DNA from: a virus
Lineage: Duplodnaviria; Heunggongvirae; Uroviricota; Caudoviricetes
Length of the DNA stretch: 16,160 bases
Virus record (IMG/VR): IMGVR_UViG_2512047041_000002
Location: 1-16,160 of that record
Reading direction: 5' to 3' (one strand)
Shown: one piece after another, positions 1 to 16,160 of the stretch
How positions within the stretch are numbered: the stretch's first letter is position 1
Layout of the letters: each line of letters opens with the position of its first letter
Made by a program: the position numbers and the translations under genes
Notes under the pieces: model-generated
What the model was told of the DNA's origin: nothing
Databases searched by the model: none
The model's input: the letters and a program-made list of their open reading frames with translations, nothing else

Positions 1-1284
1 TTACTTCTTCGCCTCTGCAACCACTTTGCTACCCACGCCGCGGTTATTGTATTCCCACATGCGGTTGTAGTTAGTGTCATTCAGATTGCGCTGTACTTCG
101 TCGTTATCATCAACGTTGCCAGTATTACCCGCAAACGGACGATTGGAAATCACCGCATCGGCCCACGGTTTCGCCGTGTTAAAACCTTCGTTGATGGCGC
201 TATCACGGATCACTACCTGACCGTTGGTATTGGCATCAACATCCAGCGAGCGGCCCAGTTGCGCCACGCCATCACCGGAAGCATTGAAACGGCTGTTTAC
301 GGCGAGGAAACCGTAATAGATGTTAGACAGCGTAGCCGGTGCAAACACATACGCTTCTTGCTGAGTACGTGAGTTCACCACGCGGAATTCGGTATTATCG
401 AACACCACTGCGCCGCGACCAGAAACGATATCCACATCCCCTTCAATATAGCTGTTGGTCACCAGCGTACGCGGCTGACGGTTGGTTTCCAGACGGTTCT
501 GCACACCACTGTTGGTGACAAAGAAGGTATTCTGACGACCGAGAATGTTGACGTTATTGATCTGCACTTTGTCGCCATCAGTACGCAGTGCCACCGCCGG
601 ATGGTTACCCGCATCTACGCTATCACCCAGCGTGTTTTCGATGGTCAGGTTTTGCAGTTGCAGGCCATTGTTTTGTGACCAGAAGACCGCAGAGCAGAGA
701 ACACCGATACTGTCGCTGCGTTTACTCTGGCAGCTATCGTACATATACCACGCCGGTTTACCTGGCATATATTTGCCGCGCGGGTTGACGTCGTGACGCC
801 AGTCGGCAGGGCTCATGCCACCATCAAGGGAAAGCCCAATCTTCACATCAATCGGTTTTTCACCTGTACCGTACAGAGTAATTCCACCCGGAGCGGCAGG
901 GACATACACCGTTCCCTGATACTCACCAGGCATCACGGCAATATACTGGCGCTTGTTGGTACGCTTGATAATTGCCGCATCTACCGCCGCCTGAATCGTG
1001 GTATGCGTTACACCTTGAGTACCCGCCGGGCCGACAACAAAGTCAGGTTGCGCAGGCAAGGTAATTGGGGAAGGATTCCACGCTGCAGCACCTGGCGTCA
1101 GGGACGCAAAATAGTGTTGAGCATCGAAATTCTGCGCTTCTTTTGCCGACAGAATCGGGCGAGAAGAGGTACCAGGCGCGGTTTGATCAGAAGGACGTTG
1201 ATCGGGCGGTGTTGAGCTACAGGCGGTCAGCGTCACGCCAAAAGCCAATGCCAGCGCCAGACGGGAAACTGAAAATGTGTTCAC
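1..1284 (-). CDS. ybhC: YbhC lipoprotein (pectinesterase-like / acyl-CoA thioesterase family), host gene on the gal side of attλ
   Basis: 427-aa ORF with N-terminal lipoprotein signal (LALALAFGVTLTAC|SS lipobox); I recognise the sequence as E. coli YbhC; it lies directly beside the lambda att core, as in K-12. Confidence 0.88.
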   Translation of the reverse strand: MNTFSVSRLALALAFGVTLTACSSTPPDQRPSDQTAPGTSSRPILSAKEAQNFDAQHYFASLTPGAAAWNPSPITLPAQPDFVVGPAGTQGVTHTTIQAAVDAAIIKRTNKRQYIAVMPGEYQGTVYVPAAPGGITLYGTGEKPIDVKIGLSLDGGMSPADWRHDVNPRGKYMPGKPAWYMYDSCQSKRSDSIGVLCSAVFWSQNNGLQLQNLTIENTLGDSVDAGNHPAVALRTDGDKVQINNVNILGRQNTFFVTNSGVQNRLETNRQPRTLVTNSYIEGDVDIVSGRGAVVFDNTEFRVVNSRTQQEAYVFAPATLSNIYYGFLAVNSRFNASGDGVAQLGRSLDVDANTNGQVVIRDSAINEGFNTAKPWADAVISNRPFAGNTGNVDDNDEVQRNLNDTNYNRMWEYNNRGVGSKVVAEAKK

Positions 1285-1330
1285 AGGTTGCTCCGGGCTA
1301 TGAAATAGAAAAATGAATCCGTTGAAGCCT

Positions 1331-1345
1331 GCTTTTTTATACTAA
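1331..1345. other. attL core (lambda 15-bp common core O), junction of bacterial B arm and phage P' arm
   Basis: Exact GCTTTTTTATACTAA; upstream flank gaagcct matches the attB B arm, downstream gttggcattataaaaaagcattgcttatcaatttg matches the lambda attP P' arm. Confidence 0.85.
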
Positions 1346-1425
1346 GTTGGCATTATAAAAAAGCATTGCTTATCAATTTGTTGCAACGAACAGGTCACTA
1401 TCAGTCAAAATAAAATCATTATTTG
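1346..1425. promoter_or_regulatory. attL P' arm with IHF H' site and Int arm-type sites P'1-P'3
   Basis: IHF-like tATCAAtttgTTG at 1371..1383; tandem arm-type-like decamers caGGTCACTAT (1391..1401), CAGTCAAAAT (1402..1411), AAAATCATTA (1412..1421) close to consensus C/AAGTCACTAT. Confidence 0.7.
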
Positions 1426-2489
1426 ATTTCAATTTTGTCCCACTCCCTGCCTCTGTCATCACGATACTGTGATGCCATGGTGTCCGACTTATGCCCGAGA
1501 AGATGTTGAGCAAACTTATCGCTTATCTGCTTCTCATAGAGTCTTGCAGACAAACTGCGCAACTCGTGAAAGGTAGGCGGATCCCCTTCGAAGGAAAGAC
1601 CTGATGCTTTTCGTGCGCGCATAAAATACCTTGATACTGTGCCGGATGAAAGCGGTTCACGACGAGTAGATGCAATTATGGTTTCTCCGCCAAGAATCTC
1701 TTTGCATTTATCAAGTGTTTCCTTCATTGATATCCCGAGAGCATCAACATGCAATGCTGTTGGGATGGCAATTTTTACGCCTGTTTTGCTTTGCTCGACA
1801 TAAAGATATCCATCTACGATATCAGACCACTTCATTTCGCATAAATCACCAACTCGCTGCCCGGTAACAACAGCCAGTTCCATTGCAAGTCTAAGCCAAC
1901 ATGGTGATGATTCTGCTGCTTGATAAATTTTCAGGTATTCGTCAGCCGTAAGTCTTGATCTCCTTACCTCTGATTTTGCTGCGCGAGTGGCAGCGACCGG
2001 GTTTGTTGTTATATGGCCTTCAGCTATTGCCTCTCGGAATGCATCGCTCAGTGTTGATCTGATTAACTTGGCTGACGCCGCCTTGCCCTCGTCTATGTAT
2101 CCATTGAGCATTGCTGCAATTTCTTTTGTGGTGATGTCTTCAAGTGGAGCATCAGTCAGACCCCTCCTTATTGCTTTAATTTTGCTCATGTAATTTATGA
2201 GTGTCTTCTGCTTGATTCCTCTGTTGGCGAGAATTTTTTCGTAGCGATCAAGCCATGAATGTAACGTAACAGAATTATCACTGTTGATTCTCGCTGTCAG
2301 AGGCTTGTGTTTGTGTCCTGAAAATAACTCAATGTTGGCCTGTATAGCCTCAGTGATTGCTATCCTCCTGTCTCGGCCTAATCCAAACTCTTTACCCGTC
2401 CTTGGGTCCCTGTAGCAGTAATATCCATTGTTTCTTATATAAAGATTAGGGGGTAAATCCCGGCGCTCATGACTTCGCCTTCTTCCCAT
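1419..2489 (-). CDS. int: Tyrosine integrase, lambda Int (356 aa)
   Basis: Translation MGRRRSHERRDLPPNLYIRNNGYYCYRDPRTGKEF... ends ...QYRDDRGREWDKIEIK, which I recognise as lambda Int with only a few substitutions; located next to attL and overlapping xis as in lambda. Confidence 0.95.
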   Translation of the reverse strand: MGRRRSHERRDLPPNLYIRNNGYYCYRDPRTGKEFGLGRDRRIAITEAIQANIELFSGHKHKPLTARINSDNSVTLHSWLDRYEKILANRGIKQKTLINYMSKIKAIRRGLTDAPLEDITTKEIAAMLNGYIDEGKAASAKLIRSTLSDAFREAIAEGHITTNPVAATRAAKSEVRRSRLTADEYLKIYQAAESSPCWLRLAMELAVVTGQRVGDLCEMKWSDIVDGYLYVEQSKTGVKIAIPTALHVDALGISMKETLDKCKEILGGETIIASTRREPLSSGTVSRYFMRARKASGLSFEGDPPTFHELRSLSARLYEKQISDKFAQHLLGHKSDTMASQYRDDRGREWDKIEIK

Positions 2490-2685
2490 TTCTGATCCTC
2501 TTCAAAAGGCTACCTGTTACTGGTCGATTTAAGTCAACCTTTACCGCTGATTCGTGGAACAGATACTCTCTTCCATCCTTAACCGGAGGAGGGAATATCC
2601 TGCATTCGCGCACCCATCGACGAACTGTTTCAAGGCTTCTTGGGCGTCGCTGGCGTGCGTTCCACTCCTGAAGTGTCAAGTACAT
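2467..2685 (-). CDS. xis: Excisionase Xis (72 aa)
   Basis: Internal ATG at 2683..2685 gives MYLTLQEWNARQRRPRSLETVRRWVRECRIFPPPVKDGREYLFHESAVKVDLNRPVTGSLLKRIRNGKKAKS, matching lambda Xis as I recall it; the 102-aa ORF in the track is an upstream extension. Confidence 0.92.
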   Translation of the reverse strand: MYLTLQEWNARQRRPRSLETVRRWVRECRIFPPPVKDGREYLFHESAVKVDLNRPVTGSLLKRIRNGKKAKS

Positions 2686-2802
2686 CGCAAAGTCTCCGCA
2701 ATTACACGCAAGAAAAAGCCGCATTGATGCGGCGATGGTAGGTCTGGATATCATTGAGCAATGAACAGGCCTCATCGAGTGTGAGGCGGTGTTATTTCAT
2801 GG

Positions 2803-3147
2803 TTAGTCCTTGCGTAGCTCGCTGATTCTTCTGTAAGTCTCTGGTGCTTTGTTTCCGTGTATCTTCATTTCAAACTTCAACAGAGCAACGAGAGAATCCC
2901 ATTCGTTGAGGATGCCTTTGAATGCCGGAACGCGCTTTGCAACCTTGTCGAATGAATCTCTGATTTCTGGAATCTGCTCAACAAGTGCAACGCATCGCCG
3001 GAAGTCTGCTGCGTCATGTGGAGCGCCGAAGTGATGACCATAGATATTTTTTTTCAGTCCACATGCGATTGAGGCAAGAGTTGCGCTACTGATGCCGACA
3101 TCGCCAGTTGATTGCCATTTCAAAACCTTCATAGCCAAATCTGACAT
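2803..3147 (-). CDS. Hypothetical phage early-left protein (114 aa)
   Basis: ATG at 3145..3147 preceded by GGAGA Shine-Dalgarno; ORF MSDLAMKVLKWQSTGDVG...; no motif recognised. Track start at 3174 lacks an RBS. Confidence 0.6.
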   Translation of the reverse strand: MSDLAMKVLKWQSTGDVGISSATLASIACGLKKNIYGHHFGAPHDAADFRRCVALVEQIPEIRDSFDKVAKRVPAFKGILNEWDSLVALLKFEMKIHGNKAPETYRRISELRKD

Positions 3148-3173
3148 TTCTTGTCTCCAATAAAAAACCGCCA

Positions 3174-3341
3174 TCAGGCGTCTTGGTGTTCTTTCAGTTC
3201 TTCAATTCGAATATTGGTTACGTCTGCATGCGCTATCTGCGCCCATATCATCCAGTGGTTATAGCAGTCGTTGATGTCCTCTGCTTCGATAACCCTGTCG
3301 AATGGCTCTCCATTCCATTCACCTGTGACTCGGAAGTGCAT
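3174..3341 (-). CDS. Small hypothetical protein (55 aa), not in ORF track
   Basis: Hand translation of minus strand: MHFRVTGEWNGEPFDRVIEAEDINDCYNHWMIWAQIAHADVTNIRIEELKEHQDA*; GGAG Shine-Dalgarno 7 nt upstream; hydrophilic, protein-like composition, unlike the overlapping 61-aa track ORF. Confidence 0.45.
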   Translation of the reverse strand: MHFRVTGEWNGEPFDRVIEAEDINDCYNHWMIWAQIAHADVTNIRIEELKEHQDA

Positions 3342-3441
3342 TTATCATCTCCATAAAACAAAACTCGCCGTAGCGAGTTCAGATAAAAGAAATCCCCGCG
3401 AGTGCGAGGATTGTTATTCACCTTTGACGGCAAGTTGCAGG

Positions 3442-3969
3442 TTAGCCACGGTTAACCTCCTGCGGCGGTTCTGGCAGCGGCATCCAGTGGGTTACGTCAT
3501 CCAAGATATTTCCTGATAAATATGTGAAAGCTCTATATTTTTTGTAATCAATTGGACTCATTACCCAGTTCCAATATGCTGCCACTATTTGACCTTGACT
3601 AAATGCCAGTAACATTTTGGTGTCGTCCGGCATTCGCTCACTACAGCTTATCCAACCATCCGGAGTTACCGGCACTGGCTGAGCGGTATAAAGCGGTGTT
3701 ATATCTGCCCGAAAATTACATGCTTTATGCAGCCGCACCCCCCGTTCGACTTCTGCTTTGTCAGGATACATACCAGTGAACGTGTTATATTCACGGTCAA
3801 TTTGCGTGAAGGTTACCTTCCACGCCACCGGCTCTGCCTCAAGCGATGCCAGAGCAATTCGTGCCAGTTCTTCCGCTTCTTCTGCTGGCAGTACAACGTT
3901 GCTACCAGGTCTGTATGTTTCGCGCCACTGCTTGATTGTCAGCAGTCGCTCTTTGGTAATAGTGGTCAT
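3442..3969 (-). CDS. DUF551-like phage protein (175 aa)
   Basis: C-terminal PDGWISCSERMPDD...THWMPLPEPP signature that I associate with DUF551 phage proteins; ATG overlaps upstream stop (ATGA). Confidence 0.6.
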   Translation of the reverse strand: MTTITKERLLTIKQWRETYRPGSNVVLPAEEAEELARIALASLEAEPVAWKVTFTQIDREYNTFTGMYPDKAEVERGVRLHKACNFRADITPLYTAQPVPVTPDGWISCSERMPDDTKMLLAFSQGQIVAAYWNWVMSPIDYKKYRAFTYLSGNILDDVTHWMPLPEPPQEVNRG

Positions 3970-4481
3970 GCCGCGTTTCCTTCTTTCTTATTAACAATTA
4001 CACCGTCATATATTTCATTAAGGTGCCCTCTCAACTCCATGCGCCTTAATGCAGATAACATGTAATCGCATTCAACCTGCTTATTTCCAGTAAATGGCTT
4101 ATCGTCAGGATTACCCCAACAGCAATTACCCTTGGGCCATCCATGTACTTTCCGTACTCTTCCGTTAACAACGTGAAGTAATCCCCAGCCGGGAGGTAAA
4201 TCCTCAACTGAAATAATTTCCGGCTCACTAATAAAGAATCGCCAGTCGCCCATGCCAAGTGAGGGATTTTTACGGAAACGCTTTTTTCTATCTGCCAACA
4301 AGTCAGCACGAGAACACTTCGCCTCTATCAGGCATGATGCTGAATTTCTGAATCCCATAGCATCTGGCTGTTCTCCGGTACTGGTTACAGCTATAAAGCG
4401 GTCATGAAAACAGACCTTGAACCCGTTGCGCTTAAGGAACTTGTGCGCAATCTGACAGAGTTCGCTGTGTGTTAACGCCAT
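3966..4481 (-). CDS. Putative PD-(D/E)xK nuclease-fold protein (171 aa)
   Basis: Start MALTHSELCQ at 4479..4481 with AAGGAGAG Shine-Dalgarno; motif GEQPDAMGF ... CLIEAKCS resembles the PD...(D/E)xK signature; Cys-rich C-terminal region. Fold assignment is by motif only. Confidence 0.45.
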   Translation of the reverse strand: MALTHSELCQIAHKFLKRNGFKVCFHDRFIAVTSTGEQPDAMGFRNSASCLIEAKCSRADLLADRKKRFRKNPSLGMGDWRFFISEPEIISVEDLPPGWGLLHVVNGRVRKVHGWPKGNCCWGNPDDKPFTGNKQVECDYMLSALRRMELRGHLNEIYDGVIVNKKEGNAA

Positions 4482-4482
4482 A

Positions 4483-5076
4483 TCACTCTCCTTTGATGCG
4501 AATGCCAGCGGCACGGGAATCATTCCATCGCTTTACTTCTTCACGAATTACGTCAATGCATTCTTTCGAATCCATTAGGTAATCTTCATCAAAAAGACGT
4601 TCCTGTTCGTTTTCTATCGCAACAATGATTGCTTCAACTAACTTTTGTACCTGAGAACCACTTTCTAACTCTGCTATGCGCTTACTCCCATCCGAGATAA
4701 CGCCCTCGTAATACTCACGCTGCTCGTTGAGTTTTGATTTTGCCAACTCCAGTTGTTTTGTTAGTTCCGCAATACGGCAAACATCGTTGATACGCGTTTC
4801 CTCTAATGCGTTGATCTCATCCAACAATGCCAGCGCAACATTTGGATTAAAAGCAGCAATAAATTCAGCGTTTGCATAAGCCTGAACATCTGTTTCAACC
4901 AGGCAGTTAACATGACATTCTGCAATCACGCCACCGGGTTCTCCTTTCCATTTTTGGCAAACAAAAACTCCTGTTAAATTGCCGTGCTGGTTAACAGATG
5001 TATGCCCTACGATGTAGCTCCCTTTCGTTGCCTTTTCTGCCGCATCACGCAGTGCCTGATAATTAATTTCGCTCAC
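4483..5076 (-). CDS. Ead/Ea22-like early protein (197 aa, GTG start)
   Basis: GTG at 5074..5076 with GGAGGA Shine-Dalgarno, overlapping upstream stop (GTGA); MSEIN... N-terminus and ...AGIRIKGE C-terminus resemble Ea22-family proteins as I recall them. Confidence 0.55.
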   Translation of the reverse strand: MSEINYQALRDAAEKATKGSYIVGHTSVNQHGNLTGVFVCQKWKGEPGGVIAECHVNCLVETDVQAYANAEFIAAFNPNVALALLDEINALEETRINDVCRIAELTKQLELAKSKLNEQREYYEGVISDGSKRIAELESGSQVQKLVEAIIVAIENEQERLFDEDYLMDSKECIDVIREEVKRWNDSRAAGIRIKGE

Positions 5077-5297
5077 TCTTCATCCTCCAAGTCGGCAACG
5101 GCGTCCATCACATCAGAACCGCGAATAACCTCAAAAGCACGGCAGGCCATTTGAAATACCAGTTGCTCTTGCGGGTGAGGAGACTCCCAATATTTGAAGC
5201 CTGGGCGATGCGTGTACCCCATCATTGAATAAAAATCACCAGCAAGCTTAATCGCGGCATCGACAAGCTCTCTGTTAGTCATTCTTTTTCCGCTCAC
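5073..5297 (-). CDS. Hypothetical protein (74 aa, GTG start)
   Basis: GTG at 5295..5297 preceded by AAGGAGG; translationally coupled to both neighbours (4-nt overlaps). Confidence 0.5.
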   Translation of the reverse strand: MSGKRMTNRELVDAAIKLAGDFYSMMGYTHRPGFKYWESPHPQEQLVFQMACRAFEVIRGSDVMDAVADLEDEE

Positions 5298-5713
5298 TGG
5301 TTGCCTCCTTTGCGAAGCTGGGCGGCTAACTCATCACATATGTGCGTCAAAGAACAAAGTTTGATTGATGGATGTTCGCGCATCATCTCTACTCCCTGCG
5401 CCCGCACTTCAGACAGGAAAGCATCGGTGGCTGGCATATTTCCTGTTGCCTTCATTGCCTCCAAAATAACCAGAACGCCATCTCGCCCAACCACCTCAGC
5501 GATAACCTCGGTGTTGTCGCCAACAACATCGCAGAATGCCTGAACTGCCTTACGAGCCAGCGCACTCTCCGCCGCCAGCGCCGCGCACTTGGCCTCCGCT
5601 TCAGCAAATTTACGCACCAGATATTCAGCGTTTGTTTCGTTAACCTTTAAATCGCTTGGGATGCATTTACCTTTCAGGAATCCATCCATCTCAATTAGTG
5701 ACATTTGTTTCAT
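5294..5713 (-). CDS. Hypothetical protein (139 aa)
   Basis: ATG at 5711..5713 overlaps upstream stop (ATGA); part of a chain of coupled ORFs; no motif recognised. Confidence 0.55.
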
Positions 5714-5874
5714 TTCTTCCCACTCCGCAACATCGCATTCAGATATTTGTTTTGATTCACTGACGGAAAAGAATTTCTCTTTAGCAATTCCTCTCTCGAT
5801 GGCATTGGCTTTACGCGCTGGCGAATAATCATTTCTGCCGGAAGAATGCCGGGGTTGTATGCAAGTCCTCTCAT
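5710..5874 (-). CDS. Small hypothetical protein (54 aa)
   Basis: ATG at 5872..5874 preceded by GAGGA that overlaps the TGA stop of the upstream gene; the longer 101-aa track ORF overlaps the 5885..6181 gene and lacks an RBS. Confidence 0.4.
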
Positions 5875-5884
5875 GGTAAATTCC

Positions 5885-6181
5885 TCAGTCATTACTGATA
5901 GCGCCATAGCGTGATCGATAATTACGCAGCCGCGGGTCGATATATTCAGGGAAGTGGGTATATGTGGCTTTGCGGAATGGTCGGATTGATGTTTCGTTTG
6001 TTCGGTCCTTCTCATTTTTTAACGCGAGTTGTATATCGCGTCGGTACATCCGTTCTGCTTTTGTTTCTGGTGGCAGATCGATAAACGTGTCGAAAATGTT
6101 TTTGATATTTTCCAGCACCTCCGCCTTGGAGCTACCGGAGCAATTGCGCGGGTCATCCGCACCATACAGAGGCGCTGGCAT
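5885..6181 (-). CDS. Hypothetical protein (98 aa)
   Basis: ATG at 6179..6181, weak AAGG Shine-Dalgarno; fits the operon spacing. Confidence 0.5.
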
Positions 6182-6204
6182 AATGGGAGCCTTATTTTCA
6201 GTAA

Positions 6205-6792
6205 TCAGAAAGCAGGGTAATCGTTCTTGCTGTAACCATAATCATCTGCATGATTCTGGCTTACGTTTTTAGAGCGATTGTCTTTATCTTTGAGATTGGC
6301 AACCATGTTGGCGATAGTTTCTGGTTGCTTGCCTTCTGCCTTTTCTTTAAGGGTTTGACCTGTTTGTGCAATAAACGGGATGCGTATTTCCATCTGGTAG
6401 TTGTCTGCGCCAGTCTTTTTGTTTGTGGTTAATACTTTCTGGAGCACTAACCCGATTTTCTTTCCATGAAATTCAGGTGCAACAAATTTACTGGCGGAAA
6501 CCATATGCTGCGTTAATTGTCCAATCCCGGCACACCCCATCATGGCGTGAACGACATTTGCGCCAAATTTGTTTTCCGTTCCGTCATTTTTCTGAACACA
6601 GACGCTAAGATATTGGATTTTACGTCCGTCGTCGGATTCTCCAGAAAACTCAATAAATTTGGCTCCTTTTTCTGATTGCTTTAGTTCTGCTTCAGTAATG
6701 GTAATGATATGGGCGCCAGTTTCGTTAATAAAACCACCTTGCCCTGCGGTCAGTGCTGCTTCTTCGTTATAAGTAAAAATCACGTTGCTCAT
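6205..6792 (-). CDS. Sak4-partner protein (195 aa), possibly ssDNA-binding (DUF669-like); not a canonical SSB
   Basis: Directly downstream of and overlapping (ATGA) the Sak4-like ATPase gene; Lys-rich acidic C-terminal tail ending DYPAF; the family name is from memory and uncertain. Confidence 0.5.
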   Translation of the reverse strand: MSNVIFTYNEEAALTAGQGGFINETGAHIITITEAELKQSEKGAKFIEFSGESDDGRKIQYLSVCVQKNDGTENKFGANVVHAMMGCAGIGQLTQHMVSASKFVAPEFHGKKIGLVLQKVLTTNKKTGADNYQMEIRIPFIAQTGQTLKEKAEGKQPETIANMVANLKDKDNRSKNVSQNHADDYGYSKNDYPAF

Positions 6793-7469
6793 GCGGCGTT
6801 TTCCTTAATTTGATGAACATTATTGATGCCGTAGTAATCACAAACAGTGGCATCGACGAAAGAGAGATCGTTATCAATCTCATTGGAATCAAACATTCCC
6901 ATTGGGGATTTGACAGTGTCTGCACCGTTGTTTTTCGTGGTGAAAAAGAACTGGTCATCGCGGGTAAGAGTGCGAAGAACTATAGTAAACATGCCTTCGA
7001 CAGTGATTTTCTCGTCCAGCATTTTGCCGATAGTTTTCATTTTCACGCGCCCCATAGGGGTTTCTTCGGTATGTGCAAGAAAATAGACTCTCAGGTCATC
7101 AGGTGCATCCTGTGCAGCCTTAATCACCTCCCATGCGTGGCGGCCTATCTCAGTAAATTTATCAAACGATTTTTCTTCTGAGCGGCGCATAAACTCATTG
7201 CTCATCACATACTGGAAGTCATCAACAATAACGATTCTTTTTCCGTATTCGTGAGCACGCTTAATTACAGCAACTATTACGTCCCATTTGTCAGTGGTAA
7301 CTACGGTTCCTTTTTTTGCTCTGGCATCCCATGCAAGCCAGTCTTTTGATTTAAATGGTAGCGGCTTGCCTATTGGTTTTATAAGTATTGCTTCCTCTGG
7401 ATTGATATTTCTCATGCTGGTTGATTTTCCGGTGCCAGATTCACCGAGTATTAATGTCGCAGTTCCCAT
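6789..7469 (-). CDS. Sak4-type RecA-like core ATPase (226 aa), phage recombination/annealing protein
   Basis: Walker A GESGTGKST near N-terminus, Walker B-like RIVIVDDF, and a size typical of Sak4; occupies the position of lambda Red genes. Confidence 0.7.
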   Translation of the reverse strand: MGTATLILGESGTGKSTSMRNINPEEAILIKPIGKPLPFKSKDWLAWDARAKKGTVVTTDKWDVIVAVIKRAHEYGKRIVIVDDFQYVMSNEFMRRSEEKSFDKFTEIGRHAWEVIKAAQDAPDDLRVYFLAHTEETPMGRVKMKTIGKMLDEKITVEGMFTIVLRTLTRDDQFFFTTKNNGADTVKSPMGMFDSNEIDNDLSFVDATVCDYYGINNVHQIKENAA

Positions 7470-7477
7470 AATTTGCC

Positions 7478-7666
7478 TCAGAATGGTAATTCGGATGGGC
7501 AGGAAAGAAATTCGCGCTCATTCATGCGCTCTCTTTGCGCCTGCCATAAACAAAGTTGTTTCTTTGATTTATCTCCCGCTTTACGCCAGTAACGAGCCTC
7601 AGCAATGTGATATTCTCTTTTTAATCGACTTAACTCTGGAGTTTTCGCCAGTTCTACCGGAATCAT
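7478..7666 (-). CDS. Hypothetical protein (62 aa)
   Basis: ATG at 7664..7666 with GGAGG Shine-Dalgarno, overlapping the Kil-like stop (ATGA); basic, Arg/Lys-rich. Confidence 0.5.
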   Translation of the reverse strand: MIPVELAKTPELSRLKREYHIAEARYWRKAGDKSKKQLCLWQAQRERMNEREFLSCPSELPF

Positions 7667-7776
7667 TTTGACCTCCATTTTCTGTAGGCTTCTACGGCTT
7701 CACGAAACATCTTTTCATCGCCAATAAAAGTGGCGATAGTGAATTTAGTCTGGATAGCCATAAGTGTTTTATCCAT
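7663..7776 (-). CDS. Kil-like small protein (37 aa)
   Basis: MDKTLMAIQTKFTIATFIGDEKMFREAVEAYRKWRSK resembles lambda Kil as I recall it; position immediately downstream of cIII, overlapping its 3' end, matches lambda gene order. Confidence 0.5.
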   Translation of the reverse strand: MDKTLMAIQTKFTIATFIGDEKMFREAVEAYRKWRSK

Positions 7777-7909
7777 TTTTGGGAACTCCTGGCTGATTAA
7801 GTATGTCGATAAGGCGTTTCCATCCATCACGTAATTTACGTGTGATTCGTTCAAGTAAAGATTCGGAAGGGCAGCCAGCAACAGGCCACCCTGCAATGGC
7901 ATATTGCAT
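7769..7909 (-). CDS. cIII: CIII (46 aa; shorter than the 54-aa lambda protein)
   Basis: ATG at 7907..7909 with AGGAG Shine-Dalgarno; MQYAIAGWPVAGCPSESLLERITRKLRDGWKRLIDILNQPGVPKNG* matches lambda CIII as I recall it up to PKNG, then stops. Confidence 0.85.
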   Translation of the reverse strand: MQYAIAGWPVAGCPSESLLERITRKLRDGWKRLIDILNQPGVPKNG

Positions 7910-7970
7910 GGTGTGCTCCTTATTTATACATAACGAAAAACGCCTCGAGTGAAGCGTTATTGGTATGCAT

Positions 7971-7996
7971 ATAAAAAGGCCCTCACACTGGAGGGC
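7971..7996 (-). terminator. Intrinsic terminator-like hairpin upstream of cIII (tL1-like position)
   Basis: On the minus strand GCCCTC-cagtgt-GAGGGC (6-bp GC stem) followed by CTTTTTAT. Confidence 0.5.
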
Positions 7997-8261
7997 AAAG
8001 AAGATTTCCAATAATCAGAACAAGTCGGCTCCTGTTTAGTTACGAGCGACATTGCTCCGTGTATTCACTCGTTGGAATGAATACACAGTGCTTCTCTGTG
8101 CTAAATAATTAAATCATATTCTGATTTGGTTAGTTTATACGCACCTCCTCTGGTGTAATATGCAAATCTGTCTTTGCTTCCATCAGAATTGTATACCCAC
8201 CCACCAAATGGAAAGATAGTGAACCGCCCCGGGTTTCCTGGAGAGTGTTTTATCTGTGAAC

Positions 8262-9152
8262 TCAGGCTGCCAGATCATCGTTTCCGATGGAAGCATAATA
8301 AGCTTTTTCTGCTTCTGCCGGAGGAGTATGGCCCAGCCTTTCCAGCAATCGTCGATTGTTATACCAGTCCACCCACGTGAGTGTGGCCAGTTCCACTTCT
8401 GCACGGTTTTTCCAGCTCTTACGGTGTATTACCTCCGCTTTGTAAAGACCATTGATGCTCTCCGCCATCGCGTTGTCATACGAGTCGCCTGTACTTCCTG
8501 TTGATGCCAGTAATCCGGCTTCCTTAAGCCGCTGTGTGTAGGCCAGCGATACATACTGAGAACCTTTATCACTGTGATGGACCGTGCCGGACGGTCGACG
8601 GGCCCATAACGCCTGCTCCAGTGCATCCAGCACGAATGTCGTTTCCATGGACGATGAGACCCGCCACCCCACGATGTATCCGGCAAACACATCAATGATG
8701 AACGCCACATAGACGAAGCCCCGCCATGTGCTGACGTAAGTAAAATCAGCCACCCACAGCTGGTCAGGTCGTTCTGCCACGAACTGACGGTTTACGCGGT
8801 CGCCTGCGGCAACGGCTTTCCGGCTGATGGTCGTACGGACCTTTTTACCCCGGAGAACACCGGCAAGTCCCATAACCGCCATGAGACGTGCCACAGTGCA
8901 TCTGGCCACTCTGATACCTTCCCGTAACAACTGACGCCAGACTTTACGCACACCGTATACCTTGTGATTTTCATCGTATACGCGCTGTATCTCTTTCTTC
9001 AGCCAGTCATCGCGCTGCGCACGGGCACTGCGTTTATCCGGATGATGTCGCTGTTGCTGACAGTGGTAATACGTTGACGGGGCAATATGCAGTTCGCTGC
9101 ATAGCGGTCCGACCCCGTACTGCTCACGCAGCTTATCCAGCAGTGGCATCAT
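8262..9152 (-). CDS. IS629-like transposase OrfB (296 aa, DDE catalytic domain)
   Basis: IS3-family OrfB-like sequence (…[31 protein letters not shown]…[11 protein letters not shown]…) in the -1 frame relative to orfA. Confidence 0.85.
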
Positions 9153-9475
9153 TTTTTCCAGAGGCGGTCGAACTCCGCCTTCGCAAAATAAGCGGAAGCC
9201 TGGCGAAGGATATCGTTACTGCGGCGCAGTTCACGATTTTCACGTTCCAGCTCTTTCAGACGCTGACGTTCAGCGGTGGTGAGCCCTCCATCACCGCCCC
9301 CGGTATCCCGCTCATGCTGGCGAACCCAGACACGCAGAGTCTCCGGCGTACAGCCAATCTTTGGAGCAATGGAACAAATTGTCGCCCATTGTGAGTCATA
9401 TTCGCCCTGACTTTCCAGAACCATACGGACTGCCCGTTGACGGACTTCGGGGGAAAAACGAGTATTTTTAGTCAT
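9149..9475 (-). CDS. IS629-like transposase OrfA (108 aa, HTH)
   Basis: [30 protein letters not shown]... with C-terminal leucine-zipper-like region; ends in an A6 run (GGAAAAAATGA) at the orfA/orfB overlap. Confidence 0.85.
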
Positions 9476-9622
9476 CCTGTTTACCTCTTTCTCAGGAAGT
9501 TTAGTCTCCAGGATTCCCGGGGCGGTTCATCTCCAGAACTTGGCAGGATTACAAGTTCATACGGAGAACTTGCACGAGCAGCAACAAAGCCACTTCGATA
9601 TGTTGAACAGACAGGGCGATCT

Positions 9623-10030
9623 ATGCCAGCCATTAGCACTCTTGAGAATGGCCTTCATCCAGTTTTAGAGAGCGCATTGTCTGGCGCTTTTAGAACTACT
9701 GGCACTATCGCAGGGTTCTCTGGAGGAGGCGTTATTGGAGCAATAGCGGGTGGCGCTGCAGGTGGGGCAATTGATGCAATGGCAAAAGGAGCGATAGCGA
9801 AATTATCCGCAACTAGAAGCGGTCGTTACGCTATTGAAAAGGCTGTTCAAGAGGCAACAAAGGCAGTTAAGGTTGGGGCAAGTGATGGCGCATTAGCGGC
9901 GGCGGAACGCAGATTTATGGCAAATAAGGCCGCCGTAAAAGCAATACGCGAGGCACTAGGAAACGAAGAGTTCCAGCGTTTAGCAAGAGCTGGAATTGTG
10001 GCATCGCTAAGCGGAATGGCACAGGAGTAA
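9623..10030 (+). CDS. Glycine-zipper protein (135 aa), possible membrane-active/bacteriocin-like; 5' end may be truncated by the IS
   Basis: TIAGFSGGGVIGAIAGGAAGGAIDAMAKGAI GxxxG-repeat segment followed by Ala/Lys-rich amphipathic helices; weak RBS at the first ATG and the frame stays open back to the IS boundary. Confidence 0.4.
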   Translation: MPAISTLENGLHPVLESALSGAFRTTGTIAGFSGGGVIGAIAGGAAGGAIDAMAKGAIAKLSATRSGRYAIEKAVQEATKAVKVGASDGALAAAERRFMANKAAVKAIREALGNEEFQRLARAGIVASLSGMAQE

Positions 10031-10360
10031 TTAGTCATCCATGGATGGATTGAGCTTATCTCGTGTTGATGTGGCAATTTTCCCAACATTTTTCAACCAA
10101 GATTTTAAGAAGGATATGTCGTCCTTAATATCATGAATATCCTCATTCTTTATACGATCAACCTTATCCTCTAAGCTCTCTATAGAACGCTCAATGCTAG
10201 ACAGAGAGATTTTTAAGTCCCCTTGCTCACGTTCCAGTGAGGATTTGAGAGCACAATATTCGTTTTCTAGAATTCCTATTTTTTTTGTTAGAGAGTGCAT
10301 TCGATACTCATACACCAAACCAGAAACGACTAATGCAGCCAACAGAAACCATTCAAGCAC
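10031..10360 (-). CDS. Membrane-anchored coiled-coil protein (about 110 aa, GTG start)
   Basis: GTG at 10358..10360 preceded by AAGGAGG; N-terminal hydrophobic helix LEWFLLAALVVSGLVYEY followed by heptad-like SLEREQGDLKISLSSIERSIESLEDKVDRIK; stop abuts the convergent glycine-zipper stop (TAATTA). Confidence 0.5.
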   Translation of the reverse strand: MLEWFLLAALVVSGLVYEYRMHSLTKKIGILENEYCALKSSLEREQGDLKISLSSIERSIESLEDKVDRIKNEDIHDIKDDISFLKSWLKNVGKIATSTRDKLNPSMDD

Positions 10361-10390
10361 ACCAACCTCCTTAGTTTTGAGCAGGATACC

Positions 10391-10756
10391 ATGAAAAAAG
10401 TTAACATTGGAAACGTACCAAAGATGCTCGTTCCGCTCTTTGAGAGCGGTACAATTGTGTGTTGTAGAGACTTTCCAGAATGGCAACGCCTGCATCAAAA
10501 ACTTGGCGTTGACGTGCAGGACTCGGATGCCAACGGAGCGTCTCATACAATGAGCAGCGAGAATGGTGTTTTGCATGTGATAGGTGTGTTCAATGGCAAA
10601 CTATCTACTATTGCCCATGAGTGCGCTCACATGGCATTCGATATCTGCTCAAGGGTCGGTGTTGATGTTGAACCAGGAAGAGCCAATGAGACTTACTGCT
10701 ACTTAATGAGCAGGCTTGTTGAGTTCTGCGAGCGACATATCAAAAAGCCGGAGTGA
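10391..10756 (+). CDS. Small HExxH-motif protein (121 aa), possible ImmA/IrrE-like metallopeptidase-fold protein
   Basis: ATG at 10391 with AGGA 4 nt upstream; motif TIAHECAHMAFD (HExxH) in the C-terminal half; two Cys pairs. Assignment by motif only. Confidence 0.45.
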   Translation: MKKVNIGNVPKMLVPLFESGTIVCCRDFPEWQRLHQKLGVDVQDSDANGASHTMSSENGVLHVIGVFNGKLSTIAHECAHMAFDICSRVGVDVEPGRANETYCYLMSRLVEFCERHIKKPE

Positions 10757-10764
10757 CCCGGCTT
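10745..10764. terminator. Stem-loop between convergent genes (possible bidirectional terminator)
   Basis: AAGCCGG-agtgac-CCGGCTT overlapping the HExxH gene stop; flanked by A-run on one side and T-rich sequence on the other. Confidence 0.3.
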
Positions 10765-10769
10765 GATTA

Positions 10770-10949
10770 TTACTTTTTGCTGTCTGGAGTTCGCTTATCC
10801 AATACCCAGCCATGACCTGGCTTTGTTGTTGGTGGAAGCCTTTCGTTGTCCTTGACGGTGGCAAAATTGTCTTTCTTACCGCCGCGTGGGCCAACTTCTT
10901 GGTATATTCCGCCGTTTTTTCCTGTGTTTTCACCTGGTTTTTTCGCCAT
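10770..10949 (-). CDS. Small Gly/Lys-rich hydrophilic protein (59 aa)
   Basis: ATG at 10947..10949 with GAGGT Shine-Dalgarno; MAKKPGENTGKNGGIYQEVGPRGGKKDNFATVKDNERLPPTTKPGHGWVLDKRTPDSKK; TTGACT -35-like hexamer upstream. Confidence 0.5.
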   Translation of the reverse strand: MAKKPGENTGKNGGIYQEVGPRGGKKDNFATVKDNERLPPTTKPGHGWVLDKRTPDSKK

Positions 10950-11039
10950 GATATACCTCAACATGCACCCGTTATTGGGCGATTAAATATTGATCTCATT
11001 TTATGAGTAGTCAATATGGTCCAAAAAAGGTAAAAATTA

Positions 11040-11064
11040 ACCCACCGTCAGGTGGGTTTTTTAT
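11040..11064. terminator. Intrinsic terminator hairpin, likely bidirectional; ends the Mnt-like/ClpP-like operon
   Basis: ACCCACC-gtca-GGTGGGT followed by TTTTTTAT on the plus strand and by TTAATTTTTACC on the minus strand; 24 nt beyond the ClpP-like stop. Confidence 0.6.
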
Positions 11065-11087
11065 AAGGAGTAATCATGATTTACCCA

Positions 11088-11624
11088 TCAAACAACCCAC
11101 CAGTTTGCCTGATTGGATGCCAGCCTTGCAGTTTTTATGGAATTAATTATGCCATGCTCAAGAGCCTTGTTAGCATCCAAAATGGTCGAGTCTGCTATCA
11201 GGGATGCCCACCTAATATGGGTTCCGATGTCGATATTGAACGTCTCAACGAAGCGATCAAGATCGTTATCGAGGCATTTCCCGTACTCTCTCAATCTGGC
11301 ATGGTCGGCGGCTGGGGAGGCAAAGCACCATAATAGAGGATGTAACAGGAATCTTGATAATGGGTTTGCGAAACGTTCTGAGCCAGCCAGGAAAACGATA
11401 TTAGCTATGGATTCAACATTGCTTATGTTGTGAGTTCTAACGGTAACAGGGAGTGACTTAAGAAAGTTATACGCAGTAAAGCCAGCGGCAGTTTCCCCTC
11501 CCTGACTTGATATATGGATATTTAATTCAGTTGCGCCTTGAGATAATGCGGTGAGACAGTGGTTCTGAAGTTGCCCAACAGTGGCAGTGTTAACGGGGCA
11601 TAAGAAATGAATTGTGTGCAGCAT
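11088..11624 (-). CDS. ClpP-fold (S14-family-like) serine peptidase homologue (178 aa), non-structural context
   Basis: By-eye alignment to E. coli ClpP blocks: ISSQGGETAAGFTAYNFL vs INSPGGVITAGMSIYDTM; ESIANIVFLAGSERFANPLSRFLLHP vs [29 protein letters not shown] (Ser and His aligned); C-terminal ALEHGIINSI vs AVEYGLVDSIL. Start ATG overlaps the Mnt-like stop (TAATG). Confidence 0.6.
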   Translation of the reverse strand: MLHTIHFLCPVNTATVGQLQNHCLTALSQGATELNIHISSQGGETAAGFTAYNFLKSLPVTVRTHNISNVESIANIVFLAGSERFANPLSRFLLHPLLWCFASPAADHARLREYGKCLDNDLDRFVETFNIDIGTHIRWASLIADSTILDANKALEHGIINSIKTARLASNQANWWVV

Positions 11625-11872
11625 TATTTTTCATCCTTAGCATACATGGTCTTTAGCGTCTCAAGTAGCGCCTCTTTGAATTTATCAGCTTCTTGGTTAG
11701 CGAATCCTTCAAGTGAGCGAGAGCCATCAAGATTATCAACATGTTTTTGAAGGATAAGCACGATCTCTGAGTTCATTGATCTGCCGTTTTTATCCGCTTC
11801 TTGCTGAATGCGTTTCTTTAAATAGTCTGGAATCCTAATCCCCAATGGACTGATATCTCTTGCACCTTTCAT
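11624..11872 (-). CDS. Mnt-like ribbon-helix-helix repressor (82 aa)
   Basis: ATG at 11870..11872 with GAGGAG Shine-Dalgarno; MKGARDISPLGIRIPDYLKKRIQQEADKNGRSMNSEIV... shows the RHH pattern of P22 Mnt (NGRSMNSE) plus a C-terminal extension; divergent from the Arc-like gene. Confidence 0.75.
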   Translation of the reverse strand: MKGARDISPLGIRIPDYLKKRIQQEADKNGRSMNSEIVLILQKHVDNLDGSRSLEGFANQEADKFKEALLETLKTMYAKDEK

Positions 11873-11894
11873 TTCTCCTCCTGCACGCTGTGCG

Positions 11895-11967
11895 TAGCTA
11901 CACAGTGTAGGCAAAAAATTTTTGACTTTAAATAAACACGGTGTAGTATTTAGTTATCACGGTGTAG
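11895..11967. promoter_or_regulatory. immI divergent promoter/operator region
   Basis: Perfect palindrome CTACAC-A-GTGTAG (11898..11910); two direct copies of CACGGTGTAG (11937..11946, 11958..11967) 21 bp apart; TTGACT (11922..11927) with TAGTAT 16 bp downstream as a candidate rightward promoter overlapping the repeats. Confidence 0.55.
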
Positions 11968-11981
11968 CAAGTGAGGTGGAA

Positions 11982-12122
11982 ATGAAAGTTAGAGACATCG
12001 CTCCATTAGGGATTCGTATCCCGCCAGAGATTAAAGAAAAATTGAAGGAAAAGGCTAAGGAGGAGGGCAGGTCTTTAAATTCAGAAATAGTGAAGCGTCT
12101 TATTCGCAGCCTAAAAAGTTGA
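11982..12122 (+). CDS. Arc-like ribbon-helix-helix repressor (46 aa)
   Basis: ATG at 11982 with GAGGTGG Shine-Dalgarno; [46 protein letters not shown]; the RHH strand [11 protein letters not shown] is nearly identical to the Mnt-like protein; the 66-aa track ORF is an upstream extension. Confidence 0.7.
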
Positions 12123-12170
12123 AGCCCCAACTGCTGGAACAGTCGGGGCTTCGGTATCAACAAATCAGAT
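12113..12170 (-). ncRNA. Candidate sar-like antisense RNA opposing the antirepressor RBS (hypothetical)
   Basis: Minus-strand TTGACT (reverse complement of 12200..12205) and AATAAT (12175..12180) with a 19-bp spacer; downstream a 12-bp imperfect hairpin (12121..12152) followed on the minus strand by AACTTTTTAG. Confidence 0.25.
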
Positions 12171-12183
12171 AGGAATTATTGAT

Positions 12184-13113
12184 ATGACAAGTTTAGCAAA
12201 GTCAACATTAAATTGCACTAACAGCATCACCATTTCAGACGTCAAGATTCATATGGATTCAGAGGGGCGTTACTCGCTTAATGACCTGCACAAGGCATCA
12301 GGTAAAGAGCGTCGTCATGAGCCTGCGGCGTGGCTGCGACTCGAACAAACCAATGAGTTAGTTCAAGAAATTCTAAATACACAGATGTGTGTATTTAAAA
12401 ATGGCGATAACTTTAATTCTTCAGAATCGCAGATTAAGAAGCCAATGGACTCTAAGAAGGGTCGCTACGGAGGCACCTACGTGTGCAAGGAGCTTGTTTA
12501 CTCCTACGCCATGTGGATTAGCGCAGCCTTTGCGCTGAAGGTTATCCGTGCATATGACGCAATGGTTACTGCCACACAAGAGAGGAAAGCTATTGGCGGT
12601 AAAACTTCAGTAGCTGAACGCACACCGCTACGAGATGCAGTAAACATGCTGGTAGGAAAGAAAGGACTTCGCTATGACGATGCATACAATATGGTTCATC
12701 AGCGTTTTGGTATTGACAGCATTGATGAACTTTCAATTGAACAAATCCCGCTGGCCGTAGAGTACATCCACAGGGTAGTGCTTGAAGGTGAGTTCATCGG
12801 CAAACAAGAGAAGAAAACCAACGAGCTTTCTGCAAAAGAAGCAAACAGCCTTGTATGGTTATGGGATTATGCCAACCGCTCACAGGCATTATTCCGCGAA
12901 CTGTATCCGGCATTAAAACAAATTCAATCGAACTATTCCGGCAGATGTCATGACTGCGGTTATGAGTTCTCCCGTATTATCGATATGGCGAGAGATGTTT
13001 TAATCAACCATACACGAGATGTTGATATTAATGAGCCAGACGGACCAACGAATCTTTCCGCATGGATGAGACTTAAGAATAAAGAATTACCTCCTTCAGT
13101 ACATAACTACTGA
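12184..13113 (+). CDS. Antirepressor with N-terminal KilA-N domain (309 aa), Ant-like
   Basis: Position directly after the Arc-like gene as in P22 immI; N-terminal region ([25 protein letters not shown]...[23 protein letters not shown]) resembles KilA-N; AGGA RBS. Confidence 0.65.
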
Positions 13114-13131
13114 CAGATAACCAACGCAACG

Positions 13132-13156
13132 ACCCAGCTTCGGCTGGGTTTTTTTA
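13132..13156 (+). terminator. Rho-independent terminator after the antirepressor gene
   Basis: ACCCAGC-ttcg-GCTGGGT followed by TTTTTTTAT, 19 nt after the stop codon. Confidence 0.7.
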
Positions 13157-13213
13157 TGCCCAAAATTCACCGTAGCCATGCTGCGGCGATTCCTTGTGTC
13201 TGGAGCAAATTAA

Positions 13214-15130
13214 ATGAGAGACATTACAGCCAATGTGATCGTATCGATGCCTTCGCAACTCTTCACTATGGCGCGTTCTTTTAAAGCCGTAGCTAATGGC
13301 AAAATTTATATCGGTAAAATTGACACTGATCCTGTAAATCCAGAAAACCAGATTCAGGTCTATGTGGAGAATGAAGACGGTTCTCACGTTCCTGTTTCGC
13401 AACCAATAATCATTAACGCTGCTGGATATCCTGTATATAACGGACAGATTGCCAAATTCGTTACCGTGCAAGGCCATTCTATGGCTGTTTATGATGCGTA
13501 TGGTGCGCAGCAGTTCTATTTTCCTAATGTGCTGAAGTATGACCCTGATCAACTACGGCAGCAATTAGAAGACCCAGATGGAGCGAATAAATACCCAAAA
13601 CTTCAGATAGCAAGATGGAGAGACAGTTATGATGTAAGAGGTTGGGGGGCTATTGGTGATGGTGTTCATGATGATACATCAGCTCTATCAGAATTACTTT
13701 CTGTTGCAACAGGTGGTGAAAAGATAGATGGGCGAGGGCTTACTTTTAAAGTATCAACTCTTCCAGATGTCAGTCGATTTAAAAATGCTCGTTTTTTATT
13801 TGAGAGAATACCGGGTCAGCCTCTTTTTTATGCTTCTGAAGATTTTATCCAGGGAGAGTTATTTAAAATTACAGATACACCGTGGTACAACGCCTGGACG
13901 CAGGATAAAATGTTTGTATATGACAATGTCATCTATGCGCCTTTTATGGCTGGAGACCGCCATGGTGTAAATAACCTCCATGTTGCATGGGTTCGCTCAG
14001 GAGATGACGGGAAGACCTGGACAACGCCGGAATGGCTTACAGATTTACATGAAAACTATCCCACAGTTAACTATCACTGCATGAGTATGGGGGTTGTCAG
14101 AAATCGCCTTTTTGCTGTAATTGAGACGCGGACCGTGAGAGGAAATAAACTGCAGGTTGCAGAGTTGTGGGATCGCCCAATGAGTCGCAGCCTTCGCGTT
14201 TATGGTGGTATAACGAAAGCAGCAAATCAGCAAGTCGCTTATATTCGCATTACTGATCACGGATTATTTGCTGGTGATTTTGTCAACTTCTCAAACTCTG
14301 GTGTTACAGATGTTACCGGGAATATGACGGTGACTACTGTTATTGATAAAAATACCTTTACAGTTACGACGCAAAATACCCAGGATGTGGATCAGAATAA
14401 CGAGGGTAGATACTGGAGTTTTGGCACATCATTTCACTCGTCACCATGGAGAAAAACCAGTCTTGGAACTATTCCTTCTTTTGTTGACGGAAGCACTCCT
14501 GTTACTGAGATTCACAGTTTTGCGACGATTAGCGATAACAGTTTTGCTGTTGGCTACCATAATGGTGATATTGGTCCACGCGAGCTTGGGATACTCTATT
14601 TCTCTGATGCTTTCGGTTCTCCTGGTAGCTTTGTTCGCAGACGCATACCTGCAGAATATGAGGCGAATGCATCTGAGCCATGTGTAAAATATTATGATGG
14701 CATTCTGTATCTGACGACCAGGGGGACATTAAGTACTCAACCCGGTAGTTCATTGCACAGAAGCTCTGATTTAGGTACATCATGGAATTCTCTTCGCTTC
14801 CCAAATAATGTTCATCACTCAAACCTTCCTTTTGCCAAAGTTGGCGATGAGCTGGTTATTTTTGGCAGTGAGCGCGCATTTGGTGAGTGGGAAGGAGGAG
14901 AACCTGATAACCGTTATGCAGGAAATTATCCAAGAACATTTATGACCAGAGTTAACGTCAATGAGTGGAGTCTGGATAATGTAGAGTGGGTTAATGTTAC
15001 TGATCAGATTTATCAGGGCGGAATAGTTAACTCTGCGGTTGGTGTTGGTTCAGTTTGTATCAAAGACAACTGGCTGTACTACATTTTCGGTGGGGAAGAC
15101 TTTTCTAAACCCATGGAGCATAGGGGATAA
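13214..15130 (+). CDS. Tailspike: P22-like head-binding N-terminal domain plus glycosidase-type receptor-binding domain with Asp-box (BNR) motifs; likely the 5' part of a frameshifted longer gene
   Basis: First ~115 aa ([11 protein letters not shown]...[38 protein letters not shown]...[15 protein letters not shown]...NVLKYDPDQ) closely resemble the P22 gp9 N-terminus as I recall it; [14 protein letters not shown] motif; two Asp-boxes SGDDGKTW and SSDLGTSW. Confidence 0.8.
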
Positions 15131-16160
15131 CAACAGAAAATATCCTTATGTTCACGATGGTCACCCGGCTGATTTGTATTGTTTCAGGGTGAAAATTAAA
15201 CAGGAAGAATTTGTTTCAAGGGATTTTGTCTACGGAGCCACTCCTAACAGAACGCTTCCTACTTTTATGTCGACGTCAGGCGTGAGGACGGTTCCTGTAC
15301 CCGTTGATTTCACAGATGATGTTGCCGTCCAGTCACTGACTGTCCATGCAGGTACATCAGGACAAGTTCGCGCGGAAGTCAAACTTGAGGGTAATTACGC
15401 CATTATTGCGAAGAAAGTACCGTCTGATGATGTTACCGCTCAGAGATTAATCGTTAGCGGCGGTGAAACAACGTCTTCAGCAGATGGTGCAATGATAACG
15501 TTGCATGGTTCCAGAAGCAGTACTCCACGTCGCGCGGTATATAACGCACTCGAACATCTTTTTGAGAACGGAGATGTTAAACCTTATCTTGATAATGTAA
15601 ATGCTCTTGGTGGTCCGGGAAACAGGTTCTCGATAGTTTATCTTGGCTCCAATCCTGTGGTTACCAGTGACGGAACATTAAAGACAGAGCCGGTCTCTCC
15701 TGACGAAGCATTGCTGGATGCCTGGGGTGACGTCAGGTATATCGCTTATAAATGGCTGAACGCTGTCGCTATAAAGGGGGAAGAAGGGGCGAGGATACAT
15801 CATGGTGTAATCGCGCAGCAACTTCGTGATGTTCTTATTTCTCACGGACTCATGGAAGAAGAAAGCACAACATGCCGCTATGCCTTTCTTTGCTATGACG
15901 ATTATCCCGCAGTATATGATGACGTCATTACTGGCCAAAGGGAAATGCCGCTGACTGATAATGACGGGAGCATCATTGTTGATGAGGATGATAATCCAGT
16001 GATGGTAATAGAAGACATCATTGAGCGCGTTGAAATAACGCCAGCAGGATCTAGATGGGGGGTCAGACCTGATCTCTTATTCTATATCGAGGCAGCATGG
16101 CAGCGCAGAGAAATGGATAAGATAAAAGCTAGGTTAGACTTAATAGAAGGGAAGCACTAA
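15039..16160 (+). CDS. Tailspike C-terminal region with S74-type intramolecular chaperone domain signature; probably continues 13214..15130 in another frame
   Basis: Frame open from 15027, overlapping the end of the upstream ORF; contains TSDGTLK (Ser-x4-Lys spacing as I recall for the autocleavage site of such domains) and [11 protein letters not shown] motif; track start is a TTG with no RBS, so an independent start is doubtful. Confidence 0.55.

Follow-up and report, generated by a model that had tools for sequence, protein, structure and literature searches.

The closest known relatives of the locus studied here are P22-like phages and, for its integration functions, phage lambda. CUS-3 (CP000711) is a K1-specific P22-like prophage of E. 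coli RS218 with an integrase of 1158 nt (385 aa), and argW is mentioned in the literature on it. HK620 (NC_002730) is a complete Lederbergvirus with an IntS-type integrase, mere remnants of mnt and ant, and an O18A1-type tailspike. Its early-left genes run hkaI-abc2-SSB(hkaK)-Sak4(hkaL)-hkaM-kil-cIII, and its Sak4 and SSB pair has already been characterised (PMC5928155). Other P22-like phages use the integration system of lambda: the Lederbergvirus phages JEP4 (MT740315) and Huey (PQ850609), φHS3 and an intact prophage in STEC383 combine P22-type virion genes with a lambda-type int-xis-attP segment and integrate beside ybhC, which for φHS3 was demonstrated experimentally (upstream of ybhC). 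Lambda int also occurs on another non-lambda virion type, HK97, whose att core is annotated as identical to that of lambda.

The window, i.e., the whole stretch of 16,160 nt analyzed here (IMG/VR record IMGVR_UViG_2512047041_000002), was compared with these systems and searched against Pfam, PHROG (phrog ids) and Rfam, and tRNA genes were sought with ARAGORN. It is a defective remnant (about 16 kb) of a P22-like prophage at attλ rather than an intact mosaic genome (Table 1).

Table 1. Features of the 16,160-nt window.
Feature	Position	Strand	Basis or remark
ybhC, host gene bordering attλ on the gal side	1-1284	-	So annotated in N32 and many other genomes
Lambda attL, 15-bp core and P' arm with arm-type Int sites	1331-1418		Sequence and lambda identity
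int, lambda-type tyrosine integrase, intact, 356 aa	1419-2489	-	352/356 aa identical to lambda Int
xis, excisionase	2467-2685	-	98.6% identical to lambda Xis; overlaps int
Accessory 'ea' genes, early-left operon	2803-5874	-	Pfam and PHROG matches
orf55 homologue	3174-3341	-	92.7% identity to lambda orf55
abc2, anti-RecBCD	5885-6181	-	Pfam Anti-RecBCD_p2, 2.7e-37
Phage SSB, cognate Sak4 partner, hkaK homologue	6205-6792	-	phrog_743 (SSB), 1.6e-66
Sak4 single-strand annealing ATPase, hkaL homologue	6789-7469	-	phrog_2872, 3.9e-108; Pfam AAA_24
hkaM homologue, kil, cIII (46-aa form)	7478-7909	-	98%, 97% and 98% identity to HK620
cIII thermoregulator RNA (Lambda_thermo)	7864-7922		Rfam RF01804, 88.5 bits
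Remaining early-left intergenic DNA	7910-8219	-	Ends about 117 bp short of ral, at IS start
IS629/IS1203-group element, IS3 family, 1310 bp	8220-9529	-	Marks internal deletion
IS orfB	8262-9152	-	Within the IS
IS orfA	9149-9475	-	Within the IS
Gene 16 (DNA ejection protein) homologue, 3' fragment	9530-10030	+	Last 166 of 711 codons
hkcB (-), hkcC (+), hkcD/orf59a (-) homologues	10031-10949		99%, 99% and 98% identity to HK620 or P22
Terminator-like hairpin	11039-11058		
ClpP-like gene, N-terminally short	11088-11624	-	CLP_protease, 2.2e-11; overlaps mnt-like gene
mnt-like Arc-family repressor	11624-11872	-	Pfam Arc, 6.1e-8
arc-like gene	11982-12122	+	Pfam Arc, 4.3e-12
sar antisense RNA, between arc and ant	12117-12182	-	Rfam RF00262, 67.6 bits (gathering score 43)
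sar terminator hairpin	12121-12152		
ant antirepressor	12184-13113	+	P22_AR_C and KilA-N
Tailspike pseudogene, P22 head-binding domain and K1 endosialidase (CUS-3 siaK1 type)	13214-16160	+	Pfam

Results

The element begins at a lambda attL of the BOP' type, which reads GCCT, GCTTTTTTATACTAA, GTTGGCATTA...AGGTCACTATCAGTCAAAATAAAATCATT. The 15-bp core (1331-1345) is exact, with the bacterial B arm to its left and the lambda P' arm to its right, where the arm sites P'1-P'3 (AGGTCACTAT, CAGTCAAAAT and AAAATCATT) lie at approximately 1388-1418. Homology to lambda sets in precisely with the core, and positions 1331-2733 are 97.9% identical to lambda 27724-29126 (NC_001416) across P' arm, int and xis. 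The int-xis-attP segments of JEP4, Huey, φHS3 and the STEC383 prophage are 98-99% identical at the nucleotide level. The junction of ybhC, core and P' arm is found in 1919 of 5426 complete E. coli genomes. The integrase, an orthologue of lambda Int, carries four substitutions relative to it (S89N, P112T, H164P and I248V, by our own position count), none of them at the established catalytic positions R212, K235, H308, R311, H333 and Y342. No tRNA was found in the window by ARAGORN, consistent with a non-tRNA att site.

The early-left operon starts with a set of 'ea' genes, comprising a phrog_1229 ORF, an orf55 homologue, a DUF551 gene, a phrog_9263 ORF, an Ead/Ea22-like gene, two small ORFs and a DUF2737 gene (98% identity to HK620 HkaI). 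From hkaI to cIII the gene order is that of HK620, with 97-99.6% amino acid identity except for Abc2, which is 67% identical to HK620 Abc2 and 63% identical to P22 Abc2. Sak4, a core-only RecA/Rad51-like ATPase, has 99.6% identity to HkaL and a Walker A motif (GESGTGKST); the SSB has 97.4% identity to HkaK and its gene overlaps the stop codon of Sak4. The Sak4-SSB-abc2 module is shared by JEP4 and STEC383. As in lambda, kil and cIII come with the thermoregulator RNA, and all 46 residues of CIII are identical to those of lambda, but the window is without lambda's exo/bet/gam and ea10 (the latter absent from the early-left stretch 7910-8219), and the rest of it is P22-like. Near the end of the operon, positions 7969-8091 are 97.6% identical to lambda 33923-34045; the same end sequence is present in MS 196-1, where it runs on into ral. 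These results agree with the first-pass annotation, which had described attL, int, xis and cIII as lambda-like and the recombination genes as a Sak4-type ATPase plus partner in place of exo/bet/gam.

The operon stops at 8219 against the IS629-group element, which is 99.6% identical to an annotated IS629. Its ends are terminal inverted repeats TGAACCGCCCCGGG..TCCTGGAGA of the TGA... type, and it holds an ALIL frameshift pseudoknot, a programmed -1 frameshift signal (Rfam, 120 bits). The flanks of the IS are TAG and TCT, i.e., the target-site duplication of 3-4 bp expected for a simple insertion was not found, and we therefore read the element as marking an associated deletion or recombination between IS copies. 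To its right, the reading frame enters gene 16 partway through, with residue 546 (of 711), and the fragment has 100% identity to residues 546-711 of AR_0017 gp16 and 92.8% identity to residues 557-722 of HK620 gp16. As the IS connects the early-left operon directly to the end of P22 gene 16, approximately 26-28 kb is missing. The STEC383 prophage likewise sits between ybhC and ybhB and shares int and the Sak4 module with the window; there, 27.7 kb separates the counterparts of window positions 8108 and 9530, and the complete P22-type set of head, portal and terminase genes lies in this interval. In HK620, about 26.6 kb separates the corresponding points. The lost genes are N, repressor, replication, nin, Q, lysis, terminase, portal, scaffold, coat, and most tail and ejection genes. 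Within the window, no terminase, portal, scaffold, coat, gp4/10/26 or gp7/20 gene was found, nor immC repressor/cro, N, replication or lysis genes, and of the virion genes only the end of gene 16 and the tailspike, which is frameshifted, are left.

Beyond the hkc genes lies a complete immI block with two Arc-family repressors, sar and ant. The Mnt-like and Arc-like ribbon-helix-helix genes are divergently transcribed upstream of ant and represent divergent alleles (32-41% identity to P22 Mnt and Arc), whereas the C-terminal 170 aa of Ant are 83.5% identical to P22 Ant. For the stretch with the mnt-like and ClpP-like genes (11088-11872), the nearest solved structure by sequence is 9uxt (E 1.6e-35).

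The tailspike starts with a Pfam Head_binding domain (residues 1-113, 1.3e-66), followed over two reading frames by End_N_terminal, End_beta_propel, End_beta_barrel, End_tail_spike and Peptidase_S74. It is 99.2% identical in nucleotides to the CUS-3 gene, with one nucleotide inserted (TTT to TTTT), and 98% identical in amino acids to SiaK1. The extra T at about 15098-15101 shifts the frame (+1) to a stop ending at 15130; thus, the region has 2947 nt compared to 2946 nt in relatives and no uninterrupted 981-codon ORF. The CUS-3, AR_0017 and XM tailspikes are without the extra T, and among the matches listed from 183 complete genomes with this tailspike none was 100% identical at the frameshift, all being 99.2% (120 of 121 bases). 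Because the extra T lies in a homopolymer and in no genome listed, it could be a sequencing error. The mnt/arc/ant block and gp9-like tailspike N-terminus proposed earlier are both present. The endosialidase identity and frameshift of the tailspike had been overlooked in the first-pass annotation, as had the IS629-group element and the truncated gene 16 (9530-10030).

Lying at the right end of the element, neuO and attR fall outside the window and are known only from a near-identical locus in N32, a CSF isolate. The remnant in N32 is 99.99-100% identical, shares both IS junctions and contains four further IS insertions. The N32 remnant ends with neuO, the P arm and the attR core adjoining ybhB; its attR reads core then CTTTAGCGAAACGG, and the P arm in such sister loci is only about 86% identical to that of lambda. 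Head, packaging, replication and lysis genes, gp4/10/26 and gp7/20 were not found in the whole attL-attR interval of N32. A defective prophage lies between ybhC and ybhB, and the window contains its left three quarters. Both IS junctions together occur in one of the 5426 complete genomes, solely N32.

Compared with CUS-3, the window has the same ant-tailspike layout and the same type of tailspike, a K1 endosialidase with a P22 head-binding domain, and neuO follows downstream in the N32 sister locus. However, its int-xis-attP is that of lambda and it sits at ybhC/ybhB, its mnt/arc alleles, hkcB and gp16 diverge from those of CUS-3 (36-61% amino acid identity), it has a ClpP-like gene that CUS-3 does not have, and it is a deleted and frameshifted remnant. 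In HK620, the gp16 C-terminus, hkcB, hkcC and hkcD have 93-99% identity to those of the window, and the tailspike head-binding domain is 92.6% identical. JEP4, Huey, φHS3 and the STEC383 prophage are complete and have other tailspike specificities, while the window is gutted by the IS and carries a K1 endosialidase.

Discussion

The locus is very probably what is left of a K1-specific P22-like prophage with lambda int at attλ after IS-associated loss of approximately 26-28 kb. We infer the following order of events. The ancestor would have been a temperate P22-like podovirus (Lederbergvirus) of the same kind as CUS-3 and HK620, with a genome of about 42 kb and specificity for the polysialic-acid capsule K1, in which a lambda int-xis-attP cassette took the place of a tRNA-targeting integrase. 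With this cassette, Int would have inserted the phage at lambda attB, giving the canonical attL at 1331. Later, an IS629-group element would have entered the prophage, and either an adjacent IS-mediated deletion or recombination of two IS copies would have removed the DNA from just downstream of ral to about codon 545 of gene 16. A single-base insertion would also have frameshifted the endosialidase tailspike.

The missing target duplication fits adjacent deletion and recombination between two IS copies, and is also compatible with an origin from two tandem prophages with lambda int at attλ (e.g., a lambda-like prophage followed by a CUS-3-like one), where an IS-associated deletion fused the left part of the first to the right part of the second. 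Such tandems are known at the site of this integrase, as ExPEC XM has a second, internally deleted P22-like copy after its tailspike-neuO-attP-int junction, and the Sak4/kil/cIII module is also found in lambda-like siphovirus prophages and phages, e.g., MS 196-1 and HK629. Nevertheless, we consider this origin improbable, since it calls for the loss of more than 60 kb where a single prophage needs only about 27 kb, the best characterised match of both halves is the same phage (HK620, in the Sak4 module as well as in the gp16 C-terminus and hkcB-D), and STEC383 has an intact single P22-like prophage with exactly this left end at attλ. A single prophage thus appears to be the source of both halves.

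Repeats are classic points of mis-joining, and IS629-group copies are abundant, with about 30 matching places in N32 and thousands of matching records. Contigs mis-joined through this multi-copy element could therefore imitate both IS junctions, and mis-assembly was the refutation that the first-pass annotation had named. This is very unlikely, because the N32 chromosome reproduces both junctions base for base, its four additional IS insertions mark it as a different assembly or strain, and its remnant is framed by regular attL and attR sites that leave no space for the 27 kb lost.

That the window is a contiguous part of a naturally occurring mosaic phage that could still be functional is likewise very unlikely and is already contradicted. 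Each of the modules is by itself intact or almost so, and the tailspike does adjoin attP-int on the circular or vegetative P22-like map (JEP4, and the uninterrupted phage-form junction tailspike-neuO-attP-int(lambda) of ExPEC XM), but here the order is int to cIII, IS, gene 16 fragment to tailspike, with the tailspike farthest from int. The early-left operon meets a structural gene that is cut short, an IS lacking a target duplication lies between them, and all genes essential for replication, lysis, packaging and the head are missing from both the window and the attL-attR interval of N32.

As judged from its gene content, the deleted prophage is predicted to be incapable of virion production and replication. 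Its int and xis, a functional-looking attL, Sak4-SSB-Abc2, kil/cIII and immI (mnt, ClpP-like gene, arc, sar and ant) appear to be still intact.

The first-pass annotation had also concluded that the window demonstrates the lambda Int/attλ system on non-lambda virion types. This holds in general, but it is a point already known, documented for HK97 and, at attλ in P22-like phages, for JEP4, Huey, φHS3 and the intact STEC383 prophage, and the window illustrates it poorly. Its lambda-int/early-left part touches the immI/tailspike part only because the IS629-group element took the place of approximately 27 kb in the middle of the prophage. Collectively, our finding is real but ordinary, and the adjacency of these modules reflects decay of a prophage rather than a new phage design.

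Integration site and lambda cassette

The window is E. coli chromosome, and its proper annotation is a defective CUS-3/HK620-like prophage remnant at the lambda attachment site between ybhC and ybhB (attλ), not an intact or unusual phage. The configuration is already known, here in degraded form, and the element is not of a new kind.

Features of the prophage remnant and its host flank (window coordinates)
Feature	Position	Strand	Remarks
ybhC	1-1284	minus	gal-side neighbour of the lambda attachment site
int	1419-2489	minus	352/356 aa identical to lambda Int
Early-left operon	2803-7909	minus	lambdoid 'ea' genes (DUF551, Ead/Ea22-like, DUF2737), then abc2, SSB, Sak4, hkaM homologue, kil, 46-codon cIII
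cIII thermoregulator RNA	7864-7922		as in lambda
IS3-family element	8220-9529	minus (orfA/orfB)	1310 bp
P22 gene 16 homologue	9530-10030		last 166 of 711 residues only; directly right of IS
hkcB, hkcC, hkcD/orf59a homologues			98-99% identical to HK620 or P22
hkcC homologue	10391-10756	plus	121 aa; 99% identical to HK620 HkcC; phrog_1365, function unassigned
Terminator-like hairpin	11039-11058		bidirectional
ClpP-like gene	11088-11624	leftward (minus)	178 aa; overlaps Mnt-like gene
Mnt-like gene	11624-11872	leftward	Arc family
Arc-like gene	11982-12122	rightward
sar antisense RNA	12117-12182	minus	with terminator hairpin; 67.6 bits (gathering score 43)
ant	12184-13113		KilA-N and P22_AR_C domains
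Tailspike	13214-16160		P22 head-binding domain and complete K1 endosialidase architecture

The sequence at 1327-1355 (GCCT-GCTTTTTTATACTAA-GTTGGCATTA) is a canonical lambda attL (BOP'), with the 15-bp core at 1331-1345. The core is the exact point at which lambda homology sets in; up to 2733 it amounts to 97.9% nucleotide identity, and the arm-type sites P'1-P'3 were found. None of the four Int substitutions relative to lambda Int is at a catalytic residue, and Xis and the orf55 homologue are 98.6% and 92.7% identical to those of lambda. Int, Xis and attL appear functional, but their expression is doubtful because pL, N and cII are lost. ARAGORN gives no tRNA gene across the window, and tRNA-linked integration was rejected. 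The same ybhC-core-P' junction is present in 1919 of 5426 complete E. coli genomes, so occupancy of attλ by prophages with lambda int is commonplace.

The first-pass annotation took the window to show that lambda Int/attλ is borne by non-lambda virion types, which is true but long established for the att-int-xis cassette. The annotated att core of HK97 is identical to that of lambda, and phage 434, HK106 and O276 carry the cassette. The podoviruses JEP4 and Huey have it at 98-99% identity, as does vB_EcoP-720R6, a podovirus by its EcoP name, and lysogen sequencing places the P22-like φHS3 upstream of ybhC (2026 preprint). A literature search gave nothing specific on a CUS-3-type prophage at attλ or on IS decay of such a prophage.

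An IS629-group element marks an internal deletion

The lambda attL/int/xis, the Sak4 module, immI and the head-binding tailspike reported in the first-pass annotation were all identified, and near-identical annotated relatives were enough to fix every identity. Its module calls were right, while the IS3-family element was overlooked, and the juxtaposition that it read as a useful case of modular exchange is a deletion scar. The element is 99.6% identical to one annotated IS629, has the terminal inverted repeats TGAACCGCCCCGGG..TCCTGGAGA and contains an ALIL frameshifting pseudoknot (120 bits). No target-site duplication surrounds it, the flanking bases being TAG and TCT. On its left, lambda-like sequence continues to 8091 with ea10 absent, other lambdoid phages share the sequence on to 8219, and in strain MS 196-1 identical sequence reaches ral about 117 bp beyond the point equivalent to 8219. 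On its right, the gene 16 fragment is 100% identical to residues 546-711 of the protein in strain AR_0017 and 92.8% identical to HK620 gp16. Since gene 16 is reduced to its last 166 residues at the IS edge and target duplication is lacking, the IS marks an internal deletion. Simple IS insertion was rejected on two grounds, the missing duplication and the fact that no intact relative has gene 16 next to ral-proximal intergenic DNA.

The extent of the loss can be read from related genomes. Between its ybhB and ybhC genes, strain STEC383 harbours a P22-like prophage that is intact, with the same int/xis and Sak4 module, a full set of P22-type terminase, portal, scaffold, coat and gp4/10/26/14/7/20/16 genes, and a head-binding tailspike. 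The equivalents of window positions 8108 and 9530 lie 27.7 kb apart in STEC383 and about 26.6 kb apart in HK620. The approximately 15 kb of non-IS prophage DNA and the deleted length add up to about 42 kb, which is usual for a P22-like genome. In the most probable account, a CUS-3/HK620-like, K1-specific Lederbergvirus with lambda int lysogenised at attλ, an IS629-group element then led to the loss of about 27 kb, via adjacent deletion or recombination between two IS copies, and the tailspike frameshift was gained later. The remnant cannot replicate, lyse the host or assemble virions.

Among the alternatives, only a fusion of two tandem prophages retains some probability, and it is unlikely. 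Tandem CUS-3-like prophages do occur in ExPEC strain XM. Both IS junctions are found in only one of 5426 complete E. coli genomes, that of the cerebrospinal fluid isolate N32, which indicates that the deletion is recent and lineage-specific and not a recurrent module boundary; an intact mosaic genome is likewise unlikely. The chimeric mis-assembly that the first-pass annotation had considered was rejected, as N32 repeats both junctions.

The second tandem copy in XM (L002, 1-28064) is itself internally deleted, with cII and one small ORF directly before a 5'-truncated gene 20, an independent case of the same kind of internal loss.

Tailspike, right end and further decay in N32

The window ends at the tailspike stop codon. 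The head-binding domain is 92.6% identical to that of HK620 gp9, and the tailspike as a whole is 98% (amino acid) and 99.2% (nucleotide) identical to CUS-3 SiaK1. It measures 2947 nt, compared to 2946 nt in CUS-3, AR_0017 and XM, and the additional T, part of a run of T at about 15098-15101, causes a frameshift with a stop ending at 15130. The extra T was not seen in the best matches listed among 183 complete genomes with this tailspike, which rules out a frameshift shared with those relatives; it is therefore either private to the source strain or a homopolymer sequencing error.

N32 is the closest public sequence, being 100% identical over 1-2356 and 99.99% over 2351-14409, with four additional IS insertions. 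One is an IS629-group copy within int, two (IS1 and IS600) lie within the tailspike, and the fourth, again of the IS629 group, deletes the tailspike 3' end (L001, 7419-9802 and 20527-25466, versus window positions 2351-2356, 14401-14409, 14549-14551 and 14799). The alignments flanking IS1 overlap by 9 bp, which looks like a target duplication, and those flanking IS600 similarly by 3 bp. N32 shows the next stage of decay; set against the window, it documents how a single prophage was bombarded by IS elements step by step.

Beyond the tailspike, N32 has neuO, a P arm 86% identical to that of lambda, and the core followed by CTTTAGCGAAACGG adjoining ybhB, which is a proper attR. Thus neuO persists in the N32 remnant despite the loss of most phage DNA. 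The AAGACTC repeat of neuO has 14 copies in N32 (L001, 25649 onward), 28 in XM (L002, 12083) and 19 in CUS-3 (L005, 10770). As copy numbers not divisible by three correspond to phase-OFF (PMC13001214), neuO is phase-OFF in all three.

The XM prophages are joined by an attP-like, phage-form junction of the order tailspike-neuO-attP-int(lambda), which shows that the lambda integration cassette and a CUS-3-type phage do occur as a single genome. In this region, CUS-3 homology stops about 20 bp short of the start of lambda P-arm homology, and this break indicates that the swapped unit is the att-int-xis cassette.

Early-left operon and immI

The early-left gene order and gene lengths match HK620 exactly, and identities are 99.6% for Sak4, 97.4% for SSB, 98.4% for HkaM, 97.3% for Kil and 97.8% for CIII. 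HK620 provides the archetype of the Sak4/SSB module; the partner that had been predicted beside Sak4 is SSB, and it is the Sak4 of HK620 with its cognate SSB that has been characterised biochemically as a pair (PMC5928155).

The late region of the window is found at 99.5% identity in an AR_0017 prophage adjoining torT (L006, 7001-14537), which illustrates routine integration-module exchange. In MS 196-1, the Sak4/kil/cIII early module lies in a lambda-like siphovirus prophage adjoining torS with another integrase (L008, 8873-12981). Together, these show that the two halves of the element also circulate separately, alongside different integration modules and types of virion.

The immI region is genuine despite divergent repressor alleles that are 32-41% identical to those of P22. 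The C-terminal 170 aa of Ant are 83.5% identical to P22 Ant, whereas it differs from P22 Ant in its N-terminal KilA-N domain. A defence-system search with PADLOC gave only a marginal DpdH match (E 0.002) and the candidate family PDC-S22 on Ant (residues 88-136, E 6e-11); the ClpP-like gene, hkcB/C/D and the small early-left ORFs had no match. The hkcC homologue matched phrog_1365 only, with no Pfam or PADLOC match, and its HECAH (HExxH-like) motif hints at a small metallopeptidase.

The ClpP-like gene, coupled to mnt, is the only mildly unusual item of the locus. Its start lies at the mnt-like gene's stop codon and its end at the terminator-like hairpin; together, the two genes would form a unit expressed in lysogeny within immI. 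AR_0017 and N32 have the ClpP-like gene, and P22, HK620 and CUS-3 lack it. Its closest solved relative by sequence is PpClpP1 (PDB 9UXT, E 1.6e-35), a non-canonical ClpP with a truncated N-terminus, which assembles with housekeeping ClpP into hetero-tetradecamers (PMC12900304), and the Ser and His of the catalytic triad align by eye. It is improbable, in our judgement, that the remnant is a trimmed and 'domesticated' prophage retained by a K1 meningitis-associated lineage because of its lysogeny-expressed cargo, i.e., the mnt-ClpP-like operon and, just past the window, the phase-variable capsule O-acetyltransferase gene neuO. On that view the ClpP-like protein, which is also N-terminally short and non-canonical, could alter host ClpP or contribute to superinfection exclusion, and the remnant, with int/xis/attL intact, could still excise or be captured by a helper phage that brings a lambda-type Int.

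Significance

The locus has little importance beyond correct annotation, as it reflects textbook lambdoid mosaicism and IS-driven prophage decay, and the RefSeq annotation of N32 already lists pseudogenes and IS elements. Of minor value are the example of stepwise IS bombardment that the window and N32 provide, and the attention drawn to a ClpP-like gene that is uncharacterised and runs in the same orientation as mnt within immI. Also of minor value is that CUS-3-type K1 phages use at least three integration modules and sites, namely the integrase of CUS-3 itself, the torT-adjoining one in AR_0017, and attλ.

Follow-up and report, generated by a model that had tools for sequence, protein, structure and literature searches.

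The window analyzed here, a stretch of 16,160 nucleotides, contains a row of five open reading frames on the minus strand. From upstream to downstream, they encode proteins of 139 aa (5294..5713, ATG start), 74 aa (5073..5297, GTG start, preceded at 6 nt by AAGGAGG), 197 aa (4483..5076, GTG start), 171 aa (3966..4481, ATG start), and 175 aa (3442..3969, ATG start). The ORF listing and the junction table confirmed these frames, which an earlier note on this DNA had placed at the same coordinates. Its claim of overlapping or abutting junctions was also borne out: a GTGA overlap (−4 nt), a second GTGA overlap (−4 nt), a 1-nt gap (+1), and an ATGA overlap (−4 nt) follow each other. A Shine–Dalgarno-like motif (AAGGAGG, GGAGGA, AAGGAG, and GAAGGA) was found 6–8 nt before each start, within the preceding ORF. 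RefSeq takes the ATG at 5282 as the start of the 74-aa gene, which would turn its junction into an 11-nt gap. Stops and starts overlap or abut, with the ribosome-binding sites inside the upstream ORFs; from this geometry only, we infer that the five genes are translationally coupled. Independent initiation is also possible, because every gene has its own Shine–Dalgarno motif.

The tight packing is not confined to these genes. The TGA stop of the DUF2737 gene (54 aa, 5710..5874, minus strand; Pfam PF10930, 108 bits; a RefSeq CDS) overlaps the ATG of the 139-aa gene (ATGA, −4 nt), so the overlapping run continues upstream of the block. Fifteen junctions lie between cIII and int; according to the junction table, nine are overlaps and three more are gaps of at most 10 nt. 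The five-gene block is no distinct unit; tight packing is operon-wide and usual in lambdoid early operons. The sole clear punctuation close to the block consists of two terminator-like hairpins on the minus strand (3361..3412), located by a promoter/terminator scan within the 100-nt gap after the last gene. The promoter scan yielded no excess of sigma-70-like promoters in the block (five found, 9.7 expected).

Prophage setting

The early-left location proposed in the earlier note proved correct, with xis and int downstream and abc2, a Sak4-like gene, kil, and cIII upstream. Exc, Abc2, and DUF2737 were recognized in the neighborhood by Pfam; Sak4-like and SSB-like genes were also identified, together with the cIII thermoregulator and the sar RNA. 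The N32 locus is 100% identical, and its RefSeq annotation supports the identity of the neighborhood. The region is best explained as the delayed-early accessory ('ea', equivalent to lambda exo–xis) part of a leftward PL operon, belonging to a lambdoid prophage of the P22/HK620-like kind that is integrated beside ybhC. The prophage is defective, with a split tailspike and with an IS replacing the stretch that runs from PL/N across most of the late genes. In the window, an IS629-like element stands between the operon on one side and PL and N on the other, so that expression of the block here is doubtful. The strict co-expression that had been proposed for the five genes is not supported, since it was derived from a packing common to the whole operon, which in this prophage is split from PL and N by the IS element.

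Genes flanking the nuclease

The 139-aa product is an EaE-like protein (phrog_614, phrog_492), related to P22 EaE and HK620 hkaH; its tblastn matches coincide with features that carry the names EaE, Eae, or hkaH. Residues 1–36 are 91–97% identical in phages with a different remainder, and thus form a conserved leader of about 36 residues. The protein had no match in Pfam, NCBIfam, PADLOC, or the PDB. The 74-aa protein belongs to phrog_4132 (8.7e-43). It is 97–99% identical in seven of 80 loci, where its ribosome-binding site and GTG junction are constant even if the upstream gene changes.

The 197-aa product is an Ead/Ea22-like protein (Pfam PF13935, 98.3 bits, cut-off 27). The match aligns residues 2–138 with profile positions 1–139, which is the N-terminal and coiled-coil part. 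[quoted passage not shown] A phmmer search for that domain with the 197-aa protein against all PDB chains returned no Ea22 chain at E values up to 10. Its C-terminal module is of a different portable type, which is joined to another N-terminus in one other locus (L085). Ea22 has been reported to be modular and pro-lysogenic, and DUF551 to be a portable domain (PMC10834534). Ead/Ea22-type relatives in lambda and Stx phages tilt the decision toward lysogeny.

The 175-aa product was rightly described as DUF551-like (Pfam PF04448, 79.6 bits against a cut-off of 22; 3.2e-22). The full-length profile matches residues 105–170 of this EaA-like protein. It is built of leader helices, a small alpha/beta module (49–93), a disordered linker (96–103), and the DUF551 beta domain (105–170). 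At least 7,995 homologs were found, some of them named EaA or Eaa. The AF2 model had a pLDDT of 70, and a fold search with it gave no informative match. Searched against all PDB chains, the sequences of these three proteins (175, 197, and 139 aa) yielded chance-level matches only, and neither NCBIfam nor PADLOC had a match for any of ten proteins.

The 171-aa protein is a PD-(D/E)xK nuclease

The 171-aa gene encodes a genuine PD-(D/E)xK nuclease. The PD...ExK motif noticed earlier is real and consists of D40 and E53-x-K55; these three residues do not vary across 39 sequences with identities as low as 59%. The secondary-structure elements follow the order helix–strand–strand–strand–helix–strand, with D40 preceding the strand 41–45 and the ExK motif located in the strand 48–54 (strands 2 and 3). 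The protein thus combines the alpha-beta-beta-beta-alpha-beta core fold and the catalytic D...(D/E)-x-K of the superfamily. The Cys-rich region pointed out in the same note turned out to be no conserved feature. The CC pair at residues 120–121 varies among homologs; in the homolog alignment, C9 alone never changes, and C50 and C138 seldom do. No CxxC pattern was found in the protein, and a zinc-binding or Cys-rich feature was rejected, as the cysteines are not kept as a motif. A longer, 185-aa version starting at 4523 also exists. This start was rejected, because the homologs begin at the position of the ATG at 4481, and 76 of 79 loci repeat the conserved ribosome-binding site and the 1-nt junction.

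Structurally, the nuclease is closest to the MmcB-like group: its BFVD structure matches carry the name MmcB-like. A profile search gave a weak, sub-threshold match to 3dnx, with the common motif IE.K.SR.D..AD. We take 3dnx (SPO1766) to be representative of PF06319/DUF1052. No Pfam model matched the window nuclease at E values up to 10; that of PF06319 also missed all 39 relatives at this limit, and it did not match the homologs in phages FKP10 and MAR10. The score against phrog_5429, a 'DNA repair protein', was 0.005. For the Hjc family (PF01870), the window nuclease had no match, and 17 of the 39 members matched below threshold (best E 0.004, about 17–18 bits, gathering threshold 21.1). NCBIfam had no match for the nuclease, and the sequence search against all PDB chains yielded chance-level matches only. 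The nuclease belongs to a large unnamed family, which comprises about 3,200 clusters when grouped at 50% identity. Among known proteins, the family is nearest to the MmcB-type DNA-repair nucleases; this link consists of structural similarity and a sub-threshold motif. The protein is most likely an active Mg2+-dependent DNA endonuclease.

The gene is common, occurring in 909 of 5,426 E. coli genomes (17% of complete ones) with up to six copies per genome. Outside this setting, homologs were found in several genomic contexts. In Vibrio phage MAR10, the homolog adjoins genes for a primase/helicase and for an SNF2 helicase. It lies immediately 5' of the DNA primase in Klebsiella phage FKP10 and Salmonella phage BSP101. 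Dickeya phage Ds25CZ has it in the equivalent place, with a homing endonuclease inserted behind it and, after that, an unannotated ORF about as long as a primase gene; the last three phages represent Ackermannviridae genera. In Morganella and Rahnella prophages, homologs of 62–69% identity belong to the nin region, where NinB, NinF, and NinG adjoin them or a RecA-dependent nuclease is close by. The company of nin genes, or of primase and helicase genes in virulent phages, therefore suggests a role in DNA replication, recombination, or repair; as to nuclease function, such neighborhoods are suggestive rather than proof. MmcB is a PD-(D/E)xK endonuclease implicated in crosslink repair (PMC9578287). 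By analogy with the MmcB-like relatives and, more distantly, with Hjc-type resolvases, the window nuclease would cut branched or damaged DNA as phage DNA is replicated, recombined, or repaired. We consider the chances of this substrate and role to be about even.

The nuclease gene is an exchangeable cassette

The nuclease behaves like a one-gene cassette that assorts independently; its breakpoints are sharp and its empty sites precise. Its left boundary (4482..4511, minus strand) comprises about 8–30 conserved nucleotides, which contain the ribosome-binding site and the last codons of the upstream gene (...GIRIKGE, stop). At this boundary, the identity to 79 other loci drops from 0.99 to random within 30 nt. 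The stop of the upstream ORF lies 1 nt before the nuclease ATG in 76 of the 79, and nearly all of these ORFs end in IRIKGE despite their differing bodies. The right-hand mosaic boundary lies inside the next gene, in a conserved 5' leader of about 45 codons (3830..3969, minus strand; MTTITKERLL...ALASLEAEP). Here the identity remains at 0.8–0.9 over 117–136 nt and then becomes random. The leader is common to 72 of 80 downstream ORFs, the lengths of which span 61–468 aa. It travels with the nuclease cassette and is also found behind other cassettes: among 73 leader-bearing loci, 44 have no nuclease. In at least nine of these 44, '...GIRIKGE TGA T' is fused directly to ATGACCACTATT, which includes the leader ATG; these are the empty sites. 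The same slot is filled elsewhere by unrelated cassettes, with genes ending in FAPGHKVLRINK in 14 loci and in ELKLRNVEIKVK in eight, plus others.

These boundaries suggest how the exchange may operate. Recombination between short conserved sequences, about 10–30 nt with a ribosome-binding site on one side and about 120–136 nt (the leader of the next gene) on the other, would swap cassettes among phages. The ribosome-binding site of each gene lies within the final codons of the gene before it. Phage recombinases are known to act on short, diverged homologies (PMC3945230), and a high degree of mosaicism has been described for the early operons of P22-like phages (PMC2629481).

The five genes do not form a conserved set

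The earlier note treated the five genes as a unit. The distribution contradicted this, and the set lacked the conservation across related phages whose absence the note itself had listed among its grounds for refutation: requiring at least 80% of window positions 3300–5900, we found the set in one of 5,426 E. coli genomes and in none of 50,697 phage records. The loci were also compared in 80 viral contigs from IMG/VR whose nuclease gene is at least 97% identical; these are the best matches in one collection and partly redundant, being E. coli prophage fragments. All five genes occur together in only one of them (L006), and a conserved multi-gene system is not what these data show. If the five genes were a dedicated co-expressed system, for example an anti-defense or host-takeover module with interdependent parts, the stop/start overlaps on a single strand in one operon would be expected. 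By kind, the order Ea22-type–nuclease–DUF551-type does recur in 32 of the 80 loci and in phage EC.W1-9, and phage TL-2011b has the nuclease followed by DUF551. However, an Ea22-type gene lies upstream in 45 loci and a DUF551 gene downstream in 49, so that the 32 loci with both are close to the approximately 28 expected for independence. The neighbors of the identical nuclease vary freely, with 46 different upstream ORFs, and precise empty sites occur. In other genera, the homologs lie in the nin region or beside primase genes without Ea22 or DUF551 neighbors, and PADLOC gave no match. A dedicated five-gene system is largely refuted by this distribution, and we regard it as highly improbable.

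Alternative readings of the nuclease and the block

We also weighed the possibility that the nuclease is a counter-defense or host-takeover effector, perhaps degrading host DNA or a nucleic-acid component of a defense system, rather than a replication or repair enzyme. Its location in the accessory ea region beside Abc2 (anti-RecBCD) is consistent with this, as lambdoid phages also keep host-interaction genes there. The sporadic distribution among the E. coli genomes points the same way, and related PD-(D/E)xK folds include the defense nucleases Can2 and Card1 and restriction enzymes. The anti-defense role anticipated by the earlier note did not find support, however: PADLOC gave no match, and homologs elsewhere reside in replication or recombination contexts. 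We consider such a role unlikely.

Rare PD-(D/E)xK homing endonucleases exist, and the gene could in principle be a selfish free-standing cassette of the homing type, cutting the empty junction between the Ea22 tail ('...IRIKGE') and the leader and being copied into it. The precise presence or absence between two conserved flanks, with at least nine empty sites and sharp breakpoints, is the pattern that homing would leave; nucleotide identity of the gene is 97–99% even where the surroundings differ widely, and a genome may hold up to six copies. Such a cassette would explain both the near-identical sequences in dozens of surroundings and the precise empty sites, and would make selfish nucleases one driver of the mosaicism of lambdoid ea regions. 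But unrelated cassettes share the slot, and the site is therefore a general recombination junction. The nuclease has no atypical GC content and lacks a DNA-recognition extension, and diverged members of the family keep a stable synteny in virulent phages. Moreover, short conserved boundaries and phage recombinases are enough to explain the pattern (PMC3945230). Taken together, homing seems improbable.

The block might finally be decaying junk in a dead prophage. Apart from the defects of the prophage described above, the RefSeq annotation of the identical N32 sequence points in this direction, as it labels the nuclease ORF 'frameshifted' in part and the Ea22 gene 'incomplete'. Against this, each of the five frames is open and runs colinear with full-length homologs, and no premature stops or frameshifts relative to the homologs were found in the five genes. 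The Ea22 C-terminal module is intact elsewhere (L085), and complete phages carry the same cassettes. The pseudogene flags appear to be artefacts of the comparison with differently assembled mosaic relatives, and we judge decay to be very improbable.

The block is an ordinary, freely reshuffled part of the ea accessory genes in a P22/lambda-like E. coli prophage that is defective. The best overall explanation, which we hold with fair confidence, is a normal mosaic ea stretch of separately exchangeable cassettes, including the nuclease, and no five-gene system. Two consequences follow from the analysis. For a very common phage nuclease family that lacks a Pfam or NCBIfam model, the fold, the catalytic residues, and the nearest relative (MmcB-like) can now be named, so that this family, syntenic with primase in Ackermannviridae, becomes directly testable. 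In addition, the locus is a clean example of lambdoid cassette exchange without disturbance of translation, with boundaries of about 10–30 nt upstream (including the ribosome-binding site) and about 130 nt downstream (the in-frame leader), and with precise empty sites.

Comparison with known systems

The MmcB-like proteins (PF06319/DUF1052; 3dnx, SPO1766; Caulobacter MmcB) are encoded by an SOS-regulated chromosomal gene, whereas the window nuclease is encoded by an early-operon gene of phages and prophages. The latter also has a C-terminal helical extension (residues ~114–160), which tblastn did not detect in the Ackermannviridae homologs. Compared with archaeal Hjc (PF01870) and the small PD-(D/E)xK resolvases, the matches stay below the gathering threshold and the structural likeness is no better than that to restriction enzymes; we found no evidence in the window nuclease for dimeric junction binding. 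The nin accessories NinB/Orf and NinG/Rap, among or near which the Morganella and Rahnella homologs of the nuclease lie, are non-essential, delayed-early genes that act on DNA. The window nuclease differs from them in position, as it lies in the leftward operon, and no sequence or fold relation to NinG/Rap or RusA was found.

The nearest counterpart of the whole block is the ea region of lambda (exo–xis), P22, and HK620, with Ea22, EaA, EaE, hkaG, and hkaH. To our knowledge, the nuclease cassette is absent from lambda's own exo–xis region, and the Ea22-like protein of the window lacks the lambda-type C-terminal domain of lambda Ea22. The allele combination in the window is essentially unique. 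The two nevertheless occupy the same place, between the recombination genes and xis–int in the PL operon, and have the Ead/Ea22, DUF551/EaA, EaE, and DUF2737 families in common. They are also alike in their mosaic behavior and in their portable C-terminal domains.

Organization and Setting of the Five Genes

The earlier note had proposed that five genes at 3442–5713 form a translationally coupled early-left block. The minus-strand ORF listing matched its coordinates exactly, comprising an EaE-like ORF (139 aa, 5294..5713, ATG start), a small ORF (74 aa, 5073..5297, GTG start), an Ead/Ea22-like ORF (197 aa, 4483..5076, GTG start), the candidate nuclease ORF (171 aa, 3966..4481, ATG start), and a DUF551 ORF (175 aa, 3442..3969, ATG start). 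Their overlap or abutment was also confirmed: on the coding strand, the four internal junctions were GTGA (−4), GTGA (−4), a 1-nt gap, and ATGA (−4). Shine–Dalgarno-like motifs (AAGGAGG, GGAGGA, AAGGAG, and GAAGGA) were located 6–8 nt before the starts, within the preceding ORF. This tight packing is not peculiar to the five genes, because the upstream DUF2737 gene (5710..5874) is coupled to the 139-aa gene through the same ATGA overlap, and 9 of the 15 cIII-to-int junctions overlap, with three further gaps of ≤10 nt. The sole punctuation near the block is a 100-nt gap 3′ of the DUF551 gene, before the next small gene (3174–3341). The gap holds two terminator-like hairpins (3412–3391 and 3380–3361), which are consecutive and have T-runs; the pair may be a leftward-operon terminator that is passed only with N antitermination.

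The flanking genes mark the surrounding element as a P22/HK620-like lambdoid prophage integrated beside ybhC. Downstream of the block lie int and xis (Pfam Exc). Upstream are the anti-RecBCD protein Abc2 (5885–6181), an SSB-like protein (6205–6792, phrog_743), a Sak4-like ssDNA-annealing ATPase (6789–7469, phrog_2872), Kil, and cIII with its Rfam thermoregulator, and beyond these sar RNA, Arc, Ant, and the tailspike. The recombination module (6205–7469) resembles the HK620 type and not the P22 type, having the Sak4-like and SSB-like genes, then Abc2, with Erf not present in the module. Within the leftward operon, the block belongs to the delayed-early "ea" region, the counterpart of lambda's exo–xis region. 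The chromosome of E. coli strain N32 was 99.99% identical to window 2351–12900 and 100% identical to 1–2356; N32 has one additional IS within int. Window 11088–11914, in the immI-like region by ant and sar RNA, holds an unusual passenger for such a region: a gene for a ClpP-like protease subunit (178 aa, Pfam CLP_protease), immediately 3′ of an Arc-like repressor gene.

An IS629-like element of the IS3 family (8219–9529) was found ~300 nt upstream of cIII. It is 1,311 bp long, has inverted repeats of 25 nt at its termini, and its orfA/orfB pair includes an ALIL frameshift pseudoknot. Past the element comes just the 3′ portion of a DNA-transfer gene (9530–10030), on the opposite strand; therefore, PL and N, together with the genes for immunity, replication, lysis, and the head, are missing from the expected place, or relocated. 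The prophage copy in the window is defective, and its ea operon is without its native promoter. With the element between the operon and PL, the "strict co-expression" expected in the earlier note cannot be assumed in this genome. The tailspike gene is apparently split into overlapping ORFs (13214–15130 and 15039–16160), which match successive stretches of the phrog_1171 profile (positions 181–645 and 632–954). The split suggests a frameshift, in keeping with a decaying prophage.

Distribution and Mosaic Boundaries

Conservation of the set was scored as at least 80% of window 3300–5900 occurring in one place. Only 1 of 5,426 E. coli genomes qualified, namely N32, the carrier of this same prophage, and none of 50,697 phage records did; the best phage records covered 49% of the segment in five or six pieces. 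We also compared 80 IMG/VR loci, the best matches from that one collection with a nuclease gene ≥97% identical, which are partly redundant E. coli prophage fragments. All five genes occurred together in a single locus (L006). By allele, the 74-aa gene was present in seven loci, the window's 139-aa allele in two, and the Ea22 and DUF551 alleles in one each. By kind, an Ea22-type gene ended at the nuclease start in 45 loci and the downstream ORF ended in DUF551 in 49; the two coincided in 32, versus ~28 expected if independent. The proposal of a functional five-gene unit did not withstand these counts.

Breakpoints were mapped with all loci anchored on the nuclease gene, which was 96.9–99.0% identical among them. 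The boundaries were sharp, identity decaying to random 8–30 nt upstream of the nuclease ATG and 117–136 nt past its stop codon. On the upstream side, the flank consists of the RBS with the final codons of whichever gene precedes: the upstream stop lies 1 nt before the ATG in 76 of 79 cases, and nearly all upstream ORFs end in ...IRIKGE, despite there being 46 different ones. The downstream flank is a ~45-codon leader (M-T/I-TITKERLLTIKQWRETYGPGSNVVLPAEEAEELARIALASLEAEP, window 3830–3969), common to 72 of the 80 downstream ORFs, whose total lengths range from 61 to 468 aa; the same ATGA start was seen in 78. The window leader reads MTTITKERLL...ALASLEAEP and ends just before a PVAW motif. In-frame and portable, the leader precedes many different C-terminal cargoes (DUF551 in the 49 loci) and also occurs behind several different upstream cassettes. 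It is an in-frame recombination joint. A leader-only search yielded 73 usable loci, with the nuclease preceding in 29 and not in 44. In at least nine of these 44, the leader ATG follows directly on the IRIKGE tail, TGA, and a single T, which is the precise absence of the 512-nt nuclease cassette; unrelated cassettes fill the slot in the rest. Two further junctions behave alike: the 74-aa gene keeps its RBS and GTG junction across different upstream genes, and conservation also covers the first 36 codons of the EaE-like gene, with residues 1–36 being 91–97% identical in phages with different remaining sequence.

We consider it very probable that the block consists of independent accessory cassettes in the PL operon. 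The five would be co-transcribed with that operon when the promoter is present, and the stop/start overlaps with embedded RBSs would let cassettes swap without disturbing downstream translation. A true five-gene system is contradicted by the distribution and is highly improbable. The same small likelihood applies to a set of decaying pseudogenes: RefSeq flags on the nuclease and Ea22-like genes would favor it, but every frame is open and colinear with homologues. Since neither flagged frame is interrupted and both are colinear with homologues of full length, the flags look like annotation artefacts from mosaic relatives.

Proteins of the Block

The 139-aa protein matched PHROG families 614 and 492 and falls under features annotated EaE, Eae, or hkaH in P22-like and HK620-like phages; phrog_4132 was the sole match of the 74-aa protein. 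The 197-aa protein is Ead/Ea22-like (PF13935, 98 bits, residues 2–138). Its C-terminal module had no PDB match, and hence is not of the lambda type; the module was also found in another compared locus (L085), behind another N-terminus. The earlier DUF551 call was borne out by a bona fide domain in the 175-aa protein (PF04448, 79.6 bits, residues 105–170), whose family comprises at least 7,995 clusters, with the name EaA given to some of them. In the predicted model of this protein, helices at the N-terminus are followed by a small alpha/beta module, and a disordered linker separates these from the beta-rich DUF551 domain (pLDDT 82–88); no solved structure was usefully similar. The sole experimental hints for DUF551 come from YfdS of cryptic prophage CPS-53 (PMC4776307). 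In RefSeq NZ_CM165895.1 (100% identical), the intact 171-codon nuclease ORF is cut into a 110-aa CDS and a "frameshifted" pseudogene, and the Ea22-like gene (4483–5076) is labelled "incomplete, missing C-terminus".

The 171-aa protein had no match in Pfam, NCBIfam, or PADLOC. Among 39 aligned relatives, with identities as low as 59%, D27, E37, D40, E53, K55, D60, D64, K67, R70, and D79-W80-R81 were invariant. The AlphaFold model was confident (pLDDT 83, pTM 0.77) and followed the PD-(D/E)xK core order helix-strand-strand-strand-helix-strand, placing D40 immediately before strand 2 and E53-x-K55 within strand 3. A profile search of PDB sequences gave 3dnx at a non-significant E of 0.51, with the motif IE.K.SR.D..AD in common; Foldseek against viral models returned matches named "DNA repair protein MmcB-like" and "MmcB family DNA repair protein", and 17 of the 39 relatives had sub-threshold Pfam Hjc matches. 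Together, these results support and sharpen the nuclease reading. The "Cys-rich region" noted before did not hold, the CC at 120–121 being replaced in most relatives, with no CxxC pattern. Caulobacter MmcB has been described as an endonuclease of the PD-(D/E)xK type with an implied part in crosslink repair (PMC9578287). The 171-aa family is a sister of the MmcB-like nucleases, and not a member by the Pfam profile test.

An exhaustive profile search found 3,213 family clusters at 50% identity (2,415 with E ≤1e-10). The gene itself, at ~97–99% nucleotide identity, was present in 909 of 5,426 complete E. coli genomes, in up to six copies per genome, and the nuclease in 642 phage records. Among 1,295 matching places in the E. 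coli genomes, 248 were plasmid-borne, suggesting phage-plasmids or prophage fragments on plasmids as the carriers. In Vibrio phage MAR10, the homologue follows primase/helicase and SNF2-type helicase genes. It lies immediately upstream of DNA primase in Klebsiella phage FKP10 and Salmonella phage BSP101, and in the same position in Dickeya phage Ds25CZ, followed by a homing endonuclease and an unannotated primase-sized ORF; these phages represent three Ackermannviridae genera in two subfamilies. The annotated homing endonuclease of Ds25CZ (3094–3750 of locus L211) is inserted exactly between the nuclease homologue and the primase-sized gene. Homologues with 62–69% identity occur in the nin region, in the rightward operon, of Morganella and Rahnella lambdoid prophages, beside NinB, NinF, and NinG or near a RecA-dependent nuclease. 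None of these MAR10, Ackermannviridae, and Morganella/Rahnella contexts contains Ea22 or an adjacent DUF551. The contexts outside E. coli lambdoids point to DNA replication, recombination, or repair.

We give about an even chance to the nuclease being a metal-dependent endonuclease whose targets in these phage processes are branched or damaged DNA. A counter-defence or host-takeover effector is compatible with the location but not with the contexts elsewhere, and seems unlikely. A selfish homing-type cassette is less probable still: the empty sites and near-identity fit it, but the slot is also used by unrelated cassettes, and diverged relatives keep a stable synteny.

Comparison with Known Systems

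Overall, the observation and the nuclease and DUF551 calls of the earlier note stood, and the "block" as a functional entity did not, so that its interpretation is supported in part. Among phage genome segments, the region is of an ordinary type that is already well known, with one component worth following up, the unannotated MmcB-like nuclease family. In Ea22 proteins, the N-terminus and coiled coil are conserved and the C-terminal domains portable, and in lambda and Stx phages these proteins favor lysogeny (PMC10834534); the 197-aa protein fits this architecture. Early operons of P22-like phages are highly mosaic (PMC2629481), phage recombinases swap segments via diverged homologies as short as a few tens of bases (PMC3945230), and in immunity and late operons co-transfer is more frequent than in early ones (PMC9836094). 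The mosaicism of the locus fits this established picture.

Follow-up and report, generated by a model that had tools for sequence, protein, structure and literature searches.

The cryptic lambdoid prophages of Escherichia coli K-12 are remnants that lack lytic and structural modules and have become fixed in the chromosome. In O157 enterohaemorrhagic E. coli (EHEC), IS629 bounds multi-kilobase deletions of lambdoid prophages and leaves these prophages defective, and a pathway dependent on the IS-excision enhancer (IEE) excises the element itself. Among phages specific for the K1 capsule, CUS-3 is a P22-like phage that carries an endosialidase tailspike and the O-acetyltransferase gene neuO and sits at argW, and the strain ExPEC XM holds the undeleted type of K1-tailspike prophage found at attλ. 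The locus analysed here, a window of 16,160 nucleotides from a caudoviricete record of IMG/VR, shares features with all of these systems. As in the O157 deletions, IS629 bounds a multi-kilobase loss of lambdoid prophage DNA, but the host is a K1 extraintestinal (CSF-type) E. coli and, unlike in the IEE pathway, the IS is retained. The right arm of the prophage is 97-99% identical to CUS-3, whereas the prophage itself carries a lambda-type integrase and occupies attλ, differs from CUS-3 in its early-left arm and lacks about 28 kb of core genes. Compared with the K-12 cryptic prophages the event is recent, its flanks being still 99-100% identical to functional relatives.

The insertion sequence occupies positions 8220-9529 (1310 bp), with its transposase on the minus strand; the broader span of 7910-9622 given in the original prediction includes the flanks. 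Its inverted repeats, located at 8220 (orfB end) and 9529 (orfA end), are imperfect, with a TG start and a CA end: 22 of the first 25 positions match and the first 14 nt are identical at both ends. This 14-mer, TGAACCGCCCCGGG, is found at 8220-8233 on the plus strand and at 9516-9529 on the minus strand, and at no other site in the window, with 0 occurrences expected by chance. Two overlapping reading frames are present on the minus strand, namely orfA (9149-9475, 108 aa), which matches the N-terminal part of the NCBIfam model NF033516 (IS3 family transposase), and orfB (8262-9152, 296 aa), which carries the DDE transposase domain and scores 314.6 bits against the same model (cutoff 160). The orfA/orfB overlap is covered by a full-length ALIL pseudoknot, a programmed -1 frameshift element (9078-9194, minus strand; Rfam RF01497, 120.2 bits for a gathering score of 50). 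With the features annotated as "insertion sequence: IS3 family IS629" in the Stx-phage records LC567824.1 and LC567828.1 taken as the reference, the identity is 99.6% over 1310 nt; it reaches 100% over the full length for many E. coli copies, and a match is present in 4263 of the 5426 complete E. coli genomes. Judged by its sequence, this is a complete and presumably active copy of IS629 itself. The earlier description, an IS629-like element of 1310 bp with intact ends, was accurate for length and ends, and at 99.6-100% identity its "-like" was too cautious. In length, TG...CA ends, orfA/orfB organization with a -1 frameshift and ALIL pseudoknot, the element does not differ from IS629 as described; this copy is unusual only in its context, without the 3-4 bp duplication. 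Near-identical IS629 copies are also found in O157 genomes under the label "IS1203 family".

The sequences abutting the element read ...GGAAAGATAG on the left and TCTCCAGAAC... on the right. The flanking triplets, TAG and TCT, differ at two of three bases, and the 4-mers ATAG and TCTC differ as well. Reading of both junctions thus bears out the claim that the IS lacks a target-site duplication, and re-examination of the termini revealed neither a 3-bp nor a 4-bp repeat. A shifted duplication, either of 4 bp or allowing for a 2-bp TG ambiguity at the left junction, was also considered and ruled out, as none exists. The native left site continues with TGTCT; the identity of its TG to the start of the IS is a one-in-sixteen coincidence, and the TCT that follows cannot yield the observed joint. 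Taken alone, the missing duplication carries little evidential weight, since 63 of 64 pairs of unrelated triplets differ, and it is the uninterrupted relatives, not the absent duplication, that show the deletion. Indeed, in four O157 genomes 21 of 47 IS629 sites carry a duplication and 26 do not (PMC3271280); duplication-less IS629 is common and the pattern is unremarkable for the element. Nor does it count against the identification as IS629, since the duplication belongs to the insertion event and not to the element. Some weight comes from N32, a CSF isolate and the sole 100% match to the window among the 5426 complete genomes, with the same two junctions. Its int gene is interrupted by a separate IS629 flanked by a 3-bp duplication, CAG, at a site that is uninterrupted in the window, which indicates that a 3-bp duplication is normal in this lineage and that its absence at the joint is meaningful.

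On the left of the element, a lambda/HK629-like, minus-strand early-left operon runs up to cIII (7769-7909, minus strand; PHROG 550, E 3e-29; annotated CIII in N32), the early-left gene retained closest to the joint, which is accompanied by the lambda cIII thermoregulator (7864-7922, minus strand; Rfam, 88.5 bits). The recombination module retained in this arm comprises Abc2, an ATP-binding protein, kil and cIII, and int and xis are kept too; the ATP-binding protein is named a Sak4-like ssDNA-annealing protein in the record of phage HK629. The left breakpoint had been assigned to the region upstream of cIII. More precisely, it lies within an ORF of 65 codons located between ral and cIII, of which the stop and 38 codons remain as a 3' remnant cut by the IS (8102-8219, minus strand). 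The uncut ORF, unannotated, is found in MS 196-1 (L003 6082-6279, minus strand) between the same two genes and matches PHROG 15499, of unknown function (E 5e-49). The native sequence of MS 196-1 reads ...GATAG followed directly by TGTCTATTT, and there the left flank runs on into the segment with ral, cI, cro, cII and the replication genes. A consensus scan placed two terminator-like hairpins in the interval from the IS to cIII (7939-7996, minus strand); it returned 4 such sites for 2.3 expected, which makes this weak evidence. The consensus scan found no promoter-like site facing out of the IS toward cIII. Expression of neighbouring genes from the IS was considered as well and dropped, given this lack of an outward promoter-like site toward cIII and the two intervening hairpins.

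On the right, the sequence adjacent to the element is the 3' fragment of a P22 gp16-family DNA-ejection (DNA transfer) gene, consisting of the last 166 codons and the stop (9530-10030, plus strand). The fragment aligns with positions 539-666 of the 668-position profile PHROG 770, "DNA transfer protein" (E 4e-27). Its first 200 nt are 100% identical to an intact 711-codon gene of AR_0017 (L004 1366-3501), starting from nt 1636 of that gene, and the window keeps codons 546-711. In AR_0017 and dozens more genomes the sequence from 9530 onward is the interior of an intact gp16-family gene, and the native site of AR_0017 reads ...GTCGATAT joined directly to TCTCCAGAAC. The plus-strand ORF that contains the fragment, 9437-10030, is open across the IS end. 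Its frame is therefore open up to the IS, as had been stated, but it is the end of gp16 and not an accessory ORF. The PHROG profiles matched both breakpoint genes, and NCBIfam contained no matching model for gp16 or for the 65-aa ORF. Beyond gp16, a ClpP-like gene, Arc/Mnt, Ant and the endosialidase tailspike follow on the plus strand, a P22-like right end in which gp16, immI with Arc/Mnt and Ant, and the tailspike are all present and whose identity to phiv205-1, as to CUS-3, is 97-99%. The annotation of N32 agrees, with Arc, Ant and tailspike/endosialidase, and an acyltransferase next to attR. The K1 endosialidase tailspike gene itself (13214-16160, plus strand), from the same 97-99% identical region, is frameshifted: it has 2947 nt compared with 2946 nt in E10, one extra T at about 15098-15101 causing a +1 shift, which may represent further decay or a homopolymer sequencing error.

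Comparison with undeleted relatives shows what separates these two flanks elsewhere. STEC383 carries both of them in an intact P22-like prophage inserted at the same ybhC-ybhB site, where window position 8108 corresponds to 3480608 and 9530 to 3452905, that is 27,702 bp apart. About 43 annotated genes occupy this interval. They include, for morphogenesis, the rest of gp16, gp20, gp7, tail-hub, head-completion, coat, scaffold, portal and terminase genes and, for the other functions, lysis genes, Q, the nin region, a helicase, a replication protein, cII, cro, a cI-type repressor and N. The native continuations read in MS 196-1, for the left flank, and in AR_0017, for the right flank, likewise show no adjacency of the two. 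Between cIII and the immI/tailspike region, neither the N32 locus as annotated, which is 100% identical, nor the comparison with STEC383 reveals N, cI, cro, replication, Q, lysis or head genes, and none of the immunity, replication, lysis and head genes that a functional prophage needs lies between attL and the tailspike. The original prediction, that the IS629 marks a deletion of the prophage core and leaves a cryptic prophage, is supported by this gap of 27.7 kb, which the comparison with an intact attλ prophage that it had proposed made it possible to map. Its summary of what is kept (integration, recombination and accessory genes) holds for int/xis and the recombination module, but not for the ORF beside the IS.

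The limits of the remnant are also defined. The window begins in the chromosome with ybhC (1-1284). The lambda att core of attL, an exact 15/15 match to GCTTTTTTATACTAA (0 expected by chance), is located at 1331-1345 on the plus strand between ybhC and int, and matches to phages start at 1331. The lambda-type tyrosine integrase gene is intact (1419-2489, minus strand, 356 aa), its N32 homologue being annotated as a tyrosine recombinase/integrase. In N32, both junctions are carried by one IS copy, and attL and attR delimit the remnant. Its right arm closes with the acyltransferase and, about 1.5 kb beyond the tailspike region, a second att core, after which come ybhB and bioA. The two cores are separated by 19.6 kb, of which IS DNA accounts for about 6 kb. 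Since attL and attR enclose the whole N32 remnant, the missing genes are not beyond the tailspike, and the reservation that they might be encoded past position 16160 does not apply. N32 differs from the window by several IS insertions and so represents another strain or assembly. One IMG/VR draft contig, which equals window positions 1-8393 and ends 174 nt into the IS, likewise has the left junction; the right junction occurs neither in IMG/VR nor among the GTDB representative genomes. Collectively, these comparisons argue that the IS629 of the window very probably represents the joint of an internal prophage deletion, a claim which does not depend on whether the deletion arose from two IS copies or from one.

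Both routes had been offered at the outset, as recombination between IS copies or as adjacent deletion; both predict exactly the structure seen. On balance we lean modestly towards recombination between two IS629 copies in direct orientation, in preference to an adjacent deletion mediated by transposase. The starting point would be a mosaic lambdoid prophage at attλ, with a lambda-type int, P22/CUS-3-like morphogenesis genes and a K1 endosialidase tailspike. This prophage would have acquired two IS629 copies of identical orientation, at TAG in the small ORF and at TCT in gp16. RecA-dependent recombination between them would then loop out the intervening DNA together with one IS copy, so that one hybrid IS would remain, with half of each duplication at its sides (TAG...TCT). 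Whatever the route, the deletion has one end within the 65-codon ORF of the pL operon, just upstream of cIII, and the other at codon 545 of gp16. By comparison with intact relatives, early and control functions (ral, N with pL, cI, cro, cII, the replication genes, the nin region, Q and lysis) were lost, as were the structural genes for terminase, portal, scaffold, coat, tail hub and gp7/gp20 ejection proteins. What is left, a remnant of about 15 kb, would be neither inducible nor able to replicate; it retains attL, int and xis together with the early-left recombination genes, the immI/ant region and the tailspike.

Several observations favour this two-copy scheme. The chromosome of N32 has about 28-30 IS629 places, compared with a median of 3-4, and three IS629 copies lie inside this very prophage, two of them in direct orientation. 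Moreover, the copy-out-paste-in mechanism by which IS3-family elements transpose does not itself delete donor DNA (bioRxiv 10.1101/2023.06.07.543989). The hybrid origin of the remaining IS cannot be read from its sequence, because it is identical to many other copies. No prophage with IS629 and a duplication at either site, the intermediate that the two-copy scheme predicts, was found in the 5426 genomes, in IMG/VR or in JGI metagenome contigs; the lineage is rare in these collections, so that this absence, a point against the two-copy scheme, may say little.

The main competing explanation, which we regard as a serious though less probable one, involves a single IS629, inserted in gp16 or in the small ORF, from which a transposase-dependent intramolecular event removed the adjacent DNA while the IS was kept. 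Such an event could be an aberrant one-ended strand transfer, a tandem-dimer pathway, or the repair of breaks with the participation of IEE. Such a route has precedents, since numerous deletions in O157 genomes have been associated with IS629, and IS629-adjacent deletions of up to >40 kb are documented when IEE is present. The lack of a two-IS intermediate in genomes, IMG/VR and metagenome contigs, with the same rarity of the lineage there, is also in line with it. N32 provides a further hint: a second duplication-less IS629 replaces 1337 bp of its tailspike gene (window 14800-16136), a segment that is IS-free and ancestral in the window. For this second event one insertion plus one adjacent deletion is the more parsimonious account, and the single-IS route may therefore also operate in the lineage. 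On the other hand, copy-out-paste-in regenerates the donor, so that an extra reaction would be needed to delete DNA and yet keep the IS. IEE-linked deletions, as we read them, arise on excision of the IS, whereas here it is kept and complete and the locus has no repaired joint free of the IS, and IEE is concentrated in EHEC, EPEC and ETEC genomes. Finally, the joint displays no microhomology beyond the chance TG.

Recombination between two direct copies remains our preferred reading, and the other explanations fare much worse. The core could have been deleted first by an IS-independent event, for instance illegitimate recombination, with IS629 landing later at the joint and its duplication never made or subsequently lost. 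IS-free deletions of this kind do occur, as in the second of the tandem prophages in ExPEC XM, where the cII side meets the middle of gp20 without any IS. However, at the present locus such a history would require that the IS hit exactly the joint and that its duplication be absent or lost, with two of three bases different; at another site in the lineage, this IS did generate a clean duplication of 3 bp. The IS-free joint that it predicts, GGAAAGATAG running directly into TCTCCAGAAC, was absent from the flank searches. This sequence of events is accordingly very improbable.

A rearrangement appears slightly less probable still. It supposes that recombination between IS629 copies at two places or in two prophages moved the core elsewhere or beyond the window, and the composition of the prophage could suggest it, its right arm being closest to CUS-3, normally at argW, and its left arm lambda/HK629-like. 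The missing segment should then be bordered elsewhere by IS629 with the complementary flanks, ...GATATTCT and TAGTGTCT..., and we searched accordingly for the sequence upstream in gp16 joined to the IS and for the IS joined to TAGTGTCT.... These complementary junctions gave zero matches in the 5426 complete E. coli genomes, N32 included, in IMG/VR and in JGI metagenome contigs. The search for other IS629 copies with such flanks, which had been proposed as a check, thus returned none in N32 or in the other 5425 genomes, and in the sister strain N32 the missing segment is absent along with the reciprocal junctions. The absence of a reciprocal junction fits a deletion and not a rearrangement; it does not separate the two-copy from the single-IS route. 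Furthermore, N32 has both arms between ybhC and ybhB, within the 19.6 kb that separate its att cores, and phages with the K1-tailspike arm integrate at attλ as single units. Indeed, the prophage of ExPEC XM, with a lambda-type int, the K1 tailspike and an acyltransferase, occupies attλ as one unit; since phages of this type exist, one parent suffices for both arms and no exchange between prophages is needed. On these sequence comparisons, a rearrangement is largely refuted for N32. As to an assembly artefact, in which two IS629 copies of an intact prophage were collapsed and the interval between them skipped, IS629 is a high-copy repeat and the IMG/VR draft contig does break within it, but the chromosome-level sequence of N32, from a separate strain or assembly, carries both junctions on one IS and nothing else from attL to attR, which makes this the least credible of the explanations.

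The loss of pL, N, cI and cII would leave the early-left genes and int/xis without their promoters and activators, and we infer that the remnant is unable to be induced, to replicate, to lyse the cell or to build particles. The event belongs to a well-documented class of IS629-associated prophage deletions; it is ordinary IS-driven decay, with no departure from known biology. A bolder interpretation, to which we give little credence, is that the deletion reflects selected domestication instead of neutral decay, IS629 having stripped the lethal, inducible core of a CUS-3-type phage and fixed its useful cargo. The setting would be a K1 CSF-isolate lineage in a Shigella-like IS629 expansion, with about 30 copies. 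If so, the cargo would consist of the phase-variable capsule O-acetyltransferase beside attR, the immI/antirepressor region and the Abc2/Sak4-like module, and recurrent IS629-adjacent deletions would be the main route of prophage remodelling in this clone.

For annotation, the consequences are direct: the prophage should be labelled a remnant, with gp16 given as a 3' pseudogene fragment and a frameshift noted in the tailspike. The joint between the cIII side, IS629 and gp16, present in 1 of the 5426 complete genomes, constitutes a clean lineage marker. The locus adds one more case of IS629 prophage erosion, outside EHEC, and has little significance beyond annotation; if, however, the K1 lineage is truly in an IS629 expansion, this would be modestly interesting for understanding how genomes evolve in meningitis-associated E. 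coli.

In the window, the complete IS629 (8220-9529, minus strand) lies to the right of cIII. In the E. coli relative MS 196-1, whose left flank is uninterrupted, a 65-codon ORF lies between ral and cIII (L003 6082-6279, minus strand); it is unannotated in RefSeq but matches PHROG 15499, a family of unknown function, from end to end (E 5e-49). A remnant of this ORF persists in the window at 8102-8219. Between the IS and cIII, two terminator-like hairpins (7939-7996, minus strand) are located just upstream of the lambda cIII RNA thermoregulator, which is intact (7864-7922, minus strand; Rfam, 88.5 bits). The IMG/VR draft contig IMGVR_UViG_2778261646_000002 is 99.99% identical to this side of the window (contig 2276-10667 versus window 1-8393) and stops 174 nt inside IS629; it is probably of the same lineage as the window, or a draft of the same genome.

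On the other side of the deletion joint, the K1 endosialidase tailspike gene of the window (13214-16160, plus strand) is split into a pair of ORFs that overlap (13214-15130 and 15039-16160), because the T-run at 15098-15101 has one T more than in the intact, 2946-nt tailspike gene of strain E10. This extra T may reflect genuine decay or a homopolymer sequencing error.

Loss and IS insertion were also observed in other CUS-3-like prophages. In ExPEC XM, attλ is occupied by two CUS-3-like K1 prophages in tandem (L007 1-43800). In the second of them, an internal deletion that carries no IS has fused the cII side to mid-gp20. Approximately the core that the window lacks was lost here too, independently and without an IS. 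The canonical CUS-3 prophages at argW of E10 (L005 ~4600-5870) and NCTC11151 (L006 ~4560-5870) each have an IS629 within the ClpP-like immI gene; its position is similar in the two strains, its orientation opposite.

Further insertions are found in the remnant of N32, the sister strain that shares the joint of the window. An additional IS629 without duplication (L001 26157-27466; flanks CTT versus GAC) has taken the place of 1337 bp at the 3' end of the tailspike gene, corresponding to window 14800-16136, while the window retains this segment IS-free. It is a second, later IS629-adjacent deletion within the same prophage. Moreover, int of N32 is interrupted by IS629 with a 3-bp duplication, CAG (L001 10354-11663), and its tailspike gene contains IS1 and IS600, separated by ~400 bp or less (L001 23778-25841). 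The prophage remnant is a local insertion sink. Since the N32 chromosome (NZ_CM165895.1) has ~28-30 IS629 places, compared with a median of 3-4 per IS629-bearing E. coli genome, these counts suggest an IS629 expansion in the lineage of this CSF isolate.

Follow-up and report, generated by a model that had tools for sequence, protein, structure and literature searches.

SieA, the exclusion protein of P22, blocks DNA injection by P22-like phages, and the mutations that escape it lie in gp16 and gp20 (PMC10883804). The gene for it, sieA, is present in only about one in three P22-like phages (Leavitt et al. 2024, PMC10883804). SieA proteins (types A, B and C) are 162-213 aa long with 3-4 membrane helices. 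Their gene converges on gene 16 in the interval that separates genes 16 and 9, at the end of the ant moron that borders gene 16, and has the promoter PsieA upstream; in P22 the order is gene 16, convergent sieA, PsieA, the hkcC reading frame and orf59a. PsieA has been described as only 'putative' (PMC10883804), and sieA together with just 85 bp of upstream DNA gave full exclusion (Leavitt et al., PMC10883804). For the gp16 ejection protein, a place in the inner membrane, within the conduit that delivers P22 DNA, has been proposed.

Another small inner-membrane superinfection exclusion protein encoded by a moron is gp15 of HK97 (Cumby et al. 2012, as described in PMC3594210). It is expressed from the prophage, its moron lies in an operon of virion genes, it blocks entry of DNA of its own phage type, and its specificity is set by the conduit-forming protein of the phage.

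In the slot that sieA occupies in P22, HK620 carries hkcB, whose product is labelled 'unknown function' in the epsilon34 paper. A literature search with hkcB and its protein accessions returned nothing relevant and no experiment on HkcB. Here we describe hkcB in a 16,160-nt stretch of viral DNA (IMG/VR record IMGVR_UViG_2512047041_000002), referred to throughout as the window. An initial annotation of the window had singled out a plus-strand 'glycine-zipper' ORF and a convergent, membrane-anchored minus-strand ORF, and suggested that the two form a toxin/immunity, exclusion or abortive-infection module.

Results

The prophage and its insertion sequence

The window contains the right end of a degraded P22-like prophage of the HK620/CUS-3 type, with a K1 endosialidase tailspike; the features around the junction of interest are given in Table 1. 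The insertion sequence (IS) is bounded by 25-nt terminal inverted repeats (8220-8244 and 9505-9529), is named 'IS3 family transposase' by PGAP and contains a match to Rfam RF01497 at 9078..9194; we take it to resemble IS629/IS1203. Its left flank is formed by early-left genes (cIII, kil, Sak4-like and SSB). A target-site duplication of the element was looked for and none was found, the flanks being GATAG and TCTCC, and this absence fits an IS-associated deletion. It is clear that the element and its associated deletion account for the loss of everything from the early-left genes to the last 166 codons of gene 16. The ant moron is placed between gene 16 and the tailspike gene, and hkcB is its first gene. 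The hairpin beyond hkcC lies where the HK620 annotation has 'tORF59A, bidirectional terminator'.

Table 1. Features of the window around the junction of gene 16 and hkcB
Feature	Coordinates	Strand	Remarks
IS3-family insertion sequence	8220..9529	-	1,310 bp; cuts gene 16
IS orfB	8262..9152	-	programmed-frameshift ALIL pseudoknot (orfA/orfB)
IS orfA	9149..9475	-	programmed-frameshift ALIL pseudoknot (orfA/orfB)
3' remnant of gene for P22-gp16-family DNA ejection ('DNA transfer') protein	9530..10030	+	last 166 codons and stop; pseudogene
Gly/Ala-rich 'glycine zipper'	9713..9796	+	GFSGGGVIGAIAGGAAGGAIDAMAKGAI; internal segment of gp16 C-terminal region
hkcB	10031..10360	-	109 aa; GTG start; PHROG 5962; anchor, coiled coil and C-terminal motif
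hkcB upstream region ('PsieA socket')	10361..10470	-	Shine-Dalgarno 10366..10372; P22 PsieA match 10391..10421
Socket sequence preceding cassette ORFs			TGGTATCCTGCNCAAAACTAAGGAGGTTGGTGTG
hkcC	10391..10756	+	121 aa; unknown function; divergent from hkcB, 30 nt between start codons; PHROG 1365
Bidirectional terminator-like hairpin	10745..10764	both	between hkcC and orf59a homologue; terminator scan, both strands
orf59a homologue	10770..10949	-	leftward immI/mnt arm of ant moron; 98% identical to P22 orf59a
ClpP-family protease-like gene	11088..11624	-	leftward immI/mnt arm of ant moron
Arc/Mnt-family repressor gene	11624..11872	-	leftward immI/mnt arm of ant moron

The plus-strand ORF is a remnant of gene 16

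The plus-strand ORF (9623..10030), initially read as an independent gene, comprises the last 135 of the 166 surviving codons of a gene for a protein of ~711 aa. Its ATG at 9623 is an internal methionine codon of the gp16-family gene and not a gene start; homology to intact prophages and to HK620 starts exactly at 9530, immediately after the right inverted repeat of the IS, and the reading frame is open upstream into the IS as far as a TTG at 9437. The remnant shows 100% identity with the 3'-terminal part of the intact 711-aa 'DNA transfer protein' gene of AR_0017, 99.8% identical to the 'P22-gp16 family' gene of TW14425 and 93% identical to HK620 gp16, and it matches PHROG 770 (E 1.2e-27) over profile positions 539-666 of 668. 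By homology it belongs with the P22 gp16 ejection proteins. A full-length member of that family is an ORF of about 580-870 aa that follows genes 7 and 20 in the late operon, whereas the remnant has 166 codons only; compared with gp16 of P22 and HK620 (Pfam PF26808, PHROG 770), 23% of the gene is left, the N-terminal and central parts are gone, and there is neither an upstream gene 7 or 20 nor a late promoter. RefSeq/PGAP treats the identical stretch in E. coli N32 as a pseudogene ('DNA transfer protein, incomplete, missing N-terminus'). The 'glycine-zipper ORF' is a dead gp16 stump, a pseudogene remnant and no functional family member, and it is a short ORF because insertion of the IS cut the gene of a 711-aa virion protein. 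Short ORFs at the ends of IS elements should be compared with full-length homologues before small genes are called.

The Gly/Ala-rich stretch that drew attention to this ORF is indeed present, as a part of gp16. A comparable composition is found in gp16 of HK620, CUS-3, L007-L011 (loci of our comparison set), Bas106 and phiSG1. Positions G532 and P546 of P22 gp16, at which SieA is escaped (PMC10883804), align at or beside the stretch, in an alignment that is weak (21% identity). A PDB profile search gave no solved relative of full-length gp16.

A toxin/immunity or other two-gene module would consist of two intact small genes, inherited and expressed together, and here one partner is an IS-generated fragment. 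The annotation that proposed the module had itself named clear homology to a housekeeping phage protein as evidence against it, and the match to the gp16 ejection-protein family (PHROG 770) is such a homology; the proposal must be given up. As submitted, the pair is an ordinary finding, hkcB having already been catalogued as a hypothetical gene and its plus-strand partner being an IS-truncated virion gene.

hkcB and its product

The product of the minus-strand ORF is 98-100% identical over all 109 aa to HkcB of HK620 (AAK28903; PHROG 5962; RefSeq WP_000895335.1). The window gene itself is 98.2% identical to HK620 hkcB and 50% identical to the CUS-3/epsilon34 homologues. The PHROG 5962 profile is matched end to end (E 1.9e-61, residues 2-109 of 109), and the gene lies convergent with and adjacent to gene 16 of a P22-like phage, as expected of the family. 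HK620 hkcB shares the position and orientation seen in the window, the stop abutting gene 16 and the divergent hkcC; there is no difference of substance between the two hkcB loci, except that gene 16 of the window is truncated. The Shine-Dalgarno sequence, AAGGAGG, stands 5 nt before the GTG. When the C-terminal 42 codons of hkcB were compared with four diverged loci (dS up to 1.4), dN/dS was 0.12-0.24; for gp16 it was 0.04-0.10. At this dN/dS, hkcB is a real gene under purifying selection.

The N-terminal membrane helix and coiled coil ascribed to this ORF at the outset were both recovered. Residues 1-18 of HkcB form the hydrophobic segment (Kyte-Doolittle 1.9-2.2) and the rest is a charged helix, with heptad periodicity reaching 6-7 of 8 a/d positions; the AlphaFold2 model is a single helix spanning residues 2-103 (pLDDT 87). 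The conserved C-terminal motif is FLKSWLKNVGKIATSTRDK. Around the hydrophobic core, all eight homologues compared have no K/R before it and 2-3 after it, and the positive-inside rule predicts an N-out/C-in topology.

An exhaustive HMM search among 1.8 billion representatives gave 10 matches to HkcB, the last three of which are long coiled-coil proteins. HkcB is a tiny orphan family, confined to P22-like phages; within E. coli it is present in 153 of 5,426 complete genomes, K1 meningitis-type strains included. Pfam, NCBIfam and PADLOC scans of HkcB gave coiled-coil noise only (ASRP, XseB and Rad50; DpdH at 16 bits), and in a PDB profile search nothing but GCN4, keratin and designed coiled coils came up, at E >= 0.017. 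When the AlphaFold2 model was compared with BFVD by Foldseek there were 0 matches, which is to be expected of a single helix.

The junction between gene 16 and hkcB

The adjacent stops (TAATTA) noted at the outset are present exactly as described, with 0 nt between them: the TAA of gp16 occupies 10028-10030 and that of hkcB is the reverse complement of 10031-10033. The same arrangement, in which hkcB converges on gene 16 and the two stops are 0-4 nt apart, was seen at 10 of 10 loci, namely HK620, CUS-3 and eight further loci (from L007-L015) that reach down to homologues of ~30% identity. Conservation of the abutment over this range goes beyond chance. The terminator-free character of the junction is likewise confirmed, but not as the sign of a module for which it had been taken; in P22, antiterminated late transcription must cross the ant moron to reach the tailspike gene, and this read-through explains the lack of a terminator between gene 16 and hkcB. 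At CUS-3, TW14425, L007, L008, L014 and L015 the hkcB-like gene is the last of a leftward operon that starts with the Arc/Mnt repressor gene, which speaks for expression in the lysogen in these lineages.

The gp16 C-terminal module next to hkcB also occurs in phages without any moron (Bas106, Louie/Huey/Dewey and phiSG1) and, since it does, the moron with hkcB is probably accessory. The module was considered as a feature specific to hkcB carriers and rejected as such, being present in the moron-less phages and also with other cassettes; therefore any functional coupling of the gp16 C-terminus with HkcB is no more than putative.

hkcB lies behind the upstream region of sieA

Upstream of hkcB, 108 of 110 nt are identical to the region upstream of P22 sieA, an identity that covers the annotated PsieA (31/31 nt), the Shine-Dalgarno sequence and the GTG start; in the stretch from which Leavitt et al. 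expressed sieA, 84 of 85 nt agree. The GTG bounds this identity to P22, the nucleotide homology starting exactly at the hkcB/sieA start codon. Judged from these alignments, hkcB uses, base for base, the same promoter, ribosome-binding site and start codon as sieA, the exclusion gene of P22, and this is the new observation here. In a simple promoter scan of the window PsieA was not scored. A promoter-like site inside hkcB on the plus strand (10245..10273) is not conserved in P22 and was given no weight. The divergent hkcC is 99% identical at the amino acid level to an unannotated P22 reading frame (L006, 4862..5224); it is annotated in HK620, and according to the epsilon34 paper hkcC is among the genes of the ant moron of P22.

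Behind this upstream region, which we call the PsieA socket, different P22-like prophages have either sieA or another, unrelated cassette, of which there are at least five; the cassettes (at least six, sieA included) come from prophages of E. coli and Salmonella, and 6 of the 6 seen encode membrane or secreted (envelope) proteins. In K99B and PEC301 the sieA/hkcB slot holds a lipoprotein and a 2-TM protein. In strain p11A it holds a soluble 140-aa protein, but not by way of the socket, so that the slot is not exclusively envelope-related. A 109-aa socket protein of MB50 with HkcB-like architecture was tried as a distant HkcB; the hhalign probability was 11%, and it was treated as unrelated.

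Comparison of HkcB with described proteins

HkcB shares with SieA its location: hkcB, too, fills the slot that separates genes 16 and 9 and converges on gene 16, with an apparent PsieA upstream. Both are proteins of the inner-membrane type in which the most conserved motif is near a C-terminus predicted to be cytoplasmic, and the two genes were never found together (sieA in 41 phage records, hkcB in 8, no overlap). HkcB differs from SieA in sequence and in number of helices. BLASTP gave no alignment to P22 SieA at E<=100, the motif FxRYPxEAxxFNK, present in SieA of P22, HS1 and L026, is absent from HkcB, and HkcB has one helix and a coiled coil in 109 aa. The searches yielded no sequence, motif or fold link between HkcB and SieA or any defence family.

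HK97 gp15 (PMC3594210) is unlike HkcB in its unrelated sequence (YebO family), in its long-tailed phage and in its target, the tape measure region. On paper the Rz-type i-spanins have an HkcB-like architecture, with a membrane helix at the N-terminus and a long coiled coil after it. Spanins, however, are encoded in the lysis cassette with an o-spanin, are transcribed late and have a periplasmic coiled coil (N-in/C-out), whereas hkcB belongs to the ant moron, is encoded on the other strand from the late operon, and has charges that predict C-in. HkcB was rejected as an i-spanin on location and predicted topology, and the one spanin-related match, to the Rz1-like LysC model of NCBIfam (E 0.05), is noise.

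Discussion

Quite possibly, by analogy with the gene whose place it takes, HkcB is an inner-membrane-anchored exclusion protein expressed in the lysogen, a functional analogue of SieA that is not homologous to it. The exclusion function suggested at the outset is strengthened for hkcB alone, through its sieA slot, promoter, ribosome-binding site and start codon; it does not extend to the pair. A PsieA-type promoter would give constitutive HkcB in the lysogen, the protein would insert in the inner membrane through its N-terminal helix, with the predicted N-out/C-in topology, and the coiled coil would likely form an oligomer; when P22-like phages superinfect, the conserved C-terminal motif might then disturb their conduit of gp16/gp20 ejection proteins. 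Against a SieA-like reading, predicted C-in topology makes nearly all of HkcB cytoplasmic and so keeps it from that part of the conduit which lies in the periplasm. [quoted passage not shown]

Alternatively, HkcB could be a lysogenic-conversion or phage-internal factor, for example a modulator of the envelope or of stress, or a tether acting on the immI (Mnt/Arc/Ant) circuit; we regard this as unlikely, though readily conceivable. Many kinds of host-benefit proteins are encoded in morons (PMC3594210), hkcB would be co-transcribed with mnt in several lineages, and it is intact and 100% identical to the common allele although the prophage has lost all virion genes. The family nevertheless occurs in P22-like phages alone, its gene abutting gene 16 in every case, which would be unexpected for a general host-fitness factor, and the only characterised socket cassette is an exclusion protein.

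Improbable, but consistent with a coiled coil and conserved motif predicted to be cytoplasmic, is a role of HkcB in prophage defence once the phage DNA is inside the cell, either as an abortive-infection trigger or by Tai-like capture, by the tethered coiled coil, of new ejection proteins (e.g. the gp16 C-terminus) of a superinfecting or heteroimmune phage. Tai proteins, which have been tested as superinfection-exclusion candidates, block tail/needle assembly, including that of P22 and HK620 (PMC11364771), and the gp16 C-terminus that accompanies hkcB is always of one type, that of HK620/CUS-3, an association that could be mere physical linkage. HkcB, on the other hand, has no homology to Tai or to PADLOC models, and sieA, which shares slot, promoter, Shine-Dalgarno sequence and start codon with hkcB, acts at DNA entry; induction of the own prophage would also be hit, unless, as pure speculation, convergent late transcription silences hkcB in cis.

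That the two ORFs are a small membrane-active toxin/immunity or microcin-like pair is scarcely credible: only composition, a Gly-rich hydrophobic stretch beside a single-pass membrane protein, speaks for it, while the plus-strand ORF encodes a piece of a 711-aa virion protein and is short only because of the IS, its counterpart in all intact relatives is full-length gene 16, and toxin-antitoxin and defence model scans of both ORFs gave no match. We likewise attach next to no probability to a chance or antisense minus-strand ORF, with conservation of the DNA or RNA where gene 16 ends as its cause; both gene ends do lie within one conserved nucleotide block (9821..10152, 83% to CUS-3), but synonymous changes dominate in hkcB and gp16, the Shine-Dalgarno sequence is strong and the start conserved, the architecture is kept in homologues at ~30% identity, and an Rfam scan gave no match at the gene ends.

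[quoted passage not shown] The cassettes it carries would furthermore be new tools for probing the gp16/gp20 conduit, whose part in DNA delivery is poorly understood.

Origin of the plus-strand frame

The plus-strand frame (ATG 9623 to TAA 10028-10030) and the minus-strand frame convergent with it (10031..10360) were taken in the initial annotation as a small membrane-active pair, of a kind that is often a toxin/immunity, exclusion or abortive-infection module. The features described there are present: the plus frame contains the Gly/Ala-rich stretch GFSGGGVIGAIAGGAAGGAIDAMAKGAI at 9713..9796, the two stop codons are in contact, as TAATTA, and the minus frame encodes 109 aa, in which a highly charged, heptad-rich helix comes after a hydrophobic N-terminus. 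A toxin/immunity pair is effectively excluded, since the plus-strand ORF is, by its sequence, the truncated remnant of a virion protein gene, now a pseudogene. By megablast against complete E. coli genomes 9531..10400 matches P22-like prophages, in which it corresponds to the 3′ end of a 711-722-aa [quoted passage not shown], and 9530 is the exact left limit of homology to these prophages and to phage HK620. The match of the product to PHROG 770 is confined to profile positions 539-666 of 668; ATG 9623 is an internal methionine (...TGRSMPAIS...) in intact gp16 proteins. The junction is identical in the CSF isolate E. coli N32, where the PGAP annotation of the equivalent of 9530..10030 is a pseudogene, “missing N-terminus”. 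A similar Gly/Ala-rich composition was seen in all gp16 C-terminal regions of the HK620/CUS-3 type that were read. G532W and P546S, substitutions in P22 gp16 that give escape from SieA (PMC10883804), lie next to and inside the equivalent Gly/Ala stretch in an alignment that is weak (21% identity).

The DNA left of the IS3-family element, which looks IS629/IS1203-like, is lambdoid early-left DNA (cIII thermoregulator, kil, Sak4-like ATPase, SSB); deletion has therefore removed the genes for replication, lysis and the head, and most of those for ejection. No target-site duplication was found at the flanks of the element. In E. coli K99B gene 16 is likewise truncated by an IS (IS100) with the ant moron kept, so that the pattern of the window is seen twice, independently. 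The tailspike gene (13214..16160, +) encodes a CUS-3-like endosialidase, with a P22 head-binding domain and K1 endosialidase domains. It differs from the intact gene of E. coli AR_0017 (981 aa) by a 1-nt insertion (C at 15100), which splits it into ORFs 13214..15130 and 15039..16160 and so makes it a frameshift pseudogene.

Features of the window and cassettes of the socket
Feature	Location	Length	Description
IS3-family element	8220..9529	1,310 bp	25-nt terminal inverted repeats, orfA/orfB, ALIL frameshift pseudoknot
ALIL frameshift pseudoknot of IS	9078..9194 (-)		Rfam, above gathering score
Lambda cIII thermoregulator	7864..7922 (-)		Rfam, above gathering score
sar antisense RNA of immI region	12117..12182 (-)		Rfam, above gathering score
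Socket	10361..10421 (-); also P22 locus (L006) 4832..4892 and five other prophage loci (L023-L027)		PsieA -10 region, SD AAGGAGG, spacer TTGGT, GTG
SieA type A	P22; E. coli 39-kb circular record	164 aa	multi-pass membrane (predicted)
HkcB	window, HK620, AR_0017	109 aa	N-terminal helix + coiled coil (predicted)
Unnamed cassette	ETEC L4_E1441	75 aa	two membrane helices (predicted)
Unnamed cassette	STEC384	129 aa	N-terminal signal peptide (predicted)
Unnamed cassette	MB50	109 aa	N-terminal helix + coiled coil (predicted)
Unnamed, unannotated cassette	APEC IMT5155	62 aa	two hydrophobic segments (predicted)

hkcB and sieA share their expression signals

The minus-strand frame is a real gene, hkcB, named in 2001. 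Its product is 98% identical to that of HK620 hkcB and around 50% identical to the homologues of CUS-3, epsilon34 and SEN22; it matches PHROG 5962 end to end, is labelled “hypothetical protein” in RefSeq and is encoded in 153 of the 5,426 complete E. coli genomes. AlphaFold2 models it as a single continuous helix (residues 2-103, mean pLDDT 87).

In P22 it is sieA that converges with gene 16, and the annotated PsieA, an unannotated frame matching hkcC, and orf59a all lie beyond it, away from gene 16; hkcC and 59a are in the P22 ant moron gene list of the epsilon34 paper (PMC2629481). The hkcC and orf59a of the window match the P22 frames at 99% and 98% identity. At the nucleotide level, homology to P22 (97%) begins at 10358, the hkcB start codon (a GTG, with a 5-nt spacer after AAGGAGG), equivalent to the sieA start codon. 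Upstream of the two genes 108 of 110 nt are identical; the annotated PsieA is conserved at 31 of 31 positions and the upstream segment of the sieA construct of Leavitt et al., in which one chromosomal copy with 85 bp of upstream DNA gave full exclusion (PMC10883804), at 84 of 85. Past the GTG, identity falls to 39/110. With shared upstream and unrelated coding DNA, hkcB and sieA are thus two cassettes that alternate behind the same expression signals, and the 41 phage records with sieA do not overlap the 8 with hkcB. HkcB was rejected as a SieA homologue: the two give no BLASTP alignment, HkcB lacks the FxRYPxEAxxFNK motif, and it has one membrane helix compared to three or four in SieA.

Other cassettes at the same position

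Further socket loci were reached via short megablast matches to the SD region in other prophages, and their cassettes were translated from the common ...TGGTATCCTGCNCAAAACTAAGGAGGTTGGT-GTG. The start codon is the exact end of homology between these loci. At least six unrelated cassettes occupy the socket, convergent with gene 16, and 6/6 are predicted to be membrane or secreted proteins; the chance probability of this is near 1e-3, assuming that around 30% of proteins are envelope proteins. The MB50 cassette has no demonstrable relation to HkcB (hhalign probability 11%). PGAP starts the STEC384 cassette at a downstream ATG rather than the socket GTG (122 vs 129 aa), and the MB50 cassette upstream of the GTG (134 vs 109 aa).

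The slot is also filled where the socket is absent. K99B (L019, 3317..4987) and PEC301 (L021, 4219..4954) carry a 161-aa lipoprotein (MKKSLLIIPLLLVGC...) and, after it, an 81-aa membrane protein with two helices, adjoining the same gp16 C-terminal type as hkcB; HS1 carries SieA type B, and p11A one soluble protein.

Conservation of HkcB

Conservation is far higher in the C-terminal ~45 residues of HkcB than in the anchor and first half of the coiled coil. For the C-terminal 42 codons, compared with four diverged loci, dN/dS was 0.12-0.24 (dS up to 1.4), and for the neighbouring gp16 C-terminus 0.04-0.10; both frames are therefore under protein-level selection, which effectively excludes a chance ORF, and the conserved block across the two gene ends is therefore not an RNA or DNA element. 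Between HK620-type and CUS-3-type prophages 9821..10152 (the final ~70 codons of gene 16 and ~40 of hkcB) shows 83% nucleotide identity, and the remainder of both genes is too diverged for blastn, so the two C-termini are inherited as one mosaic unit.

A word-indexed search gave 26 cluster representatives of HkcB, and an exhaustive profile search, run over 1.8 billion representatives, only 10 matches. Two more distant members among these, P0030 and P0032, have no more in common with it than the architecture and a W-x-x-N-V-G motif at the C-terminus. No relatives beyond coiled-coil noise were found in Pfam, NCBIfam, PADLOC, PDB or BFVD. Two metagenomic proteins, P0022 and P0023, are identical to HkcB in the C-terminal 45 residues, with an unrelated N-terminal half and no obvious membrane helix; such chimeras suggest recombination inside an hkcB-like gene.

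Gene order in the ant moron

At all loci examined (HK620, CUS-3, AR_0017, TW14425, a Klebsiella aerogenes contig and metagenomic contigs L007-L015) gene 16 and the hkcB-like gene converge, their stops 0-4 nt apart. Most lineages have the hkcB-like gene at the end of a leftward operon starting with an Arc/Mnt-family repressor gene; the L007 operon is mnt then hkcB and nothing more. Genes 16 and 9 of P22-like phages are separated by the ant moron, a region in rapid flux through which P-late transcription passes to the tailspike gene (PMC2629481); gene 16 is without a terminator because this transcription must traverse the moron.

Bas106, Louie/Huey/Dewey and phiSG1 have the same gp16 C-terminal module without the moron, and hkcB is therefore dispensable for virion function. 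HkcB is always adjoined by the long HK620/CUS-3-type gp16 C-terminus, which is also found with other cassettes or none; the P22-type C-terminus adjoins SieA in both lineages read (P22, type A; HS1, type B). Hybrids with CUS-3 ejection proteins are still excluded by SieA. The tie of HkcB to the long C-terminus may be mere physical linkage.

The leftward mnt operon of the window also holds, distant from any head genes, a 178-aa ClpP-family protease-like gene (11088..11624, -; Pfam CLP_protease, E 2e-11) that is nearest to phage head-maturation proteases; it adjoins hkcB in L011 and is found in STEC384 and IMT5155. The AR_0017 prophage (L001) is 99.5% identical to the window apart from the mnt/arc intergenic region, where 11705..12115 (410 nt) and L001 11175..11802 (627 nt) give no blastn match; N32 has an annotated YlcI/YnfO-family gene at the site of the AR_0017 Arc-family gene. 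The best sigma-70-like match of the region (10245..10273, +; TTGAGA-17-TAGAAT, 10/12) lies inside hkcB on the opposite strand, towards hkcC, and cannot be kept in P22 because sieA occupies that place.

Discussion

The initial finding is largely accounted for by a pseudogene fragment of a virion protein and hkcB. HkcB would be made in lysogens, since it shares the DNA of the full-exclusion sieA construct and elsewhere lies in an mnt operon, and would be anchored in the inner membrane. In 8/8 homologues the hydrophobic core is preceded by no K/R and followed within 15 residues by 2-3, from which a cytoplasmic location is predicted for the coiled coil and the conserved C-terminal motif; the most conserved motif of SieA is likewise predicted to be cytoplasmic. 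We tentatively propose that HkcB most likely acts on incoming P22-like phages by interfering with their gp16/gp20 conduit; outside this phage group, HK97 gp15 (PMC3594210) is the nearest precedent for such a mechanism. A non-defence role, in conversion or regulation, seems rather unlikely. Defence after entry, by Abi or by Tai-like capture of ejection proteins, is improbable. Tai proteins, tested as exclusion candidates, turned out to block assembly (PMC11364771).

Neither the possession by hkcB of the sieA promoter, RBS and start codon nor a socket carrying a series of unrelated envelope proteins was found stated in the searchable literature. Together they turn a “hypothetical protein” into a specific, cheaply testable exclusion hypothesis. 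As proposed, HkcB would belong with the moron-encoded membrane exclusion proteins, an already known class; if it does interfere with the conduit, the job of SieA would be carried out by an unrelated protein.

Follow-up and report, generated by a model that had tools for sequence, protein, structure and literature searches.

A short ClpP paralogue, probably prophage cargo, behind mnt in the immI region of a P22-like prophage of Escherichia coli

The 178-aa open reading frame that follows mnt in the window studied here (the whole analysed stretch of 16,160 nucleotides, from a P22-like prophage that has become defective in E. coli CE10) is, as judged from its sequence, a prophage-borne member of a family of short ClpP paralogues typified by ClpP1 of Pseudomonas plecoglossicida (PpClpP1). 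The enterobacterial branch of this family consists almost entirely of prophage cargo in lysogenic-conversion slots, and the gene described here is most likely cargo expressed in lysogens. On balance we favour a reading in which it is a mobile moron and not a partner that evolved with Mnt, in which its product would be made in lysogens off the mnt transcript, and in which that product would form a hybrid ring with the ClpP of the host.

The features of the region are listed in Table 1. The earlier note had claimed that the mnt stop overlaps the start of the 178-aa frame, and direct reading of the minus strand bears this out: the Mnt-like frame runs from an ATG at 11872 to a stop at 11626-11624, the ClpP-like frame from an ATG at 11624-11622 to a stop at 11090-11088, and the junction on the reverse strand ends ...AAGGATGAAAAATAATG. 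The AAGGA motif embedded in the last mnt codons lies 9 nt upstream of the ClpP-like ATG. The same zero-gap junction was found in all Mnt-linked loci of E. coli and Pectobacterium, while 27-30 nt separate the two genes in the Mnt-linked loci of Providencia; the C-terminus of Mnt, ...ETLKTMY(A/G)KD(E/D/N)K, is retained although the Mnt alleles otherwise differ. On the other side, the hairpin lies 30 nt beyond the ClpP-like stop. Phage ST160, which has no ClpP-like gene, carries the identical hairpin directly 3' of mnt; the gene was thus inserted between mnt and mnt's own terminator.

Table 1. Positions of the features discussed, numbered from the first letter of the window
Feature	Position	Strand	Basis or description
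Bidirectional terminator-like hairpin AACCCACCGTCAGGTGGGTT with T-runs	11039..11058	.	matched on both strands in terminator scan
ClpP-like serine peptidase gene	11088..11624	-	178 aa; short, without N-terminal loop; predicted active site Ser72/His95
mnt stop/ClpP-like start overlap	11622..11626	-	TAATG, single base in common (sequence read)
Mnt-type ribbon-helix-helix (RHH) repressor gene	11624..11872	-	82 aa; N-terminal RHH domain and C-terminal helical tail
Shine-Dalgarno-like AAGGA for ClpP-like gene	11635..11639	-	within final mnt codons (K-D-E-K)
Divergent mnt/arc control region	11873..11981	.	inverted-repeat search and promoter scan
arc (Arc repressor, 46 aa)	11982..12122	+	Pfam Arc E=4e-12
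sar antisense RNA of immI	12117..12182	-	Rfam RF00262, 67.6 bits (gathering 43), E=5e-13, full model
ant (antirepressor)	12184..13113	+	KilA-N and P22_AR_C; Pfam PF10548 E=3e-29, PF04383 E=1e-22

The similarity of the 178-aa protein to ClpP, proposed earlier together with a candidate catalytic Ser (in VESIANI) and His (in FLLHPL), held up in Pfam and Foldseek searches, in alignment with solved ClpPs and across the family. The protein matches PF00574 (ClpP) at E=2.2e-11 (44.4 bits; gathering threshold 20.2), and its AlphaFold2 model (pLDDT 92.6) has the ClpP fold, with TM scores of 0.82-0.84 to E. coli ClpP structures in Foldseek. When M. tuberculosis ClpP1 and PpClpP1 are aligned to the protein, their catalytic Ser and His fall on S72 and H95; these two residues are unchanged in 30 of 30 homologues in a family alignment whose mean column identity is 49%. 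No conserved counterpart of the catalytic Asp was seen among the same 30 sequences. The third triad position is Ser149 here, next to an Asp148 that is not conserved in the family; the column itself holds S, A, T or G, and in the HMMER alignment the catalytic Asp of the target ClpP falls in an insertion relative to the query. The Pfam match covers profile positions 37-180 of 182; positions 1-36 are missing, the frame opens at the first core beta-strand, and the protein lacks the N-terminal axial loops and helix A, which serve in pore gating and in docking of ClpX/ClpA. In its shortened N-terminus, its paired Ser and His and a third position other than Asp, the protein agrees with short ClpP paralogues of the PpClpP1 type. 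The ratio dN/dS between homologues of 78-80% amino-acid identity is 0.07-0.08, so that the frame is a coding gene under selection and no chance ORF. A C-terminal NWWV motif is conserved in the phage clade and missing from the two Pseudomonas sequences compared. RefSeq (WP_000903306.1) annotates the protein as an 'ATP-dependent Clp protease proteolytic subunit', yet it scores below all NCBIfam cut-offs for ClpP equivalogs and subfamilies (TIGR00493, 19.2 bits against 308.6; PRK00277, 31.3 against 249; PRK12553, 40.1 against 228). This label and that of 'head maturation protease', discussed below, are both misleading and are corrected by the present analysis.

Mnt is the repressor by which P22-type prophages silence ant, and in this window it is an ordinary immI repressor, accompanied by everything that normally goes with it: arc, ant, the sar RNA and operator repeats. 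The protein matches Pfam Arc (PF03869, E=6e-8), PHROG 2685 over its full length (E=8e-31) and, with 33% identity over the full length (E=1e-13), Mnt of the P22-like phage ST160. Its gene diverges from arc-ant, sar is present, with a minus-strand terminator hairpin at 12152-12121, the ant product bears the RefSeq label 'phage antirepressor Ant', and the whole lies between the ejection-protein and tailspike genes. In the mnt/arc control region a perfect 13-bp palindrome, CTACACAGTGTAG, was found at 11898-11910 and two ACACGGTGTAG-type repeats at 11936-11946 and 11958-11968. They are putative operators on account of their likeness to P22 Omnt, the core of which is CACGGTG. The promoter scan gave a Pant-like promoter (TTGACT-16-TAGTAT, 11922-11949) and no Pmnt in this region; since the simple scans gave no more matches than in shuffled sequence and did not find Pmnt, our promoter assignments rest on homology with the P22 layout.

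The neighbourhoods of the homologues were compared in 80 IMG/VR viral loci and in genome loci, approximately 110 loci altogether. The viral-contig scan supplied the usable census; a peptide-pattern scan of genome contigs gave 11 loci, a yield set by the strictness of the patterns. Mnt stands directly upstream of the ClpP-like gene in about 36 of the 80 viral loci, every one of them an immI cassette, situated either in a P22-like immI or in the same cassette set between the tail genes L and K of lambda; in the lambda-like PhiR12 phages this cassette lies inside the tail operon. The remaining viral loci (about 44) hold a lone ClpP-like gene, antisense to its neighbours and with no RHH gene, mainly between the lysis (Rz/Rz1) and terminase genes and otherwise beside N, in the gap between tape measure and DNA_circ_N genes, or near tail fibres. 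An RHH neighbour is likewise missing from all chromosomal and all more distant homologues. A neighbour-joining tree nests the Mnt-linked group within the lone genes of prophages and puts the chromosomal copies of Pseudomonas and Massilia at the base, and at least six Mnt DNA-binding alleles precede a single protease allele group. At E<=1e-30 the library as a whole yields about 270 family clusters (50% identity), most of the best 150 listed being 180-200 aa long. The gene is present in 128 of 5,426 complete E. coli genomes (about 2.4%), always on the chromosome, and its carriers include ExPEC and APEC lineages.

These data agree with a moron: the gene is present or absent between conserved flanks, as seen at the identical terminator in comparison with ST160, it is antisense in all lone cases, and it occurs in unrelated backbones (P22-like, lambda-like and myovirus-type prophages). 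One lone copy, in Klebsiella, is preceded by a promoter-like site and followed by a hairpin terminator, while the copy in this window has no promoter of its own and is predicted to rely on the mnt transcript. The earlier suggestion of a repressor-plus-protease operon acting as a functional pair is not supported by this comparison, as an RHH gene is missing altogether from over half of the prophage loci with a homologue, the Mnt alleles are at least six, and Mnt itself is an ordinary immI repressor.

The location in an accessory hotspot, also suggested earlier, was borne out: the gene sits in the stretch from the ejection-protein genes to immI, where a YafO-family toxin and further cargo are found in other strains. 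The CE10 prophage has suffered an IS3-associated deletion, bounded by cIII on one side and the C-terminal part of gp20 on the other, so that the lack of head genes in the window is partly an artefact. Its tailspike gene is frameshifted, and in so decayed a prophage the present usefulness of the ClpP-like gene is uncertain.

On this layout, Pmnt would drive transcription of the gene, and its translation would be coupled to that of mnt; as Mnt is the lysogenic repressor, the ClpP-like protein would then be made in lysogens. Lone antisense copies in other prophages, for example those at the lambda bor position, may reach expression in the lysogen as well. What the protein might do there is suggested by PpClpP1 (PDB 9UXT; PLoS Pathog 2026, PMC12900304), a short ClpP without N-terminal gating loops, which forms a tetradecamer with a pore of 42.7 A, has a peptidase activity 13-fold weaker than that of its canonical paralogue, does not bind ClpX, and combines with canonical ClpP into a more active heterotetradecamer (PMC12900304). 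By analogy, the phage protein would form heptameric rings with weak peptidase activity when alone and would recruit no unfoldase; its ring could stack on a ring of host ClpP, and the hybrid could alter ClpXP/ClpAP proteolysis in the lysogen. The phage protein thus probably reshapes host Clp proteolysis. One candidate benefit is that lysogeny would be stabilised, for instance by removal of the antirepressor or other phage proteins; another is that superinfecting phages would be hindered.

A defence or superinfection-exclusion role is possible. In its strongest form, which we regard as rather doubtful, the gene would encode a dedicated single-gene anti-phage or superinfection-exclusion factor, a gate-less protease that degrades incoming ejection proteins, antirepressors or replication proteins, alone or through host unfoldases, and so protects lysogen and prophage. 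Position speaks for such a factor: the site 3' of mnt is that of orf59a and sieA in P22, the lambda bor position and the place beside N, where homologues are found, are classic slots for lysogen-expressed cargo, the gene is antisense to late genes, and the local hotspot holds defence-like cargo such as the YafO toxin. Codon 100 points the same way: it aligns to a substrate-pocket residue of PpClpP1, and E. coli alleles that are nearly identical encode any of three amino acids there. Yet a search of PADLOC-DB v2.0.0 at E<=0.1, of the kind proposed earlier for the mnt/ClpP-like pair, matched no family to either protein and no defence model, and with Arc and the neighbours included it gave weak, unrelated matches for Ant and a coiled-coil ORF only. 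A literature search on ClpP-like genes with prophages, defence or superinfection exclusion returned the PpClpP1 paper as the sole relevant match, with no prophage link, and no paper tying the short-ClpP family to phage defence. Moreover, PpClpP1 by itself degraded neither casein nor GFP-ssrA in vitro (PMC12900304), and the basal members of the family are ordinary chromosomal genes in stress loci.

We consider it improbable that the protease is a functional partner within immI, degrading Ant, Arc or Mnt as a post-translational back-up to the repression of ant by Mnt. The coupling to mnt could be taken as the sign of a common task, all the more as the stop-start overlap and its embedded Shine-Dalgarno motif recur across E. 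coli and Pectobacterium, with Providencia keeping the gene order, the mnt-clpP-arc-ant cassette moves as a whole into lambda-like tail operons, and the protease gene and the 3' end of mnt are inherited together. However, about 44 of the 80 viral loci and all more distant homologues have no RHH neighbour, and most of these show no Ant nearby either; many immI regions work without it (that of ST160 and those of about half of the E. coli matches), and where it is paired with Mnt it meets at least six Mnt specificities. A type II toxin-antitoxin-like pair, with the RHH protein as antitoxin and the protease as toxic partner, is very improbable. A small RHH gene overlapped at its stop by a second gene is the typical layout of such pairs, but the RHH protein here is homologous to Mnt over its full length and comes with an operator, arc, ant and sar of its own, the protease gene is conserved and housekeeping-like in Pseudomonas, and we rejected this explanation because the protease is usually unpaired (in about 44 of 80 viral loci and in all chromosomal homologues).

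That the gene encodes a ClpP-type prohead (head-maturation) protease, relocated or degenerate, was already thought unlikely in the earlier note and is effectively refuted by gene context and curated thresholds: although the best PHROG matches are 'head maturation protease' families (phrog_94, E=7e-21), the GenBank record of phiv205-1 annotates a homologue in this way and the top E-values come from NCBIfam ClpP-related head protease models, the phrog_94 match is restricted to the common ClpP core (positions 110-254 of 622), NF045542 scores 49.3 bits against a cut-off of 120, none of the approximately 110 loci lies in a portal-protease-scaffold-capsid block, the gene is antisense to adjoining structural or lysis genes or sits inside immI (in PhiR12 phages, in the tail operon but within the immI cassette), and its closest relatives are bacterial chromosomal ClpP paralogues. 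P22-like phages are not known to need a prohead protease.

We return to cargo that would be expressed in lysogens and act on host ClpP. Many regulators of phages and hosts are under the control of ClpXP and ClpAP, among them lambda O, the Mu repressor and RpoS; a phage ClpP subunit, if made in lysogeny, would be a means for the prophage to tune the Clp machinery from inside. A bolder proposal, which we put forward as speculation and think unlikely, is that a ClpP paralogue without a gate is being spread by temperate Enterobacterales phages as a factor of 'proteolytic immunity' that consists of a single gene and is expressed in lysogens. By stacking on host ClpP, or by acting through some adaptor yet to be found, it would turn Clp proteolysis against phages that superinfect or are heteroimmune, with proteins such as their antirepressors, ejection proteins or replication proteins as targets. 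If true, it would add to prophage defence, or to anti-induction, a new class of function that is missing from current defence catalogues.

Several known systems can be set beside this locus. That the gene had no match to a described system, as stated earlier, is outdated, given a 40%-identical relative known both biochemically and structurally: PpClpP1 is the best PDB sequence match (9uxt_A, phmmer E=1.6e-35), is aligned over its full length by BLASTP (E=5e-45), and superposes on the AlphaFold2 model with TM 0.94 and an rmsd of 1.5 A (Foldseek, PDB 9UXT). The two are of one length class (178 and 183 aa), both are missing the N-terminal axial loop and helix, their Ser and His positions are equal, and neither has an Asp at the canonical third triad position, which is Pro in PpClpP1, Ser in the phage protein and Asp in canonical ClpP. 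In canonical ClpPs, an Asp-Arg pair at the triad-Asp position senses ring stacking. The site reads AYPRIL in PpClpP1 and ADSTIL, with no Arg, in the phage protein, and co-assembly as in PpClpP1 may therefore not carry over. PpClpP1 also differs in being chromosomal, kept across Pseudomonas beside KGG and DUF6555 stress genes, in contrast to the phage copy, which is prophage cargo; for this reason its physiology may differ. That PpClpP1 is itself prophage-borne was considered and rejected, its gene being found in chromosomal stress loci. It was examined as a drug target, in a paper that never mentions phages (PMC12900304). PpClpP1 is the only characterised relative, and the present analysis ties its biochemical oddity to phage biology in a way that can be tested. 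Canonical E. coli ClpP (family S14) is more distant. The fold (TM 0.82), passage of the PF00574 cut-off and the aligned catalytic Ser and His are shared with the phage protein, but identity is about 20%, and roughly the first 36 profile positions and a conserved catalytic Asp are absent from the latter.

With P22 the window shares mnt, arc, ant and sar in the same order, running from the ejection-protein genes to the tailspike, and the sequence just beyond the terminator is about 91-93% identical to that of P22-like phages. In P22-type phages, however, mnt leads straight into the terminator, whereas here a 537-bp protease gene, coupled to mnt, intervenes. P22 itself has sieA downstream of mnt, in a sieA-orf59a-mnt cluster described in the P22 SieA paper, which makes no mention of Clp or a protease; there is no sieA within this window. 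As a moron, the gene resembles lambda bor. The bor product is a lipoprotein and thus unrelated, and the copy in this window is predicted to borrow Pmnt, but the lone homologues lie exactly where bor-type morons do, between Rz/Rz1 and terminase and antisense to both.

The 178-aa ORF product (WP_000903306.1) passed the Pfam ClpP threshold, its match beginning only at profile position 37, and lacks the N-terminus used for gating and docking. Its confident AlphaFold2 model (pLDDT 92.6) matched E. coli ClpP with a TM of 0.82 (Foldseek), which bears out the ClpP homology proposed in the earlier note. By far the best match was PDB 9UXT, the short ClpP1 of Pseudomonas plecoglossicida (PpClpP1; phmmer E=1.6e-35, 40% identity, TM 0.94, rmsd 1.5 A); the protein, for which that note could name no described system, thus falls into a short-ClpP family that is known and has recently been characterised. 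Scores against the NCBIfam ClpP equivalogs were all far under the cut-offs. In a 30-sequence family alignment the suggested catalytic residues, Ser72 and His95, were invariant; the third triad column held a variable small residue, and the adjacent Asp148 was not conserved. A full-library profile search returned about 270 clusters (at 50% identity) with E<=1e-30, and lengths among the best 150 were mostly 180-200 aa. The gene is under purifying selection, with dN/dS of 0.07-0.08 between homologues of 78-80% amino-acid identity. Variable sites across 17 near-identical E. coli alleles comprised 9 synonymous and 7 non-synonymous ones; codon 100 (11325-11327), which specifies Cys, Gly or Phe among them, aligns with PpClpP1 Thr101, a residue lining the bortezomib/substrate pocket. 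Proteins of the prophage clade share a conserved C-terminal NWWV(x) motif (residues 174-178 here; homologue alignment A1), predicted to form a terminal beta-strand and absent from the two Pseudomonas chromosomal sequences examined.

The stop codon of mnt does overlap the start of the ClpP-like gene (TAATG, one base common to both), as had been noted, and the AAGGA ribosome-binding motif of the latter is embedded in the final codons of mnt. The Mnt-like protein matched PHROG 2685 over its full length and was 33% identical, also full length, to Mnt of the P22-like phage ST160; it is a true Mnt relative. It is surrounded by its normal immI partners arc, ant and sar, and by operator-like palindromes. 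Three related sites of this kind occupy the mnt/arc intergenic region, namely a perfect palindrome CTACACAGTGTAG and two ACACGGTGTAG repeats, which are spaced 21-22 bp, overlap a Pant-like promoter (TTGACT-16-TAGTAT) and resemble the P22 Omnt core.

Coordinates of features around the mnt/ClpP-like pair
Feature	Position	Strand	Match or remark
IS3-family element	8262-9475		
gp20 gene, N-terminus missing	9437-10030		
109-aa ORF	10031-10360	minus	phrog_5962; hydrophobic N-terminus, coiled-coil-like remainder
121-aa ORF	10391-10756	plus	phrog_1365
59-aa ORF	10770-10949	minus	phrog_3202; possibly the orf59a equivalent
ClpP-like ORF, 178 aa	11088-11624	minus	Pfam ClpP
Mnt-like ORF, 82 aa	11624-11872	minus	Pfam Arc/RHH; PHROG 2685
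Operator-like sites	11898-11968		
arc	11982-12122	plus	immI partner of mnt
sar antisense RNA, full-length	12117-12182	minus	between arc and ant; Rfam RF00262, 67.6 bits
Terminator of sar region	12152-12121	minus	hairpin, 14-bp stem
ant	12184-13113	plus	immI partner of mnt
Tailspike gene, split	13214-15130 + 15039-16160 (span 13214-16160)		overlapping ORFs; RefSeq: frameshifted

Homologous loci (80 in viral contigs, 11 in genomes and about 25 further contexts) were scored one by one for flanking marker genes and for the presence of an RHH gene immediately upstream. A Mnt-type gene lay directly upstream on the same strand at about 36 of the 80 viral loci. These hold E. coli alleles of the ClpP-like protein that are no less than ~94% identical in amino acids (mostly 97-100%), together with Pectobacterium (80%); the gene order recurs in Providencia loci (66% identity), which come from other assemblies. 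In E. coli and Pectobacterium the two genes meet in a TAATG overlap, and in Providencia 27-30 nt separate them. The linked genes occupy two sites: a P22-like immI, with tailspike-ant-arc divergent from mnt-clpP and the latter convergent with gp16-gp20, and the tail operon of lambda-like siphophages, where the same cassette (mnt, ClpP-like, arc, ant) sits between genes L and K (L002 6048-8060, from phage PhiR12_1; L040, L042-L044, L050 and L055-L059). An RHH gene was missing from about 44 of the 80 viral loci, none of which exceeded 75% identity. The distribution there is cargo-like: the gene stands alone and antisense to the genes around it, most commonly at the lambda bor position, with Rz/Rz1 on one side and the small terminase gene on the other. 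In Proteus prophages it adjoins N, in Pantoea it separates the tape-measure gene from that for DNA_circ_N, and in Chromobacterium it lies near tail fibres. The Mnt-linked group was nested among lone prophage genes in an NJ tree, in which the basal members were chromosomal copies of Massilia and of Pseudomonas, the latter next to KGG and DUF6555 stress genes. In two IMG/VR contigs (L047, L049) and strain MS 196-1, two or three tandem Mnt-type RHH genes precede the ClpP-like gene, which suggests that extra repressor alleles were inserted into the same transcript.

Within E. coli, the same protease allele group is preceded by at least six different Mnt DNA-binding alleles, one of which we take to have the N-terminal sequence of P22 Mnt; only the last roughly 12-27 residues, bearing the protease SD and start codon, are constant. 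Given these alleles and the RHH-less loci, the pair is not the functional unit, and the repressor-plus-protease module of the earlier note is not supported; its observation was confirmed, its interpretation only in part. The terminator hairpin 30 nt past the protease stop (11039-11058) lies directly 3' of mnt in ST160, with about 90% identity in the flanking DNA. The layout is most simply read as the insertion of a mobile protease gene between mnt and the terminator of mnt, an event that would place the gene on a transcript made by P22-type prophages in lysogeny. In P22, mnt is expressed during lysogeny; by analogy with that layout, the ClpP-like gene would be expressed in lysogens from Pmnt.

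The window matches the chromosome of E. coli O7:K1 CE10 with 100% identity; the prophage there, placed between ybhC and the bio operon, is a P22-like defective remnant, since replication, immC, lysis and head genes are all absent. The IS3 element has taken the place of all DNA that would separate cIII from the C-terminal part of gp20, a DNA-transfer gene, and now lies between cIII/kil and gp20; this deletion partly explains why no head genes are found near the pair. In intact relatives (phiv205-1, strain MS7163) the same genes come right after gp7/gp20/gp16, which encode ejection proteins, and are on the other strand. In the related strain APEC E12053, IS3 copies cut the same region, and the start of the ClpP-like gene is among the parts affected. 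The stretch from gp20 to the terminator (10031-10964) contains three small cargo ORFs, whose place in MS7163 (L014 3977-5001) is taken by a YafO-family toxin and a 188-aa ORF.

Such cargo in the hotspot, together with the gene positions, would fit a dedicated anti-phage or exclusion factor, but a PADLOC scan gave no match for the ClpP-like protein and a literature search no support, and we consider this role unlikely. That the protein truly serves immI as a partner, by degradation of Ant, Arc or Mnt, is less likely again: its coupling to mnt is conserved, but immI is absent at most homologues. A toxin-antitoxin pair with Mnt is highly improbable and is rejected on genomic context. Least credible is a prohead protease, already doubted in the earlier note, which context rejects and for which NCBIfam ClpP-related head-maturation models score far under their cut-offs.

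We return to the reading of a prophage-borne short ClpP, which is readily testable. The gene occurs in 128 of 5,426 complete E. coli genomes, always chromosomal, and in only 6 of 50,697 GenBank phage records, all E. coli phages; the searchable literature seems to describe neither the life of this protein as prophage cargo nor the splice of its gene onto the mnt transcript. PpClpP1 (9UXT; published 2026) is a ClpP truncated at its N-terminus that has a Ser-His-Pro site and forms a tetradecamer with an open pore of 42.7 A; its peptidase activity is 13-fold under that of the canonical paralogue, it does not bind ClpX, and alone it degrades neither casein nor GFP-ssrA (PMC12900304). With canonical ClpP it forms a heterotetradecamer that is more active and still functions with ClpX (PMC12900304). 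PpClpP1-type genes in Pseudomonas contigs (L032-L036) are chromosomal and repeatedly flanked by genes for KGG-repeat stress proteins and DUF6555; a KGG-like ORF also adjoins the ClpP-like gene in viral contig L101. By analogy with PpClpP1, the prophage protein would form rings with weak stand-alone activity and would bind no unfoldase. It may act through hybrid rings with host ClpP, a step we hold only tentatively because PpClpP1 is a chromosomal and not a phage gene product, and because the sequence around the third triad position is AYPRIL in PpClpP1 and ADSTIL in the phage clade.

Follow-up and report, generated by a model that had tools for sequence, protein, structure and literature searches.

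The Arc and Mnt proteins of phage P22 are the textbook case of paralogous repressors that have diverged to read different DNA. Two different operators lie in the P22 immI region, the ribbons of the two RHH repressors read PHFNFRM and PQFNLRW, and Arg2 of Mnt contacts the central operator guanines. Another point of reference is lambda OR, laid out as OR3 against OR2 and OR1, where the two divergently encoded repressors, CI and Cro, are of the helix-turn-helix type, differ in their unrelated recognition helices, and bind all three operators in opposite orders of affinity, with documented cooperativity and documented differences in affinity. In RHH proteins the ribbon is a portable determinant of specificity, as seen when ribbons were grafted into ParG (Zampini and Hayes, 2012, PMC3413123), and an Arc/Mnt N-terminal swap (Knight and Sauer, 1989) and Arc/Mnt hybrids (Raumann et al., 1995) are cited in the same paper. 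In the Omega (pSM19035), ParG and CopG-type systems, direct or inverted heptads or tetramer boxes take one dimer each; these systems control plasmid copy number or partition, and their relatedness to the module described below is limited to the RHH fold. A literature search found no earlier description of an immI variant with a shared operator type.

The window analyzed here, a 16,160-nucleotide stretch of DNA, belongs to a degraded prophage, an E. coli prophage remnant, and the copy of the switch that it carries may therefore be inactive by now. Pfam, a PDB sequence search and Rfam together identified mnt-like, arc-like, sar and ant parts in P22 order, and these lie with their neighboring and intervening elements as follows.

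11088 to 11624, minus strand: ClpP-family protease-like gene (Pfam CLP_protease, E 2e-11)
11624 to 11872, minus strand: Mnt-like RHH repressor, 82 aa (Pfam Arc; 1MNT sequence alignment)
11877 to 11882, minus strand: Shine-Dalgarno AGGAGG of the Mnt-like gene (read from the sequence)
11898 to 11910, no strand: O1, perfect dyad CTACAC-A-GTGTAG, centre 11904 (repeat search; invariant in 8 orthologous spacers)
11904 to 11909, minus strand: candidate leftward -10 TACACT, embedded in O1 (proposed from conservation)
11922 to 11927, plus strand: rightward -35 TTGACT of the arc-ant promoter (promoter scan)
11927 to 11932, minus strand: weak candidate leftward -35 TTTAAA, with a 17-bp spacer (read by hand)
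11934 to 11946, no strand: O2, imperfect dyad AAACAC-G-GTGTAG, centre 11940 (repeat search)
11944 to 11949, plus strand: rightward -10 TAGTAT, overlapping the right arm of O2 (promoter scan)
11955 to 11967, no strand: O3, imperfect dyad TATCAC-G-GTGTAG, centre 11961 (repeat search)
11973 to 11979, plus strand: Shine-Dalgarno GAGGTGG of the Arc-like gene (read from the sequence)
11982 to 12122, plus strand: Arc-like minimal RHH repressor, 46 aa (Pfam Arc; Arc alignment)
12117 to 12182, minus strand: sar antisense RNA (Rfam RF00262, full length)
12184 to 13113, plus strand: antirepressor (Ant) gene, the regulated target (Pfam KilA-N and P22_AR_C)

The divergent Mnt-like and Arc-like genes are separated by a spacer of 109 bp (90 bp in P22), whose limits are exactly 11873-11981 by the ORF coordinates. 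PGAP calls an identical 46-aa Arc-like ORF in E. coli N32 and names the gene at 12184-13113 'phage antirepressor Ant'. The sar match to RF00262 reaches 67.6 bits (E 1.3e-13; gathering score 43); its terminator hairpin at 12121-12152 is a terminator-like site in the scan, and the terminator region is 92.7% identical to its P22 counterpart, while no sar promoter was found in the window by eye or by promoter scan. The locus and P22 immI are thus alike in gene order and orientation, in their homologous Mnt-like and Arc-like RHH proteins, in a full-length sar RNA, in an antirepressor with a P22_AR_C domain, in a position adjoining the tailspike gene, and in the placing of operators, one on a -10 region and one on the start of the arc-ant promoter; gene order, sar and antirepressor all agree with the immI-type control region recognized in the preliminary description. 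Differences lie in the KilA-N N-terminal domain of the Ant protein, unlike that of P22, and in the gene that follows mnt, which is ClpP-like in the window, whereas P22 has orf59a and sieA. The stop of the Mnt-like gene and the start of the ClpP-like gene overlap, so that the two genes are probably co-transcribed, and a ClpP-like neighbor is also found in phiv205-1 and in the Salmonella L014 and Serratia L013 cassettes.

One block, exchanged and inherited as a unit, comprises the RHH-encoding half of mnt together with the spacer and arc, and is bounded by the conserved mnt C-terminal/ClpP segment and by the sar terminator. As a whole the immI cassette is mobile: P22-like and lambda-like phages carry it in E. 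coli, Salmonella, Serratia, Pluralibacter and Xenorhabdus, as do isolated phages such as PhiR12, where it is open to experimental study.

Both repressors score above the gathering cut-off of Pfam Arc (PF03869; 20.4 bits), the Mnt-like protein at 32.8 and the Arc-like protein at 46.1 bits. Specifically, residues 1-75 of 1MNT align to Mnt-like residues 4-74 (E 4.8e-5), and residues 9-46 of Arc align to Arc-like residues 8-45; the Arc-like protein also matches NCBIfam YlcI_YnfO_N (32 bits, cut-off 30), and its helix B region resembles that of other phage Arc proteins. The Mnt-like protein begins with the arm and ribbon MKGARDISPLGIRIP and carries the helix cap G-R-S-M-N-S-E. A ribbon end R-x-P and a helix B cap G-R-S-x-N-S-E are present in both proteins, and this motif is invariant in the protein alignment. 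The C-terminal segment of the Mnt-like protein aligns with P22 Mnt and is homologous to its oligomerisation region, whereas the Arc-like protein has no such segment; by this homology, the Mnt-like protein may form a tetramer, as P22 Mnt does by means of a C-terminal coiled coil.

The preliminary description had drawn attention to the almost identical N-terminal beta-strands of the two proteins, and arm plus ribbon (RDISPLGIRIP in the Mnt-like protein) do agree at 10 of 11 residues. The match is at most 7/11 in every other cassette examined and, as that description states, the P22 repressors differ in this strand, sharing 5/11 (BK000583). Likeness within the pair is concentrated in the head: the two proteins agree at 12 of 14 N-terminal residues but at 11 of 32 over the remaining domain (Fisher p 0.003), and the helical parts are only 34% identical. 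The 14 N-terminal codons share 79% of their nucleotides, and the codons differ at 5 of the 12 identical residues; selection rather than recent gene conversion, which this codon usage rules out, therefore maintains the likeness. Among orthologues of both proteins, the P, G and R aligned to the DNA-contact positions of Arc and Mnt are constant, as are R-D of the arm, while core-facing ribbon positions drift (L/M/V, I/V/L). In the window pair the core-facing residues L, I and I are themselves identical, compared with F, L, W and F, F, M in P22.

In engineered hybrids arm and ribbon carry operator specificity, and the same specificity is therefore predicted for both window proteins. Those hybrids are laboratory constructs, whereas the window presents a natural Arc-lineage protein with the head of its Mnt-lineage partner. 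Sequence-specific binding through a two-stranded beta-ribbon is accordingly a prediction for each protein, with indirect support from the covariation of arm residue and operator base described below. Proline and glycine are unusual at DNA-facing sites, and the contact model for these ribbon positions is one proposed from alignment.

Three dyads of the type CAC-N-GTG(TAG) occupy the spacer, between two divergent promoters, the leftward one putative, and with regulator genes on both sides. The single perfect palindrome reported in the preliminary description is O1, a 6-N-6 palindrome, CTACACAGTGTAG, at 11898-11910. The two direct copies of CACGGTGTAG, at 11937-11946 and 11958-11967, are likewise present 21 bp apart, and are better described as parts of imperfect dyads of a 13-bp element, O2 and O3. 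Centers of O1 and O2 lie 36 bp apart and those of O2 and O3 21 bp; on the rightward transcript O3 spans about +1 to +12. A palindrome of 13 bp is by itself no rarity, about 4 being expected in the window (16160/4096), and GTGTAG occurs five times on both strands of the window, four of them inside 11898-11967, with shuffles giving 4.3 per whole window. All four occurrences of exact CACNGTGTAG in the 16 kb, by comparison, fall inside 70 bp, at three sites of which O1 counts once per strand.

Repeat search and orthologue alignment revealed no second type of conserved dyad in the window spacer. Two candidates for further sites were discarded. Firstly, the stretch that separates O1 from the -35 holds an imperfect A/T-tract palindrome, GCAAAAAATTTTTG; its A:T split shifts between orthologues, and the palindrome is also common to phiv205-type cassettes with other operators. 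Secondly, GCGTAG next to O1 (11891-11896), which might be a fourth half-site, shows no conservation among orthologues. In P22, two operators are separately annotated, in agreement with the different operators given for its repressors in the preliminary description; two distinct operators with one ribbon each are not what the window holds, where one motif appears three times and both ribbons read P-L-G-I-R-I. The resemblance of the repeat core to the CACGGTG center of the P22 mnt operator also holds, that operator containing GGTCCACGGTGGACC: O1 is identical to it at 9 of 15 aligned positions, with a common CAC-N-GTG core. Since P22 Mnt and the Mnt-like protein have in common the arm A-R-D, with its arginine, the resemblance may be homologous.

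A single promoter, the rightward one, was called by the promoter scan: TTGACT, 16 bp, TAGTAT, with 9/12 matches, preceded by an A6T5 tract at 11912-11921. TTGAC and GTGTAGTATTT (at the rightward -10) are invariant in orthologues. The leftward promoter was not called, and its proposed position derives from O1, whose central base, the last T of the candidate -10, is T in the mnt sense in 38/38 distinct related spacers, giving TACAYT, whereas the centers of O2 and O3 vary. Related spacers conserve the candidate leftward -35 poorly, and its score is 2-4 of 6. An arrangement as in P22, with the leftward promoter lying over the rightward one, was considered and set aside, there being no convincing hexamers and only the rightward call. 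The promoters appear to stand back to back with overlapping -35 regions, as compared with P22, whose Pant and Pmnt overlap fully and exclude each other, and the window has, relative to P22, an extra operator, O1, over the putative leftward -10.

In cassettes from E. coli, Pluralibacter, Serratia, Salmonella and metagenomes, the invariant elements are O1, the -35, O2 with its -10 (save for the central base of O2, G or C), and the CAC-N-GTG of O3, whose TAG box is not kept and reads TAT, AAG, ATG or CTT. From the mnt start codon to O1, by comparison, only 4/24 columns are invariant. For O1 and the right arm of O2, part of this conservation may reflect the -10 hexamers that sit inside them. The O1-O2 spacing of 36 bp is nearly invariant across the clade; that of O2-O3 is 16, 21, 22 or 24 bp by cassette type, 21 bp in type A and most of type D. 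Closely similar Arc-like proteins (L065, L067) have spacers that share no dyads but these operators, while P22, Kapi1-type and L083-type spacers each hold two different dyads. Searching IMG/VR in reverse with the exact O1 14-mer gave 76 occurrences, 18 of them, spread over about five lineages, at most 330 bp from a P-x-G-x-R RHH gene, and the remaining 58 near no RHH gene.

Protein and operator vary together. The MKG clade supplied 38 distinct spacers, and in these Arg5 of the Mnt-like arm always accompanies CAC-N-GTG and Ser5 always accompanies CAT-N-ATG, such that the residue tracks C:G or T:A beside the operator center, and the Ser types fall in at least three to four places of the domain tree. 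A second clade, whose ribbon is F-M-L-R-L-P and whose operators are TGTCAC-N-GTGACA, obeys the arm rule as well. As a universal rule, with Arg meaning CAC-N-GTG, it fails in four P-x-G-x-R cassettes, from three alphaproteobacterial genomes (L151, L166, L177) and one IMG/VR contig (L250), and it is claimed here for the enterobacterial MKG clade and the F-M-L-R-L-P clade, as a correlation between sequences. In the Arc-like arm, Arg is present in 11/11 distinct CAC-type cassettes and non-Arg residues appear only in CAT-type ones, yet Arg is still found in 5 of 8 distinct Arc-like proteins of CAT-N-ATG cassettes; either the arm is there without reading the center, or the Arc-like protein is less specific.

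On balance we regard it as fairly probable that the locus is a variant of the P22-type immI in which two paralogous, divergently encoded RHH repressors share one set of three operators. The operator dyad would be (G)CTACAC-N-GTGTAG(C), with one RHH dimer per half-site by homology to Arc and Mnt; a single dimer centered on each 13-bp dyad is disfavored, as an arm outside the ribbon ends cannot reach the bases flanking the center, and as sister cassettes employ GCTACAC half-sites singly, in direct repeats of 11 bp. The ribbon Pro, Gly and Arg, at DNA-facing positions, would read the outer TAG box, and the arm Arg (R5 in the Mnt-like, R4 in the Arc-like protein) the G beside the dyad center. O1 would hold the -10 of a weak promoter that drives the Mnt-like and ClpP-like genes leftward, and O2 that of the strong rightward arc/ant promoter, with O3 covering the transcript start. 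In a lysogen, Mnt-like protein on O2 and O3 would silence arc and ant and, at O1, limit its own synthesis. Upon infection, with Mnt-like protein absent, the rightward promoter would fire, and the 46-aa Arc-like protein would accumulate and close the same operators, thereby limiting Ant and turning off the leftward promoter, while sar RNA would add antisense control over ant. The two repressors would thus differ in oligomeric state, timing and amount rather than in the DNA sequence recognized, a wiring that would resemble that of CI and Cro at OR.

The preliminary description had proposed that both repressors compete for the same sites, and that they read the same operators is most likely, given the common head, the lack of a second dyad, and repeats that act like genuine operators in being conserved across genera, covarying with a protein residue and, in the reverse search, adjoining P-x-G-x-R RHH genes. 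The claim is tempered by type-H sister cassettes (L072, L076 and similar), which have three CAC-N-GTG sites and a partner with an unrelated ribbon (ENILLRVP). The operator triad therefore belongs first to the Mnt-like lineage, and by itself it is no proof of binding by the partner. Similarly, the suggestion of a regulatory logic different from that of P22 stands as regards one motif used three times and a shared ribbon, but it is not unique to the window: the arrangement extends from E. coli to Serratia, with a shifted operator in Paraburkholderia, and the comparison points to a common plan of the whole immI cassette clade, of which the window, with arm and ribbon nearly identical in both proteins, is the extreme case.

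The same motif could also be read with its sites divided, a possible though rather doubtful arrangement in which the oligomeric Mnt-like protein binds cooperatively to O2 and O3 and the dimeric Arc-like protein prefers O1. The order in which sites fill would then differ between the repressors, and the Arc-like protein would mainly shut off mnt in a lambda-like bistable switch with hardly any competition. Such a division would suit the full palindromy of O1, which O2 and O3 lack, each of them having one good and one degenerate half, as well as the 21-bp O2-O3 spacing (two helical turns) of type A and most type D cassettes, the restriction of the C-terminal segment to the Mnt-like protein, and the parallel with OR3 against OR2 and OR1. 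It sits less easily with the unconserved TAG box of O3, with an O2-O3 spacing that differs by cassette type, and with identical heads, which predict that each protein binds every site at least to some extent.

Less probable, and in our judgment unlikely, is that the Mnt-like protein alone uses the operators while the Arc-like protein disables the oligomeric repressor through mixed dimers or binds elsewhere. The identical core-facing ribbon residues, the type-H triad, and the failure of the Arc-like arm Arg to track the base beside the operator center would all be accommodated. Invariance of P, G, R and the R-D arm in Arc-like proteins across genera, however, is expected of DNA contacts and not of a purely structural strand, and the presence of that Arg in every CAC-type cassette, the low identity of the helical parts and the want of any other conserved dyad in the window spacer also count against this reading. 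Since the ribbon is identical even at the core-facing L, I and I, mixed dimers may nevertheless form, and a more speculative, improbable extension is a switch that works by subunit exchange as well as competition, with the arm rule predicting immI classes. If true, the truncated paralogue, the Arc-like protein, would be a dominant-negative partner of the lysogenic repressor, and, separately, the pairing of Arg with C:G, and of Ser or other non-Arg residues with T:A, would sort immI into immunity classes predictable from sequence. Finally, that the N-terminal likeness is a relic of a recent event, either duplication or gene conversion, that promoter elements or chance account for the repeats, and that neither means anything for regulation, is very improbable: a 10-nt inverted repeat, GAAATGAAAG, does span both start codons, -10 hexamers do lie inside O1 and O2, and single palindromes of this length are frequent, but this account is largely refuted by the divergent codons and 79% nucleotide identity, by persistence of the arrangement across genera, by covariation of protein and operator, and by confinement of the operator core to the spacer.

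Under the favored reading of shared operators, the switch probably works more like CI and Cro of lambda than like the textbook Arc and Mnt of P22. Lambda OR is a functional analogue of the window switch and not a relative: each has two divergently encoded repressors, three related dyad operators, one over the leftward promoter and two over the rightward, and one repressor with an oligomerisation domain beside another that is a minimal dimer. Both window proteins, however, are RHH paralogues with the same ribbon, in place of the helix-turn-helix proteins of lambda, and whereas OR makes the primary lysis-lysogeny decision, the window module controls an antirepressor. The half-site GCTACAC is used alone, as 11-bp direct repeats, in sister cassettes, and in two of these (L047, L048) its occurrence as an inverted pair together with such repeats recalls the arrays of Omega, ParG and CopG-type systems.

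The window switch is a variation on a well-known system, and a natural relative of the P22 module here shows the opposite outcome, one reading head and one operator type having been kept. Paralogues so related must then differ by oligomerisation, timing or amount, giving a lambda-like switch built of RHH parts. The comparison further yields a testable recognition rule, in which the arm Arg pairs with the G beside the operator center, and presents CAC-N-GTG and CAT-N-ATG as natural specificity variants; together, rule and variants could predict which prophages resist each other's antirepressors.

The two divergent ribbon-helix-helix (RHH) repressor genes, which encode an Mnt-like and an Arc-like protein, lie within a module composed of the following features:

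11088-11624, minus strand: ClpP-family protease-like gene, 178 aa
11624-11872, minus strand: Mnt-like ORF, 82 aa, left of the spacer
11873-11981: spacer between the divergent repressor genes, 109 bp
11982-12122, plus strand: Arc-like ORF, 46 aa, right of the spacer
12117-12182, minus strand: sar RNA, full-length match to Rfam RF00262 (67.6 bits; gathering score 43)
12184-13113: antirepressor gene (ant), with KilA-N and P22_AR_C domains

Gene order and orientation are the same as in the annotated immI region of P22, and the antirepressor gene is followed by an endosialidase tailspike that carries a P22 head-binding domain. Both repressors exceed the gathering score of the Pfam Arc-like DNA-binding domain (20.4), the Mnt-like protein at 32.8 bits and the Arc-like protein at 46.1 bits. 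In sequence alignments, the solved P22 Mnt (1MNT) matches Mnt-like residues 4-74 while Arc-like residues 8-45 match Arc residues 9-46, the Arc-like protein also aligning with Mnt. Here the window shares 99.8% identity with a prophage region in the cerebrospinal-fluid isolate E. coli N32. The sar RNA spans the arc-ant junction and, over the terminator region, has 92.7% identity to P22, though the flanking arc and ant are of other types; neither inspection by eye nor the promoter scan revealed a sar promoter. At 11866-11875 and 11979-11988, CTTTCATTTC and GAAATGAAAG form a 10-nt inverted repeat without mismatches, reflecting start-codon surroundings common to both repressor genes (GAA-ATG-AAA-G). 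The start of the ClpP-like gene sits on the Mnt-like stop codon, and such a gene also follows mnt in phiv205-1, EC.P3, and loci from Salmonella (L014) and Serratia (L013). The prophage probably expresses it along with the Mnt-like repressor, and a role in exclusion or defence is possible.

The preliminary description held that the N-termini of the two repressors, one of which reads MKGARDISPLGIRIP, are nearly alike while those of P22 Arc and Mnt differ. When proteins were anchored on the G-R-S-x-N-S-E motif and 11 residues per partner were compared cassette by cassette, the arm-plus-ribbon segments, that is, the N-terminal DNA-reading heads, agreed at 10/11 positions in the window pair, at 5/11 in P22 Arc and Mnt, and at no more than 7/11 in all other cassette types examined, bearing out both statements. 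Specifically, 12 of 14 N-terminal residues of the window pair are identical, as compared to 11 of 32 over the remaining domain (Fisher p 0.003). Different codons are used at five of these 12 identical residues, which argues that selection keeps the N-termini alike; the same codon differences (5/12) rule out recent gene conversion as the source of the likeness.

Three putative operators, each built upon a CAC-N-GTG core, and a rightward promoter located by promoter scan occupy the spacer:

11898-11910, centre 11904: O1, perfect dyad CTACACAGTGTAG
11922-11927, plus strand: -35 element TTGACT
Centre 11940: O2, imperfect 13-bp dyad AAACAC-G-GTGTAG
11944-11949, plus strand: -10 element TAGTAT, 16-bp spacer
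Centre 11961: O3, imperfect 13-bp dyad TATCAC-G-GTGTAG

The perfect palindrome reported previously is thus present as O1, as are the two direct copies of CACGGTGTAG, 21 bp apart at 11937-11946 and 11958-11967, although each of these "direct repeats" is better read as part of an imperfect version of the O1-type 13-bp dyad. A 13-bp palindrome by itself is commonplace (approximately 4 expected per 16 kb); exact CACNGTGTAG, searched for throughout the window, is restricted to the spacer, and a 70-bp stretch contains four of the window's five GTGTAG hexamers. The proposed likeness to the CACGGTG centre of the P22 mnt operator likewise holds: that operator contains GGTCCACGGTGGACC, and O1 agrees with it at 9/15 positions around the CAC-N-GTG core common to both. 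The observation of two similar heads and repeated sites is confirmed.

Three independent lines of comparison, namely conservation, covariation and reverse search, argue that O1-O3 are functional. Firstly, in a spacer alignment of homologous cassettes from Pluralibacter gergoviae, two Serratia strains, Salmonella and metagenomes, no variation is seen in O1, in the -35 TTGAC or in O2 plus the neighbouring TAGTATTT, save that the O2 central base is G or C; O3 retains CAC-N-GTG only, and of the 24 columns separating O1 from the mnt start codon just 4 are invariant. Secondly, among 38 distinct spacers from a scan of viral contigs and one genome per species, all from cassettes encoding an M-K-G-initial Mnt-like protein with a P-x-G-x-R ribbon, Mnt-like proteins with Arg5 always accompany CAC-N-GTG sites, barring one half-site, and those with Ser5 always accompany CAT-N-ATG sites. 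In a tree built from the remainder of the domain, Ser types arise in at least 3-4 separate places among Arg types, indicating that this covariation is not one inherited event. The same Arg rule holds in a second clade (ribbon F-M-L-R-L-P; L118-L122, L131, L133, L144, L156, L159, L165, L178 and other loci on genome contigs), but fails in four P-x-G-x-R cassettes, three from alphaproteobacterial genomes and one from an IMG/VR contig of unknown host, and is thus limited to clades. Thirdly, the O1 14-mer has 76 exact matches in IMG/VR: 18 of them, from approximately five lineages, have a P-x-G-x-R RHH gene no more than 330 bp away, while the other 58 have no RHH gene nearby.

Members of the F-M-L-R-L-P clade have between two and four dyads upstream, TGTCAC-N-GTGACA or TGTCAT-N-ATGACA; an Arg placed eight residues ahead of the ribbon Arg corresponds to C:G beside the dyad centre, and other residues to T:A.

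The position of the rightward promoter is such that the right arm of O2 overlaps the -10 element and O3 spans about +1 to +12, positions resembling those of P22 Oarc and Omnt. The best evidence for a leftward promoter is comparative: the O1 central base is T in the mnt sense in 38/38 spacers while O2 and O3 centres vary, which places TACAYT roughly 30 nt before the mnt start codon. Since the -35 that goes with it is weak and varies between relatives, this putative promoter is probably weak. With very few exceptions, O1 and O2 are 36 bp apart. In one cassette type (L047, L048, L049, L100, L101), O1 is a dyad, but the sites downstream of the -35 are direct repeats, TAGCTACAC, spaced 11 bp apart. 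Because the half-site GCTACAC is used in both arrangements, inverted pair and 11-bp direct repeat, in the sister cassettes L047 and L048, the 7-bp half-site seems to be the recognition unit, usable in either orientation. In P22 Mnt, one dimer occupies each half-site, with the inner arms reaching the operator centre; half-site use, together with arm covariation beside the dyad centre, favours this geometry here.

We infer that both the Mnt-like and the Arc-like protein read O1-O3. Their ribbons align with Arc 9-15 and Mnt 5-11 (HMMER), which makes Pro, Gly and Arg the equivalents of Arc/Mnt DNA contacts; neither protein varies at these residues or at the arm R-D in any type-A orthologue, and core-facing ribbon positions drift independently. 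RHH ribbons are portable specificity determinants (PMC3413123, where an Arc/Mnt N-terminal swap is cited). No second conserved dyad was found in the window spacer or the orthologue alignment, and whereas P22, Kapi1-type and L083-type spacers each hold two different dyads, the window spacer holds one motif type. Two loci with closely similar Arc-like proteins (L065 and L067) have spacers with only these operators in common. Against shared reading, sister (type-H) cassettes pair the same site triad with a partner of unrelated ribbon, so that the triad must be assigned primarily to the Mnt-like lineage, and the arm Arg is kept in five of eight distinct Arc-like proteins of CAT-type cassettes. In CAC-type cassettes, Arg is present in 11/11 distinct Arc-like proteins, non-Arg forms occurring with CAT only, a trend that points the right way but is weak. 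Taken together, the comparative data lend good support to the shared-operator interpretation, in which both proteins would probably bind O1-O3.

In a lysogen, the Mnt-like protein would act at O2 and O3 to silence arc and ant, and at O1 to regulate its own synthesis. After infection, the Arc-like protein would close O1-O3 too, limiting Ant and shutting off mnt, and sar RNA would provide additional antisense control of ant. The two proteins may either compete for O1-O3 or split the sites between them. Such wiring would be closer to that of lambda CI/Cro at OR than to that of P22 immI.

Approximately 160 further E. coli genomes match the window at 90-97% identity over the ClpP-like gene and the C-terminal third of mnt and also keep the sar terminator, but have a different set (e.g., phiv205-1 type) in place of the mnt RHH half, spacer and arc; heads and operators therefore travel as a single block. 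Comparison of 11600-11705 and 12113-12200 with E. coli genomes shows where this exchangeable block ends: one mosaic breakpoint falls within mnt at about codon 56, where the RHH domain gives way to the C-terminal domain, and the other coincides with the final codons of arc and the sar terminator. Of 5426 complete E. coli genomes, 18 carry the complete window-type cassette, which is also present in the lambda-like phages PhiR12_1, _4 and _5. In PhiR12_1, a lambda-like siphovirus (L180, PV340549.1 39120-41132), it lies between tail genes L and K, indicating a portable insert not bound to P22-like phages; its ClpP-like, Mnt-like, Arc-like and Ant genes, 95% identical, are all annotated as hypothetical. 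In a distant relative from Paraburkholderia, three GCTACAT-N-ATGTAGC sites accompany a divergent pair of P-x-G-x-R proteins; the plan of one motif with two readers is therefore old. CUS-3, described in the epsilon34 genome paper as being without arc, contains an intact, unannotated 46-aa Arc-like ORF, MKVKTLRMPEKLEKILEEKAKEECRSFSAEVIKRVLDSLKREGVMV (L006 1168-1308; CP000711.1 6899-6759), within a feature annotated "bsq2 boundary sequence".

The "ant moron" is described as variable, with its P22 version reported as the sole one studied (PMC2629481); no description of the window operator plan was found in the literature searched. The window element (1-10000, 13214-16160) looks like a degraded or rearranged prophage:

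1419-2489, minus strand: lambda-type integrase
8262-9152, minus strand: IS3-family transposase, between the integrase/early genes and immI
13214-15130 and 15039-16160: endosialidase tailspike, split in two overlapping ORFs

The integrase and early genes lie just 9 kb or so from immI, and the N32 tailspike is annotated as a pseudogene. While the window copy resides in a degraded prophage, the same cassette is carried by intact phages.

Follow-up and report, generated by a model that had tools for sequence, protein, structure and literature searches.

We report that the arc-ant junction of an Escherichia coli prophage remnant carries, on the minus strand at positions 12113..12183, a probable homologue of the sar RNA of phage P22, and we put the probability of this reading, including the synthesis of the RNA and its repression of ant, at about 0.88, judging from the sequence and from analogy with P22. 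The element lies in a stretch of 16,160 nucleotides of viral DNA (hereafter the window), for which the original prediction had proposed a sar-like antisense RNA directed against the antirepressor translation start and had likened it to P22 sar. Both proposals were right. In a covariance-model scan of the window the Rfam sar family (RF00262) matches the minus strand from 12182 to 12117 end to end (model positions 1-68 of 68) with 67.6 bits, well above the gathering score of 43 (E = 1.9e-12), and the genes around the match are laid out as in the immI region of the annotated P22 record BK000583. From this match, the aligned P22 sar coordinates and the fold, the predicted RNA would be ~70 nt long (69-71), with its 5' end at about A12183, by alignment to the annotated start of P22 sar, and its 3' end within a U-run at 12117..12113. 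Membership of the sar family in sequence and structure, the gene context, a structure conserved with covariation, a strand bias and the conservation of a promoter are directly supported by the analyses that follow. The element is an ordinary one, a copy of a textbook antisense regulator of an already known family in a broken-down E. coli prophage.

The genes of the region follow the P22 immI order of a divergent Mnt-like repressor, Arc, sar, Ant and tailspike. The mnt-like gene (11624..11872, minus strand) encodes 82 amino acids with a Pfam Arc match at 6.1e-08 and is named 'Arc family DNA-binding protein' by RefSeq at the corresponding locus of E. coli strain N32. The arc-like repressor gene (11982..12122, plus strand; 46 amino acids, Pfam Arc 4.3e-12) has a stop codon that overlaps the base of the sar terminator stem, and the antirepressor gene ant (12184..13113, plus strand; 309 amino acids) combines an N-terminal KilA-N domain (1.1e-22) with a C-terminal P22_AR_C domain (3.2e-29), its near-identical counterpart in N32 being called 'phage antirepressor Ant' by RefSeq. 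A terminator scan places an intrinsic terminator after ant at 13131..13150 on the plus strand. A Pant-like promoter for the arc-ant mRNA, TTGACT-16-TAGTAT, was called by the promoter scan at 11922..11949 on the plus strand, at the same position as the P22 Pant/operator annotation; it is convergent with the promoter predicted for sar and is flanked by two inverted repeats, I2 and I4, which are candidate operators. Around it, at 11891..11946, lie the inverted repeats CTACACAGTGT/ACACGGTGTAG and a palindrome (11891..11904), candidate binding sites for the Arc-like and Mnt-like repressors whose sequence is unlike that of the P22 operators. Directly downstream of the mnt-like gene, and sharing base 11624 with it, is a gene for a ClpP-like protease (11088..11624, minus strand; Pfam CLP_protease, 2.2e-11). 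In P22 it is orf59a that follows mnt, and no such gene is present there.

The sar element thus occupies the antisense position between arc and ant of an immI-type module (mnt, arc, ant), and it is complementary to the ribosome-binding site of ant. The predicted target (12171..12186, plus strand) consists of the Shine-Dalgarno sequence AGGA at 12171..12174 and the start codon at 12184..12186; sar, at 12113..12183, covers AGGA and the whole spacer as far as base -1 relative to the ATG.

Read as RNA, the 71 nt of the minus strand from 12183 to 12113 fold into two stem-loops with a minimum free energy of -33 kcal/mol, as against -11.4 +/- 2.75 kcal/mol for shuffled sequences (z = -7.85), none of the 200 shuffles folding as well. 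Stem-loop I (12156..12183, minus strand) has 8 bp plus 2 bp in the minimum-free-energy fold, coincides with inverted repeat I3, and carries UUCCU (12175..12171), the complement of the ant ribosome-binding site, across its upper stem and loop. Stem-loop II (12121..12152, minus strand) is the hairpin from which the original prediction had set out, described there as 12 bp at the arc-ant junction and followed by a U-run on the minus strand, and both features were confirmed: the arms (12121-12133 and 12140-12152) are 13 nt each with 12 Watson-Crick pairs and one further position, A·C on the plus but G·U on the minus strand, and the plus strand reads AAAAA at 12113..12117. The hairpin begins within the arc stop codon (TGA, 12120..12122). 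Together with the tail AACUUUUU (12120..12113) it forms the predicted intrinsic, Rho-independent terminator of the antisense transcript, which the terminator scan called on the minus strand only, with 14 pairs, 8 of them G-C, a loop of 4 and the tail AACTTTTTAG. Inspection of the plus strand found no T-run after the hairpin, and a bidirectional terminator was rejected for that reason. A second RNA family, ctRNA_pGA1, also touches this hairpin, at a sub-threshold 22-28 bits (cut-off 45) that reflects the generic terminator stem only. The plus-strand RNA folds into two hairpins as well (-26.5 kcal/mol, z = -3.93), the second of which takes in the Shine-Dalgarno sequence together with the first base of the AUG and may add to the control of ant.

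Comparison among relatives indicates on which strand the structure has been kept. A BLAST search with the 141-nt junction gave 12 phage loci, all of which match RF00262 at the equivalent junction just upstream of ant with 30-98 bits, 9 of them above the cut-off, and these were aligned with the window by MAFFT (13 sequences). In this alignment 93.7% of the cells of the two-helix structure are paired, compared with 30-53% when the partners are slid against each other, and 11 cells show double changes where shuffles give 2.4. Nine further loci from Enterobacterales (Pectobacterium, Citrobacter, Serratia, Tatumella, Xenorhabdus, Mangrovibacter and Entomohabitans) brought the set to 22 sequences, of which 91.5% of cells pair and 27 are double-change cells; the pattern used to choose the nine prescribes the -10 and some of stem II, so these loci are independent only at the positions that the pattern left free. 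Helix 1 keeps its pairing by way of double changes (83.7% of cells among the 13 sequences and 79.0% among the 22), and helix 2 is 98.7-99.5% paired in the two alignments, with compensatory changes and with G·U pairs that strengthen it on the minus strand. All 22 base pairs are intact in the window's own copy, the most of any sequence compared. When the 13 sequences are read as minus-strand RNA, 268 of 286 cells hold standard pairs, and when they are read as plus-strand RNA, 206 of 286 do, because 63 cells are G·U pairs that become A·C mismatches on the plus strand. The conserved structure belongs to the minus strand, and the mRNA hairpin on the plus strand does not account for this bias.

The scan of genome contigs with the promoter-plus-stem pattern returned 10 loci, four of which pass the Rfam gathering score; another five look homologous by eye, fall below that score and were used for pair counts only. 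One locus (L022), in a Chloroflexales genome assembled from a metagenome, was a chance match with a stop inside the reading frame of its 'ant'. A scan of viral contigs with a degenerate stem II pattern gave five loci, all of them unrelated GC-rich terminators outside any ant context, and these were dropped.

The promoter of the antisense RNA is placed more safely by comparison than by consensus matching, since the best-looking hexamers are not the conserved ones. We predict that the window's Psar is GTGCAA-17-TGC-TAAACT (12218..12190, minus strand), a candidate identified by its alignment to P22 and by its conservation. It would thus lie inside the first ant codons, convergent with Pant, as expected of a sar element. 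Its extended -10 (12190..12198, minus strand) consists of TG at 12198..12197, a C, and TAAACT at 12195..12190, written in ant codons 3-5 (AGT TTA GCA), and each of its bases has a counterpart in the -10 end of the Psar annotated in P22 (TGC-TATACT), although TAAACT is one step farther from the consensus than TATACT. The -35 (12213..12218, minus strand), 17 bp away, is weak: GTGCAA matches the consensus at only 3 of 6 positions and stands at the site of GTGTTA in P22, but its second and third positions (T and G) are almost invariant in the 13-sequence alignment. The motif TTG[C/T]TAnnnT-N3-CAT is invariant in 13 of 13 of these BLAST-found sequences, and the extended -10 (TGn-TAnnnT) ends six bases short of the site that corresponds to the start of P22 sar. 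As TGnTAnnnT-N3-CAT by itself is expected 0.73 times by chance in one window, and is thus not rare, the weight of the motif comes solely from its conservation across genomes.

That conservation is informative in view of the proteins involved. The Ant proteins of the 13 sequences have three kinds of unrelated N-terminal domain (P22_AR_N, Bro-N and KilA-N), yet ant codon 4 is always of the rare NTA type and codon 5 always NCA, and the invariance of motif and codons across such different domains points to the DNA motif, and not the protein, as the object of selection. The activity of Psar probably depends on transcription from Pant, a point on which our reasoning does not rest; we found nothing usable in the literature on the interplay of the two promoters.

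A different promoter had been proposed originally, namely a TTGACT/AATAAT pair with a 19-bp spacer, pointing leftward and lying inside the first codons of ant. The letters, the spacer and the direction are all present (12175..12205, minus strand; TTGACT at 12205..12200 and AATAAT at 12180..12175), and TTGACT does lie within the ant codons, where it encodes Lys-Ser-Thr, but AATAAT is upstream of the ATG at 12184, between the Shine-Dalgarno sequence and the start, and we judge the pair not to be the promoter. The conserved promoter extends to 12218, 13 bases beyond the interval then proposed (12113-12205). Were transcription to begin from this pair, at ~12165-12170, the result would be a shorter RNA of ~50-55 nt. 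The pair does agree with the consensus in 10 of its 12 positions, and both hexamers are kept in all eight close relatives with a KilA-N-type ant; TTGACT is, however, absent from every relative with another ant leader. Its spacer is outside the usual 16-18 bp, and a standard promoter scan over that range does not list it. Its quality is at chance level, two matches as good to TTGACA-N19-TATAAT being observed in the window and 1.84 expected. Shorter spacings were also considered: by our own reading the hexamers at 15-18 bp from TTGACT (TATCAA, ATCAAT, TCAATA and CAATAA) match the -10 consensus at no more than 3 of 6 positions, and none has both A at position 2 and T at position 6. The structure speaks against the pair as well, for AATAAT is the 5' arm of stem-loop I, which pairs and covaries in relatives and hence is part of the RNA, and an RNA begun at ~12168 would miss the complement of the Shine-Dalgarno sequence (12171..12175). 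A start from this pair therefore seems very improbable to us.

We regard it as even less probable, indeed scarcely credible, that there is no antisense RNA at all and that the hairpins serve the plus-strand arc-ant mRNA alone, for example by sequestering the ribosome-binding site of ant or by stabilising the arc message. The plus-strand fold described above, with its second hairpin over the Shine-Dalgarno sequence, speaks for such a role, and a plus-strand and an antisense role are not mutually exclusive. The minus strand nevertheless pairs better (93.7% against 72%) and folds better (z of -7.85 against -3.93), the U-run follows the hairpin on the minus strand only, the promoter-like extended -10 just upstream is conserved at synonymous codon positions, and the P22 homologue is an experimentally described RNA. 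A third alternative concerns the usefulness of the element at present rather than its identity: the sar cassette might be intact in sequence and idle, a relic that regulates nothing of consequence in a decayed prophage. For this speak an IS3-family element (8262..9475) between the early-left genes of the cIII region and a truncated DNA-transfer (gene 16-like) fragment, the interruption of the same tailspike gene by IS1 in strain N32, and the lack of an immC repressor gene in the window. Against it, the mnt-like gene, arc and ant each keep a full-length open reading frame whose domains are intact, and none of the sar base pairs has been lost. We consider the idle state unlikely, if well short of implausible, and it is compatible with the element being a sar homologue; in this host the cassette may have no remaining role.

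The decay itself is plain from the rest of the window, which is a prophage remnant essentially identical to one in E. coli N32, a cerebrospinal-fluid isolate. The insertion element, whose IS3 frameshift pseudoknot (ALIL) was detected by Rfam at 9078..9194 on the minus strand with 120 bits, joins the cIII region to the truncated DNA-transfer gene, so that immC and the late genes are missing from the window. Other parts remain recognisable. A full-length lambda cIII thermoregulator RNA element (Rfam RF01804, 88.5 bits) lies at 7864..7922 on the minus strand. The host gene ybhC and a tyrosine integrase fill the left end (1..2489), which indicates a remnant integrated next to ybhC, in the neighbourhood of the lambda attB site. 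The tailspike (13214..15130) is an endosialidase of the K1-capsule type, with Head_binding, End_N_terminal, End_beta_barrel and End_beta_propel domains; its reading frame stops at 15130 and another frame is open from 15039 to 16160, the end of the window, which suggests a frameshift or a pseudogene.

Taking the element to be a sar homologue, we can outline how it would act. The production of the RNA, its start and end, and the repression of ant translation are carried over from P22, where an antisense sar that blocks ribosome binding on ant is the described mechanism (PMC12197685; PMC7968456), where sar is described as acting during infection and the establishment of lysogeny (PMC12197685), and where the sar locus is covered by minus-strand small-RNA reads during infection (PMC13397905). 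A weak promoter of the extended -10 type, buried in the first ant codons, would fire leftward, with transcription beginning at about A12183, the base that precedes the ant ATG. The ~70-nt transcript would fold into the two stem-loops, of which stem-loop II (12152..12121) with its tail would terminate transcription just inside the arc stop codon. Being copied from the opposite strand, such an RNA has perfect complementarity to the stretch of the Pant mRNA between arc and ant, and by pairing with it, the ant Shine-Dalgarno sequence included, it would occlude the ribosome-binding site and lower the synthesis of Ant. This would add a post-transcriptional layer on top of the repression of Pant by Mnt and Arc.

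Two observations bear on how the element may have travelled among phages. The first ~12 codons of ant (12184..12222 in the window, and the ant starts of L001-L012 and L019-L028) encode a conserved leader, M-x-[S/I/T]-[I/L/V]-[A/T], and this same leader precedes all three N-terminal domains. It appears to be kept because it carries Psar, an extended -10 written in codons 3-5 forcing just such a leader with a rare NTA codon 4. At the other end, when 11600..13200 is the query, many of the matches in E. coli start at positions 513-516, exactly at the sar terminator (12112..12115 of the window, the 3' end of sar and the arc stop). Upstream of this break the genes differ (other Arc variants, a LexA-family gene, an extra open reading frame), and the CUS-3 record labels the break 'bsq2; boundary sequence'. 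A joint of mosaic recombination seems to lie at the sar terminator. We suggest tentatively, and at slightly less than even odds, that ant leader codons 1-12 with Psar, sar and its terminator form a portable regulatory cassette, in which an RNA gene doubles as a recombination joint. If this is true, phages could swap repressor and antirepressor modules while the antisense control stays matched to its target. The occurrence of the Psar-sar cassette before three kinds of Ant N-terminal domain hints at modular exchange at the joint, and is a mildly new observation.

Sar-like sequences are present in 830 of 5426 complete E. coli genomes (about 15%), O157:H7 strains included, and the RefSeq annotation of the near-identical N32 locus has no sar or other RNA feature. 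Taken together, the two suggest that the antirepressor genes of E. coli prophages may commonly be under unannotated antisense control. Beyond annotation this matters little, and a standard Rfam scan detects the element. Gene calls at the junction are affected as well. In Kapi1 (L005), SPN3UB (L008) and GF-2 (L010) the deposited ant coding sequence starts 60-80 bases upstream, so that it overlaps arc and extends across sar, and the conserved ATG is the one that adjoins the sar 5' end, while in Klebsiella phage ST101-KPC2phi6.1 (L009) the sar-like element lies inside an annotated 1.6-kb coding sequence; these are likely to be errors of start codon or of gene call.

The nearest known system is P22 itself, whose sar RNA was the subject of studies (Liao et al. 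1987; Wu et al. 1987; Schaefer and McClure 1997) that are among those cited in PMC2629481. As annotated in BK000583, P22 sar extends from the stop codon of arc as far as the last base ahead of the ant ATG, with the 3' hairpin as its terminator and Psar in ant codons 3-12. The window's element shares with it the antisense position, the length of ~68-70 nt, the two stem-loops with II as terminator, a nearly identical stem II and ACCGAAGCCC linker, and a promoter whose position in the ant codons and whose extended -10 (TGC-TAnnCT) are both the same. The two differ in stem-loop I, which is AUCAAUAA/UUGUUGAU here and GUUGGU/ACUGAC in P22, a difference that tracks the other ant leader, the predicted stem being longer here; in one U·G pair of P22 stem II, which is C-G here; in the U-tail, of 5 U here and 3 in P22; in the -10, TAAACT as against TATACT; in the target Ant, with KilA-N here and P22_AR_N in P22; and in the carrier, which here is a defective prophage with E. 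coli as host.

Other phages widen the comparison. RF00262 matches epsilon34, CUS-3, Kapi1, Emek, PhiR12 and SPN3UB with 48-96 bits at the equivalent junction upstream of ant, and Emek and several E. coli prophages share with the window the KilA-N ant and the stem I variant. Emek and EC.P3 have an extra open reading frame between arc and sar, and among the P22-like phages compared sar is annotated only in epsilon34 and P22. Outside this group, the c4 RNA of P1 and P7 is alike in being a small RNA that pairs around the ribosome-binding site of ant and so blocks synthesis of the antirepressor, but it is listed as trans-acting, is ~77 nt long and belongs to unrelated phages (PMC12197685). No sequence relation between c4 and the window's sar was seen. 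The c4 RNA is cut from the transcript that also carries its target and is not made from the opposite strand. The OOP RNA of lambdoid phages resembles sar in being a short cis-antisense RNA with an intrinsic terminator that is convergent with the mRNA it controls (PMC12197685), but it targets the cII message rather than the ribosome-binding site of ant, and its family and locus are unrelated to those of sar.

Follow-up and report, generated by a model that had tools for sequence, protein, structure and literature searches.

The right-hand end of the window (the whole 16,160 nt stretch of DNA analysed here) carries two long, overlapping open reading frames with tailspike-like sequence, which raises the question of whether these are two genes, one gene read in an unusual way, or one gene that has been broken. 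The open reading frame listing of the window places ORF1 at 13214..15130 on the + strand (638 aa) and ORF2 at 15039..16160 in the +1 frame (373 aa counted from the first TTG), the stop codon of ORF2 being the window's final three bases. In the +1 frame the last upstream stop is a TAG at 15024..15026, and the frame stays open from 15027 on. A sequence-only reading had described the 638 aa frame, the opening at 15027 and about 370 further residues downstream, all of which the listing confirmed, and had proposed a single tailspike of roughly 980 aa split by a frameshift. Comparison with intact relatives bears this out. Aligned to them, each frame supplies one half of a single gene, siaK1, which encodes the CUS-3-type endosialidase tailspike:

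13214..15130, + strand: siaK1 5' part (ORF1), codons 1-630 wild-type, then 8 out-of-frame codons (SKPMEHRG) and TAA at 15128..15130
15105..16160, + strand: siaK1 3' part, +1 frame, codons 631-981 plus stop

In CUS-3 (CP000711), AR_0017 and VR50, siaK1 is an unbroken 2946 nt coding sequence of 981 codons sharing 99.3-99.8% identity with the window, and the whole-gene alignment contains exactly one gap, at gene position 1888. Deleting one T in silico restores a 981 aa protein with zero internal stops, the length of the homologues that run unbroken over the junction, and the gene body is in one piece in 180 of 193 surveyed (complete E. coli genomes). The endosialidase of phage K1F, endoNF (PDB 1v0e, 3gvl, 3gw6), is homologous in its catalytic, stalk and chaperone parts: ORF1 matches 1v0e/3gvl at E ~1e-238 up to chain position ~483, the +1 frame takes over at position 476 and continues to 666 (E 8e-69), and the C-terminal chaperone structure 3gw6 matches ORF2 at E 3e-94. 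Matches of this strength are well outside what chance would give, and both halves are covered by solved structures of a close homologue; the CUS-3-type tailspikes all belong to a single 90% protein cluster. As the endoNF crystal chains are unbroken across the frame junction, there was originally a single gene, and no homologue was found that ends where the 638 aa frame ends or has the downstream part as a free-standing gene.

The domains of the tailspike are spread over both frames as follows (residues counted from the ORF1 start):

aa 1-113, + strand: P22 gp9-type head-binding domain (PF09008, E 1e-66)
aa 146-212, + strand: endosialidase N-terminal extension (Pfam match)
aa 213-635, + strand: beta-propeller in ORF1 (PF12217 profile positions 1-340 of 367, E 2e-213)
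aa 324-406, + strand: beta-barrel insert in the propeller (Pfam match)
from 15105, + strand: end of the beta-propeller in the +1 frame, last ~27 residues (PF12217 profile positions 332-367)
about 15201..15665, + strand (+1 frame): stalk domain (PF12219, E 2e-78)
about 15666..15848 and, as in 3gw6, on through to the end, + strand: S74 intramolecular chaperone (PF13884)
15666..15683, + strand: S74 autocleavage motif SDGTLK, intact, out of frame with the start codon

The head-binding region matches the N-domains of P22, Sf6 and HK620-type tailspikes in the PDB (E 1e-45 to 1e-64), and PF12195 and PF12218 both match in the N-terminal extension and beta-barrel insert. The S74-type signature noticed earlier is real, with PF13884 covering ORF2 residues 210-270 (E 4e-11), and the Ser-Lys dyad that acts in S74 autocleavage (PMC3742443) is found within TSDGTLK, with Ser818 encoded at 15666..15668 and Lys823 at 15681..15683 in the numbering of the repaired protein. 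However, the gene is not split between its catalytic and chaperone domains, as had been thought: the break falls inside the catalytic beta-propeller, at PF12217 position ~340 of 367 and ~188 residues N-terminal to the cleavage serine, and ORF2 is not a chaperone half only, as the propeller end and the whole stalk still precede the S74 domain.

The position of the lesion also differs from the one first suggested, which was a GGGG run:

15092..15095, + strand: first GGGG run, invariant in all relatives and not the lesion
15100..15104, + strand: lesion, C-TTTT with one base too many by comparison with intact relatives
15123..15126, + strand: second GGGG run, invariant in all relatives and not the lesion

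The first of these runs had been placed one base too far left, at 15091..15094. Aligning the window to full-length homologues, a check that had been proposed, found the frame junction at 15100..15104, where the window reads GAC TTTT CTA (15098..15107) and its relatives read GAC TTT CTA (173 of 183 genomes) or GAT TTT CTA (the other 10); the frameshifted allele is thus GACTTTTCT and the intact alleles are GACTTTCT or GATTTTCT. The extra base occurs in none of the 183 complete E. coli genomes that have the segment. Neither G-run differs between the window, CUS-3, AR_0017, VR50 and N21, their lengths are the same in 183/183 genomes, and in the best copy of each of those genomes no indel was found in the 99 nt around them, the weakest full-length match over this stretch being 99.0% (one substitution), so that three- and four-way alignments together with the survey rule out a G-run as the lesion. 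Removing a G from 15123..15126, as had been suggested, would leave eight wrong residues in the fused protein, SKPMEHRG replacing LNPWSIG. The GAC/GAT codon is the sole polymorphic site in the 99 nt across the 183 genomes, and the extra base may have arisen either by addition of a T to a T3 run or by insertion of a C into GA^TTTT, a single event either way. The majority allele, GAC TTT (173/183), points to a T3 run having grown to T4. VR50 and AR_0017, whose alleles are overall the closest of the intact ones, read GAT TTT and would require the C insertion.

The broken gene lies at the end of a prophage, the window running from ybhC through the integrase, early-left genes, cIII, an IS3-family element, a gp16 fragment and immI to the tailspike:

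1..1284, - strand: ybhC, chromosomal, left flank of the prophage
1419..2489, - strand: lambda-type integrase, with ybhC marking the left prophage end
7864..7922: cIII thermoregulator
8220..9529, - strand: IS3-family insertion sequence, 1310 bp with 25 nt terminal inverted repeats
9152..9475, - strand: IS3-family orfA, within the 8220..9529 element
8265..9152, - strand: IS3-family orfB, within the same element
9078..9194, - strand: ALIL frameshift pseudoknot of the IS3-family element
9530..10030, + strand: P22 gp16-type DNA transfer (ejection) protein gene, 3' fragment, truncated by the IS
12117..13113, both strands: immI remnant of P22 type, immediately 5' of the tailspike gene
12117..12182, - strand: sar antisense RNA, part of the immI remnant
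12184..13113, + strand: antirepressor Ant, part of the immI remnant

The insertion site is ybhC/ybhB (pgl-bioA). Between cIII and the gp16 fragment there is only the IS3-family element, which occupies the place of all P22-type immunity, replication, lysis, head and tail genes, whereas the intact relative VR50 has gp10, gp26, gp14, gp7, gp20 and gp16-type genes upstream of its tailspike. Because the element stands where the P22-type morphogenesis genes belong, the prophage is defective, a CUS-3-like element without any virion-building gene. In the sequence of strain N32 that is identical to the window, PGAP labels the gp16 fragment as 'incomplete, missing N-terminus' and flags further pseudogenes.

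We therefore consider it probable, from the alignments and this setting, that siaK1 has been inactivated by one extra nucleotide and is a genuine pseudogene in a dead CUS-3-like prophage, which among the three origins first offered (a pseudogene in a decaying prophage, a sequencing error or slippage-based phase variation) fits the context best. Translation from the normal start would give residues 1-630, eight wrong residues and a stop, leaving a truncated product that lacks the propeller end, the trimeric stalk and the C-terminal chaperone. The S74 C-terminal chaperone is required for endosialidase folding and trimerisation (PMC3742443), and with stalk and chaperone missing the product would be expected to be inactive. 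The downstream 351 codons are likewise expected to be silent, because no start codon there has its own ribosome-binding site. The IS3-family element and an associated deletion have removed every virion-making gene, and with those genes gone there is no selection for an intact tailspike. The most probable origin of the frameshift is neutral decay, as a genuine mutation confined to the window's lineage.

Strain N32 is the nearest relative: its remnant is the same and sits at the same place in the chromosome. It was reported to be 100.0% identical to the window in an independent assembly over window positions 1..14799, the lesion segment being deleted in N32. There siaK1 has been disrupted by IS1, IS600 and IS3 insertions together with a deletion of ~14800..16135, and neuO, the capsule O-acetyltransferase gene, lies just downstream of siaK1, as it does in CUS-3. 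By comparison with N32, neuO would lie just past the window end, and its presence is probably the reason why the remnant persists. The siaK1 of CUS-3 itself (ABQ88383.1; Stummeyer et al. 2006, cited through PMC5380687) shares 99.3% nucleotide identity with the window over the whole 2.9 kb, the domain order (head-binding domain, N-extension, beta-propeller with beta-barrel, stalk, S74 chaperone) and ant as the upstream neighbour. It differs in lacking the extra base at 15100..15104 that breaks the window's frame, and against it the window allele carries the private substitutions T2R, T233M, G366D, M932I and I967M/E968D/R969K. The private substitutions are mostly non-synonymous (the G366D site is conserved in K1F) and fit an independently drifting copy. 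The prophages differ too: the window's is at ybhC/ybhB with a lambda-type integrase and has lost all morphogenesis genes, unlike CUS-3, which in RS218 is reported to lie between dsdC and argW (PMC9659370). K1F endoNF shares the Ser-Lys autocleavage motif with the window, but has a T7-type N-terminal adaptor in place of the P22 head-binding domain (PMC5380687) and is one unbroken chain at the frameshift position. By descent, then, the locus belongs to the siaK1 family, but in its present state it is a pseudogene and not a functional member.

In the E. coli K1 genomes of N21, N32 and MS20654, all extraintestinal or CSF isolates, siaK1 has likewise been knocked out in resident prophages: N21 has +A near window position 13759 and -AT near 14980 (PGAP: 'frameshifted') and MS20654 has an IS3 insertion. 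Their lesions differ from each other and are independent, and the window's extra base is in none of them. CUS-3-like prophages have been described as decay-prone, their tail and coat genes carrying pseudogene annotations, and as using a second integration site, with 20-50 kb inserts, between pgl and bioA (PMC9659370, PNAS 2022); this pattern matches the location and state of the window's prophage, although the frameshift itself is absent from that paper. The retention of neuO described there is visible here only through N32, as neuO is beyond the window end.

An unlikely but tangible alternative is that the real gene is intact (2946 nt) and the extra base came from consensus calling, with reads of two tailspike copies, one GAC TTT and one GAT TTT, having been mixed. 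The window's exact allele is unique across all collections searched, being absent from 5,426 complete E. coli genomes and not found in GTDB representative genomes, metagenome contigs or IMG/VR viral contigs, and its 638 aa product has no match in the gene-position index. The string GACTTTT also combines the two natural alleles, at the one site in the vicinity that is polymorphic, and mis-polishing could yield it if the genome has two siaK1 copies; many genomes hold 2-4 copies of this gene, which in some related chromosome-level assemblies has odd indels outside homopolymers, such as the two in N21. However, siaK1 has no second indel although it contains 13 runs of 5-6 nt, where errors are much likelier than in a T3/T4 run, and a pseudogene is to be expected in a decayed prophage anyway. 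All 13 siaK1 homopolymers of at least 5 nt match the relatives in length, and together with the 14.8 kb reported at 100.0% identity to an independent assembly this favours a real mutation over an error.

We also considered, as a distinctly improbable variant of the pseudogene reading, that inactivation of the tailspike was selected and not neutral, or, in a weaker form, that low-level +1 read-through at UUUU still gives some wild-type protein. A K1-encapsulated host would keep the CUS-3 remnant for neuO after normal late-gene control was lost, and cytoplasmic endosialidase expressed from the ant/immI side might then attack the cell's own polysialic acid, in which case the window's frameshift, the N21 indels, the three IS elements of N32 and the IS3 of MS20654 would all be favoured knock-outs.

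The remaining explanations deserve very little credence. Slippage of tRNA-Phe by +1 on U UUU (15101..15104), by which the window would still yield a full-length tailspike, is far-fetched: the sequence permits re-pairing in the +1 frame, UUUU is closely preceded by an SD-like, G-rich stretch (GGUGGGGAAG, 15090..15099) and the product would have the exact wild-type sequence ...EDFLNPW..., yet the frameshift arrangement is conserved in 0/183 genomes and no shift of frame interrupts the CUS-3, K1F or phi92-type proteins. The 0-frame A-site codon is UCU, which is not a stop and is not known as a rare codon, so that no ribosome pause is expected, and any bypass of the frame would be incidental, unprogrammed and of low efficiency. 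Equally hard to credit is reversible variation in a G4 or T4 run that switches the tailspike on and off, the phase variation raised by the sequence-only reading. The candidate runs are only 4 nt long, while known homopolymer contingency tracts are typically at least 7 nt; the G-runs and the T-run show zero length variation in the best copy of the 183 genomes; and as the prophage is unable to make virions, a switch would have nothing to control. The neighbouring neuO is a genuine phase-variable locus with AAGACTC heptad repeats (PMC3046976), so contingency behaviour does exist in the CUS-3-type element. That two independent genes are present, one for a catalytic protein and one for a stalk/chaperone protein translated on its own, is the least credible reading, since besides the two long frames themselves it meets a split inside a single structural domain, no homologue arranged in this way, no SD-like motif before any in-frame ATG, GTG or TTG of the ORF2 frame and an S74 chaperone that works in cis, on the chain preceding it (PMC3742443).

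The right annotation for the locus is a single siaK1 pseudogene, frameshifted, in a CUS-3-like prophage remnant; it should be entered neither as two genes nor as a phase-variable or recoded gene. The importance of the case beyond this is small, although it shows that frame junctions should be found by aligning with intact homologues, as the lesion here was not in the nearest homopolymer. It adds a further instance to the decay already recorded for CUS-3-like prophages in K1 E. coli, in which the phage machinery erodes and the neuO module stays, and it could serve as a lineage marker for N32-related strains.

The two open-reading frames at the right end of the window, ORF1 (13214..15130, + strand, 638 aa) and ORF2 (+1 frame, TTG 15039 to 16160, 373 aa, ending on the window's final triplet, its stop), are laid out as the sequence-only reading had described: the ORF2 frame carries no stop from 15027 on, the preceding TAG lying at 15024..15026. 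In Enterobacteria phage CUS-3 (CP000711) the endosialidase tailspike gene siaK1 is a single 2946-nt CDS, labelled 'endosialidase tailspike protein', which matches 13214..16160 over its full length at 99.3% DNA identity, whereas the window copy is split in two frames; the tailspike CDS is likewise annotated as continuous in E. coli AR_0017 and VR50. The first ~115-140 residues of ORF1 match the head-binding domain of P22, Sf6 and HK620-type tailspikes and residues 145-634 match structures of the K1F endosialidase endoNF (1v0e, 3gvl; E ~1e-238), whilst the ORF2 frame matches endoNF chain positions 476-666 (E 8e-69) and its C-terminal intramolecular chaperone structure (3gw6, E 3e-94).

Pfam domains of the two open-reading frames
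ORF1 residues 1-113: PF09008, head binding
ORF1 residues 146-212: PF12218, N-terminal extension
ORF1 residues 213-635: PF12217, beta-propeller, profile positions 1-340 of 367
ORF1 residues 324-406: PF12195, beta-barrel insert
ORF2 residues 19-54: PF12217, beta-propeller, profile positions 332-367 of 367
ORF2 residues 55-209: PF12219, stalk
ORF2 residues 210-270: PF13884, Peptidase_S74

As PF12217 is divided between the two frames, the break lies inside the catalytic beta-propeller, not at the boundary between catalytic and chaperone domains as first proposed. The autocleavage serine lies ~188 residues downstream (Ser818 in the numbering of the repaired protein, codon 15666..15668), with Lys823 (codon 15681..15683) as its partner.

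A whole-gene alignment of the window with AR_0017 and CUS-3 contains exactly one gap, and the idea of one tailspike gene broken by a frameshift holds against intact homologues. The lesion is one surplus base within C15100/T15101..15104; deletion of one T in silico gives a 981-codon frame, equal in length to the relatives.

Junction sequences
Window, 15096..15110: GAA GAC TTT TCT AAA
CUS-3: GAA GAC TTT CTA AAC
AR_0017 and VR50: GAA GAT TTT CTA AAC

The candidate site had been placed at two GGGG runs, the second correctly located at 15123..15126 and the first actually at 15092..15095 rather than 15091..15094. Both runs are the same in every aligned sequence and the gap maps to 15100..15104; the 15123..15126 run, unchanged among aligned alleles, does not set the window allele apart, and removing one G from it fuses the frames arithmetically yet leaves eight wrong residues. 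A T3 to T4 expansion is favoured because most genomes carry GAC TTT, which also occurs in diverged haplotypes. The nearest intact alleles across the whole gene, VR50 (99.8%) and AR_0017, both have GAT TTT, so that a C insertion between A and T would be needed from these. Judged from the alleles, the inserted base is ambiguous (T or C), and either would be a single event at 15100..15104. Translation from the ORF1 start would give residues 1-630 followed by SKPMEHRG, a predicted product that ends before the last propeller strands and has neither trimeric stalk nor chaperone domain. Endosialidases require their C-terminal domain in order to fold and trimerise, and the part of the polypeptide it acts on lies N-terminal to it (PMC3742443).

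An 81-nt query spanning the lesion matched 183 of 5,426 complete E. coli genomes, every best match having 95-99% identity and all ten of those listed having 98.8%, the value expected for one gap; the window's junction version is absent from all 183. With a 99-nt in-frame GAC TTT query, 173 genomes fell in the 99%-or-above band (all 100% among matches listed) and the other 10 below it, the three of these listed each being the GAT variant at 99.0% over full length. No match had an indel across the 99-nt region, hence neither G-run nor the T-run shows length polymorphism. The gene body is in one piece in 180 of the 193 genomes that have it, and nearly all matches listed for a 2601-nt gene-body query span 2600 nt, which places those copies in frame.

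Endosialidase tailspike segments occupy up to 4 places per complete E. coli genome, and their chromosomal surroundings are of at least three kinds: ybhC/ybhB, beside torT and beside intS/argW-type integrases. Genes annotated 'endosialidase catalytic beta-propeller domain-containing protein' represent a second architecture, which shares only positions 176-2569 of query 13560..16160 (about window 13735..16128) and therefore differs at both the N- and the C-terminus.

We consider the tailspike copy to be most likely a genuine pseudogene. The best whole-window match is the CSF isolate E. coli N32, with a reported identity of 100.0% across window 1..14799, and this 14.8 kb of identity to an independent assembly supports a real mutation, as do the 13 homopolymer runs of 5-6 nt in the gene, none of which differs in length from relatives. 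That the extra base is an artefact, not present in the real genome, is unlikely in the face of this agreement, although the window allele was found nowhere else in the collections searched (complete E. coli genomes, GTDB representative genomes, metagenome contigs, IMG/VR viral contigs and, for the 638-aa product, a gene-position index), the extra base coincides exactly with the local GAC/GAT polymorphism, making the window string the union of both alleles, and many genomes hold several copies of the tailspike gene. The allele's private substitutions also speak for a real mutation, as they fit a drifting copy: most are non-synonymous (T2R, T233M, M932I and G366D, the last at a glycine that K1F shares), two are synonymous, and there is a 3' cluster. 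Programmed frameshifting is rejected as it is conserved in no homologue; if tRNA-Phe slipped by +1 on U-UUU, the exact wild-type protein would be restored, incidentally and only at low level. Phase variation, also suggested earlier, fails on 4-nt tracts of constant length and on there being no virion to regulate. Two independent genes are dismissed, as the split falls within a domain, no homologue is so organised, and ORF2 lacks an RBS: no SD-like motif precedes any ATG, GTG or TTG start in its frame, so the 3' part is not a gene of its own.

Features of the prophage remnant
1..1284, - strand: chromosomal ybhC, at the window start
1419..2489: lambda-type integrase (PF00589 and PF09003)
7864..7922, - strand: lambda cIII thermoregulator RNA (88 bits)
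8220..9529, - strand: complete IS3-family element, 1310 bp, 25-nt terminal inverted repeats (TGAACCGCCCCGGG...)
9078..9194: ALIL pseudoknot in this element (Rfam RF01497, 120 bits)
9530..10030: gp16-type DNA transfer gene, 3' fragment
11088..11624, - strand: ClpP-like serine protease gene (178 aa, PF00574, E 2e-11)
12117..12182, - strand: P22 sar antisense RNA (68 bits), directly upstream of ant
12184..13113: ant, preceding the tailspike

The probable pseudogene is an ordinary one: its parent gene is well characterised, and so is the decay of this prophage family well documented. Early-left phage genes follow the integrase as far as the cIII RNA; the interval from cIII to gene 16 lacks the immunity, replication, lysis, terminase, portal, coat, tail and most ejection genes of a P22-like phage, and the IS3-family element (orfA/orfB, HTH_Tnp_1 and rve ORFs) marks the loss of ~25 kb of phage genes. 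Its ends appear to resemble IS629/IS1203, and its ALIL pseudoknot is a true site of programmed -1 frameshifting. VR50, a relative that seems complete, has gp10 through gp16-type genes immediately upstream. According to PMC9659370, CUS-3-like phages are decay-prone and bear pseudogene annotations on tail and coat genes; the paper also describes a second insertion site between pgl and bioA, with inserts of 20-50 kb, and the remnant in the window occupies this site. Two known phage regulatory RNAs, the cIII thermoregulator and sar, are still intact. A few small genes, the ClpP-like gene and an Arc-family repressor gene lie between the gp16-type fragment and sar; the ClpP-like gene adjoins this Arc/Mnt-family gene in the immI region, is kept in AR_0017 and N32, and may be a moron or accessory gene.

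N32 carries the same remnant between ybhC and ybhB, differing by an extra IS3-family copy within the integrase, by three different elements (IS1, IS600 and an IS3-family one) inserted within ~400 bp of the tailspike gene, and by deletion of ~14800..16135 (1.3 kb); NZ_CM165895 22527..27466 corresponds to window 13214..16135. The window matches 31 places in this genome, mostly IS copies, making it IS-rich. Where N32 is identical to the window, PGAP marks a hypothetical gene as frameshifted and an ead/Ea22 gene as truncated. Beyond the window's right end, which is the tailspike stop, neuO comes next in N32, starting ~150 nt past the stop, with 14 AAGACTC heptad repeats by manual count (27644..27746) and only a partial 'acyltransferase' label from PGAP. 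Deszo et al. reportedly found in 2005 that neuO is translated in frame only with repeat numbers divisible by three; on that rule the N32 gene would be phase-OFF, as 14 is not.

The exceptions to the one-piece, in-frame pattern are N32, MS20654, with an IS3-family element within the gene, and N21, where PGAP calls siaK1 'frameshifted' (+A near window 13759, -AT near 14980). The N21 locus (CSF isolate, NZ_CM165899, 1155..4099) is independently frameshifted, with both indels outside homopolymers (+A in CAAC^TCTT; AT lost in GATA[AT]GTAG); genuine decay, or noise in the assemblies of that strain series, could account for them. From these broken copies, inactivation of siaK1 in resident prophages is sporadic and already visible in public annotation, as expected under neutral decay. 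The tailspike's first ~35 nt (13214..13250) are mosaic, AR_0017 differing at 10 positions and CUS-3 being identical to the window, and its last ~50 nt hold four clustered changes (16115..16121; REIERIKA to REMDKIKA), partly common to VR50; both are signs of recombination between tailspike alleles.

Follow-up and report, generated by a model that had tools for sequence, protein, structure and literature searches.

We find that the open reading frame (ORF) at 13214–15130 of the window, the 16,160-nucleotide stretch of DNA analyzed here, almost certainly covers the 5′ two thirds of an endosialidase tailspike gene of siaK1 type from a CUS-3-like (P22-like, Lederbergvirus) prophage, a gene that is frameshifted and carried in a defective remnant at att-lambda. 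The identity and domain content of the gene, the frameshift, the deletion in the surrounding element, and the integration site are all direct observations. The ORF begins with ATG on the + strand and encodes 638 aa, and the initial annotation had taken it for a complete receptor-binding protein. It is truncated by a 1-nt insertion: the whole gene, with one extra T inside that shifts its frame by +1, runs from 13214 to 16160 (+ strand) and aligns with siaK1 of CUS-3 (CP000711.1) over the full length of 2946 nt at 99.3% nucleotide identity, the window copy measuring 2947 nt. Once the one T is removed, the gene encodes a protein of 981 aa that ends at 16160 and carries 13 aa substitutions relative to the CUS-3 protein ABQ88383 (98.7% aa identity). 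Taken as the sequence stands, the copy would be classed as a frameshifted allele (pseudogene) of the phage endosialidase family, to which it belongs by descent only.

Domain architecture and relatives of the tailspike

The gene itself is already known, as is the alternative location in which it is found here. The endosialidase tailspike SiaK1 of CUS-3 was reportedly characterized by Stummeyer et al. in 2006, and we rejected the notion of a novel fusion because, at the nucleotide identity given above, the window gene is that same gene. The CP000711.1 record annotates endo-alpha-sialidase activity for siaK1 with evidence IDA (direct assay) and cites PMID 16689790. A review presents this very protein as the textbook example of module exchange: the tailspikes of CUS-3, HK620, Sf6, and P22 have the N-terminal domain in common, and the CUS-3 catalytic domain is common to K1F, whose N-terminus is T7-type instead (PMC5380687). 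The literature basis of this analysis comprises PMC9659370, PMC3742443, PMC12632334, and PMC5380687.

The N-terminal ≈115 residues, which had been described as P22 gp9-like, indeed contain a P22-type head-binding (tail-attachment) domain (aa 1–113; 13214–13552, + strand). This region matches the Pfam Head_binding family (PF09008) over its full length with E 1.3e-66 and is 75% identical to residues 1–113 of P22 gp9. The same 113 residues match the solved head-binding domains of P22, Sf6, and relatives (PDB 1lkt, 2xc1, and 7sg7), with E-values of 1e-45 to 1e-49 for the P22 tailspike entries 1lkt and 2xc1. Opposite the coding region of this domain lies an antisense ORF of 132 aa with a TTG start (13154–13552, − strand), which is most likely spurious. 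The P22 gp9 endorhamnosidase and the other Lederbergvirus tailspikes (Sf6, HK620, and JEP4) share with the window protein the gene position after ant and the N-terminal head-binding domain, whose roughly 115 aa are 75% identical to those of P22 and 85% identical to those of JEP4. Past about residue 125, no meaningful similarity to P22-type tailspikes is found, and where those proteins use a right-handed beta-helix, the window protein has a beta-propeller sialidase instead.

The remainder of the ORF, all of it on the + strand, follows the layout of phage endosialidases. An endosialidase N-terminal extension domain (End_N_terminal, PF12218, E 1.6e-36) occupies aa 146–212 (13649–13849); a 14-residue motif singled out in the initial annotation corresponds to aa 145–158 and starts one residue upstream of it. 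The catalytic six-bladed beta-propeller follows at 13850–15200, assigned from PF12217 and from identity to K1F endoNF, with its last ≈30 residues out of frame. End_beta_propel (PF12217) matches aa 213–635 of the 638-aa ORF with E 2e-213; profile positions 1–340 fall in this ORF (13214–15130), and positions 332–367 fall in a second ORF (15039–16160). Inserted in the propeller is a beta-barrel (polysialic-acid binding) domain at aa 324–406 (14183–14431; End_beta_barrel, PF12195, E 9.8e-46). The two Asp-boxes, SGDDGKTW at aa 262–269 (13997–14020) and SSDLGTSW at aa 517–524 (14762–14785), align with SGDDGQTW and SRDIGQTW of K1F, respectively. The initial annotation had placed them in a sialidase-type propeller and had pointed to a different fold as the outcome that would speak against it; both fall within End_beta_propel, at the places where the crystal structure of the K1F endosialidase has its own Asp-boxes.

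Its further proposal, a comparison with endosialidase structures, gives a clear answer at the level of sequence. Residues 145–634 match K1F endoNF (PDB 1v0e and 3gvl) with E about 1e-238 and 69% identity over 483 positions. The K1F catalytic residues listed in a deep mutational scan are H350, R549, E581, R596, and R647 (PMC12632334), and all five are conserved in the window tailspike, as H250, R456, E488, R503, and R554. This agreement in domains and Asp-boxes is far beyond chance. The protein combines a P22-type head-binding domain with a sialidase-type six-bladed propeller, and the earlier endosialidase call holds by descent. That call had left room for a depolymerase acting on another capsule or O-antigen, and 13 residues do differ from the CUS-3 enzyme. 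However, the protein is 98.7% identical to an enzyme with a direct-assay record of endo-alpha-sialidase activity, its identity to K1F endoNF is 69% and all named catalytic residues are kept, and several records with the segment name a K1 host strain. We rejected a specificity other than polysialic acid on the strength of these identities and the retained catalytic residues and consider it scarcely credible.

Beyond the frameshift, the + strand encodes the two domains that complete an endosialidase tailspike, both out of frame with the start codon. The stalk (triple beta-helix, End_tail_spike) lies at 15201–15665 (PF12219, E 1.5e-78; PDB 1v0e), and the C-terminal intramolecular chaperone/auto-cleavage domain lies at 15666–16160 (PF13884, E 4.4e-11). 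This out-of-frame 3′ part matches residues 476–666 of the PDB 1v0e chain and the chaperone structure 3gw6 (E 3.8e-94), and the Ser818/Lys823 auto-cleavage dyad is intact in the frameshift-corrected protein. The window copy thus encodes both the stalk and the auto-cleaving chaperone, but neither is translated together with the propeller. Four substitutions within 7 nt (16115–16121), close to the C-terminal end of the chaperone domain, change I-E-R to M-D-K relative to both CUS-3 and ExPEC XM; they have the look of a short exchanged patch or of clustered mutation.

CUS-3 SiaK1 has the same domain order as the corrected window protein (head-binding, N-terminal extension, propeller with barrel, stalk, and chaperone) and likewise has ant upstream; the window copy differs in the extra T, which breaks the frame at codon 631, and in its aa substitutions. 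K1F endoNF (1v0e, 3gvl, and 3gw6) shares the two Asp-boxes, the catalytic H/R/E/R/R set, the stalk, and the auto-cleaving chaperone domain. Unlike the window gene, however, the K1F gene is intact and encodes a T7-type N-terminal adaptor with no P22 head-binding domain (PMC5380687).

The prophage remnant and its lambda integration module

The left end of the window carries ybhC (1–1284, − strand; Pfam Pectinesterase, with the name taken from RefSeq). To its right is an exact match to the 15-bp att-lambda core GCTTTTTTATACTAA (attL; 1331–1345, + strand), and rightward from this core, window positions 1331–1500 are identical to lambda 27724–27893, so that the P′ arm is included. The integrase gene (1419–2489, − strand) encodes a protein with 98.9% aa identity to lambda Int and 99.2% to the Int of phage JEP4, and the adjoining excisionase (Xis; 2467–2685, − strand) has 71 of 72 aa identical to lambda Xis (98.6%). 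Matches of the integrase to CUS-3 Int (24% identity over 109 aligned aa) and to P22 Int (26% over 140 aa) are weak and local. The int/xis/att module is lambda's, located at att-lambda, and is not that of CUS-3: the window element sits at ybhC–ybhB, whereas CUS-3 has an argW integrase.

The initial annotation had recognized a lambda-type module at att-lambda, which is real, and had called its pairing with a P22-type tailspike unusual, which does not stand, because the combination is already documented in three places. A second insertion site of CUS-3-like prophages has been described between pgl and bioA, with insertions of 20 to 50 kb that the authors read as decay and with elements at both sites in NMEC strain CE10 (PMC9659370). 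In Lederbergvirus JEP4, the 99.2% identical integrase adjoins the tailspike gene. In ExPEC XM, an intact 2946-nt tailspike gene is followed by an acyltransferase, att, and lambda-type int and xis in phage order. It is ordinary for lambdoid and P22-like phages to swap integration modules in this mosaic way. The pgl–bioA CUS-3-like prophages (e.g. CE10; PMC9659370) and ExPEC XM share with the window element the insertion site and the combination of an endosialidase tailspike with a lambda-type integrase. ExPEC XM differs in that its 981-aa tailspike is intact and its immunity region and ejection-protein genes are kept, whereas the window copy is frameshifted and has an insertion sequence (IS)-bounded deletion.

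The organization of the ExPEC XM region (NZ_CP025328.1, 1–20064) is an observation in its own right. The tailspike, a neuO-like acyltransferase, att, the lambda-type int, and early-left genes stand in attP order within the chromosome, and ejection-protein genes flank both sides of this stretch. The arrangement points to CUS-3-like prophages in tandem, or to rearranged ones, at about 0.84 Mb.

Past Xis, the window continues on the − strand with early-left genes through kil and cIII (names from strain N32) and then meets an IS3-family element of 1310 bp (8220–9529, − strand) with two transposase ORFs and 25-nt terminal inverted repeats that begin TGAACCGCCCCGGG. This element, which may resemble IS629/IS1203 in its length and ends, forms the junction between cIII and gene 16 and presumably mediated a deletion of roughly 25 kb of prophage. 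On its far side lies the 3′ remnant (last ≈125 codons) of a gene 16-type DNA transfer protein (9530–10030, + strand). Pairwise identity of this remnant to the C-termini of P22 and JEP4 gp16 is only about 26%, and its identity was settled by the PHROG profile (phrog_770, profile positions 539–666 of 668, E 3.8e-27) and by RefSeq, which in N32 names it "DNA transfer protein, missing N-terminus".

The immI-region genes to the right comprise two unknowns, a ClpP-like protease, an Arc/Mnt-like repressor, and the antirepressor Ant (12184–13113, + strand), identified by domain match to KilA-N and the P22AR C-terminal domain and by the N32 RefSeq annotation. Two features of this region bear mention. 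The ClpP-like serine protease gene (11088–11624, − strand; PF00574, E 2.2e-11; PHROG "head maturation protease") adjoins the Arc/Mnt-type repressor in the immI region, far from any head genes. Ant is a mosaic of KilA-N and P22AR-C in which only residues 101–309 resemble CUS-3 Ant, at about 63% identity, and the module boundary upstream of the tailspike therefore differs from that of CUS-3, while the tailspike itself is 99% identical. Between ant and the tailspike gene lies a terminator-like hairpin with a T-run (13131–13150, + strand), as in P22, where an ant terminator is annotated upstream of gene 9.

Between cIII and the tailspike, then, the window holds only the IS, the last 125 codons of gene 16, and the immI-region genes. 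Absent from the window between cIII and the end of gene 16 are N, the immunity region, replication genes, nin, Q, and lysis genes, together with terminase, portal, coat, tail hub, needle, and ejection proteins. The window element, which unlike CUS-3 lacks structural genes, thus encodes no P22-type tail or virion. The P22-type virion envisaged in the initial annotation fits the ancestor of the element but not the element itself, which has lost everything from cIII to the 3′ end of gene 16. From its gene content, the element is a prophage remnant unable to make virions, descended from a P22-like ancestor.

The same remnant lies between ybhC and ybhB in the cerebrospinal fluid (CSF) isolate N32 (NZ_CM165895.1, 6001–27507), which is 100% identical over window positions 1–14799, IS insertions apart. 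N32 carries four additional ISs, one of the IS3 family in int and three (IS1, IS600, and IS3-family) in the tailspike gene, the latter a striking pile-up in one decaying gene. In N32, a neuO-like acyltransferase gene follows the tailspike remnant and precedes ybhB. At 16160, the window breaks off with the final base of the stop codon that closes the tailspike gene after frameshift correction, and neuO, with its heptanucleotide phase-variation repeat, and attR are expected beyond.

The extra T and its consequences

The inserted base lies in a TTTT run at 15101–15104 (+ strand), where alignment shows GAC-TTTT-CT in the window and GAC-TTT-CT in CUS-3. The frame is shifted after F630, and by both the ORF reading and the CUS-3 alignment, a premature TAA stop (15128–15130, + strand) follows 8 codons past the frameshift. 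The remainder of the gene continues in the frame of ORF 15039–16160 up to the last base of the window, and that ORF encodes the last ≈35 propeller-profile positions, the stalk (PF12219), and the Peptidase_S74 chaperone domain. The segment around the run is present in 183 of 5426 complete E. coli genomes. A 76-nt query centered on the run is 98.7% identical, with a single gap, in every one of the 183, and none of them matches the four-T query at 100%. An exact 36-mer with the four-T run found no match in the viral, genome-representative, and metagenome contig collections, and no gene for the 638-aa product is on record; the four-T allele is therefore private to the window sequence. The nearest relative, N32, has lost window positions 14800 onward to an IS, and position 15101 is among those absent.

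Two readings are compatible with a private allele: a recent mutation that inactivated the gene of a decaying element, or a single-base error in a homopolymer. Because the allele is private, a sequencing or assembly error in this short run is possible, in which case the 981-aa gene of the real strain would be intact, although still housed in a virion-less remnant. The complete lack of the allele among the 183 genomes and the contig collections points in that direction, as do the lack of any record of the truncated 638-aa protein and the state of the gene, whose frame is open to 16160 except for the extra T and whose catalytic and chaperone-dyad residues are intact. On the other hand, a run of four Ts is a weak error hotspot, and a private inactivating mutation is just what a decaying gene shows; the element is decaying, with an IS-mediated deletion in the window and four more IS insertions in the N32 sister copy. 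In addition, 10 of the 15 nucleotide differences that set the window apart from both CUS-3 and ExPEC XM are non-synonymous, which, in a comparison of three sequences only, fits relaxed selection. We regard an error as a distinct possibility, but one that falls short of an even chance. The visible decay of the element and the shortness of the run favor a real mutation, which is the likelier origin of the extra T.

We also considered whether the run could act as a site of programmed or tolerated +1 ribosomal frameshifting, which would yield full-length endosialidase at a controlled low level together with a truncated form. If tRNA-Phe slipped by +1 on UUU_U, moving between the two overlapping UUU codons, the CUS-3 frame (...DFLNPW...) would be recovered without an aa change. 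No relative has the slip site, however, and in all 183 other copies a single frame encodes the protein; the zero frame past the run offers neither a rare codon nor a stop codon, a stimulatory element was not found, and the prophage element has no tail on which the product could be used. Such a site is extremely improbable on this sequence evidence.

With the extra T taken as a mutation, its effect can be framed in terms of what is known from CUS-3 and K1F. In the intact 981-aa protein, the N-terminal head-binding domain would dock the trimer on a P22-type tail, the propeller with its inserted beta-barrel, together with the stalk, would act on the K1 capsule by binding and cleaving its alpha-2,8 polysialic acid, and the C-terminal chaperone domain would drive folding and trimerization, followed by self-cleavage. 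The extra T at 15101–15104 shifts the frame after residue 630 and ends translation at 15130, so that the encoded 638-aa product keeps the catalytic residues and lacks the stalk and the chaperone domain as well as the last strands of the propeller. Such a product should not fold or trimerize. With an IS3-family element in place of everything from cIII to the 3′ end of gene 16, there is also no tail to which a spike could attach.

According to PMC12632334, the K1F tailspike needs its C-terminal domain to fold properly and, in general, does not tolerate stop codons. By analogy, the chaperone domain of the window gene would be required for folding and trimerization. The 638-aa product is probably inactive because the closing propeller strands, the stalk, and the chaperone domain are missing; activity of this fragment is very unlikely, and its loss of function would follow from the likeness to K1F. 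Overall, the gene is ordinary and, in the window, probably non-functional. A genuine extra T in an allele that is not simply dead would call for occasional UUU_U +1 slippage to give a little full-length enzyme, or for the 638-aa fragment to be made from a domesticated remnant, with either product serving the K1 host. If this were true, the product might, for example, trim or sense the polysialic acid capsule of its own host alongside the neighboring neuO O-acetyltransferase, but the chance of it is very slim.

Implications for annotation and for the host

The correct annotation of this locus is a frameshifted siaK1 pseudogene at 13214–16160, rather than a 638-aa protein, and the ORF as it stands is unsuitable as a source of recombinant depolymerase. 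Beyond annotation, the importance of the finding is small. The locus adds one more case to the reported decay of CUS-3-like prophages, in which the neuO end persists and the virion genes are lost. It also indicates that the source strain carries, or formerly carried, a K1-specific CUS-3-like prophage, and the host is therefore very probably a K1-capsulated extraintestinal E. coli.
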